Positions 1 to 64,000 of a stretch of 64,000 nt of DNA are shown piece after piece. Made by a program: the position numbers and the translations under genes. Source of the DNA: Vitrella brassicaformis CCMP3155 (taxonomy: Eukaryota > Protista > Chromerida); NCBI GenBank assembly GCA_001179505.1, contig CDMY01000254.1, positions 62,001-126,000 on the forward strand, given 5' to 3'. The notes below the pieces were generated by a model, which saw nothing but the letters and a program-made list of their open reading frames with translations, was not told the DNA's origin and made no database searches. Positions within the stretch are counted from its first letter, which is position 1. Every line of letters begins with the position of its first letter.

Positions 1-1503
1 GCATGTAGAGACCTGGAGGGCACAACACGCAGTACGCAACTGCATCAGACAAACCAATGCACTGTCCTCCTACATGTGTGGACGAGTGCATGCTCACCTC
101 TGTGGAGGGCGCAGACCCGCGTGAAGGCCTGAGGGAGCTCCGCCGTGCCGTACATCGGGTACAGAAACGGACTGCCTGTAAGACATCAAACATAGTGCCA
201 GAATACCGGCGTGTTCAGACATCCAAGTCCGTCGTATGGCGTACTGTATGCTTTTTTTTACCCGCGGCGTATATGCCCAGGGACCTGATGATCCGCTCCA
301 CACGATCCACACCTGCATGAATAAGCATCCCCTTTCACTGGGTGGCGCGACGCTTTTCGTGTCTCTCTCTCTCTCTCTCTGTCACCTTGTCGTGCGGTCC
401 ACTGTGGGTGTCTCTCCTCCCCCATGCAGACGCCGTACGTCATCAGGGACTGCAGCCGGTCTGTCAACTGATGCGACCCCATGTACTCGAACCACGTCCC
501 GTCCAACACACCCGACTCATCGCCACCATCTCCACTATCCTCAGCCTCGTTGTCGGTGTCGCTGGCAGCAGCGGCGGCAGCGGTGGAAGCCGTGGGCAGG
601 TCTCTGCCTTGTAGCGCCTTGGGGGTGTGGAATGCGGCAGAGCTTTGGGCAGCGGTGAGTGAGGTGAGGAACTTCATGAGCAGCCGCTTCTCGATGAGCG
701 AGAGGGCCGACGACTGGAAGATGTCACTCCGGCTGAACGGCAGCCGGAACCAGTCGCCATCAGACCACGTAAACAGCCCTTCCATTCCTGCAGACAGACA
801 GACAGTCAGACGCACAACAACACGAGGACATGTTGTATACGCCTGATGTTGGTGTGATGGCACGTGTACTGGCCTTTGAATTCCAGGTATCTGGACACCC
901 CCGATCGCAGAAGAATGTCAACTAGGTCGCTGCGGCAGTACAGCAGCCGGGGACAAACGTCCACACAGAACTGATTCGATTGCCGCACAAGCCGCTCTTC
1001 AGTCGTCTCACATCCACCGCCACCACCACCACCACCACCAGAAGCCGAGGCAGAAGCAGCAGAAGCTGGCTCACTTTCGTCGAGCAGGAACGGTTCAGTG
1101 GCCATAAAGCGGTCCACAAAACACGATGACGTCACGCCGCTATCGCTGCCGACATCGTCCAGCGGCACCCACTCTTCGCCTGGTGGTGGTGCTGTTTGGC
1201 CATCTGCCTGGAGCTGTTGATCTGTGGGTGGCTCGGGTTGTTCGCGTCCCTGTGACCACAGCTTGAGCTGTTTGTAGTTGAGGCTGCTCCAGTTGCCGCC
1301 ATAGTAGTCTCGGCCGTCCAGATGAAGCACCTTCAAACCACAGCGAGACAACGATCTGAACAAACAGAGGTAAAGACGAGGGCGAATGAACACGCGTGTT
1401 GCAGTCGTCTGTTTGACTGTCCTAACGCGGCGATGAGGCATTCGATGAGTCCCGTGCCGACGACGCACACGTCGAACTCCCGCTCGCCCTCGTCGAGGAG
1501 CAT
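1..1503 (-). CDS. Rab escort protein / GDI family (Rab geranylgeranyltransferase component A), multi-exon, C-terminal part runs off the left edge
   Basis: Exons read MLLDEGEREFDVCVVGTGLIECLIAA, LSRCGLKVLHLDGRDYYGG, FCVDVCPRLLYCRSDLVDILLRSGVSRYLEFK, RLPFSRSDIFQSSALSLIEKRLLMKFL and SPFLYPMYGTAELPQAFTRVCAL. Long acidic/Ala inserts favour REP over GDI. An alternative in-frame ATG lies at 1620. Confidence 0.9.
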
Positions 1504-2264
1504 GCGGCTGAGGTTGCGACGACGGACGAGGGCCAGAAAGCGAGGGCTCTGATCTCCTTCGCAAGCAAAGTGCCACGACTCCAATGTGCTTAGGGTGTCT
1601 ATGAAACCTTCGCTAGCCATCAGCTCGCAAGTATGAAAGCTCTCTCACCCTTGTTACCTTCCATACTCCCCAGTAACAAACAGCAACAAAAGGGAAACAA
1701 CCACAATTCAATTGCCAAGCCTTTCTGAGTTTGGTGGTGTACGCCTTCAGACTACCAACGGTGCGCTGAGTGCATGCTTGGTGCATGCGGAAGAATGACT
1801 TACAGCACATTCAATCATTGAAGCGAACGATGCAAGTGCGAAGGCGAGACCCGAAGGGCCGAGCCGAGCCACGACTAGCCACAGATTTGACGCATACTGA
1901 TTCATGGGTGGGACGGCAGGTCAGTCAATCCTATGGTCCCTTTCCATGCAATCGGACCATTCATACTACTGGGTTGGCAGGAGGATTGAATCAATGCCTG
2001 CATTGGCCAACACGATCCACACTTCTCTTTCACGTTCCTCCCCCTGTCCTCCCTCTGTCGACGGCCAAGCAAAATGCCTTTCTTGCGCGACCAAACCAAC
2101 CAAGCAGACAGACAGCCGACGAGTGACTGAGAAACGAGGCAGGCAGGGCAGAACAGCAACGAGAAATGCGTCCACACGACTACAACACGACTACAAACCT
2201 ATATATGTATGTACATGTACGCCAGCAAGCGCGAAATGACCCCCGTGGGTTCTTGAGTATCGCT

Positions 2265-5200
2265 TCAGAGTGTGAGTGTGTGCTCGATGAGTTTGTCGTC
2301 GATGGGGGTGGTCTGGAAGCCGAGCATCTTGGTGATCCCTGTGAACGTCGTGTTGTCCTTGCTGACTGTGGCGGTCAGCTGCAATACGCACGCACGACAA
2401 ACACATGGACGAATATGACGCACAAGAGAGGGGGGATTGGTGGTCGTCTGCTGAAGCTCACCGTTTTGATGCCTTCTGTCTTGGCGATCTCCACGAGCTT
2501 GGTCATCATTGCCGTGCCAAGGCCCTTGCCCTGCCAATGGACAAACACACAAACACACAAATGCCCAATTGGTGTATGTGCCCCGAGGTGGCAGGCAGGT
2601 GTCGCACCTGTGCAGCGTCGCGAATGAGCATGCGGTACTCGGCAGTGGTGTCGCGCAGACTCCGCTTGCGGTAAGCACAGAACCCCACCATCCTGACACA
2701 CACAACACAAGGGGGGATGTACATCCTTGTGGATTCTTGACCCCTTGGCTCCGTTTTCCCTACCGCCCCTTGTCGTCGGTGGCGATGAGGACGATGCCCC
2801 TGTCGTAGAGCGAAATGCCAGAGGAGGACAGAATGAGATGACGCCGATCAGGTGAGTGAACCTGCGGTTACCGATCGTAGTCGGTGTTGCACAGCTGGGA
2901 CAGGCGGCTGTGGGCCGTCCGCTCAGCAAACGACACGTCCTTGAAAAACCGCTGGCGAAGGCTGTGCAACCAGAAACAAGGGAACGTGTTTCGGCATCAG
3001 TCTCTCTGCGCCTGCGTGTGTGTACCTCACCTTCGCTCAGAGATATCGGTGTGGAACTCGATTAACAGAGGCTCATCCTGACAAACAAAGCGCAATGTGC
3101 TCATTATCTCTTCTCTTTCCCTATCTCTCTGGGGTTACCGATGCACGGATGGGTCTCACAGTGACAACCTCGTTGTTGCGTAGCGTCACTTTGGACACGT
3201 ACTCCAATGGGTAGCCGCGGATGGCCACCTTGGGCACCTTTTGGCCAGGCTTGGCCACTATGACGCGTGCATCGAGGGCCAGCAGCTGGGACGGCGAGGC
3301 CAGCAGCGGGTTGATGTCGCACTCCATGATCAGTGGCTGGTCAACCACCATGGCAGAAAACGACACAAGTATCTTCTCGAGCTCGGCGATGTTGATGGGC
3401 AGACGGCCGCGGATCTGCACGCACACAAACAGTCCGGTCCAAGGGAAGAAGTCACGTGTATATGTTTCGGTCTGCTGACCCCCTGAAGCGCTTTGTATAT
3501 CTTGGTTTCTTTCATGAGAGCGCGGGCAGTGACGCTCGTGAGGGGTGGCAGGGCCAACGAGGTGTCATGCATCACCTCCACCAATGTACCGCCAGAGCCA
3601 AACACCTGCATGCCCCAACAATCGCATACAGACGCGTGGCTCGGCATTTCATGTGAGTTGTGGGTTCACTTACAACAACAGGGCCGAACTGTGGGTCGAC
3701 ACTGGATCCGACCAGCAGCTCGTAGCCACTCAAATCAGCCATTTGTTGCACCGTCACGCCCTGTTCATTTACGCACAACAACACACACTACGTGTGAGAT
3801 TTATGTACAGGCCTCAGGCTTGACCTGGAAGTCCTCTGGTGAGTATTTGGCGGCGACGTTCTTTTGGATAAGGTCGAACGCCTCCCGCACCATGTCCTCA
3901 GAGCTGAGATTCAGCTGCACGCCCCCCACGTCGGTCTTGTGCGTGATGGTCTCAGAGTTGAGCTTCACAACCACAGGATAACCCAGCTGCGCCACATGAC
4001 AGTCACAGAGAAAGATGTGGGAAACAACTGTGCGCATGGGTGTGAGTGCTCCTTGGGTGCCTGTACGTCTCGTGCAGCCGTGACAGCGTCTTCAACGGTC
4101 TCGCAGAGGATGGTCTCGACCACGGGGATACCGTAGGCTTTCAGAACCTTCAAACATGCCACGGCAAACACAGAATGACGGCAGTCTTCCTCTACCTGGC
4201 TTCCTTACACGTACTTGTTTCGACTCCAGTTCCGTGAGGATGCTTCGATCACTGTTGCTAACGTCCTGCAGGAGCCCCTTGACAGCTCGCTGCTTCTCGA
4301 GCAGCTCGGGCGTCACTTCAATGCGAGCCTGTCGATACATCCACACGACACGCACGCACGTGTGTAAGTAAGTATGAATTGTTGATGCCGTCAGTCGGTG
4401 CGTGGCCGTACCGTGGGAGTCTCGTACAACTTAAGTTCAGACAATCAGCAAACGCATGCCTATGCAGTCGTCCATTCATTTATTCTGTCTGTCTTATGGC
4501 GTGCTTGCCTTCTCGAGGCGAGATCTCAGGCTCCAGATCTTGGCAAACACCGCAGCGGCACTGATGAAACGGACAAACTCAGTCATGATCCTTCGCCTCA
4601 CCCATTTGGTAGATCACCTGTCCGGGTACGGAATTGAAGGCACTCCGTTCTGTTCATTTCAGCCCGCGTACATGCGTAAATAAAATAGACACGGATTTGA
4701 ATATGCCTGGATATGTCGGAGGAAATGACCTTATTGAGGAGCTGGGCACCGCGCTCAACCTCAGAACCTACACGTACATACACCAAGGTACAACACCTAC
4801 TTGCATACACTTACAGAGGTGAAACATAAAGAGTCGCGTACCTCCCATCCAGCTCGCGATCACAGGCACACGAGATTTGTGGGCGGATGGCAGCACCATC
4901 TCGGCTGTGTCTGCGGACACACGAGGTGACGGAAGTGCAATGCTGGTACCATGGCAAAGCGAGAAGTGTACGCATGCAAAATGCCTCTCACTTGTAGGCT
5001 CCGTCATGTCCTAAGCGCAGAGGCGGCAACACCCGATTCACACACAAAGTATCGTCCGTCTTCGCGTGCAGTTACCTGCGGTGAGAGTACGACCAGCATT
5101 CCGTCACTGTTGGGGTCCTCGGCCACAACCTCCACTGCCTTGGCATACGTCTCAGGCGACGCATCACCCAACACGTCAACAGGATTGGAGTGGCTCCAAG

Positions 5201-7366
5201 CTGGAGGAAGAAACTGGTTCAGTCTGCACACAAATACATATACACACGTGTACATGGCTTCTGGTGTACGCGGCACGTGTTGGCTCACTTGTTGATGGTC
5301 GACTCATCGAGTGTGGCAATCTCAGCGTCGTTGAGAGCAGCAGCATCCGTCGCCAGCACGCCAGGACCACCGGCATTCGTGATGATCACCAAACGGGGAC
5401 CTGCATACCAGGACGCGCATACACTCTGCGACACGTCACCCGCGTATTGGTAGGCCCCGTCTTACCCTTTGGCAGGTTTTGTTTTGCGAGTGTGAGTGCG
5501 ACATCGAACAGCTCTCCGATGGTGTCAACTCGCAAAACGCCTGCAGAAGGGACGGGCAGCCCATTGTGTTCCACTTGCTCATGCGTGTATGCGTGTTCCA
5601 CATCAGACCTGCGCGCTTCATGGCGGCATCGAAGATGTTATCAGCGCCCGCAAGCGAACCCGTGTGGGACGAGGCAGCCTTGGCAGCAGCCTGCACGCAG
5701 AAGTGCGGTGTGTACTTGATGGGTGTGGTGTGCATTGTGGGTGGCTGACTGCTTGCCTCGGTCCGGCCAGCCTTGATGACAATCAAAGGCTTCTTCAGCG
5801 CGACCTCCTTGGCAGCGGACAGAAAGGCACGCGCGTCGCCTGTTTGACCAAGGCACAGCAAGAAAGCACGAGGCCGCAATATAGAAGAACATGTAAACCT
5901 CATTGCTGTCTTCAGTTCGTACCGATTGCTTCCATATACATCAATATGGAATCAGTGTGAGGATCCTTGCCTTAAGATCAGATCGGACGGATCAGACACC
6001 TTTCTGCCATGTGCATGTCCTGGGATTTGCTGCCTGCATTACCGAGGTAGTCGATGAGGTCTGCCCAGTTGACATCAGCCATGGAGCCTATCGAGACGAA
6101 CGCCGAGAATCCGATCTTCTCCTTGAGTGACCAGTCCAGCACCGAAGTGCACATCGCGCCCGACTGAGAGATGAAACCGATCTTCCCGGGCAGGGCCATC
6201 TCTGACGGCAACAGGTGAGTCAGCATCATAGCTACGCACTAGACGTCAGCGCCCACTCACCTGACGCAAATGTCGCGTTCAGACCAACGATCGGATTCAT
6301 GAGCCCCTGCAAACGCACAAGAATAGCCACACGCGTTGGCATATAGTGGTCTTGTCCGCACCAGGCAGTTGGGCCCGACGATGCGGATGCCGCCCTTCGC
6401 CGCCGTCTCTAACAGCTGCACGCATGTGGCAGACGCACACAGGAAAACTCATGTCAAACGCATGGAGGGAAAGCAAGTGACTTTTTGAGTTTCTGTGTTA
6501 CTTGTTCTTCCAACTTGACGCCCTCTGGACCTATCTCCTTGAACCCTGCAGAGATGACTACCGCACCTCGAACGTTCTTCTCGACACACTCTGCCATCAG
6601 GGCCGGGATGCCCTTTGAAGAATACCCAGAGCACCACATCTCAGCAATGAAGGAACGAGTAGTGAACCTACCTTAGACGGCGTGACGATCACAACCAGGT
6701 CGACGTCACCAGGAATCGCCTGTCACATGCACGAAGCATGCACTCGCTCCTACGGCGTACGTCTACGACACTGCCTTTTCACCTACCTTGACGGAAGGGA
6801 AGCATTGCACTCCCATGACCTCTTCACGCTTGGGATTCACTGCATATATGGGCCCGCTGAACCCGCCCGTGACGAGGTTGCGCATCAGTGTGCCGCCCAC
6901 ACCTGCGATCAGAAGACACCCACGTGCAAACAACCGTCACCTGATCACCCATGTGCCCCGACACCCTCACTTCTCGGCTTGTCTGTGGCCCCAATCACTG
7001 AAGAGGGGAGGAGAAAAGAAAACAGAAAACACTCCATATGCGCCACAGAGGAATGCCTTTTACATTTTCATTCGTACCAGCGACAGAGCGCGGCGTGAAG
7101 ATGGGACTGAGCCCGCTGTCTTGCACCGTCATGATGGCCTCGACAGGATCTGGGGGCGCCGTGGCAAAGTCGACCTCCTTCCATGTTGAAGAACTGACAC
7201 TCGAAGAGAACCGGACGGGCAGCTTACTGAGGAAGCTGTAGGCGAGAACAGATGTGGGATGGCTGATGATGCTGGCTCCCAGGCCCGTCTGTGGGAGAAG
7301 GCTGCTGCCCTGCCGCCGGGCACCAGCAGCCGCCACACGCAAAGTGCTCGCGAAGCGAGGAAACAT
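2265..7366 (-). CDS. Fused ADP-forming acyl/acetyl-CoA synthetase (CoA-binding + ligase + ATP-grasp) with C-terminal GNAT domain (bacterial Pat-like architecture); N-terminal mitochondrial presequence; many introns
   Basis: Leader [19 protein letters not shown]. Exons include [115 protein letters not shown] and the GNAT motif [12 protein letters not shown]|[21 protein letters not shown]. Stop after IEHTLTL at 2265. Confidence 0.9.
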
Positions 7367-7731
7367 CTCGAACCTCGTGAGGTGGTGGCGACGGTCGTGC
7401 AGGGGGCCACACGACGAGAGGGCGCGCGAAAACGGCCCGGGGGAGAGAAGGGAGAAACTACTACTAGGCGCCCCCGAACAAGGGCGATCGCGCTCACCTG
7501 TGATGTTGATGATGGAATGAATGGAACATCCATGTCAACGAAACGCTGCGTGGCGCAGCATGTTACGACTGAATTAACGCCACTGGTCTGGTGTGGGTGA
7601 TCCACGTAAGCTCTTTTGCCGCGACAAAATGTCAAGGGTCATCAGTGATAGACATATGCGCCCCGCCGCCCCAGCTGCCTGGCAGACATCCAACGGCGCT
7701 CAAGAAGTGAGCAGACCGTATCCCGTGCAGC

Positions 7732-9320
7732 CTACAGTCCTTTATTCAGAAGGACCTCTGTCACCGGCTCCCCATCTTCCGTCCTCAGTTCATGAAATGA
7801 CGGCTCGAGATGCGTGACAGAAAGCTTCATTTTCTGAGGGAAGAGGGCGATGGCGGCAGGCAAGGCGCCCCACAGGCTCAAGGAGATTATGCTCACCTCC
7901 GTAAGCACCTATATGACATACAAGACGACACAATGTGTTGACGCTGTGACGACTGATGAGAAGTGTGGGCAATATGATACCTTCAAGGCTTTGGTCTTGC
8001 TGACAAGGGGTATCCTGAGGGCAAGGGCGATGAGCGGTGGAGGGAGGATAAGGACGGGAGCCGGCAAAACGATTCGGGATATGGCCACTTGTGTTAGTGC
8101 ATGTCTGGCTGCCAGCCGGGATTTGCCGAGCGTTCGACCGGACGAGTCCTGGAAACAGTAAGAATGTGTTTTCTGACGCCTGCATTATGTCCGGCTCACC
8201 TCAACGGGGATGCCCTGCAACAAGAACGGGGAATGGATCTGCTCTGGATTGTGAACTGTGCTTTTATGGCTCACTTCAATGAGTTCGTTGCTTCTCATGA
8301 GCACTGCATTGAACACCCCAGCACCTGCCACTGCCGTGAATGGAACCACCCTTTGGAGCACTGTTCTGGAGCCAAGCGACATGCCGCTCAGACAGAAGGG
8401 AAGATGCCGAGAGTCTCCGTTCACCCCACAACCTACCTCATGCCAGGCGAGAGCGTGGCTCTTTTGAGCCCTTCGTTCAGGCCCACCGCCAAGCTGACAG
8501 ACACCGCTGTGGCAGAACTGCATATACAGCCGCAGACAGGAGAGGAGAAGTCATGGTCTCGCTGGTCCATCGTATTGCCTCTGCAATGAGAGTGCCTACC
8601 CGTAAGCCATCAGAGTGTTCTTAGTCTCATTTCTTCTGGCCTCATCGGACGGATCCTTGGACTTGTTGGCGTTCGCCCAATTGAACCTACAAGACGAAAC
8701 AAGTTCACGTGGGGACCTACATCGAGTTGTTGAGACGAGAGATGTCGACCTACAGCGCGTTGTACGTCTGGTTGACCTACACCGGTAGACACCGAACGAT
8801 TTGGTGAGTTGCGCTGGCTGTCCACCCACTGTACCTACCCATTGCCAGAGAGCAGCATTGGCGACCGTCGGGGGACTCAACAACATGCCTGCAGGACGTA
8901 TACATGGATGTATGTTGTATGTATGTAGATCTGCGTCGAACACCCCTGCGGCAGCGCCTCACCCACCTGCCACGATGGGTATGTTGACAGGCACGAACGC
9001 AGCCAGTCGGAGGGGGAGGGGGATGGGCTCGTGGGTCTGGGGATGCACACTGGCATCCAGAAGCGTCTGCGCCTCCCATAGCCTCTTGAGCTCGGGGGAG
9101 CCAGGAGGCGGTGCCGAACCGGCCTTGCTGAAACCAACACCCGACAAAGCATATGAGAAGGTGGTGGAAGGTTATGACATCATTCGCCTCACTTTTTGAA
9201 CTCATCGATGAGGGCCTGCGCTTGAAGCAAGTCTGCATCCGTCTTCAGCAGAAGGGAGGGGTCAATCAGTTTGACGAAGTGCTGTACGCGACCAAAGTAG
9301 GTCGACTGGTCAGACGCCAT
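7732..9320 (-). CDS. SFXN: Sideroflexin (mitochondrial tricarboxylate/serine carrier family)
   Basis: Exons DQSTYFGRVQHFVKLIDP, LWEAQTLLDASVHPQTHEPIPLPLRLAAFVPVNIPIVAG, VPFTAVAGAGVFNAVLMRSNEL, AISRIVLPAPVLILPP and LPAAIALFPQKMKLSVTHLEPSF...LLNKGL*. Start codon uncertain. Confidence 0.92.
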
Positions 9321-9398
9321 GAAAAACTGAGGTAGGGTAAATGATGTGACTTTGGCGTTAGAGCACGTTGAACCTTGCACAAAACTGACTCGAGGCAC

Positions 9399-10468
9399 AT
9401 GATTCGGAATTCGTTTTTCGCATCAGCTGCTGTATTGTCTTCTTGGGGGATCCTCCTCATGTTTATGACTCTCTGGCGATATCGAAGAACCCCGGCCATT
9501 GCAGACGAAGGAAGATCCAGCAGCAAGCGTGTCCCCCTTTCTGGTTTCCTTTCAGAGCGTGGTGATGAGAGAAGTTCGTGGCTTCCTCCAGTTCTTCTCT
9601 CCTCGATTGCTGATGGTCGAGGATTAATTGTCCTGACGACAACCAACTGCGGCATGGTGAGAGTTGGAACAGATTTTTGTTTGCAATGGCGAAATTCCCT
9701 CACGTCTTCGCTCCCGCCTATCAGGTCGACTTTGCCGTCAATTGGGCCAGGAGTGTCCAGAGACAGGGGATTGAAAACTTCCTGATTATCTGCCTCGACG
9801 ACAAATGTATGGAGATTCTAGTGCAGGTGTTCCCCCGCAATGTAGCCCGGGCTCCATCTGAGAGACAGCTTTCAGGGACCACTGTTGGGGCGGCAAAGCA
9901 TGGAAGCACAGGCTTTGCGGCTGTCGTTCAGACGAGACCCTTTTATATTCGGGAAGTGCTATCGAGGGGCTTCTCCGTCCTCTATAACGATGTTGATATC
10001 GTGTGGAGGAGGAGTGTTCTCCCATACATCGATGACAGCTATGATATGGCGGTCCAAATCGATAATACCGACCCAACGGACTATTGCACATGCATTATTT
10101 TCTTTCGGCCGACAGCGGCTTCTATCGTACTCGTGGATCGGTGGCAACAGATTATGAACGGCAACACGAACCCAAGAAAGAAGTCGTCGCGTCTCAATCA
10201 ACCATCGTTCAATCGAGCGATAAGGGAGATGAAGGGGAAGATGAAAATGAGGGTTCTTCCTCGGACACAGTTTCCTCCAGGCCGATACTTCTTCAATACG
10301 TCATACTCTCTTCCCACACATTCTTTGAGCCCATCAAAACGTGATGAGGTGGTCTGTGTGCATGCCAACTGGATGAAGGGTGCTGACGTGAAGCAAGACC
10401 AGCTGAGAAAGCATCAATTATGGGATGTTGACACAGGCCTGTCCAGTACATGTCTGCAGACTCGATGA
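9399..10468 (+). CDS. Nucleotide-diphospho-sugar transferase (GT77-like), type II membrane, paralog A
   Basis: N-terminal hydrophobic anchor. One intron (about 9657-9724) at TTNCGM|VDFAVNWA. Motifs VLYNDVDIVW (DxD), YCTCIIFFRPT, NQPSFN, FPPG and VHANWMKG. Confidence 0.85.
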
Positions 10469-11083
10469 TGAACGTTGTCTTTGTCGGAAGGCGACTGACT
10501 ATGAGTGCTGCAATCTCAATGCACAACTCAAAGGCGCATTTAATCAGTTGCGTGCCTCGGGCCTTGCTCTTCTTTTGTTTCAACTTCCGTCAGACTGCAT
10601 CCACGCGCCGCAGAAGGACAGACTCTCTGTCGGCCGTGCAGAATTGGTTGGAGACACGATGTGTCACCCTTGGAGACGAGCTTCTGACAGGTATAAAACG
10701 GATCTGCAGGGGTCTTGGTACCAGCGCTGTCTTGTACGGTGGATCTTGTTGCGTATCGTGCAAGGCCTTATTGTGAATTACGCGGAGTGTCTCCAATTTG
10801 CCCAATAAATACGAGAGGCACCGAAGGTGCCAAATCGCCGCAGGCAGGCCAGCCAGGGTGGCTCCGCGTCGGTCTGCAGTCTCACCGCCGGAGATGGTGA
10901 CGCGACATTGCACAAAGAAATTATTGGTCGAATTGTGCGCTTGACAGAGACATGAAGGTCTTTCACGATGTGTCGTGGGTACATTAATGACAGCCCTTAC
11001 AACATCAAGGGGGATTTTGTCGGCGAGTGTTTGTGTATTGGTGGAATCAACCCGGTGACGGCCCTTCGCATCATCGCAACAGC

Positions 11084-12408
11084 TTAGAGGCTCAGTTTTT
11101 GCCTGATCTTGAGTGTGGCGATCTCGCCTTCCTGCTCCTGGATCAACGCATCGATGCGAATCTCCAGCGAATTCTATTACGACGAGGCACACGAAGATGT
11201 CGCGAGAGACACGTTCATGTCTCTGCATACCCGTGTTTGTAGCAGAATACGGATGTCCTCTTCCGTCGACGAAAGCGCAGCCTCGATCGTCGAAAGCCAC
11301 GTCTTGAGCTTAGCGCATTCATCGGCGAGCATCGGTTCGATTGCCACACGGGGACGTCCACGAGAATTGCGCTACACGAAGGGAGCAGCAAGGCAAACAG
11401 ACCTTCCTGTGGATTTGTGCAGACAACTGTTTGCCTTGCTGCTCTCCGCGCATCGTTGAGCCACATCGATTCTCATCTTGAGCGATGAGAGGGCCTCAAC
11501 CATGCGCAGTCGCTCCCTCTGCAGCTCTGGACGCACGTGACTCATCGTCTCGTACATCTGTGCAATTATGTCCTTACCCTGAATGTCGACGGACACCTGT
11601 GCGTGTTCCTCCTGCAGTTTCATCCTTTGACGGCGGGCCTCCTCGATGTGACACTGGATGACGTTGTTGATGGAGGCGCCGAGGAGCCGCCTGAAATTCA
11701 ATGTGGTGGGTACATGTTCGTGATACATGACAAAAGTACGGTCAATGTTCGCAAACCTTTCACTTTCAATCTGCGCCCGTCTCCGGACTATTTCATGGCA
11801 ACGCCTGGAAGCCTGTTTTTCCAACGGTACAAGCACAAGCACAAGCACAAGCACAAGCATACACGGATGTCTGTGTATGTCGTCTCTACTTGAGTGCACA
11901 TCCGTCTTGTGTGACAGATGTGATTCTCCGTGGCCAGATCAGTGAACTGCAACCGAGCACACACGCACATACACACAAAGGAGAGCAAAAGATCCGCCTC
12001 ATGAACTTTGAAAGAAAAAAATCCCAACCTGAAAGTTCATGCGGCACTTCAAGCTCTGCGTTTTCGCCTTCGAATGGTGCGCCGCATTGACTGGAGCCGT
12101 ACATTACAGCAGACTGAGTGTGCTGTGTAAGACACTTGACACTTACAATAAGAGACTTGAATTGGCTGTTGGCTGCCAGCATCCTCGTCCCACCCATGCC
12201 ATCTGTGCGCGCACACACACGCGTACGCACGCAGTCCTTTTTGCATCTTATCTTGTTATGCATACGTGTGGTGAATCGGCGCCGGCTCTCTTCCTGCACC
12301 TGTTTGCTGTGTGTTCCCTTGCCCCTCTCGACCGTCGACGAGTTCAGCCGGCTGTACATCAAGCAAAGGAACGAACTCGGCAGGTTGGATGGGCGGAGCC
12401 TCGGCCAT
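11084..12408 (-). CDS. Hypothetical coiled-coil protein, multi-exon
   Basis: Exons joined by plausible GT-AG introns: MAEAPPIQPAEF..., IEEARRQRMKLQEEHAQV...LQRERLRMVEALSSLK, LKTWLSTIEAALSSTEEDIRILLQTR|NSLEIRIDALIQEQEGEIATLKIRQKLSL*. No family recognised. Confidence 0.55.
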
Positions 12409-12579
12409 ATTTCCTCAGGCCGGCTCCGCGAAAAGGGGAACTCGGGAGGGGAAAAGGGGAAAGGGAGGGAAGGGGAAGCGAGAGGGGGCTGCAGAGTTAG
12501 GGCACGTCAAACCATCCGTTCGAGGTTGCAGTTTCCTTCAGGGTTAGTTTTGACCGCATTTCGTACAGAGCATCTCAAC

Positions 12580-14027
12580 ATGGTGCCTCAGCCGCACATC
12601 ATGCTCGACGTGGTACGGAATGCTCGACGTTCCGTGTTCATGCTCTGCGGAACACGGAACATGGTTATGCAGGGTCAGGTTCGCGAGGTTTGCATCACCG
12701 TGGGGGACCCCGCCCGCGCACTCAAGATGGCCGAGATGTGTGAGCAGCACAAGGAGCTGGCGTACAACCGCGAGTACAGGTGACCAACACCGAGATGGGT
12801 GGTGCGCATAGAGAGGCCCTGCATGAACATGCCTGCATGGGATGGTTAGCTGAGCTGATGTCGGTGCACGTGCGTATGATGCATGCGTGCGTGTGTTGGT
12901 TCTCAGATCGTTTGACGTGAAGCACAAGGGCAAGGCGTTCACCATCATCAGTCATGGCGTTGGCGCCTCGGGCGCGTGCATCTGCTTCGAGGAGCTCATC
13001 AAATGCGGGGCCAAGGTGCGCTTCACAACAGACGCACGTGGTGGTGGGTGGGTGGGTGCGCATGCATGCACACATACATGCGCATGTGCTGCGTGGGGCG
13101 TGCGTGTGCAGGTGATCATGCGTGCGGGGACGTGTGGGAGCCTCATGCCCGACAAGTACGGGCAGGTAAGCAGTGCGAAACAGATCCAGAGATGTGCCGA
13201 GACACGCGCACCTGTTCAAGTGTGTATGATGCATGGGCCTTCAGGGCGATTTGATCATCTGCACCGGCGGCGTGCGCGACGAGGGCACCTCCGAGCGCAT
13301 GATCCCCATGAGTACACACATGCACACTTCGACACATGTACGTACACGTATGTGAGGGTTTTGACCTGATTGTGTAGGTTACCCTGCCGTGGCCGATGCG
13401 GAGAACGTGTTGTTGCTGGAGCAAGTCATCAAGGAACAGGGTATGCACACCTGAGGGTGTGGACGCGACCCATTCGTGCATGCGGTTGTGCACAGGTGCC
13501 AAGTACGCCAAGGGGCTGATGTTGTCGTCGGACGTGTTCTACCCCGTCATAGCACCGACCAACTACGAAATGTGGGCCAAGGTAAGGACGCTCCCGCTGC
13601 ATTCATACCACCCATGGGTGCCTGTTCTTGCGTATCGGTGTGGTGTTCACATCCGTGTATGGCTGTTGTGGTGCCAGGCCAATGTGATAGGCATTGAGAT
13701 GGAGGTGTCGGCCCTCTTCGTGCTCTGCCAGATCAGGTGAACCACAGACAAAGATTCGGTTCGCGTGTATGTAGGGCTGCACTCTCATGCGTATGAGTGT
13801 TCAGGGGCTGCGCTGGCGTGGGTCTCTGCACCATCGATGGCTCGCCACTCAAATGGGACTCGGTATGCGTACGGGGCGCACAGGCCTCACCCAGCGTGTA
13901 CGTGAGTTTCGCATGCATTGTGCTTCAGGGCGACTACGACCCCCACGGCACCAAGGTGGCCGAGGGCAAGAAGCGCATGCTCGAGGCTGCCATCGAGTGG
14001 GCCTCCCGCGCCTCCAAGCAGACATAG
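12580..14027 (+). CDS. PNP: Purine nucleoside phosphorylase (PNP_UDP_1; hexameric DeoD/Plasmodium-type)
   Basis: Exons VCITVGDPARA, AYNREYR, SHGVGASGACICFEELIKCGAK, IMRAGTCGSL, GLMLSSDVFY, ANVIGIEMEVSALF and DGSPLKWD...GDYDP; stop at 14025-14027. Confidence 0.92.
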
Positions 14028-14808
14028 ACAACTAACACAACACACACTCGTAGATACTATCGATGCCTCACCACACATGCATAGACACATCCATGGGACT
14101 TGTGTGCACCATACACATCCCATACACATCCCGCGCATCCCGCGACGGAGGGGAGGGTTAGTAAGAAGAGGGAGTGGGAGAGAGTTCACACATACACACC
14201 ATGCAACACCATCCATACCCAACACGAGGATTTCTCCGTAGGACCTTTCTTGGGCGGATGCAGTAGGGGGCGTTGTGTTGTTTCTTTTCCGTCTGCTTTG
14301 CTCGCCTGGCTGCCGTGTCTTGTGAGTGACATTTGGGGGGCGCTCCGTGGCCTACATATGTTGTCACTCACATACGCTATATAGTGTGCACCCGTATGTT
14401 ATGTGTATATACGTAACATATATATGTATGCCTGAGTGTGTGTGGTTTTCAATGGAATGGCTGTGACGGGAACGGAAAAGGACAAACAAAAGGAAATTTT
14501 CCTTCGAGTTTGACGTCGTACAAAACACGTCTTGAGCTCCCCGCCCTACCTCCCCTCCTGTATGTACGCATTCCCGTCTTTCCTGAATGCCTCCCATCCC
14601 AGCTTATGGACAGAGGACTTGGAGTAGATTCAATATATTGGAGGACTTGAGCCACGTATTGAATGCCTCTTGCGGCGCTCCGACTCTTCTAGACACCCGC
14701 CCGTCCTGTGCGGTGCAAAACCCGGAGACAAATGTTACATACATCCACCATGAGACATCAGCGATGTCTTGGATCCCATCCACATCAAACATGCAGCTTG
14801 TCTTGGAG

Positions 14809-15040
14809 GAAGTGTGTCTTGGAGCTTACCTGTCTGTCCATCCACATTCTTACAGAATACTGTACTGTAATGCATTACAGTCGAATGCAACTAAGTCAGC
14901 AGCAAAAAAACACTGTGGACGACCGGAGTGATAGAGAGGGGCGTCAGGAGCATGAAAAATCTCGGCGAGCTTTTGGCACAAGAGGAACAAGACAAGGAGG
15001 TCATCTATGTATGAAGCGAAGTGTGTCTTGGAGCTTACCT
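14809..15040. repeat. Exact 23-bp direct repeat GAAGTGTGTCTTGGAGCTTACCT (14809-14831 and 15018-15040)
   Basis: Direct reading of both copies. On the minus strand each reads AG|GTAAGCTCCAAGACACACTTC, a 5' splice-site-like sequence. Confidence 0.85.
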
Positions 15041-15467
15041 CTCACACCGACAAACACCATCTACATCCGACTGATTCCCTGCAGTGAACACAGTGGCACA
15101 CATTGCATCCCATAGGTGTCTCCCTCATTCTTCACCCGCTTTGTTGACGACCGTCTTCCTCCCACCTGGTGGTACCGAAGCGTCAGCGGTGTTGGCTCAC
15201 TCCGTCAGAGCATATTGCCCCCCCTCGCCCCCATCCTACCCAGTGAGAAGTGGTGACGGTGGGCGATCGTCCTGCTTAGCTCTTTGTATTTCTCCCTCTT
15301 GTCGTCCTGCCACCTGACGCCACTCTGGTCAATTGCTCCAGGAATAATGCCGTCCAATCCCCTCCGTCCCCAGACGATGCTGCTGCGCAGCCGCTGACGA
15401 CATAGACAGCAAGAGACAAGACTAGTTAAGGCGATAGAGTAATGTGGGGCCATCTCTTGTATCACAC

Positions 15468-15577
15468 TTTCTGTTCATGTCTCATGTTGTCGGCCAACAG
15501 AAGCATCGCTTTCTCTTCTTGATCAGTGGGAGCAGCTGATGGGACAAGGAGACAAGACGCAGTATTACTCACAACAA
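15468..15577 (+). pseudogene. Frameshifted GT77 exon relic, inverted copy of the segment at 20839-20949
   Basis: TTTCTGTTCATGTCTCATGTTGT--CGGCCAACAGAAGCATCGCTTTCTCTTCTTGATCAGTGGGAGCAGCTGATG aligns by eye to the GT77 domain FCSCLMLFRPTEGALSLLNQWEQLM, with a 2-nt deletion and a 1-nt insertion. Confidence 0.75.
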
Positions 15578-15735
15578 GCGGGGTATTTTCTCACAGAAAC
15601 CCTTCGGCGTGACTTTCCTTCCCGCCATCTGGTCGGGTGCAAAACGCCTCTACCAGAGGCGAATTCATGAGGTGGGCTTTAGAGAAGAGAGCTCTAATGG
15701 GACATTGAGTGCTCTTTCTGGGTCGGCAGGTGGCG

Positions 15736-16709
15736 TCATTTGCATTCAGGGAGAATCATCGATTGTGGCACTCGCCATAGCCCGAAGCGTCTGAGTCGTT
15801 TCTTCTTTTTAACATGGCCTCTCACCCAGTTGGCGTGTACTACAACTACTTCGCTTCTCTGCTGGTTGCTCATTCGGTTGAAATACACATAGCCAGGGGG
15901 GAAGCGCTTGATAGGGCTGAGAATGTGTACAGACAGACCTTCTTGCAGCCTTTTGGCAGCCCGGTTGAACCCAGCTTGATTCTTGTTCTCTGCCTTCATC
16001 TCCTCTTCCCATACGTCGAGCAGCCTGAGGGAGTTCCTCGTGGGCCGAATCGCGAAAAAGCACGTGCACAAGTTCAGACTCTGGTCAGTCTTCCGAACGT
16101 CGTTCTGCACGACGAGGTCCTTGTCTCCGGGGAGAAAGGGTAATGGATTTTTCTGCCAGATCATGTCGACGTCACTGTACAAGGCAGTGTAGCCTTGTTG
16201 AAGGATCTCGCGAACAAAGAACGACCGCTTCTTGACAAGAGCACCGAAGCCCTCGCTGTTGAACGCGGATGCAGTCGTCGATATCATATTGTTCATCGTG
16301 GGTCCCTTGACAATGTGGTCTCCGTAATGGAGGTGGAGGTGCTTGAAACACGCGTTATCGCGGCAAATTATGATCCAATTGTGAATGTCGAGCTGCGACA
16401 GACTGATAGCCCAGTTGATAGCGAAATCGGCCTGCAGCTCAGAGACACGACATCAAGTATAACGCAACTTACCCGTTTACGACCCACCATGCCACAGTTC
16501 ACAGTTGTGAAGATAATCAATCTGCGAGAATCGGCAATTGATGAAAGCAGGTATGGAGAGAGCCAGTCAGAGGTGAAGTTCGAAGAGGACTTGTCGTCTG
16601 CGGTCCCCCCCTTGAGTGTGACTCCTAGCAACTTCTTCAGGGCGTCGTATGAAGCAAGCAGAAGTATGAATGCAAGGGCCGCAAAAATGAGGACACGTTT
16701 TAACGTCAT
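15736..16709 (-). CDS. Nucleotide-diphospho-sugar transferase (GT77-like), type II membrane, paralog B
   Basis: Anchor MTLKRVLIFAALAFILLLAS. Intron at TVNCGM|ADFAINWA. Motifs ALYSDVDMIW, LCTCFFAIRPT, NQAGFN, FPPG and VHANWVRG. Confidence 0.88.
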
Positions 16710-16932
16710 TTGCTGGGATTGGTCAGTCGGTTAAGGGTTTGACGAGATAGCTGGGATGGTGGTGGTTAAGGGTAACATTGTCCGTGTGTCCATGCCGCTG
16801 GGAGTCAATCTGAGTGATTCATGGGTGGTGGAGCGAGCAGACCGATACGGAGAGCAGACCCCAGTGCATGCATCGGCACCCGTAATCTCGTACTCACATT
16901 GCTCGTGGGCCTTGCGTCACTCGTTAGTAGAC

Positions 16933-17230
16933 CAATCACCCAAGCAGCCGGCTTCCGCTTCGTGCCCCTCGCTGCGGAGACATTCGCCAGATGGGGAGAC
17001 AAGACCATGGATTTTCTCAAGATGCTCGCCAAACGAAAGGCTCGCCCCACATCCATTCCCATGGAGGAGGACGTCAACCTGTCCGTCGAGCTGATGAAGC
17101 ACAACGCGTTCCATGTGGCGAGTCGTGCGCAGCGCGCGGCGGCCGCCAGAGGGCCACGGAGGGCCAGCGCGTTTCCGGAGGACTTCGTCAGCCGTGGGCC
17201 ATACAGGCCACACAGCAGCCCCGCTGGGGG
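16933..17230 (+). mobile_element. 3' fragment of a non-LTR retrotransposon ORF (C-terminus of the restriction-like endonuclease region)
   Basis: AAGFRFVPLAAETFARWGDKTMDFLKMLAKRK resembles the F.PL..ET.G.WG motif that follows the RLE active site in RLE-type LINEs. No introns, and it lies between genes. Confidence 0.55.
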
Positions 17231-17595
17231 CTGTGAGGTGGCTGGCTGGACCTGGGTTCTGAACGTGTGTGTCATGTTGCATGTCTCACGCTTGTTTGCA
17301 GTGTGCGACATGTTTTCGCAGTCGACGAACGTTGTCCATTGTTTCTGCATGTATTGTTTCCCTTGTATTCCCTTGCTTGATATGAACTGATGCTTAGATG
17401 AACTTCGTCGCCCGTTTCATGCATCTACTTAAAGTCTCGTTAGTAGTGATATCTGTTACTGTGAAGAACATGTCAACATCACACAATGTCCCCATTCACC
17501 TCAAGATCCCGCCGGCTGACGGTGTGCATGAACCGGCTGTGGTGTCTTTCGCCAAGGGCGGCCAGGCGGCCGGCACTCAGTGGCACTGACGCTGT

Positions 17596-17636
17596 GGGAC
17601 TTTGCAATCTCGTGAGTATTGAGATTACAAAGTCCC
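17596..17636. promoter_or_regulatory. Inverted repeat / stem-loop about 100 bp upstream of the ZIP transporter start
   Basis: GGGACTTTGCAATCTC-gtgagtatt-GAGATTACAAAGTCCC: 15 of 16 complementary pairs with a 9-nt loop. Function is inferred only. Confidence 0.45.
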
Positions 17637-17734
17637 GCGCACGTTGACGTCGCGGTGTGCATTACAAAGCAGACGAGTCTAACACCGTCACGGTGTTTTT
17701 GCCTCGCGCACTGAGCAGAAATTTCTCAAGTCCG

Positions 17735-19078
17735 ATGAGTCAAACGCCTTTCGTGGTGGTACTGATTCCGGCCTGCGGCACGTTTGTTGGCAGCCTGTTG
17801 GCCCTCTGCATAAAATGCCCAGGCCTTGCCCTCTCTCTTTTACAGAACCTCGCGGGCGGCATTGTGTTTGCGGCTGTGGGATGTGAGATCCTGCCACAGA
17901 TTGTGCTTGAAAACGGACAACTCATGCCAGATCTCCTCGCCATTGCGTTTGGGTTCGCTCTTGGTCTGCTGGTCATTTATTTGGCTAATGGCATGGCGGA
18001 GAACAGGACACGCGCCGCGGGGATCGGCACACACGTGGGAACCCAGCCCGTGCGCCCGAGGTGGCGTCGCAGAGTGAGAAGCGGCCGACACGACAGCAGA
18101 GCGAGCCTGAGGAATGGTCAGCACTCACATTCATCGATCAATTCAGTATGACATCTGTATTGGGTTGGATGCCTGTGTGACTCTGCCTCGTCTCAGGTCC
18201 ATCTATGCCTATGGGGGAAGACGCTCATCATTCATACGAAATGCATGCCAGGTATGTGACATACGGCTCAACACAGCTCGTCTCTTTCCCTATCGTGCAT
18301 TATCAGGCCCTCGGCGTATCTCAGCAGCGACTTCGCGGGCGTCAGGGTGAGTCCTTGACGGCATCGCTCATTGGCCGCGACACGTACGCCTTCTTTTGGG
18401 AGTGGTTCACGGCAGAGACTGAAGACACCGAACCCTTTCCCACTGGTAATATACAATCGTTGCTTCTCTGTCTGTGTGCCTCTGCATTTATTGTTTGAAT
18501 ACGGTCAGGTTTATGCAGTGCGCTAATTGTGGATGTCTGTACGGCTGGAGTGCTGATTGGGCTGCTAACTGTGGTGTCTGTGAGCACCGGCGTCGTCCTA
18601 TCGACAGCGACCTTCCTCTACCTTATGTTCGTCGGACTGGCCCTCACCACCACCCTCAGATCACAGACGGTCGCCAAAGCCGTCATGGCCAGCCTCGTCG
18701 CCCCCGTAGCTTCATACTGCGGCGGTGTTTTGGGCATCGTCATCCCCATTTTCTTCGGCGAGAGCCATTTCATTTTTGTCTTCGTGCTGTCATTCTCCTC
18801 CGCAGCGCTGCTGTACTTCGGTAAGCAGCAGCACCGCAGCTGCAAACAATGGAGAGGGACGTCATTGTCGCCTTCGTTTGCATGTTTGCCAGTTGCAGAA
18901 GAGATCGCTTTGGAGGCAGGCAGACTAGCGACACCCGCAAGACTTGTCATGTGCTTGTCGTCTGGGTTGTCAGGCATCTGAGAATGTCGGCGGCAGCCAG
19001 GTGACATGCGTGGCCTACTTCGCGGGCTATTTCTTTTTCCTCATGGCCAGAAGGACCGCACAAGCCATGACACAATAG
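17735..19078 (+). CDS. ZIP-family (ZupT-like) divalent metal transporter, multi-exon
   Basis: MSQTPFVVVLIPACGTFVGSLLAL...LQNLAGGIVFAAVGCEILPQ, VDVCTAGVLIGLL, VLSFSSAALLYF|VAEEIALE|ASENVGGSQVTCVAYFAGYFFFL. The last intron probably uses a GC donor. Confidence 0.8.
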
Positions 19079-19912
19079 GATATTTGCAACATGGGTCATT
19101 TTTGCAGCATGGGTCATTTTTCTCCCCCTCTCTCTACTATCTACACGCAACGAAACCCCATGCTGGCTTCTTGTTTTTCGTGTTGTTAGTCAAGGGTGCC
19201 GCTCCCCATCTACACCCACACAGCTACCCTCTACAGTGTATGTCTGTACACCTACATCTCTCCGTTGCACAGCATCTCCCACGCCAGCACTGGATTCGAT
19301 TCGTACACCTGGCGGTAGCTCAACAGCGTCACCCTCTCGACCAGCCACAGGACGTGAGGAGGTGGTGGCGGCATGGAACTTGCGCTGCAACAAACACCAG
19401 ACAAACACGGGGTGTGCCTCTGCCAGTCCGTTTCCCGTTTTCCCCTCTACCCGGGTGCATAGGGGTCAGGGCCGGGATGGGCGTAAGTCCTCTCCTCATT
19501 CTCCTTGGCCCGGTCCTCAACCTCCTCGGTGCGGTCCTCATCCTCCTCTGTGGACCACATAAGGAGGACTGCATATTCGCTTTGCGATGATGCGAACATA
19601 CGGTAGCCTGATCTGTGTTTTTGGACAGGACCACGTCATTATGAGGCCTCAGCCCCTTCCGACTAGCTGTCTCCTCACCCCCTTCCTCATCAGCCACGAG
19701 CGAGCCTCTTGGTGCGCAGCTGTGTGGGTGGTTGTCGCATATCCTAAACCCTAGAATTTCCATTGTCTCCTATGACTCTTTCAAGTGGGGCAATCTCTGC
19801 AACAACGCATCAGTCGGGGGGGGCTCTGCTACATGAGTTCAAATCATAATTCCCTATACAGGACAGGTCGTGTGCAGAGGTCAATTATGAAACCGTAAAC
19901 AAACCGTAAGTA

Positions 19913-20055
19913 GAGTAAACGCGCGCGGGGATTGATCCCTCCTCCCCTTGAGCCTGTTTGAGTCTGCGTGCTGATGGGACTGTATTTGTATGAGTATCAC
20001 GGACACACAGACGAGTGTTACGGTTAATGACATTTCTCAATCGAGTAAACGCGCG
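19913..20055 (+). mobile_element. 117-bp 5'-truncated retroelement insertion (19926-20042) flanked by a 13-bp TSD GAGTAAACGCGCG
   Basis: 19925-20032 is identical to 40539-40646. TSD copies at 19913-19925 and 20043-20055. Confidence 0.85.
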
Positions 20056-20483
20056 TAAATGCCTGGTAAGCGCAATTTGGATCGACAACTCAATGACATA
20101 ATCGATAATCAATGTGTCACAATCATATTTGTGCAGCGGCAGCCAGCACCCGTTAACAAGCAAGCCATCGAGATTTGCCTATAGCATGCATTGAATAAAA
20201 TTTCTTTCGCTTTCGTCAGCGGTCACGCCAAATGACACCTGTCAAAACGCCAGAAATGCCACGCAAAATACTGCGGTTGCACTGAATTCGCTAAATCCTT
20301 CTGAAAAGGACGGGCTTGCCTGTCTCCGCTGTCCACGCCAAGACAATCGAATCCTAGTAAGTCCTCAATACCCCCTTATTATCTGAGTCCCCCCCCCCCC
20401 TTGCACACTCTTCTGAAACACGTAGTAAACCTAAGAAGACCTTGTCTCCTGACAGCACGCCAATTCAGACTGCAAGCAAAAAC

Positions 20484-23400
20484 TCACAAGCGAAGACGCA
20501 TAGCCACTTTAGTCACCTGGTTTTGGAATGTCGAGTGACCATGCAATAATGATACCACGTCGTTGTCCCACAACCGATGTTTTATCAAGGCCCTTTTCTT
20601 CGACTCACGACCTAATACCCAATTGACATGCACTATTACCACATCCTTCCGCTCCTCCCGTGTCAGAGACTCAGAGGGACGTCCGCGTCGCGTCTTCAAA
20701 AACACAGGACCTGCGGAACACGAAAGTATCCCAAAGACTGTTTCGAAAGACTCCTAACCTGATGGAAAAAATGCCGGAGAGAGACTTGCGATAGACACGC
20801 TGTTTCTCAGGTTTTTAACGGCTTCCTTCAGATATGGATTATTGTAAGTAATGTTGCGTCTTGTCTCCCTGTGCATCAGCTGCTCCCACTGATTGAGCAG
20901 AGAAAGCGCCCCCTCTGTTGGCCGAAACAACATCAGACACGAACAGAAATTAACCACGTCGATCTGGAGGGCGACGTCGAATCGCCTGGATGGCATATAC
21001 TCCAGCGCGTTCCTCAGCCACACCATGTCAACATCGTTGTACAGGACTGTGTAGCCTCTTTGGAGAATCTCGCGGACGAAGAATGGCCTCGTCATGACAA
21101 GAGCCCCGAACGACTCCGTGTTGAATATTGTGGCAGCCGCAGAGACACGCACCTCCTTCGGCGCGCGGACCACATTGTTGGGAAGGCTTTGAGACAGAAG
21201 ATCGAAGCATCCGTCGTCGAGGCAAACGATCAGGAAACTGCTAGCGCCTTGCCTCTGGAGGCTCTTTGCCCAGTTGATGGCGAAATCGACCTGCAAAGCA
21301 GAGGCCCCAGGTGGATGTCAAGACACTGAGACAAGTAAGTGTGAATGGCTAACCATGCCGTTGTTGACGGTCGTCATGACGATTGTGCCATCAGCATTAG
21401 CAACCGAAGATAGCAGGTCAGAGGAAAGCCACCCAGTTGAGGCCGGCATTGTCGTGCCGCTTCTCTTTTCACCAATTTCCCGTCCCTCTAGGTGACGTAC
21501 TTGCGCCGAGCACGAGTCAAGTGCATCTGCGTGCCGGCACCACATCCAGCAGTCGTTGCCCCCTTCTTTCCCCTTGCGCAGCACGACACCCCACATCGGA
21601 CCGAAGAGGCCCTCTGGGGAGCAGTCCGGCTGCTGCATCACAGGGATGACGTCGTGGATGTCGACGAGCTGACTGCACTGGAAGAGCCTCAAGAAGGCCG
21701 CAACGGCCTCCGTCCTGTTGGGTGGCAGCTTGACGGCAGAAGAAGAGCCGAACGGGCGGTAGGTGCCGCTGGGCAGGAGGAAGGCAGCGTAGCCGTTGGG
21801 ACGCAGGACCCTCTCCACCTCTGTCAAAAAGACACGCACACACGCACAAACGCAAAAATGAAGGCGATTGAAGGGTGACTCACCGGCAGCGTAGTGGAAT
21901 GTACAGTCTATGCGGTTGAAGACCTTGGCAAAGACAAAGTCGAAGGAGTCGTCTTTGAAGGGCAAGTCGTGCAAATCGCCCCTGACCACCAGTGGAGGCC
22001 TCTCCACCAGATCGACACCAATGGCGTACCGCACGCCGGCTTGGTACAATGCCCGCACCTCTTCCCCTGTTGACGCGCCAATGCTGAGGGCATGCGAGTC
22101 GCGCGTGATGTAGCCGGCAGACCAATAGCGATCAAACAATCGCACATGCATGTACCTACACCAACCACAGAAGTCAACACCTCGAGACAAAGAAGCGGCG
22201 TGCATACCTTATCCACTCGAGCATATCGACGGAGAGCTGTCCTGAAACGTCTTGCCCATCTGAAGCGCTTCTTCTGATGTAGGCGCCGTTCTCCTGTGTT
22301 GCGACGGATTCATTGTACGCCCTTCCATTCGCGAACGAACTGGCGTGGCTGCTGAGGGCAGACTGACACGTTTCCGTTGTATTTCGCGCTGCTTCCCGGC
22401 CGATGCTCTGCCGTTGGTTCAGTGGGAGGGAATCCATGATAAAGCAGCTGTCATTGGCGACACTGGGGCGCACGAGACGCTGAGCAACAAAGGAAGGCGT
22501 TTCTTGTGGACTCGTCTTTCGCTTGTCCGCCGTCCATATGTTTAAGCACTCGTCGGCCGCATCGTCGAGGTCGTGCGAAGCTGACATATTCCTAAGGAGA
22601 GGCGAGCCATTGGTGCGATGCTCTAATCTGCTATATCCCCAGCTGACCTTTGGGCAAAGTCAGTATGGAGAATATCAAGGAGGTCCAGCACGGGCCACTC
22701 TGAGACAAACAAGACATGCCAGCCGGCCAGCCAAGGCAGCAACAGCTAGCTCACCTGTGCTCAGTAAGGTCCGCAGAGGGATCTGCCTGATGATGTCTCT
22801 CAACGGATCCACGAGAATATCTCTCCTGTCGACATTTTGAATCATGGCTGCCGAGATGAGGGCCAGCGGGCACTTGTTGAAATAGCGAGAGGCGTCTTCG
22901 AGAAAGAGAGACACACTCTGCCTTTGAGCAACCAGATCCTCTGTGGGCCTCCGTGTACCTTTGGGGACCTCTTGGAGGAGTCGAGCCGCCTCATTTGCGC
23001 GCTCTTGCAGAAGGGCCGCTGGCGGCTGGCCACCATTGATTTGCTCTTGCCATGTGCTTACCAGTTCCATGAGAGAGCCGTGGAACGCTCGGAGTGCTGA
23101 AAAGTGGTGAAAGAGAGGACAGTCATACGAGTCAAGATCAGGAAGGCCCTCTTTCAACAGAGCAAGCATCCTTAACAAGAGAAAGAATACAAATGAGGGA
23201 AGACATCTGGCCCTCTGCGCTGACCTGAGAATCGGCCATGTTGTATTGAGTATGTGGGAAGCGAGACCCAACTTGTCGTACATCTCGTCGAGCTCAGCCA
23301 GGGTGTGGGACATGTACTGCTCGAGGGACGCGATGACAGCGTCATTCTGGGGCGGATGGACGGCAAAGAACAGGCGTGCCACGAAGACAACCACATAGCT

Positions 23401-23685
23401 GTCGGGTTCCCGTGACAGCGAGTTCCAGTCTGTTGACTCGACTTGCCGCAAAATCTTCGCACTTTCTCTTGCTGCGCATCGAAGGGACAGTTCTGTGTCA
23501 GCGAAATCAACAGCCTCTGATCGGATGTCAGCCTGATGACGGGCTCTACTGTGTTCCGGTCGCGAGGCTCGGTTGGGAAACAGCAGCTGGAGATGATCGT
23601 GGAGGAGTGAAACACGGAGAGATTGGTTGGCGCATGACGCCAGGGCTGCAGTGACGAGGACCACTCCGAGTTTGGCATACATCAT
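20484..23685 (-). CDS. Multidomain secretory-pathway protein: signal anchor + unknown helical domain + class I SAM methyltransferase + GT77 glycosyltransferase (paralog C)
   Basis: All junctions splice in frame with GT-AG introns: LSTE|WPVLD, FAQR|NMSASHD, LEWIR|YMHVRLFD, HYAA|EVERVLRP, TVNNGM|VDFAINWA and FPSG|PVFLK. MTase motif ALSIGASTGEEVRALYQAGVRYAIGVDLVERPPLVVRGDLHDLPFKDDSFDFVF. GT77 motifs VLYNDVDMVW, FCSCLMLFRPT and VHVNWVLG. Confidence 0.8.
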
Positions 23686-24818
23686 CTACATCATCTAAGC
23701 AAACATCCGTTTGTACGGAATCGGCTCGATATACGGCGATGTCTCCTGCTCGCCACTCTAGATCTGACTAGAGAGGGCCGGGCAGAAATGGGACCTATGG
23801 GTGGTTGAGAGTGGCTGCTGATCAGCTCGCGTCCATGCGCCCTCTGTGTGGCGCGGCAGATCTCCAACTGTCAGTCGGGCTAGCACAATTCACGATGGTG
23901 AGGGCGTGAGGGGATGATGCGACCCGCATGTTGATGAGCACTCTATGCCGGTGGTTTTGCATCCTGTGTGGTATCTTGGGTCGGATCAGCCGGTGCTTCC
24001 ATTGTCGTCTTGGCCTCGTCGTTGGGTCCCCCTGATTTATTGCAAGTCCATGCAGGATTCAGAGTCGTGTGAAAATACCTTTTTCTGATGTCCGTATCAG
24101 CAACCAGAGAAGGAATGAGGCGATGACAGTGAGAACGACTGTTGCTGACAGTGACGTTTTCATACAGACTGTGGCACATCAGTAACGAAGTGTCTCCGTT
24201 TGGATCCACCTTCACGCACCTAACGCCGCGAGTCTACCAACTCTTCTGGTATGCTCATGTCATTCCTACAACCGTCAACCATGCAATTCAAGTTATTCAA
24301 CTGAATTAACGTCACTGTCCCGATTTGTCGGTTGTAAAAATCGGTGGAAGATTGCTGTAGAAGAATTGCTTCCATTGCAATCCGACTCTGTCAACAACTA
24401 AGCGGTCTCTGTCGACAACGACCCTTCTGTCTCGAATTACGTAATTGATGTGTGACTCATTACTCGAGAGAAAAGAACTCCTACTCGTAAAGAATAAAAA
24501 CCATCGGTTTTACCGAATTACTAAGCTGGGACTTCGAGGCCAAGGTCCATTGTAAAAAACGCGGAAAACCCTGGCGCAAAACTCAACAAGGATTTCAACT
24601 GTCCTGTAGGACATGGTTTCCTTTCCCATTTATCTTCATCAGAACGTTCTCATGGTGTGCTTCTCGCCCTTCTCCGGTCGTTCGCTGCGGAGAAACAATT
24701 TCCTTAGGTCTTTTCTAGCCCATTTCTCGACACGAGACCGGTCCAGATCCACACACGAGCCCCGAACCCCTTTTTTACTGATCGGACCGCCCCTATGCGT
24801 ATGCATTAATGAAAGAAA

Positions 24819-27092
24819 GTGGCGTTTCCCGCTGCTTTTTCTGGGATGTCCAGCTTTGGCAGCCGCAGGATGCCCATTGCGCCAGCGTTGGCGCTCGCTG
24901 TTGCTGCTTCCGTCGTGTTTCTCTTTCGTCTGCGTTCGCTACCGGTCTGGGTCAGTCACTTAATGTGTCCGTCACCTGATGAGATTGCGGTGGCCATACG
25001 AGGCGCAATGGAGCGGACCACCCACGAGACAGAGCGATTGCACCATCCTCTCGATCTGTACAAGAATTTGAGGTGTCTGAGGGCACTCATGCCGAGAGAA
25101 TGGACAGTGTGGGAATCTGCGCCGTACTACGGTGCGAATGTTTCGGTTCGCTCGACAAGCGAGGCGTCCAGAAGGGCAGATGCGTTGTTTCCCGTCAGCT
25201 TCCGTCCAGGGCAATTCAAGCCTTGGCTTGACTTTTTGGATTCGGTGCTTGCCGATGTTAGCCTGTCCTTTGCTGACGACAATGCCTTTCTCGAGAGGCA
25301 CGGGGCTTTTGGTGTCATTGAGGGGTACTGCCGTCATGGCTACTTCAAATACGGTAAAACCCATGACTTTCTCGGGTGCATTTGCGTGATGGTCACATGT
25401 CCACCCCTATGGATTGGCGATTTATTTATCGTGCAGGACAGTTCTGCACGGAGTACTGGATCCCCTTTCTCTTGCAGACACTTCGTATAGCCGGCAAGAA
25501 AGTGGTCACCGACTGCGACAAAGCTGACTTTATAGTGTCTTGGTATTTTCAGAAGGTAAAGAAGAATAAGCGGCTTATTGATGCAGTCAAATGGGATGAT
25601 AAGTTTTACTACTTATGCTCCTCTAACGTCCCTAGATGCTGAGAAAGAACAAGGTAATAAGGTAGGCTGCCGTGTATTTCTTATTCGCCTTTCGTACAGG
25701 TGTTTCGCCCTGGTGCCATGTGGAGGGGTGTAAGCTCTTCCAATCCACAGGGGCATCGCCAATTTCTGCAACGATGGCCAGAAAATTGCGAAAGAAGTTC
25801 GTTAATGAGCCGTCTCGTTTCTGGTTTATTCTAAGCAGTGGCCAGATCAAGTAAGTCTTACTGTTCAGCTCAGGCACCCACCTAGAAGTATATTTGGCAT
25901 CTGATCAAGTTTTGGTGCTTGAAGGCTCTACGTCAACAAAGCCTTCATGCACCTGACGCCGCGAGTCTCGAAATTTGCAGTGGAGGGCACCAACAAGGAT
26001 ATCCGGTTCTCACGAAGCAACGCGGTACTTGCGGTACTTGTCCCCATAGTAAGTCTGTTTGCGTGTGTGTGTGGCTGCAGATCATAATCCCCGGCTACGT
26101 GCAACTTGCAGAGAGACAGCGAATTATTGGGATGACAGATCATACGCCCCTAAACGATTCCAACAATGCCAGTTCAGTTCGTCGACCCCTTCTGTTTGTC
26201 TACTGTGGGCACTTCCGGAGGAACGAGGAGAGGAGGTATTTGAAGAAACTTATCGAGTTGAAGCAAATCAGACAAGATGGCCAGAAGGTGTATGTGGGCC
26301 ACTGCAAGGTGGGGGCGTGGCAATACACTGCATGAGAAAGCGAGGCGCGAAGAGCCGAGCATCACAAGCCATGCAAAGGCGCACAATGGACTGTCATGCA
26401 GATAAAAGACTTTGTTACGCGGCTGGTCTCAAGCAAATACTGCGGCACTCCTCGCGGAAACACTCCCTGGACCTCGCGGTTTTACAAGAGCCTCGTGGCC
26501 CTCTGTGTGCCCGTGCTATTCTCGCGCTCCTTCCTCCTGCCCTTCCGGCACCTGAGTGAGTCAACGGATAAAGGCATCAAGGGGACCTGGTTTTTATGTC
26601 CGTTTTGCGTTTAGTTCCGTGGCACAGGTGGGATTTCCCATTCAAATGCACACACAAGCGGCCACCACACACGGCTGGTATAGTCGCGTTCATGATTAAG
26701 CAACTGTTGTGTGGTGTCTCACCTGGGCAGAGTCGTGGTGTATCGCGAGATGAAGAGAAGCGACGGAAGTATCAAAAAAGCGCATGAGTTTTGGTCTGAC
26801 CTTGTCCAGAGAGAGCATGAGCTTCACGAAAGGCGGCAATGGATGAGGTCAACTAGTCTCCAATACATCCTTACACTCACAGTAATACTTACATTTGTGG
26901 CTGCCTTTGTGTTTGTGCAGAACCATACGGCCGTACATTGTGCCCTCGTGCAGACCAGATGATTGTTCTGCAGCCAAACCGTACAGTTCCCTACTTGTAC
27001 TCGAGCTCAGATTGCTGAAGTTGCAAATGTTTTTAAGGGTCCCCATGGAAAACTTGATGACTTTTCTAATGCATCTATTCTTGAGAACTTGA
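24819..27092 (+). CDS. Exostosin-family (GT47) glycosyltransferase, type II membrane; 3' end approximate
   Basis: Anchor PALALAVAASVVFLF. Exons GQFCTEYWI, CDKADFIVSWY and IIIPGYV, plus the hallmark SSKYCGTPRGNTPWTSRFYKSLVALCVPVLFSRSFLLPF. Confidence 0.8.
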
Positions 27093-27100
27093 CTCATGGT

Positions 27101-29872
27101 TCAGTCGTCGGCTATTCGGTAGGCGGCCGGGAGGCGCGTCCTCAGCACTCCCTCCATCGAGTCACGAACTACCTCAACCCTGTCAGTTCTCTGCCTTTCT
27201 ACGATGTCTTTCTCTCCCGGCCTCACTTGGGCCTCGCTATCTCGATTCCACGCCCTTCTCACTGCACTCCCCTGTTCCCTCTCTGTGTCTGCATCTCTAT
27301 TCCGAAACACGGGCTTCTCCCCCCGTCTGCTCTCCTCTGCCATGAAAGACTGAAGCTTCTCCTCGTAGCCTTGTACTCGCAGCGGTCGAATGTCGATGCC
27401 TAACATTTTCCTCCACGCTAGCAGGCTGCGGACCTCAAAGCTATCACCGATGATGACCGCGGTGCCACCCGCCCCCTGACGTCCCGTTCGGCCTGATCGA
27501 CGCAAGACAGCACAACACTTTCTCTGTCATCATCTGCCAATATCTATTGGTACCTCCTACCCGCGAGGTGCTGGTACTCATCTGGTGTGCGAGGCCTTCC
27601 CAGCACGAACACCATGTCGACCTGCACGATTCCAAATGGCACATTGCCAGTTGTGTACTCTTTTGCATCGTTCTCCGTCCATGCTTCACCTGGTTGAAGT
27701 GCAGCCCTCGCGCCCCATCCATCGACGCGACCAAGAGAGGCGGAGATGAGTTTTTGTCGACAACCGTATTGTCAATCCTCTCCTGAAGCGCTGCATCAGG
27801 GACAGCTTCCTCACCGTCTTGCTTCTTGAATCGGCCCTTGAGCTCCTGGTGCTTGGCCAGCGCCTCCTGTGAAGTCTTGACGCGAAGGTCCCTCGTCTTC
27901 TTCTTGAAGCCGCTGTGGAAGCCGAGTGCCTCGTGCAGGGGCATGGTGTCCTGAATAGGCCAACACGCATTCGTCGGGATCGCTTCACGGTTGGCCCGTA
28001 TCCTACCTGAAACCCCTGTGTCTTCAGGAAGTGAGTCAGGGACCGCACAGAGTGATGGGGTGCGAGGAATATCAGGGGCCTGGAGGGCTTGAGCGTCCTC
28101 AATGCCGCAACCAACCCGTTTACCTTCGCACCTGGAGAGCAGACACTACACTCGTGCTGTTTTATCCGTGGATGTCTCTTTCCTGTCTGCTGTGCATACC
28201 CAGAGTGTTGTTGGTGAGCGGGAGGAAGAAATGCTCAATGGTGTCGGGTACACCTACAGCGCGAGAGTGCAGATACTCCTCCACCTCGAACGGCCTGAAC
28301 ACATACGGAACAAAGAGCACGATGCACGACCAGGGAGACAAGTCTCTGGTAAGCGCACCGTATGAGTAGTGGCCCCCCCTTGTCCACGTCCCTGACACCC
28401 ATCATGTTAGCCAGCTCGCGACGCAGCGGGCGTCCGATCGTTGCCGACGCCGCTATCAGCTGAACGGACTGACGTAAATGACGAGACGTCTCTAGCACAG
28501 CCTGAATGCACACAGGGACGCACAAGTGCCCAAGTCGTACTACGCTGGGTGGTCTGCCGGTCCGTGTGTAATGTACCTGCGCAATGACGGTCGCAGGTCT
28601 TGGGTGCTTCTTGCGGACCTCTTTGTCGCGCAAAGTGGCATAGCGACCTGTGAACAGAACAGAGACACACCTGCGTCCCTGCATTGTGGGTTTCCTCGTC
28701 CTCAGCACCACCTACCCAGTGGTGACACCAGTCTGTCCACTTCATCCATGATGAGGTGCCTGACGTTTTGTAGCAACCGGTGCGGCTTCACACGCGCTAG
28801 GTGATGATGCTGGGAAGACGCAGTGGAGTCGTAGCGGAGAGCGCGCAGGAGCGACGTGGCGGTGCCAACAACATACGGACAGGACGTCCTGACAGGACAA
28901 CCAAACGGCTGTATTGGAGACCCGGCATCTGCGGATGCGGCTCACCTCAGAAGCGTTCGCTCAAGGGGCAGATTCTCGTCGTCGATCACCAGATGCACGA
29001 GATCTGGCCGTTGAAGTGGATCATTTGATCGACTGCCCGTCAAGGCACCCTCAAGTTCCAATATCTGAACACAAAACACAGTCACATGTCCCGTGATGCA
29101 AGAGCCCGTGTATTAGGCTAACCTCTTGTGCAAGCTGGATGGCCAGCTCTCGTGTAGGAGCGATGACGAGCGTCTCCATGGGAGCCCGCTCCCTCGCCGC
29201 CCCTCTTGCCCGCCTCGCTTGAGCCAGTCTCCTGACCATGAGGGGCAGGAGGAACGCCAGTGTCTTGCCCGACCCCGTCTCGCTGTGGAGCAACACATCC
29301 TCTCCAGAGAGTATGAGGTCCATAGAGGCCCGCTGGATGGCAGTCGGTGAATGGATGTTGCGGCCTCTCAAAACAGAGGCGACGGGACCCGGCAGCTCCA
29401 GTGAGCCGAACGACATAGGCCGACCGTCTTGTTTGTTGTGAGGTTGGGGACGCGTCGGGATCGGAACGGCGGGGGGCTCTGAGTGCGGCTGCGAGACCCC
29501 AGGTAGTGGCGAGGTCTCCATCTCCGTTCTTCTCAGGTCCGCCAGTCGATGTTCGAAGGTCTTCTTGCGTCGCTGCCGCTCGCGCCAGGTGACAGGAGGC
29601 GTTGCAACAGAGGTGCTGCTGCTGCTGGACATGAATACTCCTGATCTCCTGACATGCCGACAGTCAGTGCTGGCTGCTGACGGAAAGCCGTCGGCGAGAG
29701 GCCAATTGGGGGAGGTTGGCAGAGTGAAGGCGTGTGTACGGCTGAGGGGAGCCATAGCACACGCAAGTGCAGTGAGGCAGCGGGAGGAGCGCCATCTCTG
29801 CCGGGGCGCATGAGATGCACAAGTATGTCGCTGATCCACGCTGTCTGCGGTCGTTGCAGCGTCTGATTCCAT
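27101..29872 (-). CDS. DEAD-box RNA helicase with probable bipartite (plastid) leader
   Basis: Q motif PTAIQ, motif I SETGSGKT, Ia APTRELA, II LIMDEVD, III SAT and VI YQHLAG|RTGRQG. N-terminus CLTALACAMAPLSRTHA-FTLP followed by a Ser/Arg-rich stretch. Confidence 0.88.
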
Positions 29873-30017
29873 GCCGTGTTGGACTCGTAGATCAGAAGTC
29901 TGATCACGTGCTTCCGATTTTTGCGAGCTCAAGTAGCAGATCTCCCTCCCCTGGGATTACGCGTGCACGTCGGGTTCGGCGGTGGTTGGGTACTTGGAGG
30001 AACAGAAGATCGACACA

Positions 30018-32005
30018 ATGGTGCCAACCAACGGCCAGCTGTTCATGCTGGCGAACGGCATTCTCGGTGGGTTGGTGGTGCTGACGAACTTCGTGCTGCT
30101 GCCAATCATCCTGCAGATGATCCTCTACGCTGCCACCATCATCTACATCGGAAGCCACCTCTCGCTCAAACTCAAAGAGGTGCGGCGCGACACGTGTACC
30201 ACAGATCTGCCACGTGTGTGTCTGTGAGCACAATTCTCTGGTGCCTGTAGACTGACCCAGTCACTGGCGAGAAGCAGATGGGAGAGTCGATGAGCCAGAA
30301 GGATGCCATGATGTTCCCAATCATCGGATCGGTGTCCCTCGTCACTCTGTACAACACGCCAGACAGCAGACACGTGCCAGCACCGACTGCAACTTCGTTT
30401 GTCGGTTGCTTCTCAGGTACGTTTTTTACAAGTTTCTGTCGCCGTACTGGGTGAACCTGCTGCTGACGACATACCTGTCCATCCTGGGCATCGCAGCGCT
30501 CGCAGCCACCATCTCGCCGGTTCTCGAAAGGGTGAGTACCAATGAAGGATGTGTCTGTCGTCTGCGCCTTGCGTCATGTCGTTGGCTTGCGTTGGCTTTC
30601 CGGCCTTGTCTTGCAGGTGGTGCCCATCCCTGCAAAAGTGTTGGACCGCAAGTTCCACATCACCTTTCAGCTGCCGGGCCCGCTGAAGCGAAAAGAGGGT
30701 GAAGAGCACCCGAGGGAGGGACACATGTGACTTGTAGAGTCATTCCTGATTTCAGGTCCGCATGACTTCCGTTTCACCGTGTTGGACATCGTGAGTCACG
30801 TGGTGTCGCTGCTGGTGGCCATCGCATGGCTGGTCACCAAACACTGGTGCCTGCACAACATATTCGCCATCGCATTCTCCATACAGGCAAGCTAGGCCAA
30901 GTCGTGCACCCGTGTGACTGTGCCCGTCCACGTGTCTGGGCTGCGTTGTCTGTCTGTCTGTCTGTCTTTGAGTACAGATGATCTCTCTCGTATCACTGGG
31001 GAGATTCCAAGTCGCATTCATTCTGTTGGTAATGACACTATGGACGAAGCACTTCTTGCAAAGCACGAGTATGATTGTGTCGAGTCCCTCCTCTGGTCCC
31101 CCAGAGTGGTCTGTTTATTTATGACATCTTCTGGGTCTTCGGAACCGACGTCATGGTCACTGTCGCTAAAGTGAGAACACTCAGGAGCCACACATGAGCG
31201 TTTGTCATCTGCACATCTGTCTGTGGGTATGTCAGTCGTTCGAGGGCCCGGCTAAGCTTGTTTTCCCGGTGTCGTTTGACCCGTGGAAGCAGTCCATCCT
31301 GGGCCTTGGGGACATCGTCATACCGGGGATATTCATAGCCATGTGCCTCAGGTGCGCGTCGCACCCCCACGAACCGACCAATGCACGCGATTGTCTGGAC
31401 GGTTCATTGAACAGATTTGACCAGCATCTGTTTGAGGAGGGTCTGGAGGGGGCTCCGGTCAAGAAAAAGGACGACGTCATAGACATACACCAGGTACCAT
31501 TTTTCAGCATGGAGCACGCCGCGTGTGTGTGATGGCGTTTCTTTGTGCGTCATATAGGGTTTCCACAAGGTCTACTTCACCAGCGCCATGGTTGCTTACT
31601 GTCTGGGTCTGGCAACCACTGGGGCGGTCATGTTCGTCTTCCAGGTGAGACGACGAGCCGAAGACGACAGGGAGAACGCATTGACGTCTAGTGTGCTTGT
31701 GTTTGCAGCACGCCCAGCCAGCTCTCCTTTATCTGGTGCCGTTCTGTCTTGGCGCTCTGCTCCTCACCGCAGTCATTAGACGAGAGTGGTCGCACGTGTA
31801 AGCACCCCACAGATAAGCGGACGCAGGCAGTGGTTTCGAGCTGTGTATTTGTGACGCCGTCCGTGGTGGCTGGTGCAGGTGGACATACAAAGAGGAAGAG
31901 GACAACAAGGATGATAAGAAGGAGGCCACCGATGCCGACACAGCTGCTGAGGGCACACAAGATGACAACGACGAGTCGTCCATGGAGAGCAAGAAGAGCC
32001 AGTAG
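30018..32005 (+). CDS. SPP: Signal peptide peptidase (GxGD aspartyl intramembrane protease)
   Basis: Motifs LFIYDIFWVFGTDVMVTVAK, SILGLGDIVIPG and HAQPALLYLVP; multiple TM exons; acidic tail ending MESKKSQ*. Confidence 0.95.
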
Positions 32006-32108
32006 CTCAGCCTGTGTGACCAATGTGAATTTGTGTAGGCGCATGCTAATTAATGTGTGCTGACGGTCTGTTGGGCCTGTTGGTTGTTGCTGACGGTCTG
32101 ATTTTAAT

Positions 32109-33955
32109 TCATCGCCAAACATAACCCATGTCCACGTCTCTGGCGTGCGCAGCATACCGGCACAGATGGCACGCGCTGTGGGGGCTGTTGAGCTCCAACA
32201 ACTCGTAGAAGGCCCGAGAGGGGCCGACCTGATGCGAGAAAATAGCGCAGCTTCTCATGCTTTCCTTCCTGTACCCTTTTCCATTCCAGATATTCGTCGT
32301 ATTCATCGTCATGATTGTTGAGGTAGGACAGATAGTCGGCCAAGGCCTGTGAACAGAATCGAGGCTGCCTTCCTCTGTCCTGTCGATTTGTCCTGTCAAT
32401 GCAGGCCCGTCTGTACCTTGGGCGATGCGAAGTCTTCCGCGACGACGTAGCTGTGCGGATGGGGGGCGAAGAGGTGGTAGTTGTTCTTTCGCGACTTGAC
32501 GATGGGCACGGTGCCGGCAGCCAGCGCAATCCCAAACTTCTCGGTGACGTAGTCAGGCGTGTCACTGTTCTCGAGCGCCAGATGGAACTTGAATGTCCTG
32601 ATGAGCTCCATCTTCTCACGACAGTTGCGCAGCACGTCCTGCAGTGACCTGTTCCTTTTCCGCATTCTTTCGTGTGAGTCGGGCATTGGCTCGTCCATGT
32701 AGTCGCTCGCTTTCGCATTGTTGAGGCACTGGCCGAACGAATGGATGAACACGTGCTTGCCCAGCTCTTTCATGTATCTCAGGCGACCATTCCTTTCACG
32801 CGAACAAGACAGAAAAATCTCTGCCTTGCGTTGGGTGTTTTTCTCTGTATCTCACTTGTCTTTCTTTCCGCAGTTTGACACGACGAGGCTGACAAGACGA
32901 TCCTTCCTCTTGGCCCGTGGAGGCGTCATCCAGTGGAAGCTGAATATAGTCAGAGGTCACAAGAAAGAGACGATCATTGAGTTTTGGCTAACTCCAGAAA
33001 TGTCTCAGGGTTCAGTCGGTCGTGTCCCAGGTAGATTCTCGGCACGTCGCTGTCGAGATGATACGTGGCCTTCAGGTCGAATTTCCTGTCTCAAACGAAG
33101 GGAAGCAATCATGTTTATTGCCATGCCGTTAGCCTCTGCTTACTTGAGATATTCCGGCCGGCTTAGGTCTGGAAACAGAGTGGAAGGCTCCATCGAACTC
33201 AGTGCAAAGTGCTGAGCAAAATTACTTAGAAGGTTACAGACTGTCTACAGATCTTCTCACCTGGTGTGACTTTTTTGCACCCTGCGCAACGAGAGTGTCG
33301 ACTTCAGAGCCTTGATTGAACGAAAACAACACTAAATCGGCTGTCCCATTCCACAAAAACTGCCTGCAGCGAACACCCCTTCATATTATTCTTGCCAGTT
33401 CTTTCCACCTGACCTTTCTTTGGTGAGGTGGCAGGGCACGTCACACGGCATCCGTCTATCCTCGAGATAGCTCCCTATCCCCCGCCTTGTTCCCCATTCC
33501 AACAGCCACACAGGACGTGACTCAGTCACCGTGTAAAACTCCCATGATTTTTTACTGCTCAAACCGCTGAGCGGCGGCGGCCTTTCCCCGGCAGCGATAG
33601 CCTTGGCATCGCTGCACTTGTATCGGTAATCAAAGTAGTCGACCCACCGATGACGGCGAGGCCGGCGAGGATCACTCGGATCCAGGCGGTTCACCTTCGA
33701 ACGGCCTGGCAAAGCGGGAAGTGTCGGTTGCTGACCATGGACGAAAGGCAATGGATGAAACGGACGGGGAAGGTGTCGCGAACACTCAGGCAGGCGGTCC
33801 TCCCTTAATAGGTCTTGTCTAAGCTGGCGGTACCGCAACGACGGGTAGATCCGTAGAAGATGAGCAGAAAAGGGGATAAGCAGCGACGCAATCAGAGCCG
33901 CGACCAAAAGGACTGCCGGAGGAGGAGCTCCGCGCATTTTCGAGGGTAAGGGCAT
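32109..33955 (-). CDS. Alpha-1,3/4-fucosyltransferase (GT10), type II membrane
   Basis: Anchor PPPAVLLVAALIASLLIPF. Exons LSSMEP, ATYHLDSDVP, LVVSNC and HSFGQCLNN, the alpha-1,3 motif FKFHLALENSDTPDYVTEKFGIALAAGTVPIV, and DFASPK|ALADYLSYLNNHDDEYDEYLEWK. Confidence 0.92.
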
Positions 33956-34143
33956 TTTGTGCTTCTTTCCAAACACAATTTGGAAGGAAAGAGTTTGCGT
34001 AAACTGAAAGTGTTCCGGTCCATGGGTTCCGGGCGGGAAGCGAGCGCATTGTATGCATGCACATTGTTTACACACAGCGCACATATGCACAAGTGCGATG
34101 AGACATTACAGCATGCATTTGGGTCTGTACAAGAGGGACACAT

Positions 34144-36551
34144 TCACTCAATATCATTGTTTGGATCGTTGAGACGACGATGAGACAGGACGTTCGTATT
34201 GCCCAGCCAGCCACCACTCTCTGAGATCCTTGAGCTGCTCTTGGTGCTGGTCGGCCACTTGCTCGGTGCCGTCCCAGCAGAAGCTGCAACGACGCCTGGA
34301 ACGGACGTTGAATTAAAACACGTGATGTCACACGAGATTTCTTCCCACCTTAGCGGCCCCCTCATTCCGCTCTTCTGTCTGCGTTGTCGTCCTGCTGTCC
34401 TGAAGCTGCTCTCCTCCATACATGTGCACGCTCTGTCGGGGAGGTCCACGTCTCTGGACGCTGTCGCTGATGTTAGGTCACGGTAGGCCAGGAGCACAGC
34501 ATGCCAGTACTCTCGCAGCGCCGACGCAGACATATATTCGCGGAAGAACGACAAGGCGTTATCTGAAACGCATGGCCGCAATGTGCCGCCTGTCAAAGCA
34601 GTACAGATTACCTGCCAGGCGCTTGGCCTCATGGTCGTTGTCTCGCAGCCATTCCACCTGCAGGAAAAGACAGACAGAGGGAGGCCGTCCGATGTCCCAC
34701 GTCCTCAGCAATGTGTTACGTACCACTTCGGTGACATTATTTTCGTCGACGATGAGATACTCGTGGCCCGGGCGAGCCGCGGCGTAGAAGAACTCAATGG
34801 CGGGATTCGCCCACCTCAAAACAGTCGCACCTAATGGGGTACGTCATTATACATCATGTCGTCCGGTGTGACTTACGGAAGTGCTGTTTTCGTCTCACCA
34901 AGTCCCATGATGTGTTGCAGGTGTCTAGAGTATGTGTTGGCGAGCTTGCCGGGCATCGACAACACGTATTTGAAGTCCGCAACATGCGAAATGTTTGCTG
35001 AACTGCCAAGGACTTCTCCGCTCGACACGCGAACGAGGTCTTCGTCGCTGAACATGTGCAAATCAGCCTATAAGATAAAAGTTTGCGGACGTTGCACACC
35101 GGTGTCTTGCACTATTTGCCTGCCCACCCATTGTTTGATGACATCGGCGTTTGGCTGCTGTCCGTCCACCCAGGCGACATCGAACACATCTTGCCGACGC
35201 GACGCCGTCAACACCAACTTAGCACGTTCAATGCCACTGAAATACGGACTGAACAACGAATGCGCATGGACAAGCGTGCAGGCAATCCAGAGCCAGACGT
35301 TGTTTTTACCCGCATGTTCCCCGGTAGAATGCCTTGGTCGTTCTCCTTTGCCATGGGTGCGACACGGCGAGCCGCATCAGCTCCTCCGCCCTGTCGCCCC
35401 ACAGAGGCTGCATGATGTATCGCTGGCCCTCGGTAGTGTTAGACGCAGACGTGAGAGCACCGAAATAGATATTCGGTGTCAAGATGCACCCTGCAGATGA
35501 CAGGCACATGACACGAAATATCTTGTGCATGTCCGGCCTACCTGGCATTTCCTGCATGCGTTTGACTGGGTCATCGCGCGTCGATCGCGTCATGCACAGG
35601 GCGGGGAGGGCCTTCCAGTTGAGGGAGTAGCGCTTCGTGTGCACCTCCTGGTGACGGTGGTAGTGTAGGTGCCCATGAGTCCTCCTCACACGAGCCCGCA
35701 TACGCCTCAGGCTGACCCTGTGACTCGGCCCATGTGCGCTGGTTCGCGTCGCGTTGGTGGCCAGCAGGACTGTGTCAGAGCCCCCTTTGCCAGCATGCTG
35801 CTCATTGTCGGATCTCAGGTAGCAGTTGCGTCCTACGATCGAAAAGCCGATGAACAGAGGCGTTCTGTCCGTCTGGTATCAAGTCGAATACCATCTTGTG
35901 TCGGGTCGAAGAGGAACATCATGTCAGGGAAATCATACTGCAAAACACGCAGACGCATGACCGTCATGTGATGGATCTTATTCATTCAGCTGCCTATGTA
36001 CCTCTTGCACAAGACTTCGCATTGTTTCGTCAAACAGGGTGAACCTGAATATCTGGTTGCCGTAGAAGTCGTGCACCTGACGGCGAGAGTCACTTCGGAG
36101 ACCAGTGGATATGCGTATTCATGTCGCTTCTTCAGTCACCTTAGAGTCAGGCAGATAGTAGATCCCTCCCTACCATGCCCACATTGCACCATCCCCGCAA
36201 CGGGCATGAAGTTGCACGTTGCGCCGTTTGCGTGTACCTTATAGATGTAGACCGCCGCATGCTGACCTGTCCGCGTCCCTGTAAGACAACAGCACGGAGG
36301 CAACAGATCATCCCCTTCTTTCCGTAAATCACCGCAGTATTCCAGGTCATCCTGTGAGATTTCCGCGGATGCAGATGAACGGAATGGGTGGATCTGCTGG
36401 TGAATCTCCTCGTCAAGTACGTGCCTACATCACTCAGTCATATCCATTCCGTCGCGTCCGTTTGTCCTCCCACCTCATTCTTTCCTTACCAGGCCGGATG
36501 GGCAGTGACGAGGCCTAAGCCTATGAATGCAATCGTGAGAAGTCGACTCAT
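34144..36551 (-). CDS. GT90 (CAP10/POGLUT-like) glycosyltransferase with signal peptide
   Basis: MSRLLTIAFIGLGLVTAHPAW|HVLDEEIHQQIHPF. Exons ADFKYVLSMPG...TYSRHL, WANPAIEFFYAAARPGHEYLIV, VEWLRDNDHEAKRLA|DNALSFFREYMSASALREYWHAVLLAY. Confidence 0.75.
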
Positions 36552-36651
36552 AGTGTCATATGGATGGATCTTTAGTGCCTCGAAAAACCCTTTCCTAGGG
36601 TTTGGGTTGCGACGGCGACTTCCTCCCTTCCATCCCCCATCCTTGGCGAAA

Positions 36652-38042
36652 ATGTGGAGCCGGTCCGCTTGTCGTCTTTTGAGAGGCTGCGCAACTCACT
36701 CGTCAACAGCGCAGTCATCGGTGGCCGCATGCCAAGCAGCGACGGACTCGGCTCATCGTCTGGGTGTGACCAGCCTGCTCGTGGGTGCATCCGTCTGTGT
36801 GGGAGGCGCGGCGTGGTGGGAGAGGCAGCGGTATCGTCAGAGTGGGAGAGTGGCGCGCTGTGACATCAACACCAATGCCAATGCCAACGCCAACAATCAC
36901 CGGAACCCGCTGTGGCGGAGCCAGGAGCGCAAGCCCATCGAGAAGAAGATCGAGGAGTCGCTCATCTTGTCGGGCAACTCGAATGTGCCTCTGGCTGAGG
37001 GCATCGCCAACCACCTGGGCAAGAAGCTCGGCTCCATCCAGCTCAAGCGGTTCGCCGACGGGGAGGTGTCGCTGCAGATCATGGACTCTTTGCGCGGCAA
37101 GGACGTGTACCTCATCCAGCCCACATCGCCGCCCGTCAACGAGCACCTGATGGAGCTGCTCCTCATGATCAGCACATGCCGCCGCTCGTCAGCCAAGAAG
37201 ATCACCGCCGTCATCCCCTACTACGGCTACGCCAGGCAGGACCGCAAGCTCAGCAGCCGCGTGCCCATTTCTGCCGCCGACGTGGCCCGGCTGATCGAGA
37301 CCATGGGTGTCGACCGGGTCGTCGCCGTCGACCTGCATTGCGGCCAGATCCAGGGCTTCTTCGGTCCTCGAGTGCCCGTCGATAACCTCGAGGCACAGAT
37401 CATCGGACTCGAGTATTTTTTGAACAAGAACCTCCAGAAGCCCATCATCGTGTCACCCGACGCAGGTGGCGTCTACCGCGCGCGCAAGTTCCAGGAGGGG
37501 CTGATCTCACGGGGCATGGACGACGTCGGCATCGCCATGCTCATCAAGCAGCGTGCGGGAGCCAACAAGATCGACAGGATGGACCTCGTCGGGTCCGTCA
37601 GGGGTTCGGATGTCATCATCGTGGGTAAGCTAAATCGCACGCAAGGTGGGTGGGAGAACCGTGACATGTCTGTTGTGACATTCAGATGATATGATCGACA
37701 CTGCGGGCACGTTGTGTGAGGCTGCTCGCGAGCTGCGGAAGCACGGGGCACGCCGCGTGTTCGCCTTCGCTACACACGGCCTGTTCAGCGGACCTGCACT
37801 CGACAGAATCGAGGTTCGCACACATTGACCAAGGCGAATGAAGACACATTACACACTGATGGTGTTTTCTTCAGGCGTCTCCTTTGGAGGAGGTGGTGGT
37901 CACGGATTCGATCCCGTCCAACGACCGTGTGAGAAAGTGCACCCGCATCACGCAGCTCAGCATTGCGGTGCTCGTTGCCGACGCCATACGAAGGATCCAC
38001 CAGAAGGAGTCCCTCCATGACCTCTTCCACACCCGAGCATGA
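36652..38042 (+). CDS. PRPS: Ribose-phosphate pyrophosphokinase (PRPP synthetase) with N-terminal presequence and TM segment
   Basis: [56 protein letters not shown] and ATHGLFSG. Two introns near the 3' end. Confidence 0.95.
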
Positions 38043-38718
38043 GGATCCACGCATGAGGTGAGGAAATGAACATTGAGCGAGCACTCACCTGATGCGATCT
38101 GTTCCTGTCGTTTCCCAGGATGCGATTGAGAGAATGCGACGAGGAAGGTGTTGCCGCATCGATGGTGATGAGGTGTCTGACAGGGCCATGACTCGATATG
38201 GTGTGGATGCATGCAGAGGGCATCCAGTGGAATGGCATGCATGTCGTGTGTGCATGTGCGGCTGTGGGTGCATACGAGATGTGTTTCTGTGTTCGTCGGT
38301 CGGTTGGTGTAGTCACTGCAGACTCGAAGGGACATAACGTGATCGTTACGGATTGAATCAGACTCCGTTCGTGGCTCTGTTCACACGTCGCACACAACCG
38401 ACGACCAAGCGAGACACAATCACTTTGCGTCTTCTTTTGCCAACCAAGAGACGGTCATTCCGAGAAACATTCCCAACGAGAACTCCCCGACAAACATCCC
38501 AACGCATGAATCCATCAGCCACACATGAATGCATTCATCCATACCGACCAGCAGATTGTGGTGCGCCTTTAGATCGCACAGACAGACAGACAGACAGACG
38601 AAGACAGACACATCAACCAATCAACCCAACGTATCCAAATAAAAAAGCCCTTCGCACTTTCTTGTGATCACTGGAAGCCGCGTTTGAGAAGAGAAAAACA
38701 TAATTAAAAAAAAAAACA

Positions 38719-40269
38719 ATGGAGATGACTCCCTTTTGCTTTACAGAATTTGAGGCACGATTTATACTGTCATGTGACCGAGCATCGGTGGTATGGGAGG
38801 TGCAAGCAACGAGTAAGTATATATCCGAGCACAAGTGCATGTTGCCGCTCCACTCTGACTGTGGCTGTTTTATCTGCAGCGCCGACCCCGGCTGGCTTCG
38901 ATCGGCTCAGGCTTCATCGACAAGGGCACGCGGATGGTCAGAGGAGGAGGACAAGGCGCTCCGCGAGCTCCATGACACCATGACGAAGGATGGCGGCGTC
39001 ATCAGGTCAGATACAGACTCATGGTTGGTGGCTGACGATGGTGGCTGTTTGGTTCTCGTCAGATATGAGGCGCTGCGTGAGCAATTGGCGGCAAAGGGCT
39101 ACAAGCGTGAGGAGCCGGAGATCTGCTTTCGCTGGATACTCCTGGACAAGCTTTTGGCACTAGCGGGTCCTGCGACAGCAAGGCGTTCCGGTCGTCACTG
39201 GACACGAGCAGAAGTAGAGGAACTCCTCCACGGCGTACACTGCAACATCCCGTAAGCTGCACCCATTCAATTCATGACAACGAGTTGTCCTCATTTGGTC
39301 GTATCAGGAGGGATGTCATTGCAGCGGGGCTGCGCAGAAGCGTGTCGGCGTGTCTGCAAAGGTGCGCTCTCTATCGATCTTCCGCTGACGAACTCCGCCT
39401 GGCCCGTCACTCCATCTTTTGGCTTCCATCGGACCTGGAGCTGCTCAAGACAATGCGTCAGGAGGGACTCAAGTAAGCAAACAGTACCACCACAGTCATT
39501 GTCTGATGTTTGCTGCTTCTCCCTGTGTCATGTGTGTCCATGCAGGTGGTCTGCCATCGCCATGGAGCTGGGTCGGTCTGAGGCTGCCTGCAAGCTCAAG
39601 TACTACAAGGAGGTGCCGCCTGAGGAGAGGGACCGGGCGGCCGGTCGCTGGAGCGTCGCTGATGTCCAGCGGCTAAAGGAGTTGTACGGGAGGCGGCGCG
39701 AGTATGCTTACACCACTTCCAAATCGACAGCCTCTTACCTGAGTGTCTCCCTGTGTCATGTGTGTCCATCTAGGTGGTCTGCCATCGCCATCGAGCTGGG
39801 TCGGTCTGAGGGTGCCTGCAGGTTGAAGTACAACAGGGAGGTTCCGCCAGAGATGAGGAGGAGGGCTGCGCCATCCTCTCTCTCTTCCCCCTCTTCATCG
39901 GCAGCCGTCCCACATCCGTCACCCTCAGGCGTCCCCAGCATCGTGGACTGGGGACCGGGAAGGGACCTCTGCGGGTCCCTTCCCGGTGCCCAGGCCGCCC
40001 TTCTCTGCGGGTCCCTCCCCGCCACCAACGCTGACGGGACAGCCATCCCAATTGGTCCCGGTGATCCCGCCGCTGCCTCTAACCGCTCCGCCGCCCTACC
40101 TCCAGACCTATCTCCAGTCGCGCTGTATCGTCCAAGATCGCAAAAGGCCAGCAGAACCGCAATTGAGTCGGGGCCCTCAGACCAAGCGGTCACGCATTCA
40201 TTGGATAGAAGAACGGTGGAAGGTTCCATGCACCGAGTCTGCTTCTGTGTCCGGGGGACAGGTGGCTGA
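38719..40269 (+). CDS. Myb/SANT-repeat protein
   Basis: WSEEEDKALREL, HWTRAEVEELL, RWSAIAMELGRSEAACKLKY, RWSVADVQRLKEL and RWSAIAIELGRSEGACRLKY; Pro/Ser-rich tail. Confidence 0.75.
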
Positions 40270-40299
40270 CATCCATCCGTCCACCTGACCAGTGAATCA

Positions 40300-40672
40300 A
40301 TCAGTCAATCACCGGTGACCCGGTGACGTGTGACGGTGTGTGGGGACACGATGCCAACGTGTTCATCGCCCACATGGCTCATGCGCTGTTGGAGAAGGAG
40401 GGGTGGAAGGGTCGGGGGTTCAGTCATGTGTCTGGATGGATTCGCTCTCGCTTGTCTATCGCCCTCGCGCGTGCGACTAGCTTCTGTCTGCGTGGGGGAG
40501 GGAGGGGAGGGTTTGCGGGACTGGGGTGTGCTGATGGGGCGGGGATTGATCCCTCCTCCCCTTGAGCCTGTTTGAGTCTGCGTGCTGATGGGACTGTATT
40601 TGTATGAGTATCACGGACACACAGACGAGTGTTACGGTTAATGACAGTTTCCCCCCCCCATCAGTCAATCAC
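40300..40672 (+). mobile_element. 347-bp 5'-truncated CRE-like non-LTR retrotransposon (40313-40659) flanked by a 13-bp TSD ATCAGTCAATCAC
   Basis: Translation PVTCDGVWGHDANVFIAHMAHALLEKEGWKGRGFSHVSGWIRSRLSIALARATSFCLRG matches the C-terminus of CRE-clade ORFs. TSD at 40300-40312 and 40660-40672. The 3' 108 bp is identical to the copy at 19925. Confidence 0.8.
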
Positions 40673-40870
40673 TGAATCACTCAGCCGCGGCCGTCTCGCC
40701 GGCTAGAGCTTCTTCTGTCCCAGCAGTGCTGAGCAGTGCGGGAGAGCTCCAGTATCTCTCCCGCCGCACTATTTATGGACACCTAACACTTTCTGACTGC
40801 ATGCACCGTCGCGTCAGTTACACGAGCGCGCCCATATAAAAGTATGGAATAGGCACATCGATTCCCATTC

Positions 40871-43301
40871 ATGAATTCCCTTCGGAGACTGTTTCCATCT
40901 CGGTGCTTCTGCTCTGCATCCGGGGCTGTCCGTGCTGATTCGTCCCTCCTCATCACGTCCACTCATGAGGGTCTCGAGAAGGCATTGGTTGCAGAGATAG
41001 CCGAGATCCAGAGAACGGCGAGGACGCCATGTCCCCCGATCCACAGCTGCGCCCTGCGCGAAAGTCCATGTGGCTTCTTGCGCGGCGTTCACATGGTGCC
41101 CTCAGCGGATCCTTCATCGACTCCGGCGCTGTCAACGGCAACGTGGGTGGAGATCAGCCATTATCTGGCGCTCTGGAGTCGCGTTGCTGAGCACATTTGG
41201 CTGCTTCTCGGCGGATCTACTTGTGTTAACGAGATGCAGCTTCTGGATTGCGTCACCTCCCTTCCATGGACATCGCTGGTTCCTTTTACTGGAGCTATTC
41301 CTCGAGTGCTGGTGCGGAGCTATCGATCGAGGCTTTGGGATGGTCCTCGTCTGTCGTCCATTGTACGTGAGGCACTTATGCGCTTCCCACATCAACCAAG
41401 CTGCGATGATGCAGTCGTGTCTTCGGAGGAGTGCCTAGTATTGGTGACACTGGAGCACAACGAAGCCCGCATATGGCTGCACATGGCGGGACAGCTCACA
41501 CCGAGGCCCTTCAATTACATGCGAAAGCGGCCCACCGTCACACCTACCGACCATGAGACGACGGAAGCTGCAGCGAGCGCAACAGAGAAAGCCCGGAGCG
41601 ACCCACCTATGTGGTCGTTACTTGAAGCCGCCAGATACGGGAAGGAGGCCAGCCGCTACACCTACTTGCCACCACCTCAATGGTACCCAGATCCACTTGG
41701 GAAAGGCAAGCTGACATACTTCAAACGGCGTCGATTGCAACGAGAAGCCGCTGAACGACAGGATTTGCAGGCTGAAGACCGAGGCAATGGGGAAGGAGCG
41801 GTGGCTGCTTCAAGCAGCCCTGAGAGGAATGTCAATTCGTCACTACTGCGATCTCGTCGTGGCTATCAACGTGCGGAGGTCTGGAATTGGGAGACTCCTG
41901 AGCCTGTCGCAGCTGCGCTACTTCGGTATACGGCTTTGCCACAGTGGTGTCACAATGTGCTCAGTGAGGGGCCGAGGCGAGTGACTACAAGTCAGTCCAT
42001 CGATGAACGCCTAGTGGTAAGGAGAGAGGCGGGGTGATTGTGGGTAGTGGTGGTGGTGGATTGCCTTTGATGTTCCTAGGTGTGGGACCCCTTTTGTAGC
42101 AGTGGCAGTCTTCTTCTTGAGGTGCTCGCGTATGTAGCTGGATTGCCTGTTTCCACTCCAGAACACCCATGGACAGCGCAACGGCTGCTACTGAGGGACG
42201 AGTGGGTGGGTATGCGACAGTGGCTCGAAGAGAACCGCGACGGTTGGTGGCCGACCGATGCAGCGGCAAAACTACTCGCTCGTCTGACTCTTGTGGGGTC
42301 AGACCATCGTTCCCTTCCTGTCATTCATGTGAGAAGCCGAACAATGTTGCATGCAGGCCACAGTCACATTGCCTTTGCTCTTTCTTGTTCTTACTTCAGG
42401 CCCGCCGTCGCCTTCATTCCTTCCTGCAATACTATGATGAAGCAGGGCTTCTTCCGCGACCCACGGAGGCGTCAACACGAGAGAGTACACCGTCTGCATC
42501 AGTCGTGCGGCCGGATGGCACCGGCCCTCGCGTGATCAGACACGTATGCTCACTCGGACATACAGCGCAGCACCCTCTAGGTCCTGCCATCCCTACATCA
42601 TCTTCTGGAGAGCCTCGTCAGTCGCCAAGCCTCAAGGTGCCGCTGAACGCCGTAAGCTATGCATTGAAGGATGACCCAGAATGGAATTCAAGGTAAGGAA
42701 ATAATGGATGCAGGAATGACTCAAGCTACTACACTTTGGTCCACGAAATGCATTGACTGCAGGTTTGGCGCGGACATCTCCATCCATCGTGTGGGATTCT
42801 CACAGCTGGCTCCGTTCATCAAAACGCCTCTCATCCTCACACGGATCCCATCTGTCACGTGCGATGTAAGCGAGTGTAAGTAAGATGTGAATCAATCGGG
42901 CAGGCCAATGCGTGGAGGATCCAATTCTGTTGTGTATGTGTGTACCTGCAGCGTGGTTTGGTATCGAGCAAGATGCTGATGCTCTACGAGCAATTCGGCC
43001 AGCTTCTTATGTCCAGGCCGGACTGGAGGGGCGTGTATGTCATCGCACAGGTTCGTTGGTAGAGTGCCGCGTGGTGTAATGGATTCGATTCGCATTGGTT
43101 GCCTGTCCTTGTTCTTCAGGGCAAGACATTCATGAACTACTCACGTCTTGCGTGGGAGGATCTCGCTACCATCACTGACGGAAAGGGACGAAAGATGAAA
43201 CTGCTCAGGTCCGTCAGAGAAGCGGCTCACTCACCTGCTCCCTTCCAATCACACTCGTCATTGACCACTTGTCGTGCTGTTTTAGGTGGAGGGCTAAGTA
43301 G
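40871..43301 (+). CDS. THUMP + RlmL/RlmK(UPF0020)-like RNA methyltransferase homolog, probably mitochondrial
   Basis: Leader MNSLRRLFPSRCFCSAS. Exons TSTHEGLEKALVAEI, LALWSRVAEHIWLLL, ETPEPVAAALL, WDPFCSSGSLLLEVL, LVGSD and LMLYEQFGQLLMSRPDWRGVYVI. 3' exons approximate. Confidence 0.65.
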
Positions 43302-45004
43302 ACAGCGTCGGCCAATCAAAGAGATGTATGGGACCCCACGCGAACGCGTGTCGGCGAACTGTTACGAGGGGGGAGGGGCCCCCGAGTAATGGGAGGCTAT
43401 CGGCCAGACGGAGAGCATAGGAAAAATGTCGGGCAACAAATAAAGACATGTTTTTCGAGAGTAATTTTTTTCGTTCCGAGGTTGGTTATGTATCCCAGAA
43501 GGGTCAGACAAGCGGACAACGTTGGAGGCTGTCGTGGAAGCTACGCATGGTGCACAGAAACTCGATTTGCTGCAAGTTTATCGTTCTGTTTGCTGAGTAT
43601 ATGCGGCGATTGTTGCGGGATGGGGAGGCTACAGCTACACAAGCTTTGACGAGAGAAGCGATTCAAATCCCCCCCTTTTGAATGGGGGGGGGCGGGGGCC
43701 TGGTAAGAATTCAAGGCAGAAAGATGATGGGCAGGAAGAAGGACGGCAGGCATTGGCAGCTGTGGCAAAGCGTTTTCGAGGGAGACTGCAGTGCGCGCTT
43801 GGGCGCCCGGGGCGTCTGAAATTGACGTTTATCTGTGGTTCAGTGACCATTGTTGTCGTATGCTCTCTTGTGGCTCGATAAACTGGTGGATACGCTCAGT
43901 CGCCCATGACGAAGACATCGAGAAATGGCTCAGCTTCTCATTGATTTCGCATCACCAAGGCACGTCCGGCTTGCGCCTGCCTCTGCGGAGGCCACAGACT
44001 TACAGAACAATCACGTATGGCCATCTTTGCACTGATTGATTTGTCGTATTGTGTTCGCAGGATGTCGATTAGAGAGGTTGTCGACTATTATCGGCATTTC
44101 CCATTCACAAGGTAAAGATGAAGCCTACACAACCGTGCGCTAGTATGGGCTGTCAAGATGCAGCTACAGCAGGAGAAGGGCCTCCTCGCCTCAAAGAAAA
44201 CTGTCACCCATCAGTCGACCAAGATGGAGGACAACCGTACACTGTCTCTATTCCTTGAGTTTTGCGCATTTTTACAATGGACACTCTTCTGACTTCCTCT
44301 TCCTCCCTGCCCTCGTGCGCCTAGCCACACACTCCTTATCCTTCCTGTCCTTGGCGCTCTAACGACAGTATGGAGGACGCGACTCTGCACTTGGATTTTC
44401 CGTGGGGACACTCATATTATGCCCGAGTGCCCTTTCTGACTGTTAATGTATGGCTTGCAGTGTGCGTGCAGGCCCTTTCGACCAGTGGCCGTTACGGTTT
44501 CTCGAAAGAGAATGGCGGATCACGCGGCGACCACTGCGAGTGGCGTTGTTGTTGATCAGCTCCTCATTGCCGTTGCCGTTCACCTCGTCACTGTTGTCCT
44601 CCTGGCCAACGGTATTGTTGCTTCGAGGCGAGCACCAGTGTGTCGGCCGAGGAGCTGTCAATGCTAACAGAAATGGGCCTGGGATGGCAAAAGGCGAGGT
44701 GACAGAGGCCTTCAGGAGCATACTCATCAACATCCTGCTCACCAAGCTTTGCAAGAGCTGACCACACGAGACACAAGATGGAAAGACAATGAGACAAGCC
44801 TCTCAATCTTGCATCGATGCATGTATGCAGGCTGGCTATTGTAGTAGATGCTCACACATAAATAGAAAGAGCACGTAGCCAAAAATATTGAAAGAGTTCG
44901 ACACTAGTGTGCTGAATTCGGGACTATCGGGTATGAGTCACTATAGCTACAAGTTCAAATGATGACAACAAAGCGACAGGAGACGGGGGGGGGGGGGGGG
45001 GGAA

Positions 45005-45304
45005 NNNNNNNNNNNNNNNNNNNNNNNNNNNNNNNNNNNNNNNNNNNNNNNNNNNNNNNNNNNNNNNNNNNNNNNNNNNNNNNNNNNNNNNNNNNNNNNN
45101 NNNNNNNNNNNNNNNNNNNNNNNNNNNNNNNNNNNNNNNNNNNNNNNNNNNNNNNNNNNNNNNNNNNNNNNNNNNNNNNNNNNNNNNNNNNNNNNNNNNN
45201 NNNNNNNNNNNNNNNNNNNNNNNNNNNNNNNNNNNNNNNNNNNNNNNNNNNNNNNNNNNNNNNNNNNNNNNNNNNNNNNNNNNNNNNNNNNNNNNNNNNN
45301 NNNN
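45005..45304. other. Assembly gap (300 N) flanked by poly-G
   Basis: Direct reading. Confidence 0.99.
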
Positions 45305-45600
45305 GGGGGAGACTCAACGCCGACTTGTGCCTGTCCGCCTCCGAGCTCACCAAAGCTCGCCACCGTCCTCTTCGATCTGCCGCCCGGCCGACGTGCATGG
45401 CTGCGGCTGACCTGAGTGTGGTGGGCGGTGGACCACCGTGACGTCGGACAGGACACCTTCGCCGTCGATGGGGAAGAAGAGGTCCATGCGCTGACTGTTG
45501 GGCTGGGCGTTTGGGGGGGTTGATATCGAGAGAGCGCAGGGGCACTTCTGTGACAGCCGCGATGCCCACCTTCGCAAGGATGGCACCCCGTGGAAACCTC
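45305..45600 (-). mobile_element. Degraded RLE endonuclease fragment of a non-LTR retrotransposon
   Basis: Across frameshifts: AILAKVGIAAVTEVP...SQRMDLFFPIDGEGVLSDVTVVH(P)...SAAAMHVGRAADRR, fitting the R.D...DV.V..P RLE motif. Confidence 0.55.
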
Positions 45601-46168
45601 TTCCTCTGACCGCGCATTTTTCAAACGTCTCAAATGTGCCGAATATTTATTCCGGCAAACCGCCGAAAAATATTTAAAACAGGGCAAATAAATAAAAAAT
45701 CAAGGAGGAATTAGGAAAAAAAAGAGAAACAAGGATTCTGAAAAACTGCGAAAAAGGAGAAATAAAAAACAGGCCGGACAGCTGTGTCCAATGCCATTTT
45801 CTTCTCTCACAAACCAATGTCCTTCACACATCGAGGTGGATAGCATCGTTTGTATAATCCACACAGTCGGTCCATTTGCCCTCACACTTACGCACACATA
45901 CGCACGCACACAGAAGACCATGCAGAAGACAGACATAGGATTACACACACCAAATAGAGACAATTCGTACAGACAAACAGCCAGACAGTGTTGGCAGAGG
46001 TATCACATTCATTCACAGAGACAGACAGTTGGGGCTGGTACGTACATGAACCAGCAATTAATCAACCAATCAATCAATCAACCAATCGATCAACCATTTT
46101 CCTCGATTTTTCCGGTGTCTCGGTGATGTGACTCAGGGGGCTTGGCCCCCCCCCCCCCCCCCCCCCCC

Positions 46169-46468
46169 NNNNNNNNNNNNNNNNNNNNNNNNNNNNNNNN
46201 NNNNNNNNNNNNNNNNNNNNNNNNNNNNNNNNNNNNNNNNNNNNNNNNNNNNNNNNNNNNNNNNNNNNNNNNNNNNNNNNNNNNNNNNNNNNNNNNNNNN
46301 NNNNNNNNNNNNNNNNNNNNNNNNNNNNNNNNNNNNNNNNNNNNNNNNNNNNNNNNNNNNNNNNNNNNNNNNNNNNNNNNNNNNNNNNNNNNNNNNNNNN
46401 NNNNNNNNNNNNNNNNNNNNNNNNNNNNNNNNNNNNNNNNNNNNNNNNNNNNNNNNNNNNNNNNNNNN
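46169..46468. other. Assembly gap (300 N) flanked by poly-C
   Basis: Direct reading. Confidence 0.99.
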
Positions 46469-46570
46469 CCCCCCCCCCCCCCAATCTCCCTTTCTAAGAC
46501 GTCACAAACCCCTCGAAAAATCGAAGGAGTACTTTAAAAAATTCGCAAACAAAAAACCGGAGTCCTTTTG

Positions 46571-46684
46571 GGGGACAACCTGTTCCTCCGCAGCCGCGCG
46601 ACGGCGGAGCGCGTGTTCAAGCACAACACGCTCCTGGACGTCTTCAAGGCCATCCTTCACCCCGTGGAAGCCTCCTCCTTTTGA
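46571..46684 (+). mobile_element. Degraded zinc-knuckle region of an RLE retroelement
   Basis: GDNLFLRSRATAERVFKHNTLLDVFKAIL resembles GDH...C...ER..RHN.L.D.F..IL, which precedes the RLE domain. Confidence 0.45.
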
Positions 46685-46927
46685 TTTGAATTTTGCGCTT
46701 GTCACCTCGGTATATGCGGGGATGGCACAGAGGGCCCAAGGAGAGAAGGGCGTGAAACGCTTTGGCTAACGATCTTTGCGCGCGTCTTTGAATTCCGAAT
46801 TCCTCACCGAAAAGGGACCCTTGGGCGAGTCAGCCGCCGGTGGGCCGGCCCCGGTGACAGGCCGTCTTTTTCTCATCGTCCACAGGGCCCGGGCCGAGCC
46901 CGTGCGCCTTCAAGTTGGCGCCGAAAT

Positions 46928-47956
46928 ATGAGTTTTCCACTCCCCTCATCCCCACTCGCTCAGTGGGTGGGCACCAGGAGATTGTCTTTCTTCATTGGGA
47001 GTGGTACGGAGGGGGGGTAAACAGACCAGAACACGAATGCACTTCTCCATGTATTATCTGTGTCAGTGGTGCTTCTTTTTCTGCTTCCGAAGATGTGGCT
47101 ATTGTTGTTGAGGTGCCGGTCTGCCATAAAGCCGGAGGAGACCAATGCGCTGCGTGGCGCCTTCTCGTCAATCTACAGTTCGGCCAAATGGGGGAGGAAC
47201 AAGGACGGGAAGGGGCACAGCGGCGCGGGCAGCACCGAGGAGGCAACAGACAACTTTCGCCTGTTGCTGGAGGACTTTCTGCGACAGCGAAACATCAGGT
47301 CTGTCGTTGATGCGGGATGCGGCGACTGGTACAACAGAGACAGACAGACAGACAGACAGAGCACAGAGCCCCGCCCGCCATGCACGTCTATGTGCATTGC
47401 ATTGCAGGGAGTGGACACAGTTTGTGGATTGGCGTCCCGTAGAGGAATACACAGGTGTGGATGTGGTGCCGTCCGTCATTGCTCGCAATCAGGACTTGTA
47501 TAGCAGCCACAACAGGACTTTCCACGCGAGGAGCATCTTGAAAAGGGACAACCTGCCTCCTGCAGACGTGAAGAACCGACAGAAGAAGACCAATTACCAC
47601 ACATAACCTCTCTTTCCGGCTTCATTCTGTTGCAGCTGTTGATGTCCAAGGATGTGTTGCAGCACCTGCCTACACCGATGGTACACCAATTCATTGCGAA
47701 CCACCTCAGTGCTCACGACGGCCGATACAAGTACAAGTATGCCCTCTTGACTAACGATAGATGCAACGTGACAAGATTGCATCGCCGCTGCGTGGACAAT
47801 CGGGACCTGGGCCAGCCAGGCGGCTGGCGCGAGGTGAATCTGGCTCTCCCGCCCTTCTCTCTGCCGGCGTTTGACTTCTATCGGTGGCCTCACCATTGGT
47901 GGGATGACAACGAAAGGGAGAAGGTCACGGTGCTGATGGACTTCACTAGGGTATAG
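46928..47956 (+). CDS. Type II membrane class I SAM-dependent methyltransferase (bacterial-like family)
   Basis: MSFPLPSSPLAQWVGTRRLSFFIGS|VVLLFLLPKMWLLLL anchor. FSSIYSSAKWG...SGAGST...RSVVDAGCGDW|EW, YTGVDVV and LLMSKDVLQHLP. Three GT-AG introns restore the frame. Confidence 0.82.
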
Positions 47957-48730
47957 ACGTGCCCGAAAAACTAGGAGACAGCTGAGTAGTGCCACAACAT
48001 GTAGCGTCCAATACCGTCAGCGAATATTGCCGCCGATGTCGAGGACACGAAATGCGGCTGGCAAGTGGAGACATAATATATGACCCACCCGTTCATAGTT
48101 GGGCTTCGGAAGGTATGACTCTTTCGGCGTGTGGGCGCTGCCTCTGAAGTGGCTTCTTGTGCCAACTGCCCCCTTCACGACACTCAACGATGCTGTGCTT
48201 CGGACCTTCAGCGTCAGCCTCAGAGTCAGCCGGCAAAGCTCGAAAACTCAGAGTCAGCCCTGAAACTGGACTGTCAGGGGTGTGATTGATTGAAGGCTTA
48301 ATTTGAAGCTGCAGGAGGCGAATTGCCCAAGGTCTTTTCCTTTGAATATGCACCAAGCTGGTGGCAGCAAATATTGGACTCTCGTCGTGCGGCTGTTGCT
48401 TTGAATATGCCCTCGTACTCATAATCATCAGAATGATGAAAAAGCGAGTGATCTGCTTGCGTTCCATGAGGCAACGCCGAACTGCAAGGGACCAACGGCA
48501 ATTGCTGGAGATGAGTCATCTTCTCTTCCTCTCACCGAACACGTGCAGATACTGGCCATCACACTCAGAATCAAAAGAGGACGCGCCGTAAAAGGGAAGG
48601 TTTACACGACTGTCACAGCTCAGATCAGTTTCACGAAGTGTGCTCTAGGGGCTCTTCACTGCCTGACACCCCACAGCATATGACCACCCACCCATCCCCC
48701 TGACCACGTCTTGTCAATACCACTCCAGCC

Positions 48731-51700
48731 ATGCGGCAAAGCTGCATGCTGTTCGTTGCTGGTTCACTCACATCACCTGGTGTGCATGCCGCTGTGAGAT
48801 AGATCTGGCAACGACGCCATCTAACACCTGTTTTGGTGTGTTGTTTGCCAGATCTATCTCAATTCCCCTTGGTCCAGAGGCGAGGCGCCTTCCTGAGTAC
48901 AAGGCCTCCCTTCCCCATCCGTCCCTTGCGCTCTCGCTCACAGCTCCTGCGATCAGCCGCACCACCGCTGGTGGAGGAGGGACCGCCTGACAGCCGTGGA
49001 GTCCGTGCGGTGCCTGGGGACAAAGGCAAGGATACCGAGGCAAACCTTCCGCTGCTCGTCGACTTGCCAACTGAGCTCAGGTGATGCATGAGCACACCAC
49101 AGCCTGCTTCGAGTCGCATATGGAGTACATCCCACTTAATCGTCCGTATGGGTGTGTCAGGATAAAGCTGTTGGATGAAGGCCGCACGGCTCCACGCCGT
49201 CAGCGACTCATCCGGGACGAAATCAAGCGGCAACAGAAGATGACTCCAGGCACTAAAGGGCCAGCATGGTACGGCACATGGCAACCTACCGCAAGCAAGT
49301 GACAGCGTGCGCCGTTTGCCGATGGCGCTGCCGCCTTGTTTGTTCCTCCCCTCAGGCAGCCGAGGAAGAGCATGATCAAGATACAGGAGCGGCTGGTGAT
49401 CGAGCAGCTGGTACGCAGTCAGGCCAAGGACGGCGAGCGGCAGAAGTGGCGAAAGGTGAAGCGACTGGCGCCGCAAAAGAAATTGTTGCCAATCTCAATG
49501 TTCAGGGTGAGTGCGCCAGCCAGAAAGCAAAGCAGCAAGCTCAAAGGAGGGGGGACGTACACATGCAAGTGGCACATGGGGCTGAATGGACGTGTTTGTG
49601 CAGGTTGGTGAGAGGATTCGTGGTCGTGTGATTCAGCTAAAACAGCACGGCGCATGGATCGATATCGGGTGCACACAGAAGGCACTGCTGCACATACGGG
49701 TGAGGCGATAGATAGCGACTGCCCGCTTTCGTGTGCCCTGTGTGCCTTACTACCCCATCCTGTGTGCTGGTGTTTCAGGACATGGCGGAGGAGGGCGAGG
49801 GGTGGATCTCAAGCCCAACTGATAAACTTGTCCCAGGTCACACACTTGCGACCAATCTGACATGCCTTGGAGCCTTTCTCTGCCGCTTTCTCCGCAGGCC
49901 AAGAGCTCAATGTGACCGTCAAATATGCCGCACCATCACAGGTGGGCATCGACCCACTCATGTCCCCTTAGAAGGCAGGGGTGCTGTGCTTGCCCGTCGT
50001 CGCCTCTCTAACAGGGTGTGTTGGCCGTAACGCTCCGACCCAACGATGTCCAGAGGCTGCAAAGCCAGCCGGCAGTGGTGCCGGAACAGGCAGGGCCGGC
50101 AGAGCGCCGAAGACCAGTGGATTCCTTTCGCTTGGAGGAGAGGGTCGACGGAGTGGTGACGCGGGTGACTGAGAAGGGCTGCTTCGTCGACATTGGGGCT
50201 GATGTCGATGCATGGATGCATACGGTAAGGTATCATCCATCATGCGCAAAACCATACGGCACATGTCGTTGATTGATTGTCTGTTGCCGTTGTTAGATGG
50301 ATGTGGAAGATCCCTATCGGGATCGTGGGCGCAACTTCAAGGCCACGTCGGATTTCTTCCACGTTGGCCAGCACTTTCAGGGGCTGTACATCAAAACAGT
50401 CGACAAAGTGCGAAATCGGTGAGTAAGCGAATCTTGAAGAGCCCTGGGCGGTGCTTCATGCTCCTTTTAGTCTCTGTCTGGCTCTCTTCCTGTAGGTTGC
50501 GTGTGACTCCTTGGTCATACCGAGAAGAGCTGGACCGTCGCGTGTGGCATGGATTCGAAACACTGGAGGAACAAGTACACAGTCATACCTAAAGGCACCG
50601 ACTCTCTCTCCCATGTCACTGTGCGTATGTCCAGCACGAGTACGCCCCCGTTCCGGCCTATCAGCGCGAGGAGATTTTGCGGCGACAATCCTCAGAGCAC
50701 CAACAAGAACCGATCATGACAAGACAAGCGACACTACCAGCAGCAGAAGAGTCGCATCAGATGTCCGAAACGGTGTCCCGCGATGAGGCGCCACAGCTCC
50801 CTTCTCACCCGACATCAGCACCTCTGTCGGCCCATGCTCCCGTCACTTCCACAGACCCCTTAACCTTGGATTACCAGGACCTCCTGCAAGTGGCGCAGCG
50901 GAAAATGACGGGCAAGGATGAGAAGGAGAAAGAAGAGACGGTCGGTGCAGCAGGTCTGCAGCCAAAGGCAGCTGTAGCTGCCTCTCAAGCAGACACGAAA
51001 TCAGAGGTGCCACCCGTCACTCGCGCAGGAGACGTCAACCAGCGCCTCTCCACGTCTGATGCTGGCCGAGCTCCTGCTGGACGGAGGAGGACGTCTGAGG
51101 CTCTTTCGTCTATCGAGGAGAGCAGGATAGATGAGCTGACGAGTCGGATCGAGGGTCTGAATGAGGGCATGAGCATCACTCCTGAGATGCGGCGCAAGAT
51201 CATGCAGGAGGAGCCACCGGAGCTGACAGAAGAGGACTTCAACTTTGACAGGGACAAGGCGCTCGACATCAGCCAGTGGGACGACGAAACCAGAGGTCAC
51301 CCGAGATGAAATAAGCGGCATGCGCACCCACTCGCACGGCATGCTTGTTCGCATGTTCCTCCTTCTGTCATTCGTGCAGCGGCTGCCCGCGCCATCTTTT
51401 CGGAGGCTCCCGAGGATTGGGAGAGGATAGTCTACTCCAAGCCCGAGATGGATGTGCCGACGCTTGATAGCTTCGTCAACCCCGCCCTGCGCGACCCATC
51501 CAAGGTGAGGCTGCTGAGCTCGGAGGGGGAGGTGAGGCAATACCTCAAGGGCATCGAAAGAGAAGAGGACGCAACCGATGAAGAGATTGCCTACGAGGAG
51601 GACATGCCGCTCACCAAGGACCAGCAAGAATATGAAGACTACCTAACCAAGTACGCAGACAAACGATGCAAGACGCATTCATCCACTCATTGTGGGTATC

Positions 51701-52912
51701 GCCGTGTCAGGATCTTCGATGCCGAAGTGGCTCAGCAGGTCGCTGGCAGCAACGGGACTACCCTGAAGGATGATGGCTTTGTCGCACCAACCTTCAAGGG
51801 CCACCAACCGTCGTCACTGTCGTCCCAGACCATGCTATCCCCTCCCCCGTCTTTTGAAGACGACGACGTCCCGACTGCTCCGTCAGCTGGTGTGATCAAC
51901 CTCTCTGCCATCCGAGCGAAGAAGAGGGCTCAACAGCAGATCAACAGAGAGAAAGAGATGGCGTTTGAGGAGCACGAGCAGATGCGGGAGGAGAGCATGA
52001 CGGCTGCTGCTGATGCACAGCAAGTGTTCTCTTCCGCGAGCGATTACTCACTGCCAGCTGACTGGACGGTTGCAGACGTCTTGGATGCAGATCAGCGTTT
52101 TCGAGGGCGCACGTTCGATCAAGATGTAAGTAGACACGACACGGACACGTAGGGCAGGTTGTACGCACCTCACCCTGCTGTTCGGTGTTCTTTCCAGCTG
52201 GATGACTTTGGGTACGCCAAGTTGGTCGAAGAGCTCAACGACGAAGACCCAGAGATGCTCAAGTGAGACGGACGGTTGCAGGCTGAAGACGCATTCTAGT
52301 GCGATGCTGGTTTCGTGCATTGCTTGTGTGTACAGGGATCCTGCAGTGCAGACTATTCTCAAGAGCCTGAGAGAGTACGAAGCAAATCCAGAGGAATGGT
52401 AAGAGATTTACCTTGCGGGAGCAAGTGACCGCAATGGCTCATGCCCCTGTTCTGCTGCATAAATCAGGTATCGCAACAACAAGGAAGGAGACGAGCCATC
52501 AGCAGAGGCGCTTCTGCTCCGTGACTTACGAAGGGCGTCAATCGCCAGCGGTGAAGTCGTGCGAGTCAATGCGCCGAAGACAGGAATTCTGGACGCCGCA
52601 CCCACTGCCCGCGACTATGATGCAGACGAGGCGGGTTTTCTGCCCCTTGACAATGCGTTCTCGTCGCTGCTCGCCAACACACTCGGACGAGGCGATGTGG
52701 AGGAGCCTCCCCCTCTCTCAGAGAGAGAGAAACTTCGCCAGCTCTTTTCTTCCCCCGCATTCGCCCAGAGGCTGAAGAGGTTAGGTCTGAGTCTTCAAGC
52801 TGAGGACATTGACATAGACAGGTTGGCGGAGTTCCGTCGGAAGGTTGTGGAGGACGCATTGGTTTTGAGTCGTCAGAATCCAAAACTGCGTTTTCGAGAA
52901 GACGGTAGCTAA
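48731..52912 (+). CDS. Large protein with two S1 RNA-binding domains and a long acidic C-terminus; probable bipartite plastid leader
   Basis: S1-1: VGERIRGRVIQLKQHGAWIDIGCTQKALLHIR|DM...GQELNVTV. S1-2: LEERVDGVVTRVTEKGCFVDIGADVDAWMH...FHVGQ. Leader contains GAFLSTRPPFPIRPLRSRS. Start uncertain. Confidence 0.65.
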
Positions 52913-53103
52913 GTGTAGCTAAGTTGGCCGTGTGTTGAACAGTGCGCGTGTGCTAAGTTGACCGTGTGTCCGACCTCTTTGTACGATCAACGCATTAATC
53001 TGCATCCACGCCATCTACTCAGTCAAATCCATCCATCCATCCATCCACCCCTTCTCTCTCACACTTTTCTCTCTCCTTCTTTTCGCGGTTCCACTCTGGT
53101 GAC

Positions 53104-54532
53104 TCATCCCTTTGTCTTGGTACTCAGCCACCTGTGTGTCCACTCTGGCTTGTTCAGCTCGCGCCTCATCCCAACCACCAGCGATGAAAAGGTCTACCGG
53201 GGTGTCCCGACAAAAAAAAAACGCAATTCGCCGTTTAGTATTGTGACACACGTAAGTATTGTCGTGAGGTATATCCATTTCTGACCGATTGTCTGTTCAA
53301 CGGCGAGCCTGTACAAAGGGATACTGCACTGCTTCAGCATCTTCCCGCTACACCCCAGGATAGTGGCTGGCGGCAATGTCCGGCGCAGCTGTGCGAGATC
53401 ACCTAAACCCATATCAGTCATGACAAACACGCCCTTGGGTCTCAGTTCCAGCCATGCTGTGATCCCCTTGAGGATGTCCGGGATTGAGCCGGCCTTTCTT
53501 CAAGTTCGCAATTCATGCGCACACACAGACACACACAGAGCAGATAAACACAGCGGAAGCACGGCGACTTTCTTTATGCTCTGTTTACATGTCTCCGTGC
53601 CAAATATGAAAGCAGGCGATTGAATTACCAGGAGTCACGGTCAGCTTGTCGAGCAGCTGGCGTGGGGCCTTGTCGACCTCATGCCTGAAGTGCACAACTT
53701 TTCGCGGGCAAGCGGGACGAGGGCCAAAGAAAGCCAGTAAGCCCCTAAATGCGACGAGTGGACAGAATCAGTGCGAACAGTCACATCTATGTCATGTCTC
53801 ACCTGGCGGCAACAATTGAGAAGTTGTTTTCCCTCATCAACCGTTCGATTCCGTCGCGAGACTCAATTGTACGTAGGGATCCCGGCTGCGTCCAACGGAT
53901 AGTCTCATCCATGCCTCGCTCTGTCCAGTCAGTAGGCACTGGAACGCGTCCGTGTGTCTCAGAACTTTATGTGGGCTGCTCATTGCCAAGCCGCTCGTGA
54001 ACAAGCCGGCGTGGTACCATGGCCTCACCAGGCAGTCCGCTGACCACCGGGCTGGGTCTCGCCATTGTGCACCCATGGACGAGAGGCGACCAGAGAAGAA
54101 CAGTGCTAGCTGGGGATCCGCAGCCGCATGATCCTCAAAACAACAACTTGACAACGAGAACAACGATCCCCAGTATTCAGTGCTTCTGCACTGAATTTTT
54201 GGGTTGACCTGCATCCACTGCTCGTTCAACGCCCAGCTGACGCCCATGCCTGGGCTACCCATTGGGCAAATGAGAAGAGCGCGGCGCGAAATCTGACAAT
54301 AGGCAGCGAGCGACTGTTACACACTTGGTACCTGTGCAATGTCAAGGTTGTTTGTGCGATTGGTATACCTTCCTCGTGGGCTGTACGCCATCGCGTGGGT
54401 CGTGTCAAGCAGCGGCTTGGATTTGTTTGTTCGGCGCTTGTCGGACAGAGCCTTCTCCGGCGACACGGCTGTCTGCGTCGACAGCCAAAAGATGCAGATG
54501 ACAGCCCAGATAGAGAAAGCAAGACGGGACAT
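53104..54532 (-). CDS. O-fucosyltransferase-like (POFUT/GT65-GT68 fold) type II protein with an in-frame TAG at 53194-53196
   Basis: Anchor MSRLAFSIWAVICIFWL. Motifs AYSPRGRYTNRTNNLDIAQ|ISRRALLICP, VVHFRHEVD, VFVMTD and LAVEQTI...FFVGTPR*TFSSLVVGMRRELNKP. Confidence 0.6.
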
Positions 54533-55168
54533 GCCACTTGTTCCTCAATTTTCTGTCTCGGATCACATCGCCACCAGACTAGCGGACAGTCGCGGACCCA
54601 TGGTCGCGGACGTAGGAATCAGACGCCCCATTTACCGCAGCACTTGAAGGCATCTGGCTTTATGGAACGTGTACAAAGCAACCAGCCCTCCGCTCCAGGC
54701 CCCCTCTGTGGTGTTTTGTTTTTTGTTTACATTTTTGTTTCTGTGTGTGCGTTTTCTCTTTCTCTCTTCCTTCTTTTCTTCTTTTCTTTTCTTTCCGGTC
54801 TGGTGCGATTTTTCTGTCTGGTGTCCTCCCGGTCCTCGCTTGCGTGTCTTTCTTGACGATTCAAGACAGTGCTTATCTGCTCACTGAACGTCCGCGCTTT
54901 GGGCTTCGGTGCGCCCCGCGTCAGTCGTCTTTTCCAGGTTGGCGAAAAAGACACTCGGCTCGAGGCCCATGCAAAAGCGGTTCAGCTTGTCCCGTCTTCT
55001 TCTTGACGTCGATTGTTCGTCAAAGTCGGCACTGCGGAGCTGTCGGTCGTTACCACAGCCTGTTTGGGGGTCCTTAGCTATCGCCGCACACGTCCCCATC
55101 ATCGTGTGTCTGCAGCTCACAGACATACACTGCGACCCGTGGGGTTCTTTATTTTTTGTTTGCGAATT

Positions 55169-56527
55169 TTAAAAGGAGACGCTTCCGCTGTTTTCTTGTC
55201 CCAGGAAGTGAGCGCTGGTACGCCATAAATTGTCAATGTGCGTCTCCGTTAACTGTGGCAAATTCAATCGGTGGCTCGTCCCGTCTTGGTCACTTTCCTC
55301 TTCTTCGACAAGACGCGCCACGTGGAGGCCGTGGTAAGTCTCCTGCTGGTCGCCTTCTTGCTCTTGCTCATCCTCCGCGACATCGGTAATGTCGGCATTC
55401 TCATTGAAGTAATCGCCCACGTCTAGCTTCGACCGCAAGGGAGGCCACAAGGTACAGTCTGGCCGATAGTACGAGAGCCATAAGCACACATCATGCGCAC
55501 GCAATCTCCACGGCTTCTGCCGACCGCTATAATGTAAGATGCGAGTCTTGGCTAGCCGGCCCATGGTGAAGCTGCGCTGGGCACACCACAGAGAGTTCCA
55601 TGTCTCATCGAGCGCCGCGAAGCCCCATTTATGAGCCAGAATCGAGAATGGCAGAGAGAATGCTTCTTCGAGATATATTCCTTTCCCCTGCGTCGCATGA
55701 TGGCCCCGTAGATGGTGTATAATGCTTTCAGCGGCAAAAATCAAATTCAGCGCTCGCCAAGCTGACAAGTTAGCAACAAATACCTGCAGACAAAGGTATA
55801 TTATCATTGCCATTCGCATATAAGCATCGTATCATCATTCACGGAGACCCCAGGATTGAGAAGACGCGATGCCGATGGATCAATCCTCAGCTGCCGACAG
55901 ATACGTTCTCCTCTCGTATGAAACGCATCCTTCAGCAGTGGCGAATCCGACTGGATAGGCACAGCAAGCGCATTTTGGCCGGCTCTTGCGAGTCGAAATG
56001 CCCCGCCTCCTCCCAGCCTTATCTGCTGCGGTCGTCCAAGTGCAGCGAGCCCTTCATCGTAGAGCTGTCCAATATCGGCTCCGGCCAGTATATCCGTGTC
56101 AAGCCACAACACAACTGAGCAGGATGGCAGGAGCTCAGGCAAATACAATCGCAAGAAGTTCATATGTGTTTGAGGAAGCCGTCCATGAGCGATGCGGATC
56201 AATGAGGAGGGAAGCAGGGAATGCTCGCCTTCACCAGGGTCACGGAGCTCAATCTCATGGAAAGTGACAGATGGCTGGCTCCCCGGGTGAGTGAGTCCGG
56301 CTGTGTAGCATCTGTATGCGCTTGCGACGGACGCAGATAGAGACGCGGGGATGAACAAATGAAAATGCAGGTCTTCAGGCGTTTGTGAATGGTAAACAAC
56401 GGACGCAAGCGTCACCAGGATCCCAGCCAGATGGTCATGCGTAGCTGTCACAAACAATAATAATACTCCCGTGCAATTTTTCAATCACTGTCTCACCTGC
56501 CATGGCAATTTGTACAGTGCCAGCCAT
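55169..56527 (-). CDS. GT8 (GATL/galacturonosyltransferase-like) glycosyltransferase
   Basis: MAGTVQIAMA|ATHDHLAGILVTLASVVYHS, NFLRLYLPELLP, VLWLDTDIL (DxD), LLNPG|VFVANLSAWR, LDETWN and ILHYSGRQKPW. Confidence 0.85.
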
Positions 56528-56678
56528 TCGGGGCAGGAGCGATTCAAGTCTTGCTCACGTGTGAGGCAAGTTTACAGCATGGGTAAACTTCGCTTGCTTC
56601 TTTGCAACAACGCGTGTGTGGCCCCCCGCGCATCGTTACACATCAATCATCTGTAGTCTGTACAGCGTAGTGTTGCAC

Positions 56679-58009
56679 ATGAAAACGTCAGTGTCAGCAC
56701 TGGTCGTTCTCACTGGCGTCGCCTCATTCCTTTTCTGGTTACGGACATCAGAAAAAGGTACGAAAGGATCTCCTGCTCAGCGCCTACTGTGGCTGCTGTG
56801 TGTGCTTTTCTCTGCTTGTCTCCGGCCAGTCACCTTATCACGAACCTCGTTCCCAAGGCGATACCTCATCGACGACTACTGACCGTTGCGGTCGGGAGGT
56901 GAGAAGAGACAGGGACGAAAAAGACGGTTTCATATAGGAGAGAGATGCTCACACAATTACTGCAGGGCAGGGTCGTGCCCTGAGAAGTGCCTGTTCATCC
57001 ATCGTTATCTCCCGGAGTGGGTCAGGTAACAAGAGACAGGCTGCGAGTCGATATCCAAGGGTCTTTCGTTCAGATATCGGATTGTCGAATACGGTGACAT
57101 CAGCGAATTGGAGAGTCAGCTCCAGCATGACAGTACGGATGTCATCATCGTCGCAAGGAACACCTCTGACCTCTCCATCTCACGCCTTGGGGAGTGCGCT
57201 CAACGACGCAAAGAGAAAGGCTCGTCGGTTGGTCTCTACCACATGGCAGACATCGGCAACAGCGGCTTCGGGCGGGACTACGGCGAATTTGATTATGTGA
57301 TACGGATGCACTACTTTTCTAGGCTGCGTCGTGCCGCTACAGGACTGTTTCTGTATTCCCTGTCGAATCTGACCTGCTCACGATCAAATGGACCTGATGG
57401 ATGGCCGCCAGTATTGAAAGGTGACAAGGACGACCGTTTCATCCCTAGACTGTCCACTGGCAGCTTCTGCCGCCTGGCTTTCCGGCCGACATGTACGACA
57501 GAGAAGGCTATTCAGCTTGGCCTGCTTCCATGCGGAAATACGACTGCACATTCGTCGGCTGGCCAAGGACACACGGTAGCAGAATACTCTTGTCCGCGCT
57601 AAAGAAGCACCCTTTCGGCAGGCGGCTCAAGTGTCATTTATCTGTGCAGAGAAAGTTTAGACGAGAAATCGGGCCCTATTCTTACCAAGTTCACTACTTG
57701 TCCACAAGCAAGATCGGTTTCTGCCCAAGGGGAACAGGTCCTGAAACAATGCGTTTTGCTGAGGTCCTCGGCGCCGGAACAGTTCCTGCCATGCTGCCCT
57801 CGAACTTTCATTCGGTGACTTTTTCTCGATTTCCCGGCGTCATCGCAAGCTCGTGGCCGAAAGTGTTTGCGAAGATTGGCGAGCTCCTCAAGGATCCAGA
57901 GAGGCTAGACGAGGTCCAAGAGGAATGTGTGAAGTGGTACAGGAGACTGCGCGAGTGCGAAAGGGCCGGAATAGATGTGCTCCTGAGACACGCTTTGACG
58001 GACAAATGA
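56679..58009 (+). CDS. Exostosin/GT47-like glycosyltransferase, type II membrane
   Basis: Anchor MKTSVSALVVLTGVASFLFWL. Exons LYHMAD...DYVIRMHY and RKYDCTFVG, plus the hallmark SKIGFCPRGTGPETMRFAEVLGAGTVPAML. Confidence 0.72.
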
Positions 58010-58278
58010 AAGGACGAGAGACAAAGCACTTCTCTCCTCCTCTGAGTCCTCCCCGACGAGACGACATACAGCACAGAAAGGAGGCAAGGGCATTGCGGTG
58101 ATCAGATGAGGCATGGTTGTCTGTTGGTCACCTTCGTGAGGGACCTGCCGTGTTTGTCTTCTTCACAACTCCTGCTGGTGGTCAGGGGGACTGCTGTGAA
58201 ACGGATCTACACCGTGACGGAGTAGCATTGGACAACCATGGGCGACCAGAACATCTGATCTAGACACGAGAGCTGAAG

Positions 58279-61200
58279 ATGACGACGTGCTTCCCTCCTC
58301 TCGGGATTCTCCTCCTCCTCATGCTTCTGTTGGTTCAGATCTTTCATCCTGCTTTCATCGTTGCCGCATCCGAACCAGACGTACACGAGGATTTGATTGG
58401 CTGCGAGGGACATATCATCGGAGAGGTGTGAAGAATGAAGGTGGCATGTACGCCACGCTTCCTGCCCGTGTTTCTGTGTCAGGACGGCCTCATCGTCACT
58501 GAGGCCATGTACCCCACTCATTCAACTGGCGAGGAAGACGGTGATCAATCTCCTGAAATGAAGATGGACCTGTCAGTTGTCAAAGTGTCCCTCTATACCG
58601 AGGAAGGCATTCTTAAGGAGTCCCAATATTGCACTCCCAACGGGTAGTTTATCGAGAGAATTTGCATAAACCGTAACACTCGCGTGTGTGTCTGTCACTA
58701 TGCGCCCAGGTATTACTTCTTACCGATCCCGGATGCGCCGAGGTCGGCGAGCCACAGACGCGCATATCTCATCCGAATCGAGGGGCCTGCAGGATGGACC
58801 TTTCAGCCCAGCGAAGTGCGGGTGGAGAGCCTAAGCGACTGCAAGAAGGATATCAACTTCGTCTTCGCGGGCTTCACTTTACGCGGACAGGTGCTTGCGG
58901 CTGACGACACAGGAATGAAGAGGGGACCCCCTGGTGTCATGGTGACGCTGGTGCGTGGACGAGCAGGAGGAACGAGTGAGGCGTTACTGGCAACAACAGT
59001 CACCCAAGAGGATGGCTATTACGAGTTTGCGAATGTGTTCCCTGGTTGGGTGACGCTGCGGGCTTCACATCCGCATTGGCGCTTCAGCCGCGATGAGATG
59101 GAAGTACAAGTGCATTGGCGGCATGTCAACTTGACATCAGCGCGTGAGGGTGATCAGCTGATGGTGGCGGGCTTCGATGTGGAGGGTCGAGTTGTCACGG
59201 GTAAGTCAGGGGAGGAAAAAGGACAGAAGGTCTGAAACCTGGTGCCTTCTTCTTGTTTTCGGTCAGCCAACGACGACGAGCCCGTCTCTGGCTTAGCCGT
59301 CCTTATTCGATCCTCCAGCTCTGCTGTGTCCCCTTTCTACAACTGTCTGCCCTCAGCCACGCAACCAACTGAAGAGGTTGCCGAAGCCATCAGGGACGCA
59401 TTCGGCATGGACGCATCGCAAGAAAACGCTCTCGAGGACATCGCAAAGCTGGAGGCGGGCAATGCCTGTGTGACGCTGTCTCTCGGAGACGGTTCATTTC
59501 GTTTTCCTCAAGTTCCAATCGGAGATTATATTGTGAAGGTCATGGGGCGCCCTGTGGACGTTCTGCTTGGCTCGAACAAGGGTGCATCCTTACCCCGCGC
59601 ACTCGAGATCTCGCCGAGAGATATGCCTGTGAGGGTCGAGCCCAAGAGCAACCAATTACTGGATACGTTCCAGGTGACGTCACGCTGCTGATCAGGAGCA
59701 GAAGGTGTGCACGTGTGCCTCCCTTTCTACCGCAGGTCGTTGGCTTCAGTGTTGAAGGCCGTGTTGTACACGCTCTTCCAAGCAAAGGCACCGGTAGGAA
59801 AGAGAAACAGCGACCGAAGCCCCGTGTGAATGTGCGTCCGTCTGCTGTCATTTCAGAGGACAGCATTGGGGTTGAGGGCGTGTCCATCATCCTTGACGGC
59901 CAGCCTGCTGGCGTGTCGAGGGATGATGGATATTTCACCCTGCCTCGAGTCAGCCCTGGCAGCTACACAGTCGAGCCGATTCACGAGCACCTGTACTTTG
60001 ATCCAACACAGGTGACTCCCATTGGATTCGCAAACCAGTGGCGCTGCATGATCGCGTCATGTGTGCATTTCCGTGCATGTGCAGGTCCGTTTATCTCTTC
60101 ACGAGACGGAGCTACCGTGGATCCCTGTCTCGTCCTATGACCTCTGTGGACATGTGGGCATCGAACAAGACCCCCAAACTGCACCAAGCGGGAAAGGTGC
60201 GCGTGACGAATGAATGGGTACATTAAGCTGGTTCCTTGTGTACGCGCAGGCAGGGGAATGGTTCTGCGGTCCCGGCAGGATGGAGGAGAAAGGAGGACAA
60301 CAACGAAGCCAGATGTACGCAAAGTCTTAGAACACTTTCACATGCACAACAGGCGGCGTGTACCGTATTTCTGTGGCCCTGTGTACAGGGGGGATTCTGC
60401 TTCGAGGTGCCCGCTGGCTCCTACGAAGTGTATCCGATCATCTCCGAGGAGGAGACGAAGAGGGGACTTGTGCTCACGCCAAAGACAAGGGTGGTCCATG
60501 TCACAACGGCTCCGCTTCTCACAGTGGACTTCCGGCAGAGCAAGGTGGCTGTGCAGGGCACCATCCTACCTCTGGGTGAGAGATAAAACTAGACGACAGA
60601 AAACGCATTTGTTACCTGCGCTTGCTTGCAGGCAGCGCACCGAGTGTCGAGTTGAAGCTGACGCACCGAGCTGATGCCTCTGTGTCCACAGCAACGGCAA
60701 CACGTGACGGTACTCATCCGTGGCAGTCGAGATGCGTCTACGCAGATGCTATTGCCACATCCCTTTCGCTCTGGACATTTCAGGCATGCCAAAAGGCTCG
60801 ACAGCGCTGGCTTTCCGCTTCCCCGACGTGCTTCCCGGGTCGTACGATCTCAGTGTGCAAGAGCACAACTGGTGCTGGGCACAGGATACATATCAGGTGA
60901 AGGCATGAGGCGTGCGCTCAACCTTTGCGATCAACATATCTCCTGTCCTGTGCGTCGTCAGCTTGACGTCGGCGAAGACGACGTGACATCCCCCCCGTTC
61001 CAACAGACGGGCTACCTCATATATGGCACCGCATCGCATCCCTTCACCTTCACCCTCACGAGTCAAGAACAAAGCGGCAACGCATCAGCTCCTCTATCGC
61101 TCATCGACTCGCAGGGACTCCAGACCAAGCCGCTATCGCACTCGTCCCTCATGGTGTCATTCGCCGGTGTGCCTTTCCGGTTCTGTTTGCCCGTGATCGG

Positions 61201-63877
61201 CAAGTACGTGCTGGAGCCGACGAGCGACTCGCTGACGGGGTATCAATTCACCCATGCTGCGTATCCGCTCGACACTGACAAGCTCGGAGACCCTCTCATA
61301 CTGCAGGTGGGTAGGAGCGGGAGAGGATGAAAGGCCGGACTCACAGTTGCACTGTGGTGATGCAGGTGACTCATACGAAAGTGTGGGGCTCGATCAGCAT
61401 CACCTCTGACAAATCGAGAGGCCTTCCATCTGAGGTTCAAATCGCAGTAGAGGATGACAAAGGCAATGTTATTGATCATATTGCAGCCCGTGCGAGCCGA
61501 GCAGACGACCAGCCATCCACTTACAGCTTTGAGTACCTGACTCCCTCTTTGGGCGACGGCATCGTTTCAGCTCTCTTGCGCCCTCTCGCTCCTTCGTCGT
61601 TCCCTTCGTTGCTGTTCTATCCGTCGACTGTCCCGCTGGTTCAGGAGGGAGGTGCAGCGGCCAAGGGCGGGCTTGTCATTCGTGCAAAGCCCGGCAAGAA
61701 TATCAGAGGACGCATTGAGCCACCCGTGGAAGGTATTATGCATGCGGCGACAAACAGATGCAGCATTCTTCGCACATCCATCTGTTGCTGTCTGAATGCA
61801 GGTGTGCGTATTGAGGTGCGGCAGGTGTCTGATGGGTCCACCAAAGGTGACGTGACCGTGTACAAGACGGATAGCACCGGCAAGTATGAGACAGGGCCCG
61901 TCTACGATGACAGCGACGCGGACAGGAAGGAGAGGGGACGGGTGCGCTATGAGATCGTGCCCTCACTTGATGGGTACTTCTTCGAACCTCTGCCGAACAG
62001 CCCACATGACTTCAAAGCAAGCAGGTATGACACATCAGACGCAGGCAAAGTAGCGATCCAGAAAGGCTGCATCTGTTTTTCGTCTCATGTCCAGGTATTC
62101 CAGCATCGAGGTGACAGTCATGCATCACTACAGCGAGCCCCCCTCCTCCGAACCACTGCCTGGTGTCCTAGTCTCACTCTCATCCTCAACACATCCAAAC
62201 TTCAGGGCGAAGAAACTGACACGTACACGTGCAAGCATTCGTCGCTGGTCTTCGCAGCACAGGCCTTGTGTGTGTTATCAGGTCCTGATGGTACACTGGT
62301 CTTCGGTCAGCTGATACCCGGGGTGTACTACCTCCGTCCGCTGCTGAAAGAGTACGAATTTGATCCGCCCCAAGTGAGCTTGACTTTGTCACAAGGAGAG
62401 CAGCAGCAGCTGCAGCTTAAGGCGACCAGAGTCGCGTACTCATGTGCTGGTACGAGAATGCACAGACAGTCAGAAACAGTCTGTCAAACACGTGGGGTGT
62501 GGCTTTCAGGGAAGCTGAAGACACTTGCTGGTTCATCTGAGGGGCTGGGGGCCCTGGTGGTGCAGGTCAGCGCTGCGCCAGTCCCTCGATCCAACAAAAC
62601 TGCATCAAGTAGCGTTGTTTTGTCGTGTGTATTGCAGGCCCATTCATCCGGCGGTCAAGTGGAGGAGTGTGAAGTGTCGGCGACGGGTGACTACATCCTG
62701 CGCGGTCTTCAGCCCCACAACACGTACTCACTCACCGTCAAGTCGAACAGGCCGTCGACAGAGGAGGGCGCGGCAGCCAATGTATCCTCTGTGAGGTACG
62801 AAAGGGCGTCCCCGGTTAGGCGGGAGGTGGCGCTGGAGCGTCGGGATGCGCACAGCATCGACTTCTATATCTTTCCTGCGAGCACATTGATTGTCGTCTC
62901 GGGTGAGGAGAACAGCGGAGAGAAAAGATAGAGTGGAGTGTAAGCTTTGTCGACGTAGTGCTTGTCAATGGAAATGCAGGTGATGTCATTGATTTTGTCA
63001 TGACACCCAGCGGCCACCCTTCTGTCCCCTCTCAGCTGTCGGCAAAGAGCAAGATGCCTATCAGGACTGGGACCTCAACGCTGACGGAAGCTGAGGTCAT
63101 TTTATCGAGGGTAGACAAGGGGGAGGAGGACACGGAGACAGTTGAAGGTGCGTATACCAGGATGGGAGGGTGCATGAAAGGGTCCTCACAACGTCCCTGT
63201 GTGATTGCCCAGAGTTGGCTCGCCGGTCGATGTCTGCTCTCGGCTACTTCGAGTTTCCCGGGGTGGAGCCAGGCGTGTACAACGTCACCTTGCTCACACA
63301 AACGAATAACAAAGCACAAGTAAATAACTACAGAAGAACCATGTGCGCATCAGTATGCATGGTTTCATTTCAGGTGGTGTTCCAGAAGAGGCTCAACCTG
63401 ACATCTGCCCAGACAGCGCAGATCACTAACCTCTCCCCTTCTGCAATGGACGTCAACCAGTCGGCACCTCTTGTCCTTCCTGGACTCCTGATCTCATCTG
63501 GCAGCACTGCGAGAGAAAACGCCGCGTCCATGAGCGCGATAGCGAGCGCGGAAGAGGCTATCGCGGTTGCTAGCGACAGCGAGTGCCTCTTGAGAGTGAC
63601 GAGAGATTCTCGGTATCATCTCCACATCTTTTCATCATCCCTCCCGGCCTTCCCTCCGGCTTCCCACAAAGGCGCGACTTCGCCACTGATGGTCATTGTG
63701 GTGGTCGTCGCGCTCGTTGTAGGCCTTATCAGGCAGTCAGGCGTCACCTTGCAGCATCCATCAATCAAAAGATTGCAGGAGGGCATTTCGACGAGGTTTC
63801 CAGCCACCTGGCTGAGAATCAAGAGCATTGTGGAGAGTGGTACTCTTGTGATGTCGCGAAGTAGAGAACACTGCTAG
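58279..63877 (+). CDS. NOMO: Nodal modulator (NOMO)-like ER membrane protein with beta-sandwich repeats and a C-terminal TM
   Basis: Signal peptide MTTCFPPLGILLLLMLLL. DLIGCEGHI, CTPNG|YYFLPI, IEGPAGWTFQP, DINFVFAGFTLRGQV, YYEFANVFPG, YYLRPLLKEYEFDP and YILRGLQPHNTY; TM PLMVIVVVVALVVGLI. Confidence 0.88.
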
Positions 63878-64000
63878 GGATAAGGCAGAGAAAACGAAGT
63901 AGACATGCACTCCGGAGCATGTCTCATTGGTTTGTATACGTGTGTGCATGCACTGGCGAAGGCGTGAGTCTATAAGTCATGTGTCTTTGACATGTAGCAA

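What the first reader, a model, noticed from the sequence alone, without database searches (positions are those of the whole stretch)
2265..7366. Mitochondrion-targeted bacterial-type ACS(ADP-forming)-GNAT fusion that retains the catalytic histidine
Seen: CoA-binding, ligase and ATP-grasp modules followed by a GNAT domain (QGKGLG), an Arg/Ser/Ala-rich presequence, and the phospho-His motif SSHTGSLAG (His codon 5664-5666). Known: enterobacterial Pat/PatZ lysine acetyltransferases have this architecture but lack that His. Eukaryotic ADP-forming ACS enzymes such as those of Giardia and Entamoeba have no GNAT. Inference: a horizontally acquired, fully intronised enzyme that may both make ATP/acetate from acetyl-CoA and acetylate mitochondrial proteins, coupling anaerobic energy metabolism to lysine acetylation.
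Basis: partly seen in the sequence, partly recalled or inferred. Interest (0 to 1): 0.72.

Follow-up and report, generated by a model that had tools for sequence, protein, structure and literature searches.

The report
Algal acetyl-CoA enzyme fused to acetyltransferase
This alga expresses a bacterial-type gene that joins an ATP-making acetyl-CoA/acetate enzyme, with its key histidine intact, to a protein-acetylating domain behind a mitochondrion-like address tag; the family is common in bacteria and occurs in a few other eukaryotes, but nobody has tested it.

Summary
A minus-strand gene (ATG 7366, stop 2265) has 32 exons and encodes 970 aa. One spliced 3,275-nt transcript contig matches the model to the base. 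The domain order is CoA_binding_2, Succ_CoA_lig, Ligase_CoA_2, ATP-grasp_5, GNAT.

The phospho-His motif is present (His336, codon 5666-5664) and aligns with His254 of the solved archaeal ACD1. E. coli PatZ lacks this segment. The other ligase residues I checked and the GNAT residues (Glu900 = PatZ Glu809; QGKGLG) are intact.

The first 63 residues have no acidic residue, are Arg/Ser-rich and show no signal-peptide-like hydrophobic stretch. That fits a mitochondrial presequence, but location is only inferred.

- The protein belongs to a very large bacterial family that NCBI already names "bifunctional acetate--CoA ligase/GNAT" (about 52-54% identity).
- The same fusion, with the His, exists in glaucophytes, a cyanidialean red alga and Barthelona. 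So "eukaryotic ACDs have no GNAT" is wrong.
- The donor lineage is unresolved.
- I found no enzymology for any His-retaining fusion.

Verdict: a new eukaryotic member of a known, uncharacterised kind, of moderate interest. The scan had not noted this gene before.

The parts
1970..7509 (-). Transcribed span of the gene (mRNA)
   Evidence: The spliced contig X1 record 1 covers 1970..7433. X8 record 15 runs colinear with the genome up to 7509.
2265..7366 (-). CDS: 32 exons, 2,913 nt, 970 aa. Exons (low-high): 7078-7366; 6971-6997; 6787-6902; 6672-6719; 6502-6612; 6362-6415; 6261-6306; 6043-6201; 5923-5970; 5757-5839; 5609-5690; 5466-5540; 5289-5400; 5076-5223; 4992-5010; 4842-4910; 4730-4767; 4618-4649; 4509-4560; 4412-4429; 4215-4328; 4067-4147; 3825-3986; 3674-3760; 3480-3605; 3139-3414; 3031-3077; 2872-2961; 2764-2799; 2608-2692; 2462-2530; 2265-2378
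   Evidence: I derived the model by hand from GT/GC-AG sites and a cyanobacterial guide. The anchor positions in the contig table match the exon sums exactly, and the model aligns end to end with homologues.
7112..7366 (-). N-terminal extension (aa 1-85) absent from bacterial homologues. Residues 1-53 look like a presequence, with a possible R-2 cleavage context (VRF|SSS).
   Evidence: Alignment. Composition, hydropathy (max KD over 11 residues = 1.15) and hydrophobic moment (0.5 for residues 1-18). The extension lies in the same exon as the start of the conserved core.
7130..7132 (-). Second in-frame Met (M79), close to where bacterial proteins start. A possible alternative start for an untargeted isoform.
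   Evidence: Model and alignment. This is inference only.
6362..7111 (-). CoA-binding domain (aa 86-215)
   Evidence: Pfam CoA_binding_2 on exon 3. 52-58% identity to bacterial homologues.
5488..6199 (-). Succ_CoA_lig domain (aa 232-372) carrying the phospho-His loop
   Evidence: Pfam E-values of 3.6e-18 and 2.7e-18. 70-75% identity to bacterial homologues.
5664..5666 (-). Codon of His336, the predicted phospho-histidine
   Evidence: Aligns with His254 of 4xyl chain A. Coordinates. PatZ has a 4-residue gap at this position.
5691..5756 (-). GC-AG intron (66 nt, in frame, donor GCAAGC) immediately upstream of the His exon
   Evidence: Contig positions 2071-2919 (849 nt) equal the sum of exons 2-12 only if this stretch is removed. 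Homologues have no insertion here.
4430..4508 (-). Second GC-AG intron (79 nt, donor GCAAGC)
   Evidence: It is the only splice solution that restores the 18 nt missing from my first model, and it yields LYETPT, matching cyanobacterial IYETPV.
4412..4429 (-). 18-nt micro-exon (LYETPT). The other micro-exons are 6971-6997 (27 nt) and 4992-5010 (19 nt).
   Evidence: Enumeration of splice paths against the contig length and alignment to homologues.
4557..5466 (-). Ligase_CoA_2 domain (aa 380-520)
   Evidence: The per-exon Pfam hits are weak. The domain is clear in full-length homologues, with 55-59% identity.
3211..4232 (-). ATP-grasp_5 domain (aa 575-800), containing His623 (3941-3939) and Asp765 (3318-3316)
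   Evidence: Pfam hits on five exons. His623 aligns with His68 of 4xyl chain B. DINPL is conserved.
3139..3414 (-). Exon 26 (aa 733-824): one exon encodes both the end of the ATP-grasp domain and the start of the GNAT domain
   Evidence: It matches ATP-grasp_5 profile positions 168-221 and aligns with PatZ residues 642-727, across that domain border.
2268..3168 (-). GNAT domain (aa 815-970), with Glu900 (2640-2638) and the Q-x-x-G-x-G motif QGKGLG (2610-2608 plus 2530-2516)
   Evidence: Pfam Acetyltransf_1 on the motif-A exon. Glu900 aligns with PatZ Glu809. 32-39% identity to bacterial GNAT domains.

Best explanation
Shown: this is an expressed nuclear gene of a chromerid alga. Earlier notes of this scan name it Vitrella brassicaformis; I did not verify that. 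The gene encodes a 970-aa single-chain member of the bacterial 'bifunctional acetate--CoA ligase / GNAT N-acetyltransferase' family, preceded by an extension of about 55-85 residues. Inferred: the extension is a mitochondrial presequence. The N-terminal roughly 700 residues are a working ADP-forming acyl-CoA synthetase. At site I, acetyl-CoA and phosphate would give acetyl-phosphate, the phosphoryl group would pass to His336 on a swinging loop, and the loop would carry it to ADP in the ATP-grasp domain near His623 and Asp765. The net result is acetate + ATP, and the reaction is reversible. The C-terminal GNAT, with general base Glu900 and P-loop QGKGLG, would use acetyl-CoA to acetylate protein lysines, as Pat/PatZ acetylates AMP-forming acetyl-CoA synthetase. 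My best guess for the coupling is this. When organellar acetyl-CoA is high, the enzyme converts the surplus to acetate and ATP, and at the same time acetylates and switches off acetate re-activating enzymes. That would avoid a futile cycle.
For: Gene and transcript: 32 exons, a continuous ORF, and one spliced contig whose length equals the model exactly. Exon 26 alone spans the ATP-grasp/GNAT border. Family: 51-54% identity over about 880-930 residues to cyanobacterial and other bacterial proteins with the same Pfam order. Ligase competence: His336 = His254 alpha of ACD1. His623 = His68 beta. The YME Glu297 and the DINPL Asp765 are conserved. The phospho-His domain is the most conserved part, at 70-75% identity. 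Family members that lost the His, including PatZ, show a degraded loop and in some cases also lack the beta His. GNAT competence: Glu900 = PatZ Glu809 and QGKGLG. Targeting: no acidic residue in the first 63 aa, six R/K, an amphipathic start, and no hydrophobic stretch fit for a signal peptide. The first in-frame ATG lies in a transcript that is colinear upstream to 7509, with an in-frame stop at about 7535. The algal homologues (Cyanophora, Gloeochaete, Cyanidiococcus) also carry Arg-rich extensions of 72-111 residues, while the anaerobe Barthelona has none.
Against: No localisation predictor or experiment was available, so mitochondrion versus cytosol (start at M79) or another compartment remains open. 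The only characterised relatives, SePat and PatZ, use the ACD-like part as an acetyl-CoA-sensing, catalytically dead regulatory domain (PMC8556138, PMC12184503). I found no enzymology for any His-retaining fusion, including the cyanobacterial ones. The GNAT part is much less conserved (32-39%) than the ligase part. In the other eukaryotic fusions the GNAT motifs are degenerate, so the GNAT may matter less than the ligase. The futile-cycle coupling is pure inference.
Confidence: 0.55

Rival explanations
1. The protein is essentially an ADP-forming acetyl-CoA synthetase, for substrate-level ATP synthesis or acetate activation. The GNAT tail is a structural or regulatory remnant with little or no protein-acetylating role.
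For: The ligase domains are 52-75% identical to bacterial ones, while the GNAT is only 32-39%. In Cyanophora, Gloeochaete and Cyanidiococcus the ligase His is kept but the GNAT general-base and P-loop positions are altered or lost. Precomputed Pfam finds no GNAT in P0150, P0301 or P0307.
Against: In the Vitrella protein itself the GNAT general base (Glu900) and the Q-x-x-G-x-G motif are intact, and the domain aligns to its end with bacterial homologues.
Confidence: 0.22
2. The protein is a Pat/PatZ-type lysine acetyltransferase. The ligase-like part only senses acetyl-CoA and drives oligomerisation, and the retained His has no catalytic consequence.
For: This is the only experimentally established mode for this architecture. 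PatZ and SePat bind acetyl-CoA in the N-terminal domain, show cooperativity and form tetramers (PMC8556138, PMC12184503). Exon 26 and other exons hit PatZ structures 9isq/9it0.
Against: All four ligase catalytic positions I checked are kept, and the phospho-His domain is the best conserved part. Lineages known or likely to be ligase-dead have lost the His loop. Overall identity to PatZ is only 34%.
Confidence: 0.13
3. The protein is not mitochondrial. It would be cytosolic (translation from M79, or a non-functional leader) or sent to another compartment such as the plastid.
For: No predictor was run. M79 lies about where bacterial proteins begin. Cyanobacteria are among the nearest relatives, and a cyanobacterial sister position is not rejected, which would fit an originally plastid-related gene.
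Against: The leader lacks the hydrophobic signal peptide that complex red plastids need (max KD 1.15). It has the composition of an mTP. The transcript starts upstream of ATG 7366 and has no earlier in-frame ATG.
Confidence: 0.3

Closest known systems
Bacterial and cyanobacterial 'bifunctional acetate--CoA ligase family protein / GNAT family N-acetyltransferase' (NCBI name), e.g. Trichormus variabilis ATCC 29413 (P0026), Caldilinea (P0391), Rhodothermus (P0357)
   Same: The order of the five Pfam domains is identical. The proteins are about 900-940 aa and 51-54% identical end to end. The SHTG phospho-His loop, the beta His, the DINPL Asp, and the GNAT Glu and P-loop are all shared.
   Different: The Vitrella gene is nuclear, has 31 spliceosomal introns and carries an N-terminal extension of about 85 residues. 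The bacterial proteins are named from sequence only; I found no biochemical study of them.
Type I GNAT lysine acetyltransferases Pat (Salmonella) and PatZ/YfiQ (E. coli; PDB 9isq, 9it0)
   Same: An N-terminal ACD-like region of about 700 residues followed by a C-terminal GNAT. The catalytic Glu is conserved (PatZ E809 = Vitrella E900) and so is the Q/R-x-x-G-x-G motif.
   Different: PatZ has lost the phospho-His segment. It shows a 4-residue gap in my alignment, and PMC12184503 reports L245 in place of ACD1 H254. Its ACD-like domain is regarded as catalytically inactive (PMC8556138). Identity to the Vitrella protein is only 34%.
ADP-forming acetyl-CoA synthetases (ACD): Ca. Korarchaeum ACD1 (PDB 4xyl), Pyrococcus 2csu/1wr2, and the fused single-chain enzymes of Giardia and Entamoeba
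   Same: The CoA-binding, ligase and ATP-grasp modules are shared. The alpha His254 and beta His68 equivalents are present. TIGR02717 AcCoA-syn-alpha is the best NCBIfam match for the exons.
   Different: These enzymes have no GNAT domain. The archaeal enzymes are two-subunit. From my own knowledge, the protist enzymes are cytosolic and lack a presequence.
Eukaryotic ACD-GNAT fusions: Cyanophora paradoxa (P0150, P0215), Gloeochaete (P0302, P0304, P0305), Cyanidiococcus yangmingshanensis KAK4531373.1 (P0218), Barthelona sp. PCE KAL0236829.1 (P0236)
   Same: Same full-length architecture with the SHTG His retained. The algal ones also carry Arg-rich N-terminal extensions.
   Different: They are only 42-46% identical to the Vitrella protein, less than bacteria are. 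They do not form a supported clade with it. Their GNAT catalytic motifs are partly degenerate, whereas Vitrella's are intact. All are annotated as hypothetical.

Membership tests
NDP-forming acyl-CoA synthetase (ACD) superfamily | CoA-binding + Succ_CoA_lig + Ligase_CoA_2 + ATP-grasp_5 modules | tested here: met
   Exon-wise Pfam hits in the right order. TIGR02717 is the best NCBIfam hit. PDB hits to 4xyl, 2csu and 8wzu.
NDP-forming acyl-CoA synthetase (ACD) superfamily | Phospho-histidine on the swinging loop (His254 alpha in ACD1) | tested here: met
   His336 in [11 protein letters not shown] aligns with AAASHTGSIAG of 4xyl_A, which places H254.
NDP-forming acyl-CoA synthetase (ACD) superfamily | Second-site residues in the ATP-grasp part (His68/71 beta, Asp209/212 beta) and the conserved Glu of the Y-M/I-E motif | tested here: met
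   His623 = His68 of 4xyl_B. Asp765 in DINPL and Glu297 in YME are conserved across His-retaining members. The functional roles of the Asp and Glu are recalled from the Pyrococcus literature and were not checked here.
NDP-forming acyl-CoA synthetase (ACD) superfamily | Acetyl-CoA + ADP + Pi <-> acetate + ATP + CoA activity | not testable with these tools
   Needs an enzyme assay.
Type I GNAT protein acetyltransferase (Pat/PatZ) | Large N-terminal ACD-like domain followed by a C-terminal GNAT in one polypeptide | tested here: met
   Continuous ORF and a single spliced contig. Exon 26 spans the domain border.
Type I GNAT protein acetyltransferase (Pat/PatZ) | GNAT general base (PatZ E809) and acetyl-CoA P-loop Q/R-x-x-G-x-G/A | tested here: met
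   Glu900 and QGKGLG.
Type I GNAT protein acetyltransferase (Pat/PatZ) | ACD-like domain catalytically dead because the catalytic His is absent (as the family is described in PMC8556138 and PMC12184503) | tested here: not met
   The His is present in Vitrella and absent in PatZ. I therefore do not file the protein as an orthodox Pat/PatZ.
Type I GNAT protein acetyltransferase (Pat/PatZ) | Lysine acetylation of AMP-forming acetyl-CoA synthetase or other proteins | not testable with these tools
   Needs an assay.
Bifunctional acetate--CoA ligase / GNAT family (NCBI naming) | Full-length collinear similarity to named members, both halves included | tested here: met
   BLASTP gives 50-54% identity over model residues about 65-970, against about 900 residues of 120 named or unnamed members. 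MAFFT alignment.
Mitochondrial matrix proteins with a cleavable presequence | N-terminal extension relative to prokaryotic homologues that is positively charged, free of acidic residues, amphipathic, and lacks a signal-peptide h-region | tested here: met
   85-residue extension. 0 D/E, 6 R/K and 18 S/T in the first 62-63 aa. Hydrophobic moment 0.5 for residues 1-18. Maximum KD over 11 residues is 1.15.
Mitochondrial matrix proteins with a cleavable presequence | Prediction by a trained tool (TargetP, MitoFates) or experimental localisation | not testable with these tools
   No such tool was available here. The joined model was not sent to any search tool.

The most novel reading that the evidence does not exclude
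A genuine enzyme-catalysed lysine-acetylation system sits inside a eukaryotic mitochondrion. It is a Pat-type acetyltransferase physically fused to a catalytically live ADP-forming acetyl-CoA synthetase. One polypeptide would then both harvest ATP from acetyl-CoA and write acetyl marks. Alternatively, it would make its own acetyl-CoA from acetate and ATP to feed the GNAT. Algal homologues would share this organellar role.
Probability: 0.2. Interest if true: 0.7.

Novelty: new member of a known kind. Interest (0 to 1): 0.45.

Why it matters
Mitochondrial protein acetylation is widely held to be mostly non-enzymatic because potent mitochondrial acetyltransferases are lacking. PMC12357098 states this, although I saw only its abstract.

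A Pat-type acetyltransferase with a mitochondrial-looking leader would be a natural counter-example worth testing. Here it is fused to an apparently live ATP-yielding acetyl-CoA synthetase.

The His-retaining ACD-GNAT family has thousands of bacterial members and no published enzymology that I could find. Any assay would therefore also settle whether NCBI's 'bifunctional' label is deserved.

For chromerid and apicomplexan biology, the gene adds a candidate substrate-level phosphorylation step to an unusual mitochondrion.

If the protein turns out to be an ordinary ligase with a decorative tail, the finding is a routine annotation.

Tried and rejected
1. Word search with the nearest plasmid-borne homologue (Kovacikia, L002). 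It returned only cyanobacteria and did not reach the alga's own database entry or any eukaryote.

2. Exhaustive representative search with exon 26. No hit exceeded 56% identity, so I found no close relative and not the window's own entry. The best hits (P0121, P0122) looked like intron-split eukaryotic genes. They proved to be frameshifted bacterial genes on bacterial contigs.

3. My first 31-exon model was 18 nt shorter than the transcript contig. Enumerating splice paths gave one sensible solution, an 18-nt micro-exon at 4429-4412.

4. I considered that the in-frame 66 nt at 5756-5691 might be a 22-residue insertion next to the His. Contig-length arithmetic and the alignment reject this; it is a GC-AG intron.

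5. Bacterial contamination is rejected by 31 introns, spliced transcripts and a eukaryotic neighbour gene (GDI).

6. Plastid targeting: I found no signal-peptide-like segment.

7. A quick tree grouped all eukaryotes together (SH-aLRT 93). With more bacteria and a careful search this dissolved. AU tests leave both a cyanobacterial sister position and an algal clade open, so I make no donor claim.

8. Literature searches for a eukaryotic or characterised His-retaining ACD-GNAT fusion gave nothing relevant.

9. Not done, by the operators' rule: sending the joined 970-aa model to Pfam/NCBIfam, the structure predictor, the exact look-up tools or the protein atlas. The joined model was used only inside the sandbox for local BLAST, MAFFT and trees.


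Full report
**What is there**

The stop-free frames on the minus strand of 2000-7700 carry a series of short conserved pieces separated by short non-coding stretches. I searched these pieces one by one, by reference. They hit, in order:
- CoA_binding_2;
- Succ_CoA_lig (two pieces, E about 3e-18 each);
- Ligase_CoA_2 (weak);
- ATP-grasp_5 (five pieces, down to 5e-16);
- Acetyltransf_1.

NCBIfam's best match for the ligase exons is TIGR02717, the acetate--CoA ligase alpha subunit. Solved-structure hits are the archaeal ACDs (4xyl, 2csu, 1wr2), ADP-forming hydroxyacid-CoA ligases and the PatZ structures 9isq/9it0.

**Gene model**

I used a cyanobacterial homologue as guide and read the sequence directly. 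This gave a model with GT-AG borders throughout, except for two GC-AG introns that share the donor GCAAGC.

Four runs were laid on 1850-7800. Runs X1, X2 and X8 hold spliced contigs. X1 record 1 is 3,275 nt long and runs from 1970 to 7433.

My first model was 18 nt too short between two anchor points of that contig. Enumerating all splice paths of the right length gave one sensible answer: an 18-nt micro-exon at 4429-4412. It encodes LYETPT, where cyanobacteria have IYETPV.

The final model has 32 exons, 2,913 nt of CDS and 970 aa. Every interval between contig anchors now equals the sum of the exons in it:
- 423 nt for the stretch holding exons 15-22;
- 849 nt for exons 2-12.

This also shows that the in-frame 66-nt GC-AG intron just upstream of the His exon is removed. 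X8 record 15 is colinear with the genome up to 7509. The reading frame has a stop near 7535 and no ATG before 7366, so ATG 7366 is the first in-frame start.

Two facts answer the worry that the GNAT exons might be a separate gene. Exon 26 (3414-3139) by itself encodes the last third of the ATP-grasp domain and the first GNAT residues. The spliced contig is also continuous across all exons.

**Family and catalytic residues**

The model aligns end to end with cyanobacterial proteins of the same domain order, at 51-54% identity. Identity to E. coli PatZ is 34%.

Residues kept in the ligase part:
- His336 (codon 5666-5664) aligns with His254 of the ACD1 alpha subunit.
- His623 aligns with His68 of the beta subunit.
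- Glu297 of the YME motif and Asp765 of DINPL are conserved.

PatZ lacks the His segment in my alignment. PMC12184503 reports H254 replaced by L245, and PMC8556138 calls the domain inactive for want of the catalytic histidine.

In the GNAT part, Glu900 aligns with the PatZ general base Glu809, and the acetyl-CoA P-loop reads QGKGLG.

Conservation is uneven. The phospho-His domain is 70-75% identical to bacterial proteins, while the GNAT is 32-39%. Within the family, several bacterial lineages have lost the His loop, and some of these also lack the beta His. Loss therefore happens and is visible. The Vitrella protein shows no sign of it.

**N-terminus**

About 85 residues precede the point where bacterial proteins align. 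The first 63 residues contain no Asp or Glu, six Arg/Lys and eighteen Ser/Thr. Residues 1-18 have a hydrophobic moment of 0.5. The most hydrophobic 11-residue window scores only 1.15 on the Kyte-Doolittle scale, too low for a signal peptide.

In an alga with a complex red plastid this argues against the plastid route and for a mitochondrial presequence. No trained predictor and no experiment were available, so this remains inference.

The homologues of Cyanophora, Gloeochaete and Cyanidiococcus also carry Arg-rich extensions of 72-111 residues. The Barthelona protein has none. A second Met (M79) lies where bacterial proteins begin and could give an untargeted isoform.

**Distribution and origin**

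The family is very large in bacteria. Each of three word searches hit the limit of 8,000 scored candidates. Named members come from Cyanobacteria, Chloroflexota, Acidobacteriota, Myxococcota, Verrucomicrobiota, Armatimonadota, Rhodothermus and an Altiarchaeota MAG.

Eukaryotic full-length fusions exist in:
- Cyanophora (two);
- Gloeochaete;
- Cyanidiococcus, plus two close metagenomic relatives;
- Barthelona.

All of them keep the SHTG His, but their GNAT motifs are partly degenerate. A recent survey mentions ACD in anaerobic protists and some aerobes without noting the fusion (PMC11976288).

Nothing in the 1.8-billion-representative library is closer than 56% identity to exon 26.

In a careful tree the Vitrella protein is a long branch in an unresolved polytomy. 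AU tests reject neither Vitrella + cyanobacteria (p 0.44) nor Vitrella + red alga + glaucophytes (p 0.45). The gene is of bacterial type. Whether it came through the plastid lineage or by a separate transfer cannot be told from these data.

**Function**

The shown facts are the architecture, the transcript and the retained residues. The rest is inference:
- a live ADP-forming ligase making acetate and ATP from acetyl-CoA, or the reverse;
- a GNAT that acetylates proteins;
- a mitochondrial location.

The coupling I favour is that surplus acetyl-CoA is turned into ATP while acetate-reactivating enzymes are switched off by acetylation. This is modelled on Pat acting on Acs in bacteria and is speculative.

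I found no biochemical work on any His-retaining fusion. A 2025 review of cyanobacterial acetylation lists only cGNAT2 as a confirmed acetyltransferase (PMC12224894).

**Limits**

It was used only in the sandbox for BLAST, MAFFT and trees. The organism name comes from earlier notes of this scan, and I did not verify it.

**Verdict**

This is a new eukaryotic, probably organelle-targeted member of a known but uncharacterised bacterial family. Interest is moderate.

Noticed in passing
window 5691-5756 and 4430-4508 (minus strand): Two GC-AG introns in one gene share the same donor hexamer GCAAGC (G at +5). Both are removed in the spliced contig.
   Followed up: partly
window 6971-6997, 4992-5010, 4412-4429 (minus strand): Three micro-exons of 27, 19 and 18 nt lie in one gene, each flanked by introns of 65-83 nt. 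Exon finders that rely on ORF length would miss them, and the 18-nt one was missed in my own first pass.
   Followed up: yes
window 809-1576 (minus strand): The downstream neighbour has an open frame that matches Pfam GDI (GDP dissociation inhibitor / Rab escort protein family) at E 8.6e-12. It is likely the first exons of a Rab GDI/REP gene.
   Followed up: partly
window 7559-7800: Separate transcript contigs in runs X1, X2 and X8 start about 50 nt upstream of this gene's 5' end. This implies a closely spaced neighbouring gene. The two ORFs I tried there gave no Pfam match.
   Followed up: partly
P0150, P0215, P0302-P0305, P0218 (eukaryotic homologues): In glaucophyte and cyanidialean ACD-GNAT fusions the ligase His is kept, but the GNAT general base or P-loop is altered or lost. 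One Cyanophora paralogue also has a 321-residue N-terminal extension; I did not analyse that extension further. The GNAT tail may be decaying in these lineages.
   Followed up: partly
L003 5037-7778 and L004 4257-7044 (bacterial metagenome contigs): The bacterial orthologues on these long ENA contigs are called as two or three overlapping ORFs. These are probably frameshift errors of the assemblies rather than real split genes, and they can mimic intron-split eukaryotic genes in hit lists.
   Followed up: no

What the first reader, a model, noticed from the sequence alone, without database searches (positions are those of the whole stretch)
9399..58009. Glycan-biosynthesis-rich neighbourhood: 9 glycosyltransferases + 2 methyltransferase modules in about 49 kb
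Seen: GT77 x3 (9399, 15736, 20484), GT47 x2 (24819, 56679), GT10 (32109), GT90 (34144), GT8 (55169), an O-FucT-like gene (53104), a GT77 relic, a fused MTase and a stand-alone type II MTase (46928). That is about 10 of roughly 23 genes, from six unrelated GT families, nearly all with secretory anchors. Known: GT77, GT47, GT8 and GT90 build wall and glycoprotein glycans in plants, algae and fungi. Tandem duplication alone cannot explain co-location of unrelated families. Inference: a loose eukaryotic gene cluster for a fucosylated, O-methylated surface or cyst-wall glycan.
Basis: partly seen in the sequence, partly recalled or inferred. Interest (0 to 1): 0.75.

Follow-up and report, generated by a model that had tools for sequence, protein, structure and literature searches.

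The report
Glycosyltransferase gene island in Vitrella
A scaffold of the coral-associated alga Vitrella brassicaformis holds far more genes for sugar-chain-building and sugar-methylating enzymes than chance allows, drawn from several unrelated enzyme families, but nothing yet shows that they build one product together.

Summary
Between 9.4 and 58.0 kb I find three GT77 genes, a 110-nt GT77 relic, one GT47, one divergent GT47/RXYLT1-like gene, one GT10 fucosyltransferase, one GT8, a fused MTase-GT77 gene and a stand-alone class I MTase.

Two calls are weaker. The GT90 gene rests only on five collinear motif matches. The O-FucT-like gene is a true homologue of an intact Vitrella O-FucT protein, but it has an in-frame TAG inside a conserved motif and is probably broken.

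The two assembly gaps lie in homopolymer-flanked DNA where I found no gene, and touch no claimed gene.

The island continues past the window to the scaffold end, with two more GT8, one GT47 and a Methyltransf_24. The scan had already followed up that adjoining stretch (s1-226957) and noted other GT clusters on other contigs of this genome.

Nine of 42 genome-wide loci of the six named families lie within 65 kb. In 200,000 random placements no 65-kb span held more than 5 loci, and four or more families co-occurred 13 times.

The island grew by old tandem duplication, a segmental duplication shared with contig C411, and reuse of one signal-anchor exon by unrelated families. One GT77 gene is transcribed.

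A shared product (fucosylated, O-methylated wall glycan) is plausible but untested. I found no shared promoter motif, and synteny could not be tested.

The parts
9399..10468 (+). GT77 gene 1: signal-anchor exon, then catalytic exon
   Evidence: PF03407 109.6 bits at w9767-10405. The anchor MIRNSFFASAAVLSSWGILLMF and the ...TTNCGM|gt donor are seen.
15468..15577 (+). GT77 relic (fragment copy of a GT77 gene 3 exon)
   Evidence: 84% nt identity over 110 nt to w20839-20949. tblastn with the GT77 exons also finds it.
15736..16709 (-). GT77 gene 2, expressed, type II membrane protein of 305 aa
   Evidence: PF03407 110.9 bits. The MMETSP transcript protein P0004 is 100% identical and complete, and confirms the anchor exon and the splice after NCGM.
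20484..23685 (-). Helical domain + class I MTase + GT77 fusion gene (GT77 gene 3)
   Evidence: Methyltransf_11 38.1 bits and PF03407 91.2 bits. The MTase and the first GT77 strand (ADGTIVMTTVNNGM) share one exon, w21354-22208. The 63-nt and 48-nt in-frame GT-AG introns carry the apparent stops. A full paralogue lies at C411:30017-33232.
24079..24163 (-). Signal-anchor first exon (MKTSLSATVVLTVIASFLLWLLIRTSEK), copy A
   Evidence: 85% nt identity to w56679-56760, with similarity ending at the ATG region and the GT donor. 95% identity over 210 nt to C254:129556-129765.
24819..26611 (+). GT47 (exostosin) gene, transcribed divergently from the fusion gene
   Evidence: PF03016 52.6 bits at w26147-26548. 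The in-frame TGA lies in a 93-nt GT-AG intron, w26309-26401. The anchor is MSSFGSRRMPIAPALALAVAASVVFLF.
32104..33937 (-). GT10 alpha-1,3-fucosyltransferase-type gene
   Evidence: PF00852 78.5 bits and 19.8 bits on the next exon. Motif FKFHLALENSDTPDYVTEKF. Best PDB relatives are core alpha-1,3-FucT A (9s6a, E 1.6e-11) and FUT9. The anchor is MRGAPPPAVLLVAALIASLLIPF.
34144..35353 (-). GT90-like gene (weak support)
   Evidence: Five collinear weak matches to the genome's own GT90 ORFs: WQRRTTKAFYRGT, FKYVLSMPG, EFFYAAARPGHEYLIV, VEWLRDNDHEAKRLAGN, ALSFFREY..YWHAVLLAYRDL. An HMM built from the genome's own GT90 genes ranks w34562-34843- first of 1060 window ORFs (10.5 bits, E 0.026). hhalign E 3e-4. 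No Pfam hit.
45005..45304 (.). Assembly gap 1 (300 N)
   Evidence: A poly-G run precedes it and GGGGG follows it. The flanking ORF has no Pfam family. No claimed gene is involved.
46169..46468 (.). Assembly gap 2 (300 N)
   Evidence: Poly-C runs on both sides. It lies 460 nt upstream of the MTase ATG.
46928..47956 (+). Stand-alone class I SAM methyltransferase with an N-terminal anchor, at least 4 exons
   Evidence: Motifs VVDAGCGDW, YTGVDVV and LLMSKDVLQHL. Paralogues on C405 (83%), C361, C435 and C417. The C417 single-exon ORF passes Methyltransf_11 at 22.1 bits against a cut-off of 21.2.
53104..54532 (-). O-FucT-like gene, probably a pseudogene
   Evidence: tblastn of P0003 (PF10250, 39.4 bits): residues 80-193 match w54370-53999 (E 1.6e-14) and residues 317-413 match w53490-53137 (E 5.6e-9). 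A TAG at w53194-53196 replaces the Ser of the FIGT.GSTF motif, and no HxRRxDW block was found.
55169..56484 (-). GT8 gene (no anchor exon located)
   Evidence: PF01501 34.6 and 19.6 bits on two exons. Motifs WLDTDIL and HYSGRQKPW. A paralogue lies at C254:132896-133879 (53.9 bits).
56679..58009 (+). GT47/RXYLT1-like gene, divergent from the GT8 gene; its first exon (w56679-56757) is anchor copy B
   Evidence: RXYLT1_C 24.7 bits, below the cut-off. BLASTP to the GT47 beyond the window's end (C254:136248-136985) gives E 1e-4, and to the w26402-26556 GT47 exon E 8e-6. The anchor exon is described.

Best explanation
This is a real, non-random island of Golgi-type glycan-modifying genes on Vitrella brassicaformis scaffold C254. 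It runs from about 71 kb to the scaffold end at 147.6 kb, and the window covers its first two thirds.

Content: at least 12 glycosyltransferase-type genes from six or seven CAZy-type families (GT77 x3, GT47 x2 plus one GT47-like, GT8 x3, GT10, GT90-like, O-FucT-like) and three methyltransferase modules. Ordinary housekeeping genes are interspersed, and there are a few broken copies.

Shown:
- The island was built over a long time by tandem duplication, giving three deeply diverged GT77 genes that share one intron position.
- A block was duplicated to or from contig C411 (the MTase-GT77 gene plus an O-FucT gene).
- One 26-28-codon signal-anchor first exon was copied onto catalytic domains of unrelated folds.
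- Most of the genes encode type II membrane proteins.
- One GT77 gene is transcribed and spliced as modelled.

Inferred:
- The enzymes work in the secretory pathway on wall or secreted glycoconjugates.
- At least the tightly paired genes act on the same chains. These pairs are MTase-GT77 with GT47, GT10 with GT90-like, and GT8 with GT47-like.
- The products probably carry fucose, added by GT10, and O-methylated pentose or hexose caps. The methyl caps follow from the MTase being fused to a GT77.

A single common product for the whole island is possible but not demonstrated.
For: Enrichment:
- Genome-wide six-frame Pfam scans give 42 loci for the six named families. Nine of them, from four families, lie within C254:71767-136775.
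- In 200,000 uniform placements no 65-kb span held more than 5 loci. Four or more families co-occurred 13 times, or 8 times after collapsing paralogues.

Intact genes:
- The apparent internal stops lie in 48-, 63- and 93-nt in-frame GT-AG introns.
- Catalytic motifs are present in GT10, GT8 and GT77.

Expression: the transcript-derived protein P0004 equals GT77 gene 2.

Anchors.

Shared anchor exon: three copies, all on C254, at 85-95% identity, with similarity bounded by the ATG region and the splice donor.

Fusion: the MTase and the start of the GT77 domain lie in one exon.

Duplication history:
- GT77 tree.
- C411 paralogous block.
- GT77 relic.
- Broken O-FucT-like copy against intact, expressed P0003.

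Extension beyond the window: GT8 x2, GT47 and Methyltransf_24.

Precedents for co-operation:
- GT77 and GT47 enzymes act in one pathway in extensin arabinosylation (PMC5371791).
- PBCV-1 A064R is a GT-GT-MTase protein (PMC7826918).

Wall chemistry: the wall of the sister alga Chromera contains terminal Fuc, Xyl, Gal and Ara as minor sugars (PMC9293442).
Against: - No evidence of co-regulation. No upstream k-mer is shared by the eight start regions beyond what random window segments give.
- Housekeeping genes split the island into four sub-clusters.
- One member is broken, and two (GT90-like, GT47-like) fall below family thresholds.
- Earlier notes report other GT clusters in this genome. Clustering may therefore reflect how this genome duplicates genes, not selection for a pathway.
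- No glycan data exist for Vitrella.
- The families tested were chosen after seeing the window, so the p-value is post hoc. It is, however, very small.
Confidence: 0.6

Rival explanations
1. Duplication-prone gene nursery without a shared function. The region accumulates glycan-enzyme genes because local and segmental duplication and exon shuffling are frequent here. The enzymes serve unrelated glycans, and their proximity is historical, not selected.
For: - A GT77 relic and a 95% identical duplicate of the anchor exon plus intron.
- A broken O-FucT-like copy.
- A degenerate helical-domain copy at C254:14344-15053.
- A paralogous block on C411.
- Interspersed housekeeping genes.
- No shared promoter k-mer.
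- Other GT clusters noted in the genome.
Against: - Duplication explains several copies of one family. It does not explain why six or seven unrelated families meet here.
- The three GT77 genes are deeply diverged yet still linked.
- The MTase-GT77 and O-FucT genes are linked in both paralogous blocks.
- Unrelated catalytic domains share one anchor exon, which fits a shared cellular address.
Confidence: 0.3
2. Chance co-location: the GT genes are no denser here than expected from the genome background.
For: The families were picked after the fact, and the Pfam exon-wise counts are lower bounds (tool caveat).
Against: Nine loci lie in 65 kb, against a simulated maximum of 5 in 200,000 trials. 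Four families co-occurred in 13 of 200,000 trials. No other contig carries two of these families within 65 kb.
Confidence: 0.01
3. Foreign island: a block of glycan genes acquired from a giant virus or a bacterium and later domesticated.
For: Giant viruses carry multi-domain GT and MTase genes for unusual fucose-, xylose- and methyl-sugar-rich glycans (PMC7826918). The GT77 genes have no close non-Vitrella relatives in the word-based protein search.
Against: - Spliceosomal GT-AG introns, one at a position shared by all three GT77 genes.
- Host-like, even G+C of 0.49-0.59 across the window, outside the two bins that hold the gaps.
- Eukaryotic type II anchors.
- Housekeeping genes in between.
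- No relatives in 2.9 million viral contigs for the GT77 or the MTase exon.
Confidence: 0.04

Closest known systems
Fungal galactosaminogalactan (GAG) five-gene cluster of Aspergillus and Metarhizium (PMC8224951)
   Same: A eukaryotic chromosomal cluster of non-homologous genes devoted to one extracellular glycan.
   Different: The GAG cluster is compact (five adjacent genes), co-regulated, conserved across species and genetically proven. The Vitrella island is about 75 kb, is interrupted by housekeeping genes, contains paralogues and broken copies, and has no functional or expression evidence.
Plant extensin Hyp-arabinosylation pathway (RRA1-3 and XEG113 of GT77, ExAD of GT47; PMC5371791)
   Same: GT77 and GT47 type II Golgi enzymes extend one glycoprotein side chain step by step. 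The same two families sit side by side here.
   Different: The plant genes are dispersed, not clustered. No assignment of the Vitrella GT77 or GT47 genes to those clades was made. Arabinose is only 1 mol% of the wall of the sister alga Chromera (PMC9293442).
Chlorovirus PBCV-1 glycan enzymes A064R (GT-GT-MTase) and A111/114R (PMC7826918)
   Same: Glycosyltransferase and sugar O-methyltransferase domains are joined in one polypeptide. They build fucose- and xylose-containing, methyl-capped glycans.
   Different: Viral, intronless, soluble proteins of other GT families. The Vitrella fusion has the order helical domain, MTase, GT77, carries introns, and has a nuclear paralogue on C411. No sequence relatives were found in viral contigs.
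Adjoining and other GT clusters noted by this scan in the same genome (s1-226957, s1-231044, s1-231158)
   Same: The same organism and the same theme: unrelated GT and MTase genes side by side, broken copies, and shared N-terminal modules.
   Different: s1-226957 is the physical continuation of this island (C254:129.6-146.9 kb). The other two are on other contigs, and I did not examine them.

Membership tests
GT77 (Pfam PF03407 Nucleotid_trans) | Domain match above the curated cut-off (22 bits) | tested here: met
   109.6, 110.9 and 91.2 bits for the three genes.
GT77 (Pfam PF03407 Nucleotid_trans) | DxD metal/nucleotide-sugar motif and type II anchor in a complete product | tested here: met
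   P0004 (transcript-derived, 305 aa) has the anchor MTLKRVLIFAALAFILLLA and the motif YSDVDMIW.
GT47 (PF03016 Exostosin_GT47) | Domain match above the cut-off (33.4 bits) | tested here: met
   w26147-26548: 52.6 bits. The internal TGA lies in a 93-nt intron.
GT47 (PF03016), gene at w56679-58009 | Domain match above the cut-off | tested here: not met
   No PF03016 hit. RXYLT1_C scores 24.7 bits, below its cut-off of 27. Pairwise similarity to true GT47 genes gives E 1e-4 and 8e-6. I file it as GT47-like, not as a member.
GT10 (PF00852) | Domain match above the cut-off (23.9 bits) and the alpha-1,3-FucT motif FxLxFENSxxxDYVTEK | tested here: met
   78.5 bits. Motif FKFHLALENSDTPDYVTEKF. PDB relatives are fucosyltransferases.
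GT8 (PF01501) | Domain match above the cut-off (24.3 bits), DxD motif and HxxGxxKPW motif | tested here: met
   34.6 bits on the first exon. Motifs WLDTDIL and HYSGRQKPW. No N-terminal anchor exon was located.
GT90 (PF05686) | Domain match above the cut-off (24 bits) | tested here: not met
   No hit on C254 even at E <= 10, and none exon by exon. Only five collinear weak matches to the genome's own GT90 genes. The spliced model was not joined, by rule, so the whole-protein test was not run.
O-FucT superfamily (PF10250) | Domain match above the cut-off (31.5 bits), or homology to a member that passes it | tested here: inconclusive
   The exons give no Pfam hit. They match P0003 collinearly (E 1.6e-14 and 5.6e-9), and P0003 passes at 39.4 bits.
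O-FucT superfamily (PF10250) | Uninterrupted reading frame through the conserved C-terminal FIGT.GSTF block and presence of the HxRRxDW block | tested here: not met
   TAG at w53194-53196 inside the motif. No HxRRxDW equivalent was found in any frame.
Class I SAM methyltransferase (Methyltransf_11 and relatives) | Domain match above the cut-off (21.2 bits) | tested here: met
   Fused module: 38.1 bits. Stand-alone gene: met only through its C417 paralogue (22.1 bits; paralogy E 1.7e-9). Motif I VVDAGCGDW was read directly.
Eukaryotic biosynthetic gene cluster (functional sense) | Non-homologous genes of one process physically linked beyond chance | tested here: met
   Simulation. Families.
Eukaryotic biosynthetic gene cluster (functional sense) | Co-expression or common regulation | tested here: inconclusive
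   Only a k-mer test of eight upstream regions was run, and it gave no excess over random segments. No expression data were available.
Eukaryotic biosynthetic gene cluster (functional sense) | Conserved linkage in related species; a common product | not testable with these tools
The genome collections hold no chromerid relatives. No Vitrella glycan data were found.

The most novel reading that the evidence does not exclude
The island is a true alveolate glycan-biosynthesis gene cluster. Its enzymes are co-expressed at wall or sporangium formation. They are sent to the same Golgi cisterna, in part through a shared, shuffled signal-anchor exon. Together they assemble one complex fucosylated side chain with methylated pentose caps, and the MTase-GT77 fusion adds and methylates the terminal sugar in one step. 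This would be a eukaryotic counterpart of bacterial polysaccharide loci and of the chlorovirus glycan machinery.
Probability: 0.25. Interest if true: 0.75.

Novelty: new variant of a known kind. Interest (0 to 1): 0.5.

Why it matters
Outside fungi and plant specialised metabolism, clusters of unrelated genes for one pathway are rare in eukaryotes. None is described for glycan synthesis in alveolates, the group that includes the apicomplexan parasites with their cyst and oocyst walls.

If the island is functional, it gives a ready-made candidate list for how chromerids decorate their largely cellulosic walls. It also offers a natural example of domain and exon shuffling creating new Golgi enzymes: the MTase-GT77 fusion, and one anchor exon on unrelated catalytic folds.

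If it is only a duplication hotspot, it still shows how this genome generates glycan-enzyme diversity.

Tried and rejected
- Exon-wise Pfam scans of the GT90-like, O-FucT-like and stand-alone MTase exons gave nothing, even at E <= 10.
- PDB sequence searches of the same exons gave nothing useful.
- ESM Atlas look-ups of two exons gave no usable hit.
- tblastx against the genome's own GT90 and O-FucT loci gave nothing at E <= 0.01.
- No paralogue of the GT90-like exons exists in the genome.
- About 50 further ORFs were scanned. Only a DEAD helicase, PRPP synthetase, a Myb gene and NOMO1-like domains appeared.
- Viral-contig scans for relatives of the GT77 and MTase exons were empty.
- The upstream k-mer test showed no enrichment.
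- Rfam found no family in the window.
No synteny or gene-call context could be fetched.
- Spliced models were searched exon by exon only.
- The reading that the stops inside GT77 gene 3 and the GT47 gene mark pseudogenes was considered and rejected. They lie in short in-frame GT-AG introns.
- The reading of w33389-34105 as GT90 was rejected. It is an anchor exon that most likely belongs to the GT10 gene.
- The large HMMER search and the structure predictions were not used. No claim here rests on absence of relatives or on a fold.

Full report
**Where this is.** The window is G000:C254:62001-126000 of a 72.7-Mb genome in 1064 contigs. Window coordinates (w) are C254 coordinates minus 62000. Proteins encoded here are held in public collections as Vitrella brassicaformis CCMP3155. 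The genes have spliceosomal introns. For that reason every family test was run exon by exon, by reference.

**Assembly gaps.** Both gaps (w45005-45304 and w46169-46468) are 300 N. Gap 1 follows a poly-G run and is followed by GGGGG. Gap 2 has poly-C on both sides. This is typical of read failure at homopolymers. The DNA around and between the gaps showed no recognisable gene, and the ORFs that abut them have no Pfam family. No claimed gene touches a gap. The nearest is the MTase, whose ATG is 460 nt downstream of gap 2. Continuity and the orientation of the 864-nt piece between the gaps cannot be verified, but they do not bear on the finding.

**Checking each claimed gene.**

- **GT77 x3.** Six-frame Pfam scans of the whole genome place three of the genome's six GT77 hits in the window: w9767-10405+ (109.6 bits), w15793-16383- (110.9 bits) and w20592-21242- (91.2 bits).
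- **GT47.** PF03016 at w26147-26548+ (52.6 bits).
- **GT10.** PF00852 at w32417-32830- (78.5 bits). It carries the canonical FKFHLALENSDTPDYVTEKF motif. Its best solved relatives are alpha-1,3-fucosyltransferases.
- **GT8.** Two exons, 34.6 and 19.6 bits, with the DxD and HYSGRQKPW motifs.
- **Apparent stops.** The stops inside GT77 gene 3 and the GT47 gene lie in short in-frame GT-AG introns of 48, 63 and 93 nt. These genes are not broken.
- **Fused MTase.** It scores 38.1 bits for Methyltransf_11. The same exon (w21354-22208) runs on into the first strand of the GT77 fold, ADGTIVMTTVNNGM. The fusion is therefore physical.
- **GT77 relic.** w15468-15577, 84% identical to part of GT77 gene 3.
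- **Second 'GT47' (w56679-58009).** It reaches only RXYLT1_C at 24.7 bits, below the cut-off. It aligns to both true GT47 genes over the FC.PRG...R..E..G.VP block. The true GT47 beyond the window also gives a weak RXYLT1_C hit. I call this gene GT47-like.
- **Stand-alone MTase (w46928-47956).** No exon-level Pfam hit. It shows motif I, VVDAGCGDW. It has four paralogues in the genome. The single-exon paralogue on C417 passes Methyltransf_11.
- **O-FucT-like gene (w53104-54532-).** It is collinearly homologous to P0003, an intact, transcript-supported Vitrella protein encoded on C411 that passes PF10250. The window copy has a TAG at w53194-53196 exactly where the conserved Ser of FIGT.GSTF should be. 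I could not find the HxRRxDW block in any frame. It is probably a decayed duplicate.
- **GT90 (w34144-35353-).** This is the weakest call. There is no Pfam hit on the scaffold even at E <= 10 and no paralogue. Five short matches to the genome's own GT90 genes lie in the correct order on the minus strand. An HMM built from those genes ranks one of these exons first among 1060 window ORFs.
- **w33389-34105-.**

**Signal anchors.** Type II anchors were read for GT77 genes 1 and 2, GT47, GT10, the O-FucT-like gene, the MTase and the GT47-like gene. I found none for GT8 or the GT90-like gene. For GT77 gene 2, the transcript-derived protein P0004 (305 aa, complete) confirms both the anchor exon and the splice after NCGM. 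This also shows the gene is expressed. The NCBI model P0005 is truncated.

**Extent.** The island does not stop at 58 kb. Beyond the window, C254 carries:

- two more GT8 genes (C254:132896-133879+ and about 134937-136076-);
- a strong GT47 (C254:136248-136985-, 97 bits);
- a Methyltransf_24 (C254:143455-143988+);
- a third copy of the anchor exon.

The scaffold ends at 147,631 without telomeric repeats. The scan had already followed up that adjoining stretch (s1-226957) and had noted other GT clusters on other contigs.

**Genes in between.** Inside the window the GT genes are separated by a DEAD-box helicase, PRPP synthetase, a Myb gene, a NOMO1-like gene and several unassigned ORFs.

Nine of them, from four families, lie within 65 kb of C254. 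In 200,000 uniform placements no 65-kb span held more than 5 loci. Four or more families co-occurred 13 times, or 8 times after collapsing the local paralogues. No other contig holds two of these families within that distance, and GT2 adds none on C254. The families were chosen after seeing the window, and the counts are lower bounds. Even so, the excess is very large.

**How it arose.**

- The three GT77 genes share an intron position and sit on deep branches of the tree. This indicates old tandem duplication.
- The whole helical-domain + MTase + GT77 gene has a 71-84% identical paralogue at C411:30017-33232. The intact O-FucT gene (P0003) lies 34 kb from it. Small collinear matches lie in between. 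Part of the island and C411:30-68 kb therefore look like an old segmental duplication in which the MTase-GT77 and O-FucT linkage was kept.
- One 79-85-nt first exon, MKTS[VL]SA..VLT..ASFL.W..RTSEK, occurs three times in the genome, all on C254. One copy is on the minus strand, 390 nt upstream of the ORF that opens the MTase-GT77 gene. One is the first exon of the GT47-like gene. One lies in the stretch beyond the window. Similarity stops at the ATG region and at the splice donor for the 85% pair. Unrelated catalytic folds have thus received the same membrane anchor by exon duplication.

**What it does.** Established knowledge of the families and the anchors place these enzymes in the secretory pathway. 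GT10 members are alpha-1,3/4-fucosyltransferases. GT77 and GT47 enzymes co-operate on extensin side chains (PMC5371791). A GT-GT-MTase protein builds and methyl-caps a viral glycan (PMC7826918). An MTase fused to a GT77 is best explained as a sugar O-methyltransferase. The wall of the sister alga Chromera is about 80% glucose, with Gal, Xyl, Man, Fuc and Ara as minor sugars (PMC9293442). Nothing is published for Vitrella.

A single common product, a wall location and co-regulation are not shown. A k-mer test of eight upstream regions found nothing beyond random expectation. A foreign origin is unlikely, given the introns, even G+C, interspersed housekeeping genes and empty viral searches.

**Verdict.** The island is real and non-random, and it is larger than described. 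It was built by duplication and exon shuffling. Its unity of function remains a hypothesis, to which I give roughly one chance in four for the whole island and a higher chance for the adjacent gene pairs.

Noticed in passing
window 56608-56652: A 42-45-nt sequence just upstream of the GT47-like gene's ATG recurs at 90-98% identity on at least 17 other contigs. It matches no Rfam family. It may be a dispersed promoter or 5'-UTR element, or a short mobile element.
   Followed up: partly
C411:30017-33232 and C411:66868-67578 (loci L023, L027): A full paralogue of the helical-domain + MTase + GT77 gene (71-84% aa identity). The intact, expressed O-FucT gene (P0003) lies 34 kb away, with small collinear matches to w44-49 kb in between. 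This looks like an old segmental duplication of part of the island.
   Followed up: partly
C254:14344-15053 (47 kb before the window start): A degenerate copy of the 336-aa helical domain of the fusion gene, 62-85% identical and carrying TGA stops.
   Followed up: no
window 20710-20757, 21291-21353, 26309-26401: Very short in-frame GT-AG introns of 48, 63 and 93 nt that each carry a stop codon. In six-frame scans they look like nonsense mutations.
   Followed up: yes
window 15736-16709: The public NCBI gene model for GT77 gene 2 (P0005, 250 aa) lacks the anchor exon and has a wrong 3' end, compared with the transcript-derived protein P0004 (305 aa).
   Followed up: yes
window 40539-40651 and 19925-20036: A 113-nt direct repeat at 99% identity, 20 kb apart. 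Its nature is unknown.
   Followed up: no
C254:146254-146543 and C254:131057-131350 (loci L003, L001): A 294-nt inverted repeat at 93% identity brackets the stretch of the island beyond the window.
   Followed up: no
window 58648-63874: A multi-exon NOMO1-like gene (BOS complex subunit, beta-sandwich repeats) directly follows the GT47-like gene.
   Followed up: no
G000:C348:99190-102786: A tandem array of three GT2 hits. This is a same-family cluster elsewhere in the genome.
   Followed up: no
window 55169-56484: The GT8 gene has intact catalytic motifs. No start codon or anchor exon was found in the 195 nt that separate it from the divergent GT47-like gene. Its 5' end is unresolved.
   Followed up: partly

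Follow-up and report, generated by a model that had tools for sequence, protein, structure and literature searches.

The chlorovirus PBCV-1 protein A064R carries two rhamnosyltransferase domains and a methyltransferase domain, and the latter 2-O-methylates the terminal sugar that A064R itself has added (PMC9614988); most glycosyltransferases of this virus are predicted to be soluble and cytoplasmic, and A064R is not among the two exceptions named (PMC9614988). Glycosyltransferase family GT77 includes RGXT1-4, the plant xylosyltransferases of RG-II (PMC12168206), and the arabinosyltransferases RRA and XEG113 (PMC7773692). An initial annotation of a 64,000-nucleotide stretch of Vitrella brassicaformis CCMP3155 DNA (contig CDMY01000254.1, positions 62,001 to 126,000; the whole stretch is called the window below) had proposed that a single methyltransferase-GT77 polypeptide adds a sugar and O-methylates it, and had named A064R as a precedent, aptly so, given its sugar transfer and subsequent methylation on one polypeptide (PMC9614988). 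We show here that this stretch of V. brassicaformis has one expressed 10-exon gene whose 917-aa product carries GT77 and methyltransferase together; RNA joints and Pfam place its parts on one polypeptide in the order that had been stated, signal sequence, helical region, methyltransferase and GT77 (Table 1).

The final spliced model begins with an ATG at 23685 and ends with a stop at 20433-20431. Eight joints, which read CT..AC on the plus strand and thus GT..AG on the minus strand, were found in run X1. None of them is present in the DNA runs X2-X4, whose listed contigs read through at least three of these introns unspliced, and X1 therefore behaves as cDNA. After splicing at the eight joints the frame is open, with zero stops. 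Because the X1 contigs are only 176-470 nt in size, the full mRNA is not covered by any one read or contig; one RNA contig (21365-21703) spans the inter-domain linker, another (23320-23737) covers the signal-peptide region, and a transcript-derived protein, P0001, runs from the C-terminal half of the methyltransferase through GT77 to the stop. The remaining intron, intron 1, retains its GT..AG in the paralogue described below, with 1- and 2-nt indels inside, and is removed in both public gene models; a 935-aa model in which 23171-23224 was coding was dropped for the 917-aa model after the paralogue comparison, and an internal hydrophobic segment (aa 159-179) in a hydropathy scan of the 935-aa model proved to derive from this intron. 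The initial annotation had allowed for about three introns, had treated 22590-22770 as one gap and had placed the C-terminus at 20484. There are instead nine introns, eight from RNA joints and one from the paralogue; a single intron at 22754-22623 is ruled out by the RNA, which has two introns flanking a 52-nt exon, and the CDS runs through the last intron (20470-20516) to 20431. The motifs quoted at the time, IGASTGEEV, GVDLVERPPLVVRGDLHDLPF, FDF and DVD, are all found in the final 917-aa model.

Table 1. Positions in the window of the fusion gene, its parts and the neighbouring stand-alone GT77 genes.
Feature	Position	Strand	Basis
Whole coding region, 10 exons, 917 aa	20431..23685	-	RNA joints and one inferred intron
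Signal peptide MMYAKLGVVLVTAALASCA, N-terminal, aa 1-19	23629..23685	-	hydropathy scan; conserved in paralogue
Orphan predicted all-helical region, aa about 20-288, exons 1-4	22648..23628	-	Pfam, AF2, Atlas
Exon 5, Ser/Asn-rich linker, aa 289-416	22208..22591	-	Pfam, AF2
Class I SAM methyltransferase, aa about 417-600, split by intron 6	21560..22155	-	Pfam, AF2, Foldseek, family alignment
Methyltransferase motif IGASTGEEV	22082-22056	-	
Methyltransferase motif GVDLV	22019-22005	-	
Methyltransferase motif RGDLHDLPF	21983-21957	-	
Methyltransferase motif FDFVFAKVFNR	21944-21912	-	
GT77 module, aa about 635-905	20517..21440	-	Pfam Nucleotid_trans; alignment with 25 other GT77 sequences
GT77 stem motif WLSSDLLSSVA	21440-21399	-	
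GT77 DVD motif	within 21041-21018	-	
GT77 degenerate DQxxFN, NNPYLK	20846-20826	-	
GT77 HVNW	within 20639-20610	-	
Intron 1, 54 nt, inferred, without RNA contig across	23171..23224	-	paralogue comparison and both public models
Intron 2, 63 nt	22896..22958	-	RNA joint 22895>22959 (X1)
Intron 3, 55 nt	22700..22754	-	RNA joint 22699>22755
Intron 4, 56 nt	22592..22647	-	RNA joint 22590>22647, cut +1
Intron 5, 52 nt	22156..22207	-	RNA joint 22152>22205, cut +3
Intron 6, 63 nt, in frame, within methyltransferase domain	21821..21883	-	RNA joint 21820>21884
Intron 7, 63 nt, between linker/GT77 start and GT77 core	21291..21353	-	RNA joint 21288>21352, cut +2
Intron 8, 48 nt	20711..20758	-	RNA joint 20708>20757, cut +2
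Intron 9, 47 nt; initial model stopped inside	20470..20516	-	RNA joint 20469>20517
Stand-alone GT77 paralogue A: signal anchor, stem, GT77	9375..10468	+	tblastn 42% identity; Pfam E 3.5e-31
Stand-alone GT77 paralogue B: signal anchor, stem, GT77	15736..16709	-	tblastn 40% identity; Pfam E 5.3e-29

The N-terminus had been called a signal anchor; with its 11-residue hydrophobic core it is more likely to be a cleavable signal peptide. In a chromerid, a signal peptide could alternatively open a plastid-targeting leader. Since there is no internal membrane span, all parts of the protein would share one compartment. The helical domain said to follow the signal sequence is also predicted by an AF2 model of the paralogue (P0151), with all helices at pLDDT mostly 45-80; this orphan region matched neither a Pfam family nor any Atlas feature entry, and its structural TM values are at most 0.34. 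The exon 5 linker likewise has no Pfam family and is of low predicted order (AF2 pLDDT <50).

Similarity and structure searches were made with the public proteins P0166 (the window gene, truncated) and P0151 as queries rather than with the 917-aa model. Pfam Methyltransf_11 is found in the piece 21321-22205 (E 2.4e-9) and over the full profile in P0166 (PF08241, positions 1-95/95, E 2.5e-10, 41.3 bits against a cut-off of 21.2). The SAM-binding residues G446/G450/E452, D465 and G476-D477-x-H479 are kept, in columns conserved in 44-49 of the 49 homologues counted in the family alignment (only about 100 columns of which are alignable), and FDF is retained in the window copy as well. An AlphaFold check of the fusion had been suggested: AF2, run on P0151, gives a good model of the methyltransferase domain only (pLDDT 90-98), and the GT77 part is of low confidence. 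The top Foldseek matches are all SAM methyltransferases (best 3l8d, E 2e-9), and a PDB sequence search returned only generic methyltransferases for this domain and no solved GT77 relative. The domain departs from its family at several positions. The N-x-x-D-H after strand 4 (N in 44/49, D in 45/49 and H in 45/49 homologues) reads K..NR in the window copy and N..DR in the paralogue, the R of G-A-R-x-G (43/49) is S in both, and a P present in 42/49 is T in the window copy.

The GT77 domain is matched by Nucleotid_trans (PF03407) in the piece 20757-21296 (E 5e-23, 82.5 bits against a cut-off of 22), and by the same profile at 78.1 bits in P0166 and 89.4 bits in P0151 (profile positions 3-205/208). 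YNDVDMVW lies at aa 747-754, with D-V-D in 25/25 other GT77 sequences, and the C-terminal His block VHVNW, whose H occurs in 23/25, lies at aa 868-872 and is encoded by exon 9, which is absent from P0166. Compared with these 25 sequences, the window copy retains the invariants DVD, W, D, D, W, H, G, K and W. Its version of DQxxFN, however, is NNPYLK, at a motif whose Q and N are each present in 25/25; the paralogue, with NQSYLN, retains both. The nearest structural cluster (TM 0.82) bears the automatic name RGXT-like, and language-model features place the domain closest to GT77 clusters of haptophytes and giant viruses.

A second copy of the fusion gene, CEM11196.1 (the paralogue), lies on another contig (locus L001) and is 81% identical, with an unchanged architecture and the same intron positions; all nine introns are kept. 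Between the copies, exon indels are all multiples of 3 and intron indels are not. Because R>S and H>R occur in both copies, the divergence from the methyltransferase family is in part older than the duplication, and this older part may reflect a lineage-specific mechanism. Within the window, the stand-alone GT77 genes A and B lie 4-11 kb from the fusion gene and have the stem motif and an intron position in common with it; this is the position of intron 7, after 'GMV', and that intron has a 4-nt indel in the second fusion copy. Paralogue A is probably the kind of donor from which the fused GT77 module came.

The nearest named relatives of the methyltransferase domain are uncharacterised land-plant proteins, as the initial annotation had supposed, and the sequences examined (P0006, P0007) have N-terminal membrane anchors. 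These stand-alone methyltransferases form the Atlas cluster 'F21J9.14' (1092 members; for example P0006 of Malus, P0007 of Diphasiastrum and P0038 of rice, all uncharacterised), and match the Vitrella domain over some 75 residues (identity 43-52%, E from 1e-14 to 1e-10) and, as a cluster, with a structural TM of 0.72. Common to both are the motifs G-A-x-x-G-x-E ... G-x-D-L ... PP-x-V ... GD-x-H ... FDF. At about 250-300 aa the plant proteins are short, whereas the Vitrella domain is internal (aa 417-600) to a 917-aa protein with a signal peptide; none of the members examined has a glycosyltransferase domain, and some have DUF7870. Vitrella lacks the R and H of the family, and the window copy additionally lacks the N and D.

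The other nearest relatives are prokaryotic or viral genes, either embedded in clusters for glycan synthesis or joined to a GT2 or GT4 domain. The gene for P0005 starts at the last base of a GT1/GT4-type neighbour in a cluster that includes a TylF-type methyltransferase; P0012 has GT2, GT10, GT11, GT25, NodZ-like and sugar-nucleotide genes as neighbours; and the bacterial P0020, P0048, P0066 and P0102 have Methyltransf_11 on one chain with GT2 or GT4. Because of these clusters and fusions, the context supports a role in glycan O-methylation for the family. Atlas clusters of phage and bacterial GT-A plus methyltransferase proteins were also found, in rows that scored <0.9 and serve as leads only. 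The bacterial and viral fusions involve GT2, GT4, GT34 and Mannosyl_trans3, and none GT77, whereas that of Vitrella is with GT77 and is eukaryotic.

Outside Vitrella, the methyltransferase-GT77 pairing was not found in sequence, word-based or metagenome searches. The word-based searches (with whole P0151, its GT77 region and P0001:165-438) returned only Vitrella proteins and one weak GT77; this method depends on shared 5-residue words, so that a blank is weak evidence. A scan of viral contigs with the GT77 alignment found no relatives. A metagenome scan gave 70 GT77 loci (21-50% identity over the best-matching segment), none with a match to the methyltransferase-family HMM, on contigs many of which are only 1-3 kb long. 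The architecture itself is already public, auto-annotated with both Pfam domains in P0166 and P0151. A literature search found no paper discussing the Vitrella fusion gene; the architecture is not undiscovered, only undiscussed. P0166 is truncated at both ends: the signal peptide is missing, and so are the C-terminal exons bearing the GT77 His motif, so that its expression would probably yield an inactive, mislocalised protein.

We think it somewhat probable that the gene encodes a fused GT77 and glycan methyltransferase of duplication origin, which transfers a sugar in the lumen and then O-methylates the glycan, with the window copy perhaps weakened. One of the stand-alone GT77 genes nearby would have been duplicated, and the duplicate, after loss of its membrane anchor, would have become attached downstream of a methyltransferase from a family associated with glycans. 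The GT77 domain, with DVD and the His as its putative metal site, would act in the secretory-pathway lumen and pass a sugar from its nucleotide-bound donor to a glycan of the wall or of a glycoprotein; the methyltransferase domain would use SAM to O-methylate that glycan, in a manner resembling A064R. A Golgi location and the termination of chains, which the initial annotation had also envisaged, are conjectural, as is methylation of the very sugar that the protein adds. Since invariant residues are lost in both catalytic domains, the original proposal that the protein adds a sugar and methylates it is weakened for the window copy, whose activity may be altered or reduced; the paralogue is the more promising candidate for an enzyme that performs both steps.

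We give a modest chance to the idea that the ancestral two-step activity stayed with CEM11196.1, and that in the window copy one or both domains have stopped catalysing the original reaction. The window copy would then be an impaired or re-specialised duplicate, serving as a non-catalytic partner or a binding module, or using a new donor or acceptor. Among positions that at least 75% of relatives conserve, the window copy shows 5 derived changes and the paralogue 0; these changes sit in the GT77 DQxxFN and, in the methyltransferase, in the motif that follows strand 4, and they are real, as the DNA runs and an RNA contig are identical to the window there. The 5:0 count is nevertheless not statistically significant (p = 0.25-0.5 in separate tests), and R>S and H>R, being in both copies, are a part that predates the duplication. 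Although dN/dS reaches 0.69 in the methyltransferase part, the ORFs of both copies are intact, the window copy is expressed, and selection is purifying overall (dN/dS 0.44; 0.30 in GT77); nor has the window copy lost DVD, the His motif or any SAM-binding position.

Should both domains be active on separate targets, which we consider unlikely, the methyl group would go to another polymer residue, a carboxyl group or a non-glycan, and the enzyme would not transfer and cap. The Foldseek matches include methyltransferases of every substrate class, and the fold is thus uninformative on specificity; NCBIfam gives generic methyltransferase matches only, all far under their cut-offs; and both copies have Arg for the His of the conserved N..DH. 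Yet the relatives that were looked up lie in glycan clusters, several of the long ones are fused to glycosyltransferases, and domains that are fused usually catalyse steps of the same pathway. It is hardly credible that there are two separate proteins, joined by an artefact of assembly, gene prediction or read-through. The RNA contigs cannot show transcript ends and no single record crosses the gene, but the frame is open over every RNA-supported joint, including the inter-domain 21288>21352, an RNA contig bridges the inter-domain linker, a second locus has the identical structure, and P0001 carries both domains in one transcript-derived ORF.

Little is known of the enzymes behind glycan O-methylation in the secretory pathway of eukaryotes; a 2025 review reports that no RG-II O-methyltransferase has been identified (PMC12168206), and a 2020 review that no enzyme of microalgal N- or O-glycan methylation has been characterised (PMC7773692). 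The fusion of a GT77 to a methyltransferase, together with the glycan-cluster context of the prokaryotic relatives, points to a concrete candidate family in Vitrella and plants. It would be a long shot to take the fusion as a 'Rosetta stone' that ties GT77 to the roughly 1000-member land-plant methyltransferase family, which would then be predicted to hold the missing secretory-pathway glycan O-methyltransferases; if true, the candidates would include the enzymes for 2-O-methyl-xylose of RG-II, whose xylose comes from the GT77 RGXT, and those methylating algal O- and N-glycans. The two Vitrella paralogues, which differ at invariant residues of catalytic motifs, offer a natural structure-function comparison.

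WbdD of E. coli O9a, also cited in the initial annotation, is a kinase-methyltransferase with a coiled-coil ruler, and is not known to have a glycosyltransferase domain. Pfam scans of P0151 and P0166 found no kinase family such as WbdD has, and its likeness to the Vitrella fusion lies solely in the idea that methylation can cap a glycan chain. The Arabidopsis gene At4g01240 is presumably located near the RGXT genes. Papers give its annotation as an uncharacterised SAM methyltransferase; it forms no part of the argument here. The GT77 enzymes RGXT, RRA and XEG113 have Pfam Nucleotid_trans, DVD and the C-terminal His motif in common with Vitrella, but no methyltransferase fusion is reported for them, and the invariant Q and N of DQxxFN are missing from the window copy. 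A064R resembles the Vitrella protein by architecture, with a retaining GT-A-type glycosyltransferase with DXD and a class I SAM methyltransferase on one polypeptide. It differs in being viral and in having two glycosyltransferase domains, the first GT34-like rather than GT77, with the methyltransferase last, whereas the Vitrella protein begins with a signal peptide and a large orphan region, and its methyltransferase precedes a single GT77.

The simple ORF list splits the methyltransferase-GT77 gene into five pieces, of which the third matches the Pfam family Methyltransf_11 (E 2.4e-9) and the fourth matches Nucleotid_trans, the GT77 family (E 5e-23). Contigs of the public sequencing run X1 contain eight joints whose skipped parts have CT..AC ends on the plus strand, that is, GT..AG when read in the direction of this minus-strand gene. 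The joints are absent from the other runs holding this DNA (X2–X4), whose listed contigs retain at least three of the introns, so that X1 behaves as cDNA. When the eight introns are spliced out the reading frame stays open throughout, and a stop in the same frame shortly precedes the ATG at 23685. A ninth intron (23171-23224) lies outside X1 contig coverage and is backed by alignment with a paralogue and by both public protein models. The corrected model is a single minus-strand gene of 10 exons at 20431-23685 that encodes 917 aa; the fusion is real, and this confirms, on an amended gene model, the initial annotation's proposal that introns join both domains into one polypeptide. A three-codon upstream ORF (ATG ATG TAG, 23697-23689) directly precedes the start; the paralogue, which reads ATC ATC ATG, has no such ORF.

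When the methyltransferase ORF was compared with 1.84 billion representative proteins in an exhaustive HMMER search (best 150 of 273 hits listed), only two close matches were found among those listed, and cluster look-up assigned both to Vitrella brassicaformis CCMP3155. The 717 aa "unnamed protein product" P0166 is identical (100%) to our model over its entire length and is therefore the public model of the window gene. It is already annotated with PF08241 and PF03407, begins at Met125 and ends after exon 8 (23313-20759), so that it lacks the signal peptide as well as the last two exons and the GT77 His motif encoded there. On a different contig, a paralogue (P0151, CEM11196.1; 789 aa) is 81% identical and matches the window gene in architecture, and its public model also lacks about 130 N-terminal residues. 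Alignment of the paralogue's locus with the window gene shows every intron position kept, with GT..AG ends; indels between the copies are all multiples of three in exons (6, 36, 6, 6, 3 and 3 nt) and not multiples of three in introns (1, 2, 2, 4, 1, 4 and 5 nt), and the 124 N-terminal residues missing from public models are coding in both copies.

The transcript-derived protein P0001 (UniRef A0A7S1JMX1) runs from the C-terminal half of the methyltransferase through GT77 to the stop and agrees with each splice junction it spans. It is a mosaic, with some segments identical to the window gene and others to the paralogue. Assembly probably joined the two copies into a chimera, gene conversion being the alternative source, and the mosaic suggests that both copies are expressed. 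Separately, contigs of X1, X2 and X3 match the window at about 21978-22157 with 2–3 differences and then diverge at 21978, where the diverging letters encode the tail of P0002, a 103 aa JGI/IMG fragment. Such a pattern suggests that the methyltransferase part has a third copy, possibly truncated, or a copy with an extra intron.

Features of the fused protein (aa) and of the stand-alone GT77 genes (window positions)
Feature	Position	Strand	Remarks
Signal peptide	aa 1-19		conserved in both copies
Orphan region	aa about 20-288		AF2 all helices, modest confidence
Low-order linker	aa 289-416
Class I SAM methyltransferase	aa 417-600		AF2 and Foldseek on paralogue P0151
Cys-containing linker	aa 601-650
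GT77	aa about 651-905
Stand-alone GT77 paralogue A	9375-10468	+	signal anchor, short stem, GT77; Pfam E 3.5e-31
Stand-alone GT77 paralogue B	15736-16709	-	signal anchor, short stem, GT77; Pfam E 5.3e-29

The N-terminus of the window copy reads MMYAKLGVVLVTAALASCA; that of the paralogue, projected through the alignment, reads MMHAKLGVVLIIGALGSCVCA. The hydrophobic core is only about 11 residues long, and for this reason the "signal anchor" of the initial annotation is probably a cleavable signal peptide. Of the stand-alone GT77 paralogues, by contrast, B opens with about 16 hydrophobic residues, and A too is hydrophobic over a segment close to its N-terminus. The corrected model, from which an intron-derived stretch has been dropped, contains no internal membrane span, so both catalytic domains would be on one side of the membrane. 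The orphan region matched no Pfam family and had no Atlas relatives. In P0151 the methyltransferase domain is modelled with AF2 pLDDT 90–98, and its top Foldseek matches are all SAM methyltransferases.

Alignment of the methyltransferase domain with 49 homologues shows that the SAM-binding positions (G, G, E, D, GD.H, FDF) are kept in both Vitrella copies, and that in both a family Arg (43/49) is replaced by Ser and, in the N..DH motif that follows strand 4, His by Arg. The window copy alone also departs from the family at Asn (44/49; Lys here), Asp (45/49; Asn here) and Pro (42/49; Thr here). The GT77 domain was aligned with 25 further sequences, of which 22 come from metagenome loci and three are references. 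The window copy retains its invariant residues, DVD and the C-terminal His among them, except in DQxxFN (Q and N each 25/25), which is NNPYLK there and NQSYLN in the paralogue. These changed residues are not sequencing errors, since DNA and RNA contigs are identical to the window at the sites. Where at least 75% of relatives share a residue, the window copy shows five derived changes against none in the paralogue, a difference that is suggestive, though not statistically significant. Between the copies dN/dS is 0.44 over the whole length; for GT77 the ratio is 0.30, and for the methyltransferase part, with its low dS, 0.69.

After the Vitrella proteins, the best methyltransferase matches are short proteins (E about 1e-16 to 1e-10), and all those named among the best 150 of 273 hits are uncharacterised proteins of land plants (Malus, Pyrus, Diphasiastrum, Ananas, Ginkgo, Adiantum, rice, Nyssa and Zizania); the Malus and Diphasiastrum proteins (P0006, P0007) have N-terminal membrane anchors. 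The domain structure adjoins the 1092-member Streptophyta Atlas cluster "F21J9.14" (TM 0.72). Longer homologues carry a fused partner: GT2 or GT4 in the bacterial type, DUF7870 in the plant type, or else further methyltransferase domains. Two close prokaryotic or viral homologues are located within glycan clusters. The gene for one, P0005, starts at the last base of a GT1/GT4-type gene and lies beside genes for an acetyltransferase, another GT and a TylF-type methyltransferase; the other, P0012, is surrounded by GT2, GT25, GT11, GT10, NodZ-like and GDP-sugar dehydratase/epimerase genes. On its metagenome contigs (L075/L076/L077, 580-16170) P0012 lies inside a run of about 20 glycan genes, DUF268 included; the dUTPase and PhoH genes on either side of this run are a pairing met with in large phages or viruses. 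Chiefly from the GT fusions and this cluster context, we infer that the family O-methylates glycans. The earlier reading of the fused protein as an enzyme that would add a sugar and O-methylate it is partly supported: the fusion is real and a glycan context plausible, but the anchor is probably a signal peptide and motifs are degenerate in the window copy.

Stand-alone paralogues A and B, which keep the NQxxFN motif, are located 4–11 kb from the fused gene and share with it the stem motif WL...LLSS(I/V)A, the block TT.N.GMV and an intron immediately after GMV. Because of these shared features, the fused GT77 module looks like a local duplicate whose anchor was swapped for the signal peptide, helical region and methyltransferase. 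Downstream of the paralogue of the fused gene lie genes encoding GT64 and GT61 domains (L001, 13639-14939 and 18282-19681), so both copies of the fusion sit in glycosyltransferase-rich neighbourhoods. In the window, an ORF at 32107-32718 (minus strand) has a weak, sub-threshold GT10 fucosyltransferase match (E 6.5e-4; 19.8 bits, cut-off 23.9).

The xylose of RG-II, which is added by GT77 RGXT enzymes, occurs as 2-O-methyl-xylose, and according to a 2025 review no RG-II O-methyltransferase has been identified (PMC12168206). A 2020 review mentions that Chlamydomonas O-glycans are completed by methylation of Ara and Gal, and states that no microalgal glycan-methylating enzyme has been characterised (PMC7773692). 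The fusion therefore nominates the plant-type methyltransferase family for such roles, a speculative assignment that is quite unlikely to hold; if true, this family could supply the enzymes these reviews find lacking.

No search found the pairing of this methyltransferase with GT77 outside Vitrella. The 20 proteins scanned for domains were P0001, the 18 longest others among the best 150 of 273 hits, and P0167, which came from a word-based search; they contained no other PF03407 fusion. A viral-contig scan for GT77 relatives found nothing, and none of 70 metagenomic GT77 loci has this methyltransferase family nearby. Three word-based searches from the GT77 side returned only Vitrella proteins and one weak GT77. 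The sensitivity of the searches from this side is limited, so "unique to Vitrella" is provisional. The architecture already stands in public records with automatic annotation but is undiscussed: we found no paper on the fused protein, nor any on how Vitrella makes its glycans. Phage clusters with a GT-A and a methyltransferase are possible parallels, as leads only. The fusion of a glycosyltransferase to a methyltransferase as such is already known, both from bacterial proteins that join GT2 or GT4 to Methyltransf_11 and from chlorovirus A064R, for which it is biochemically proven (PMC9614988).
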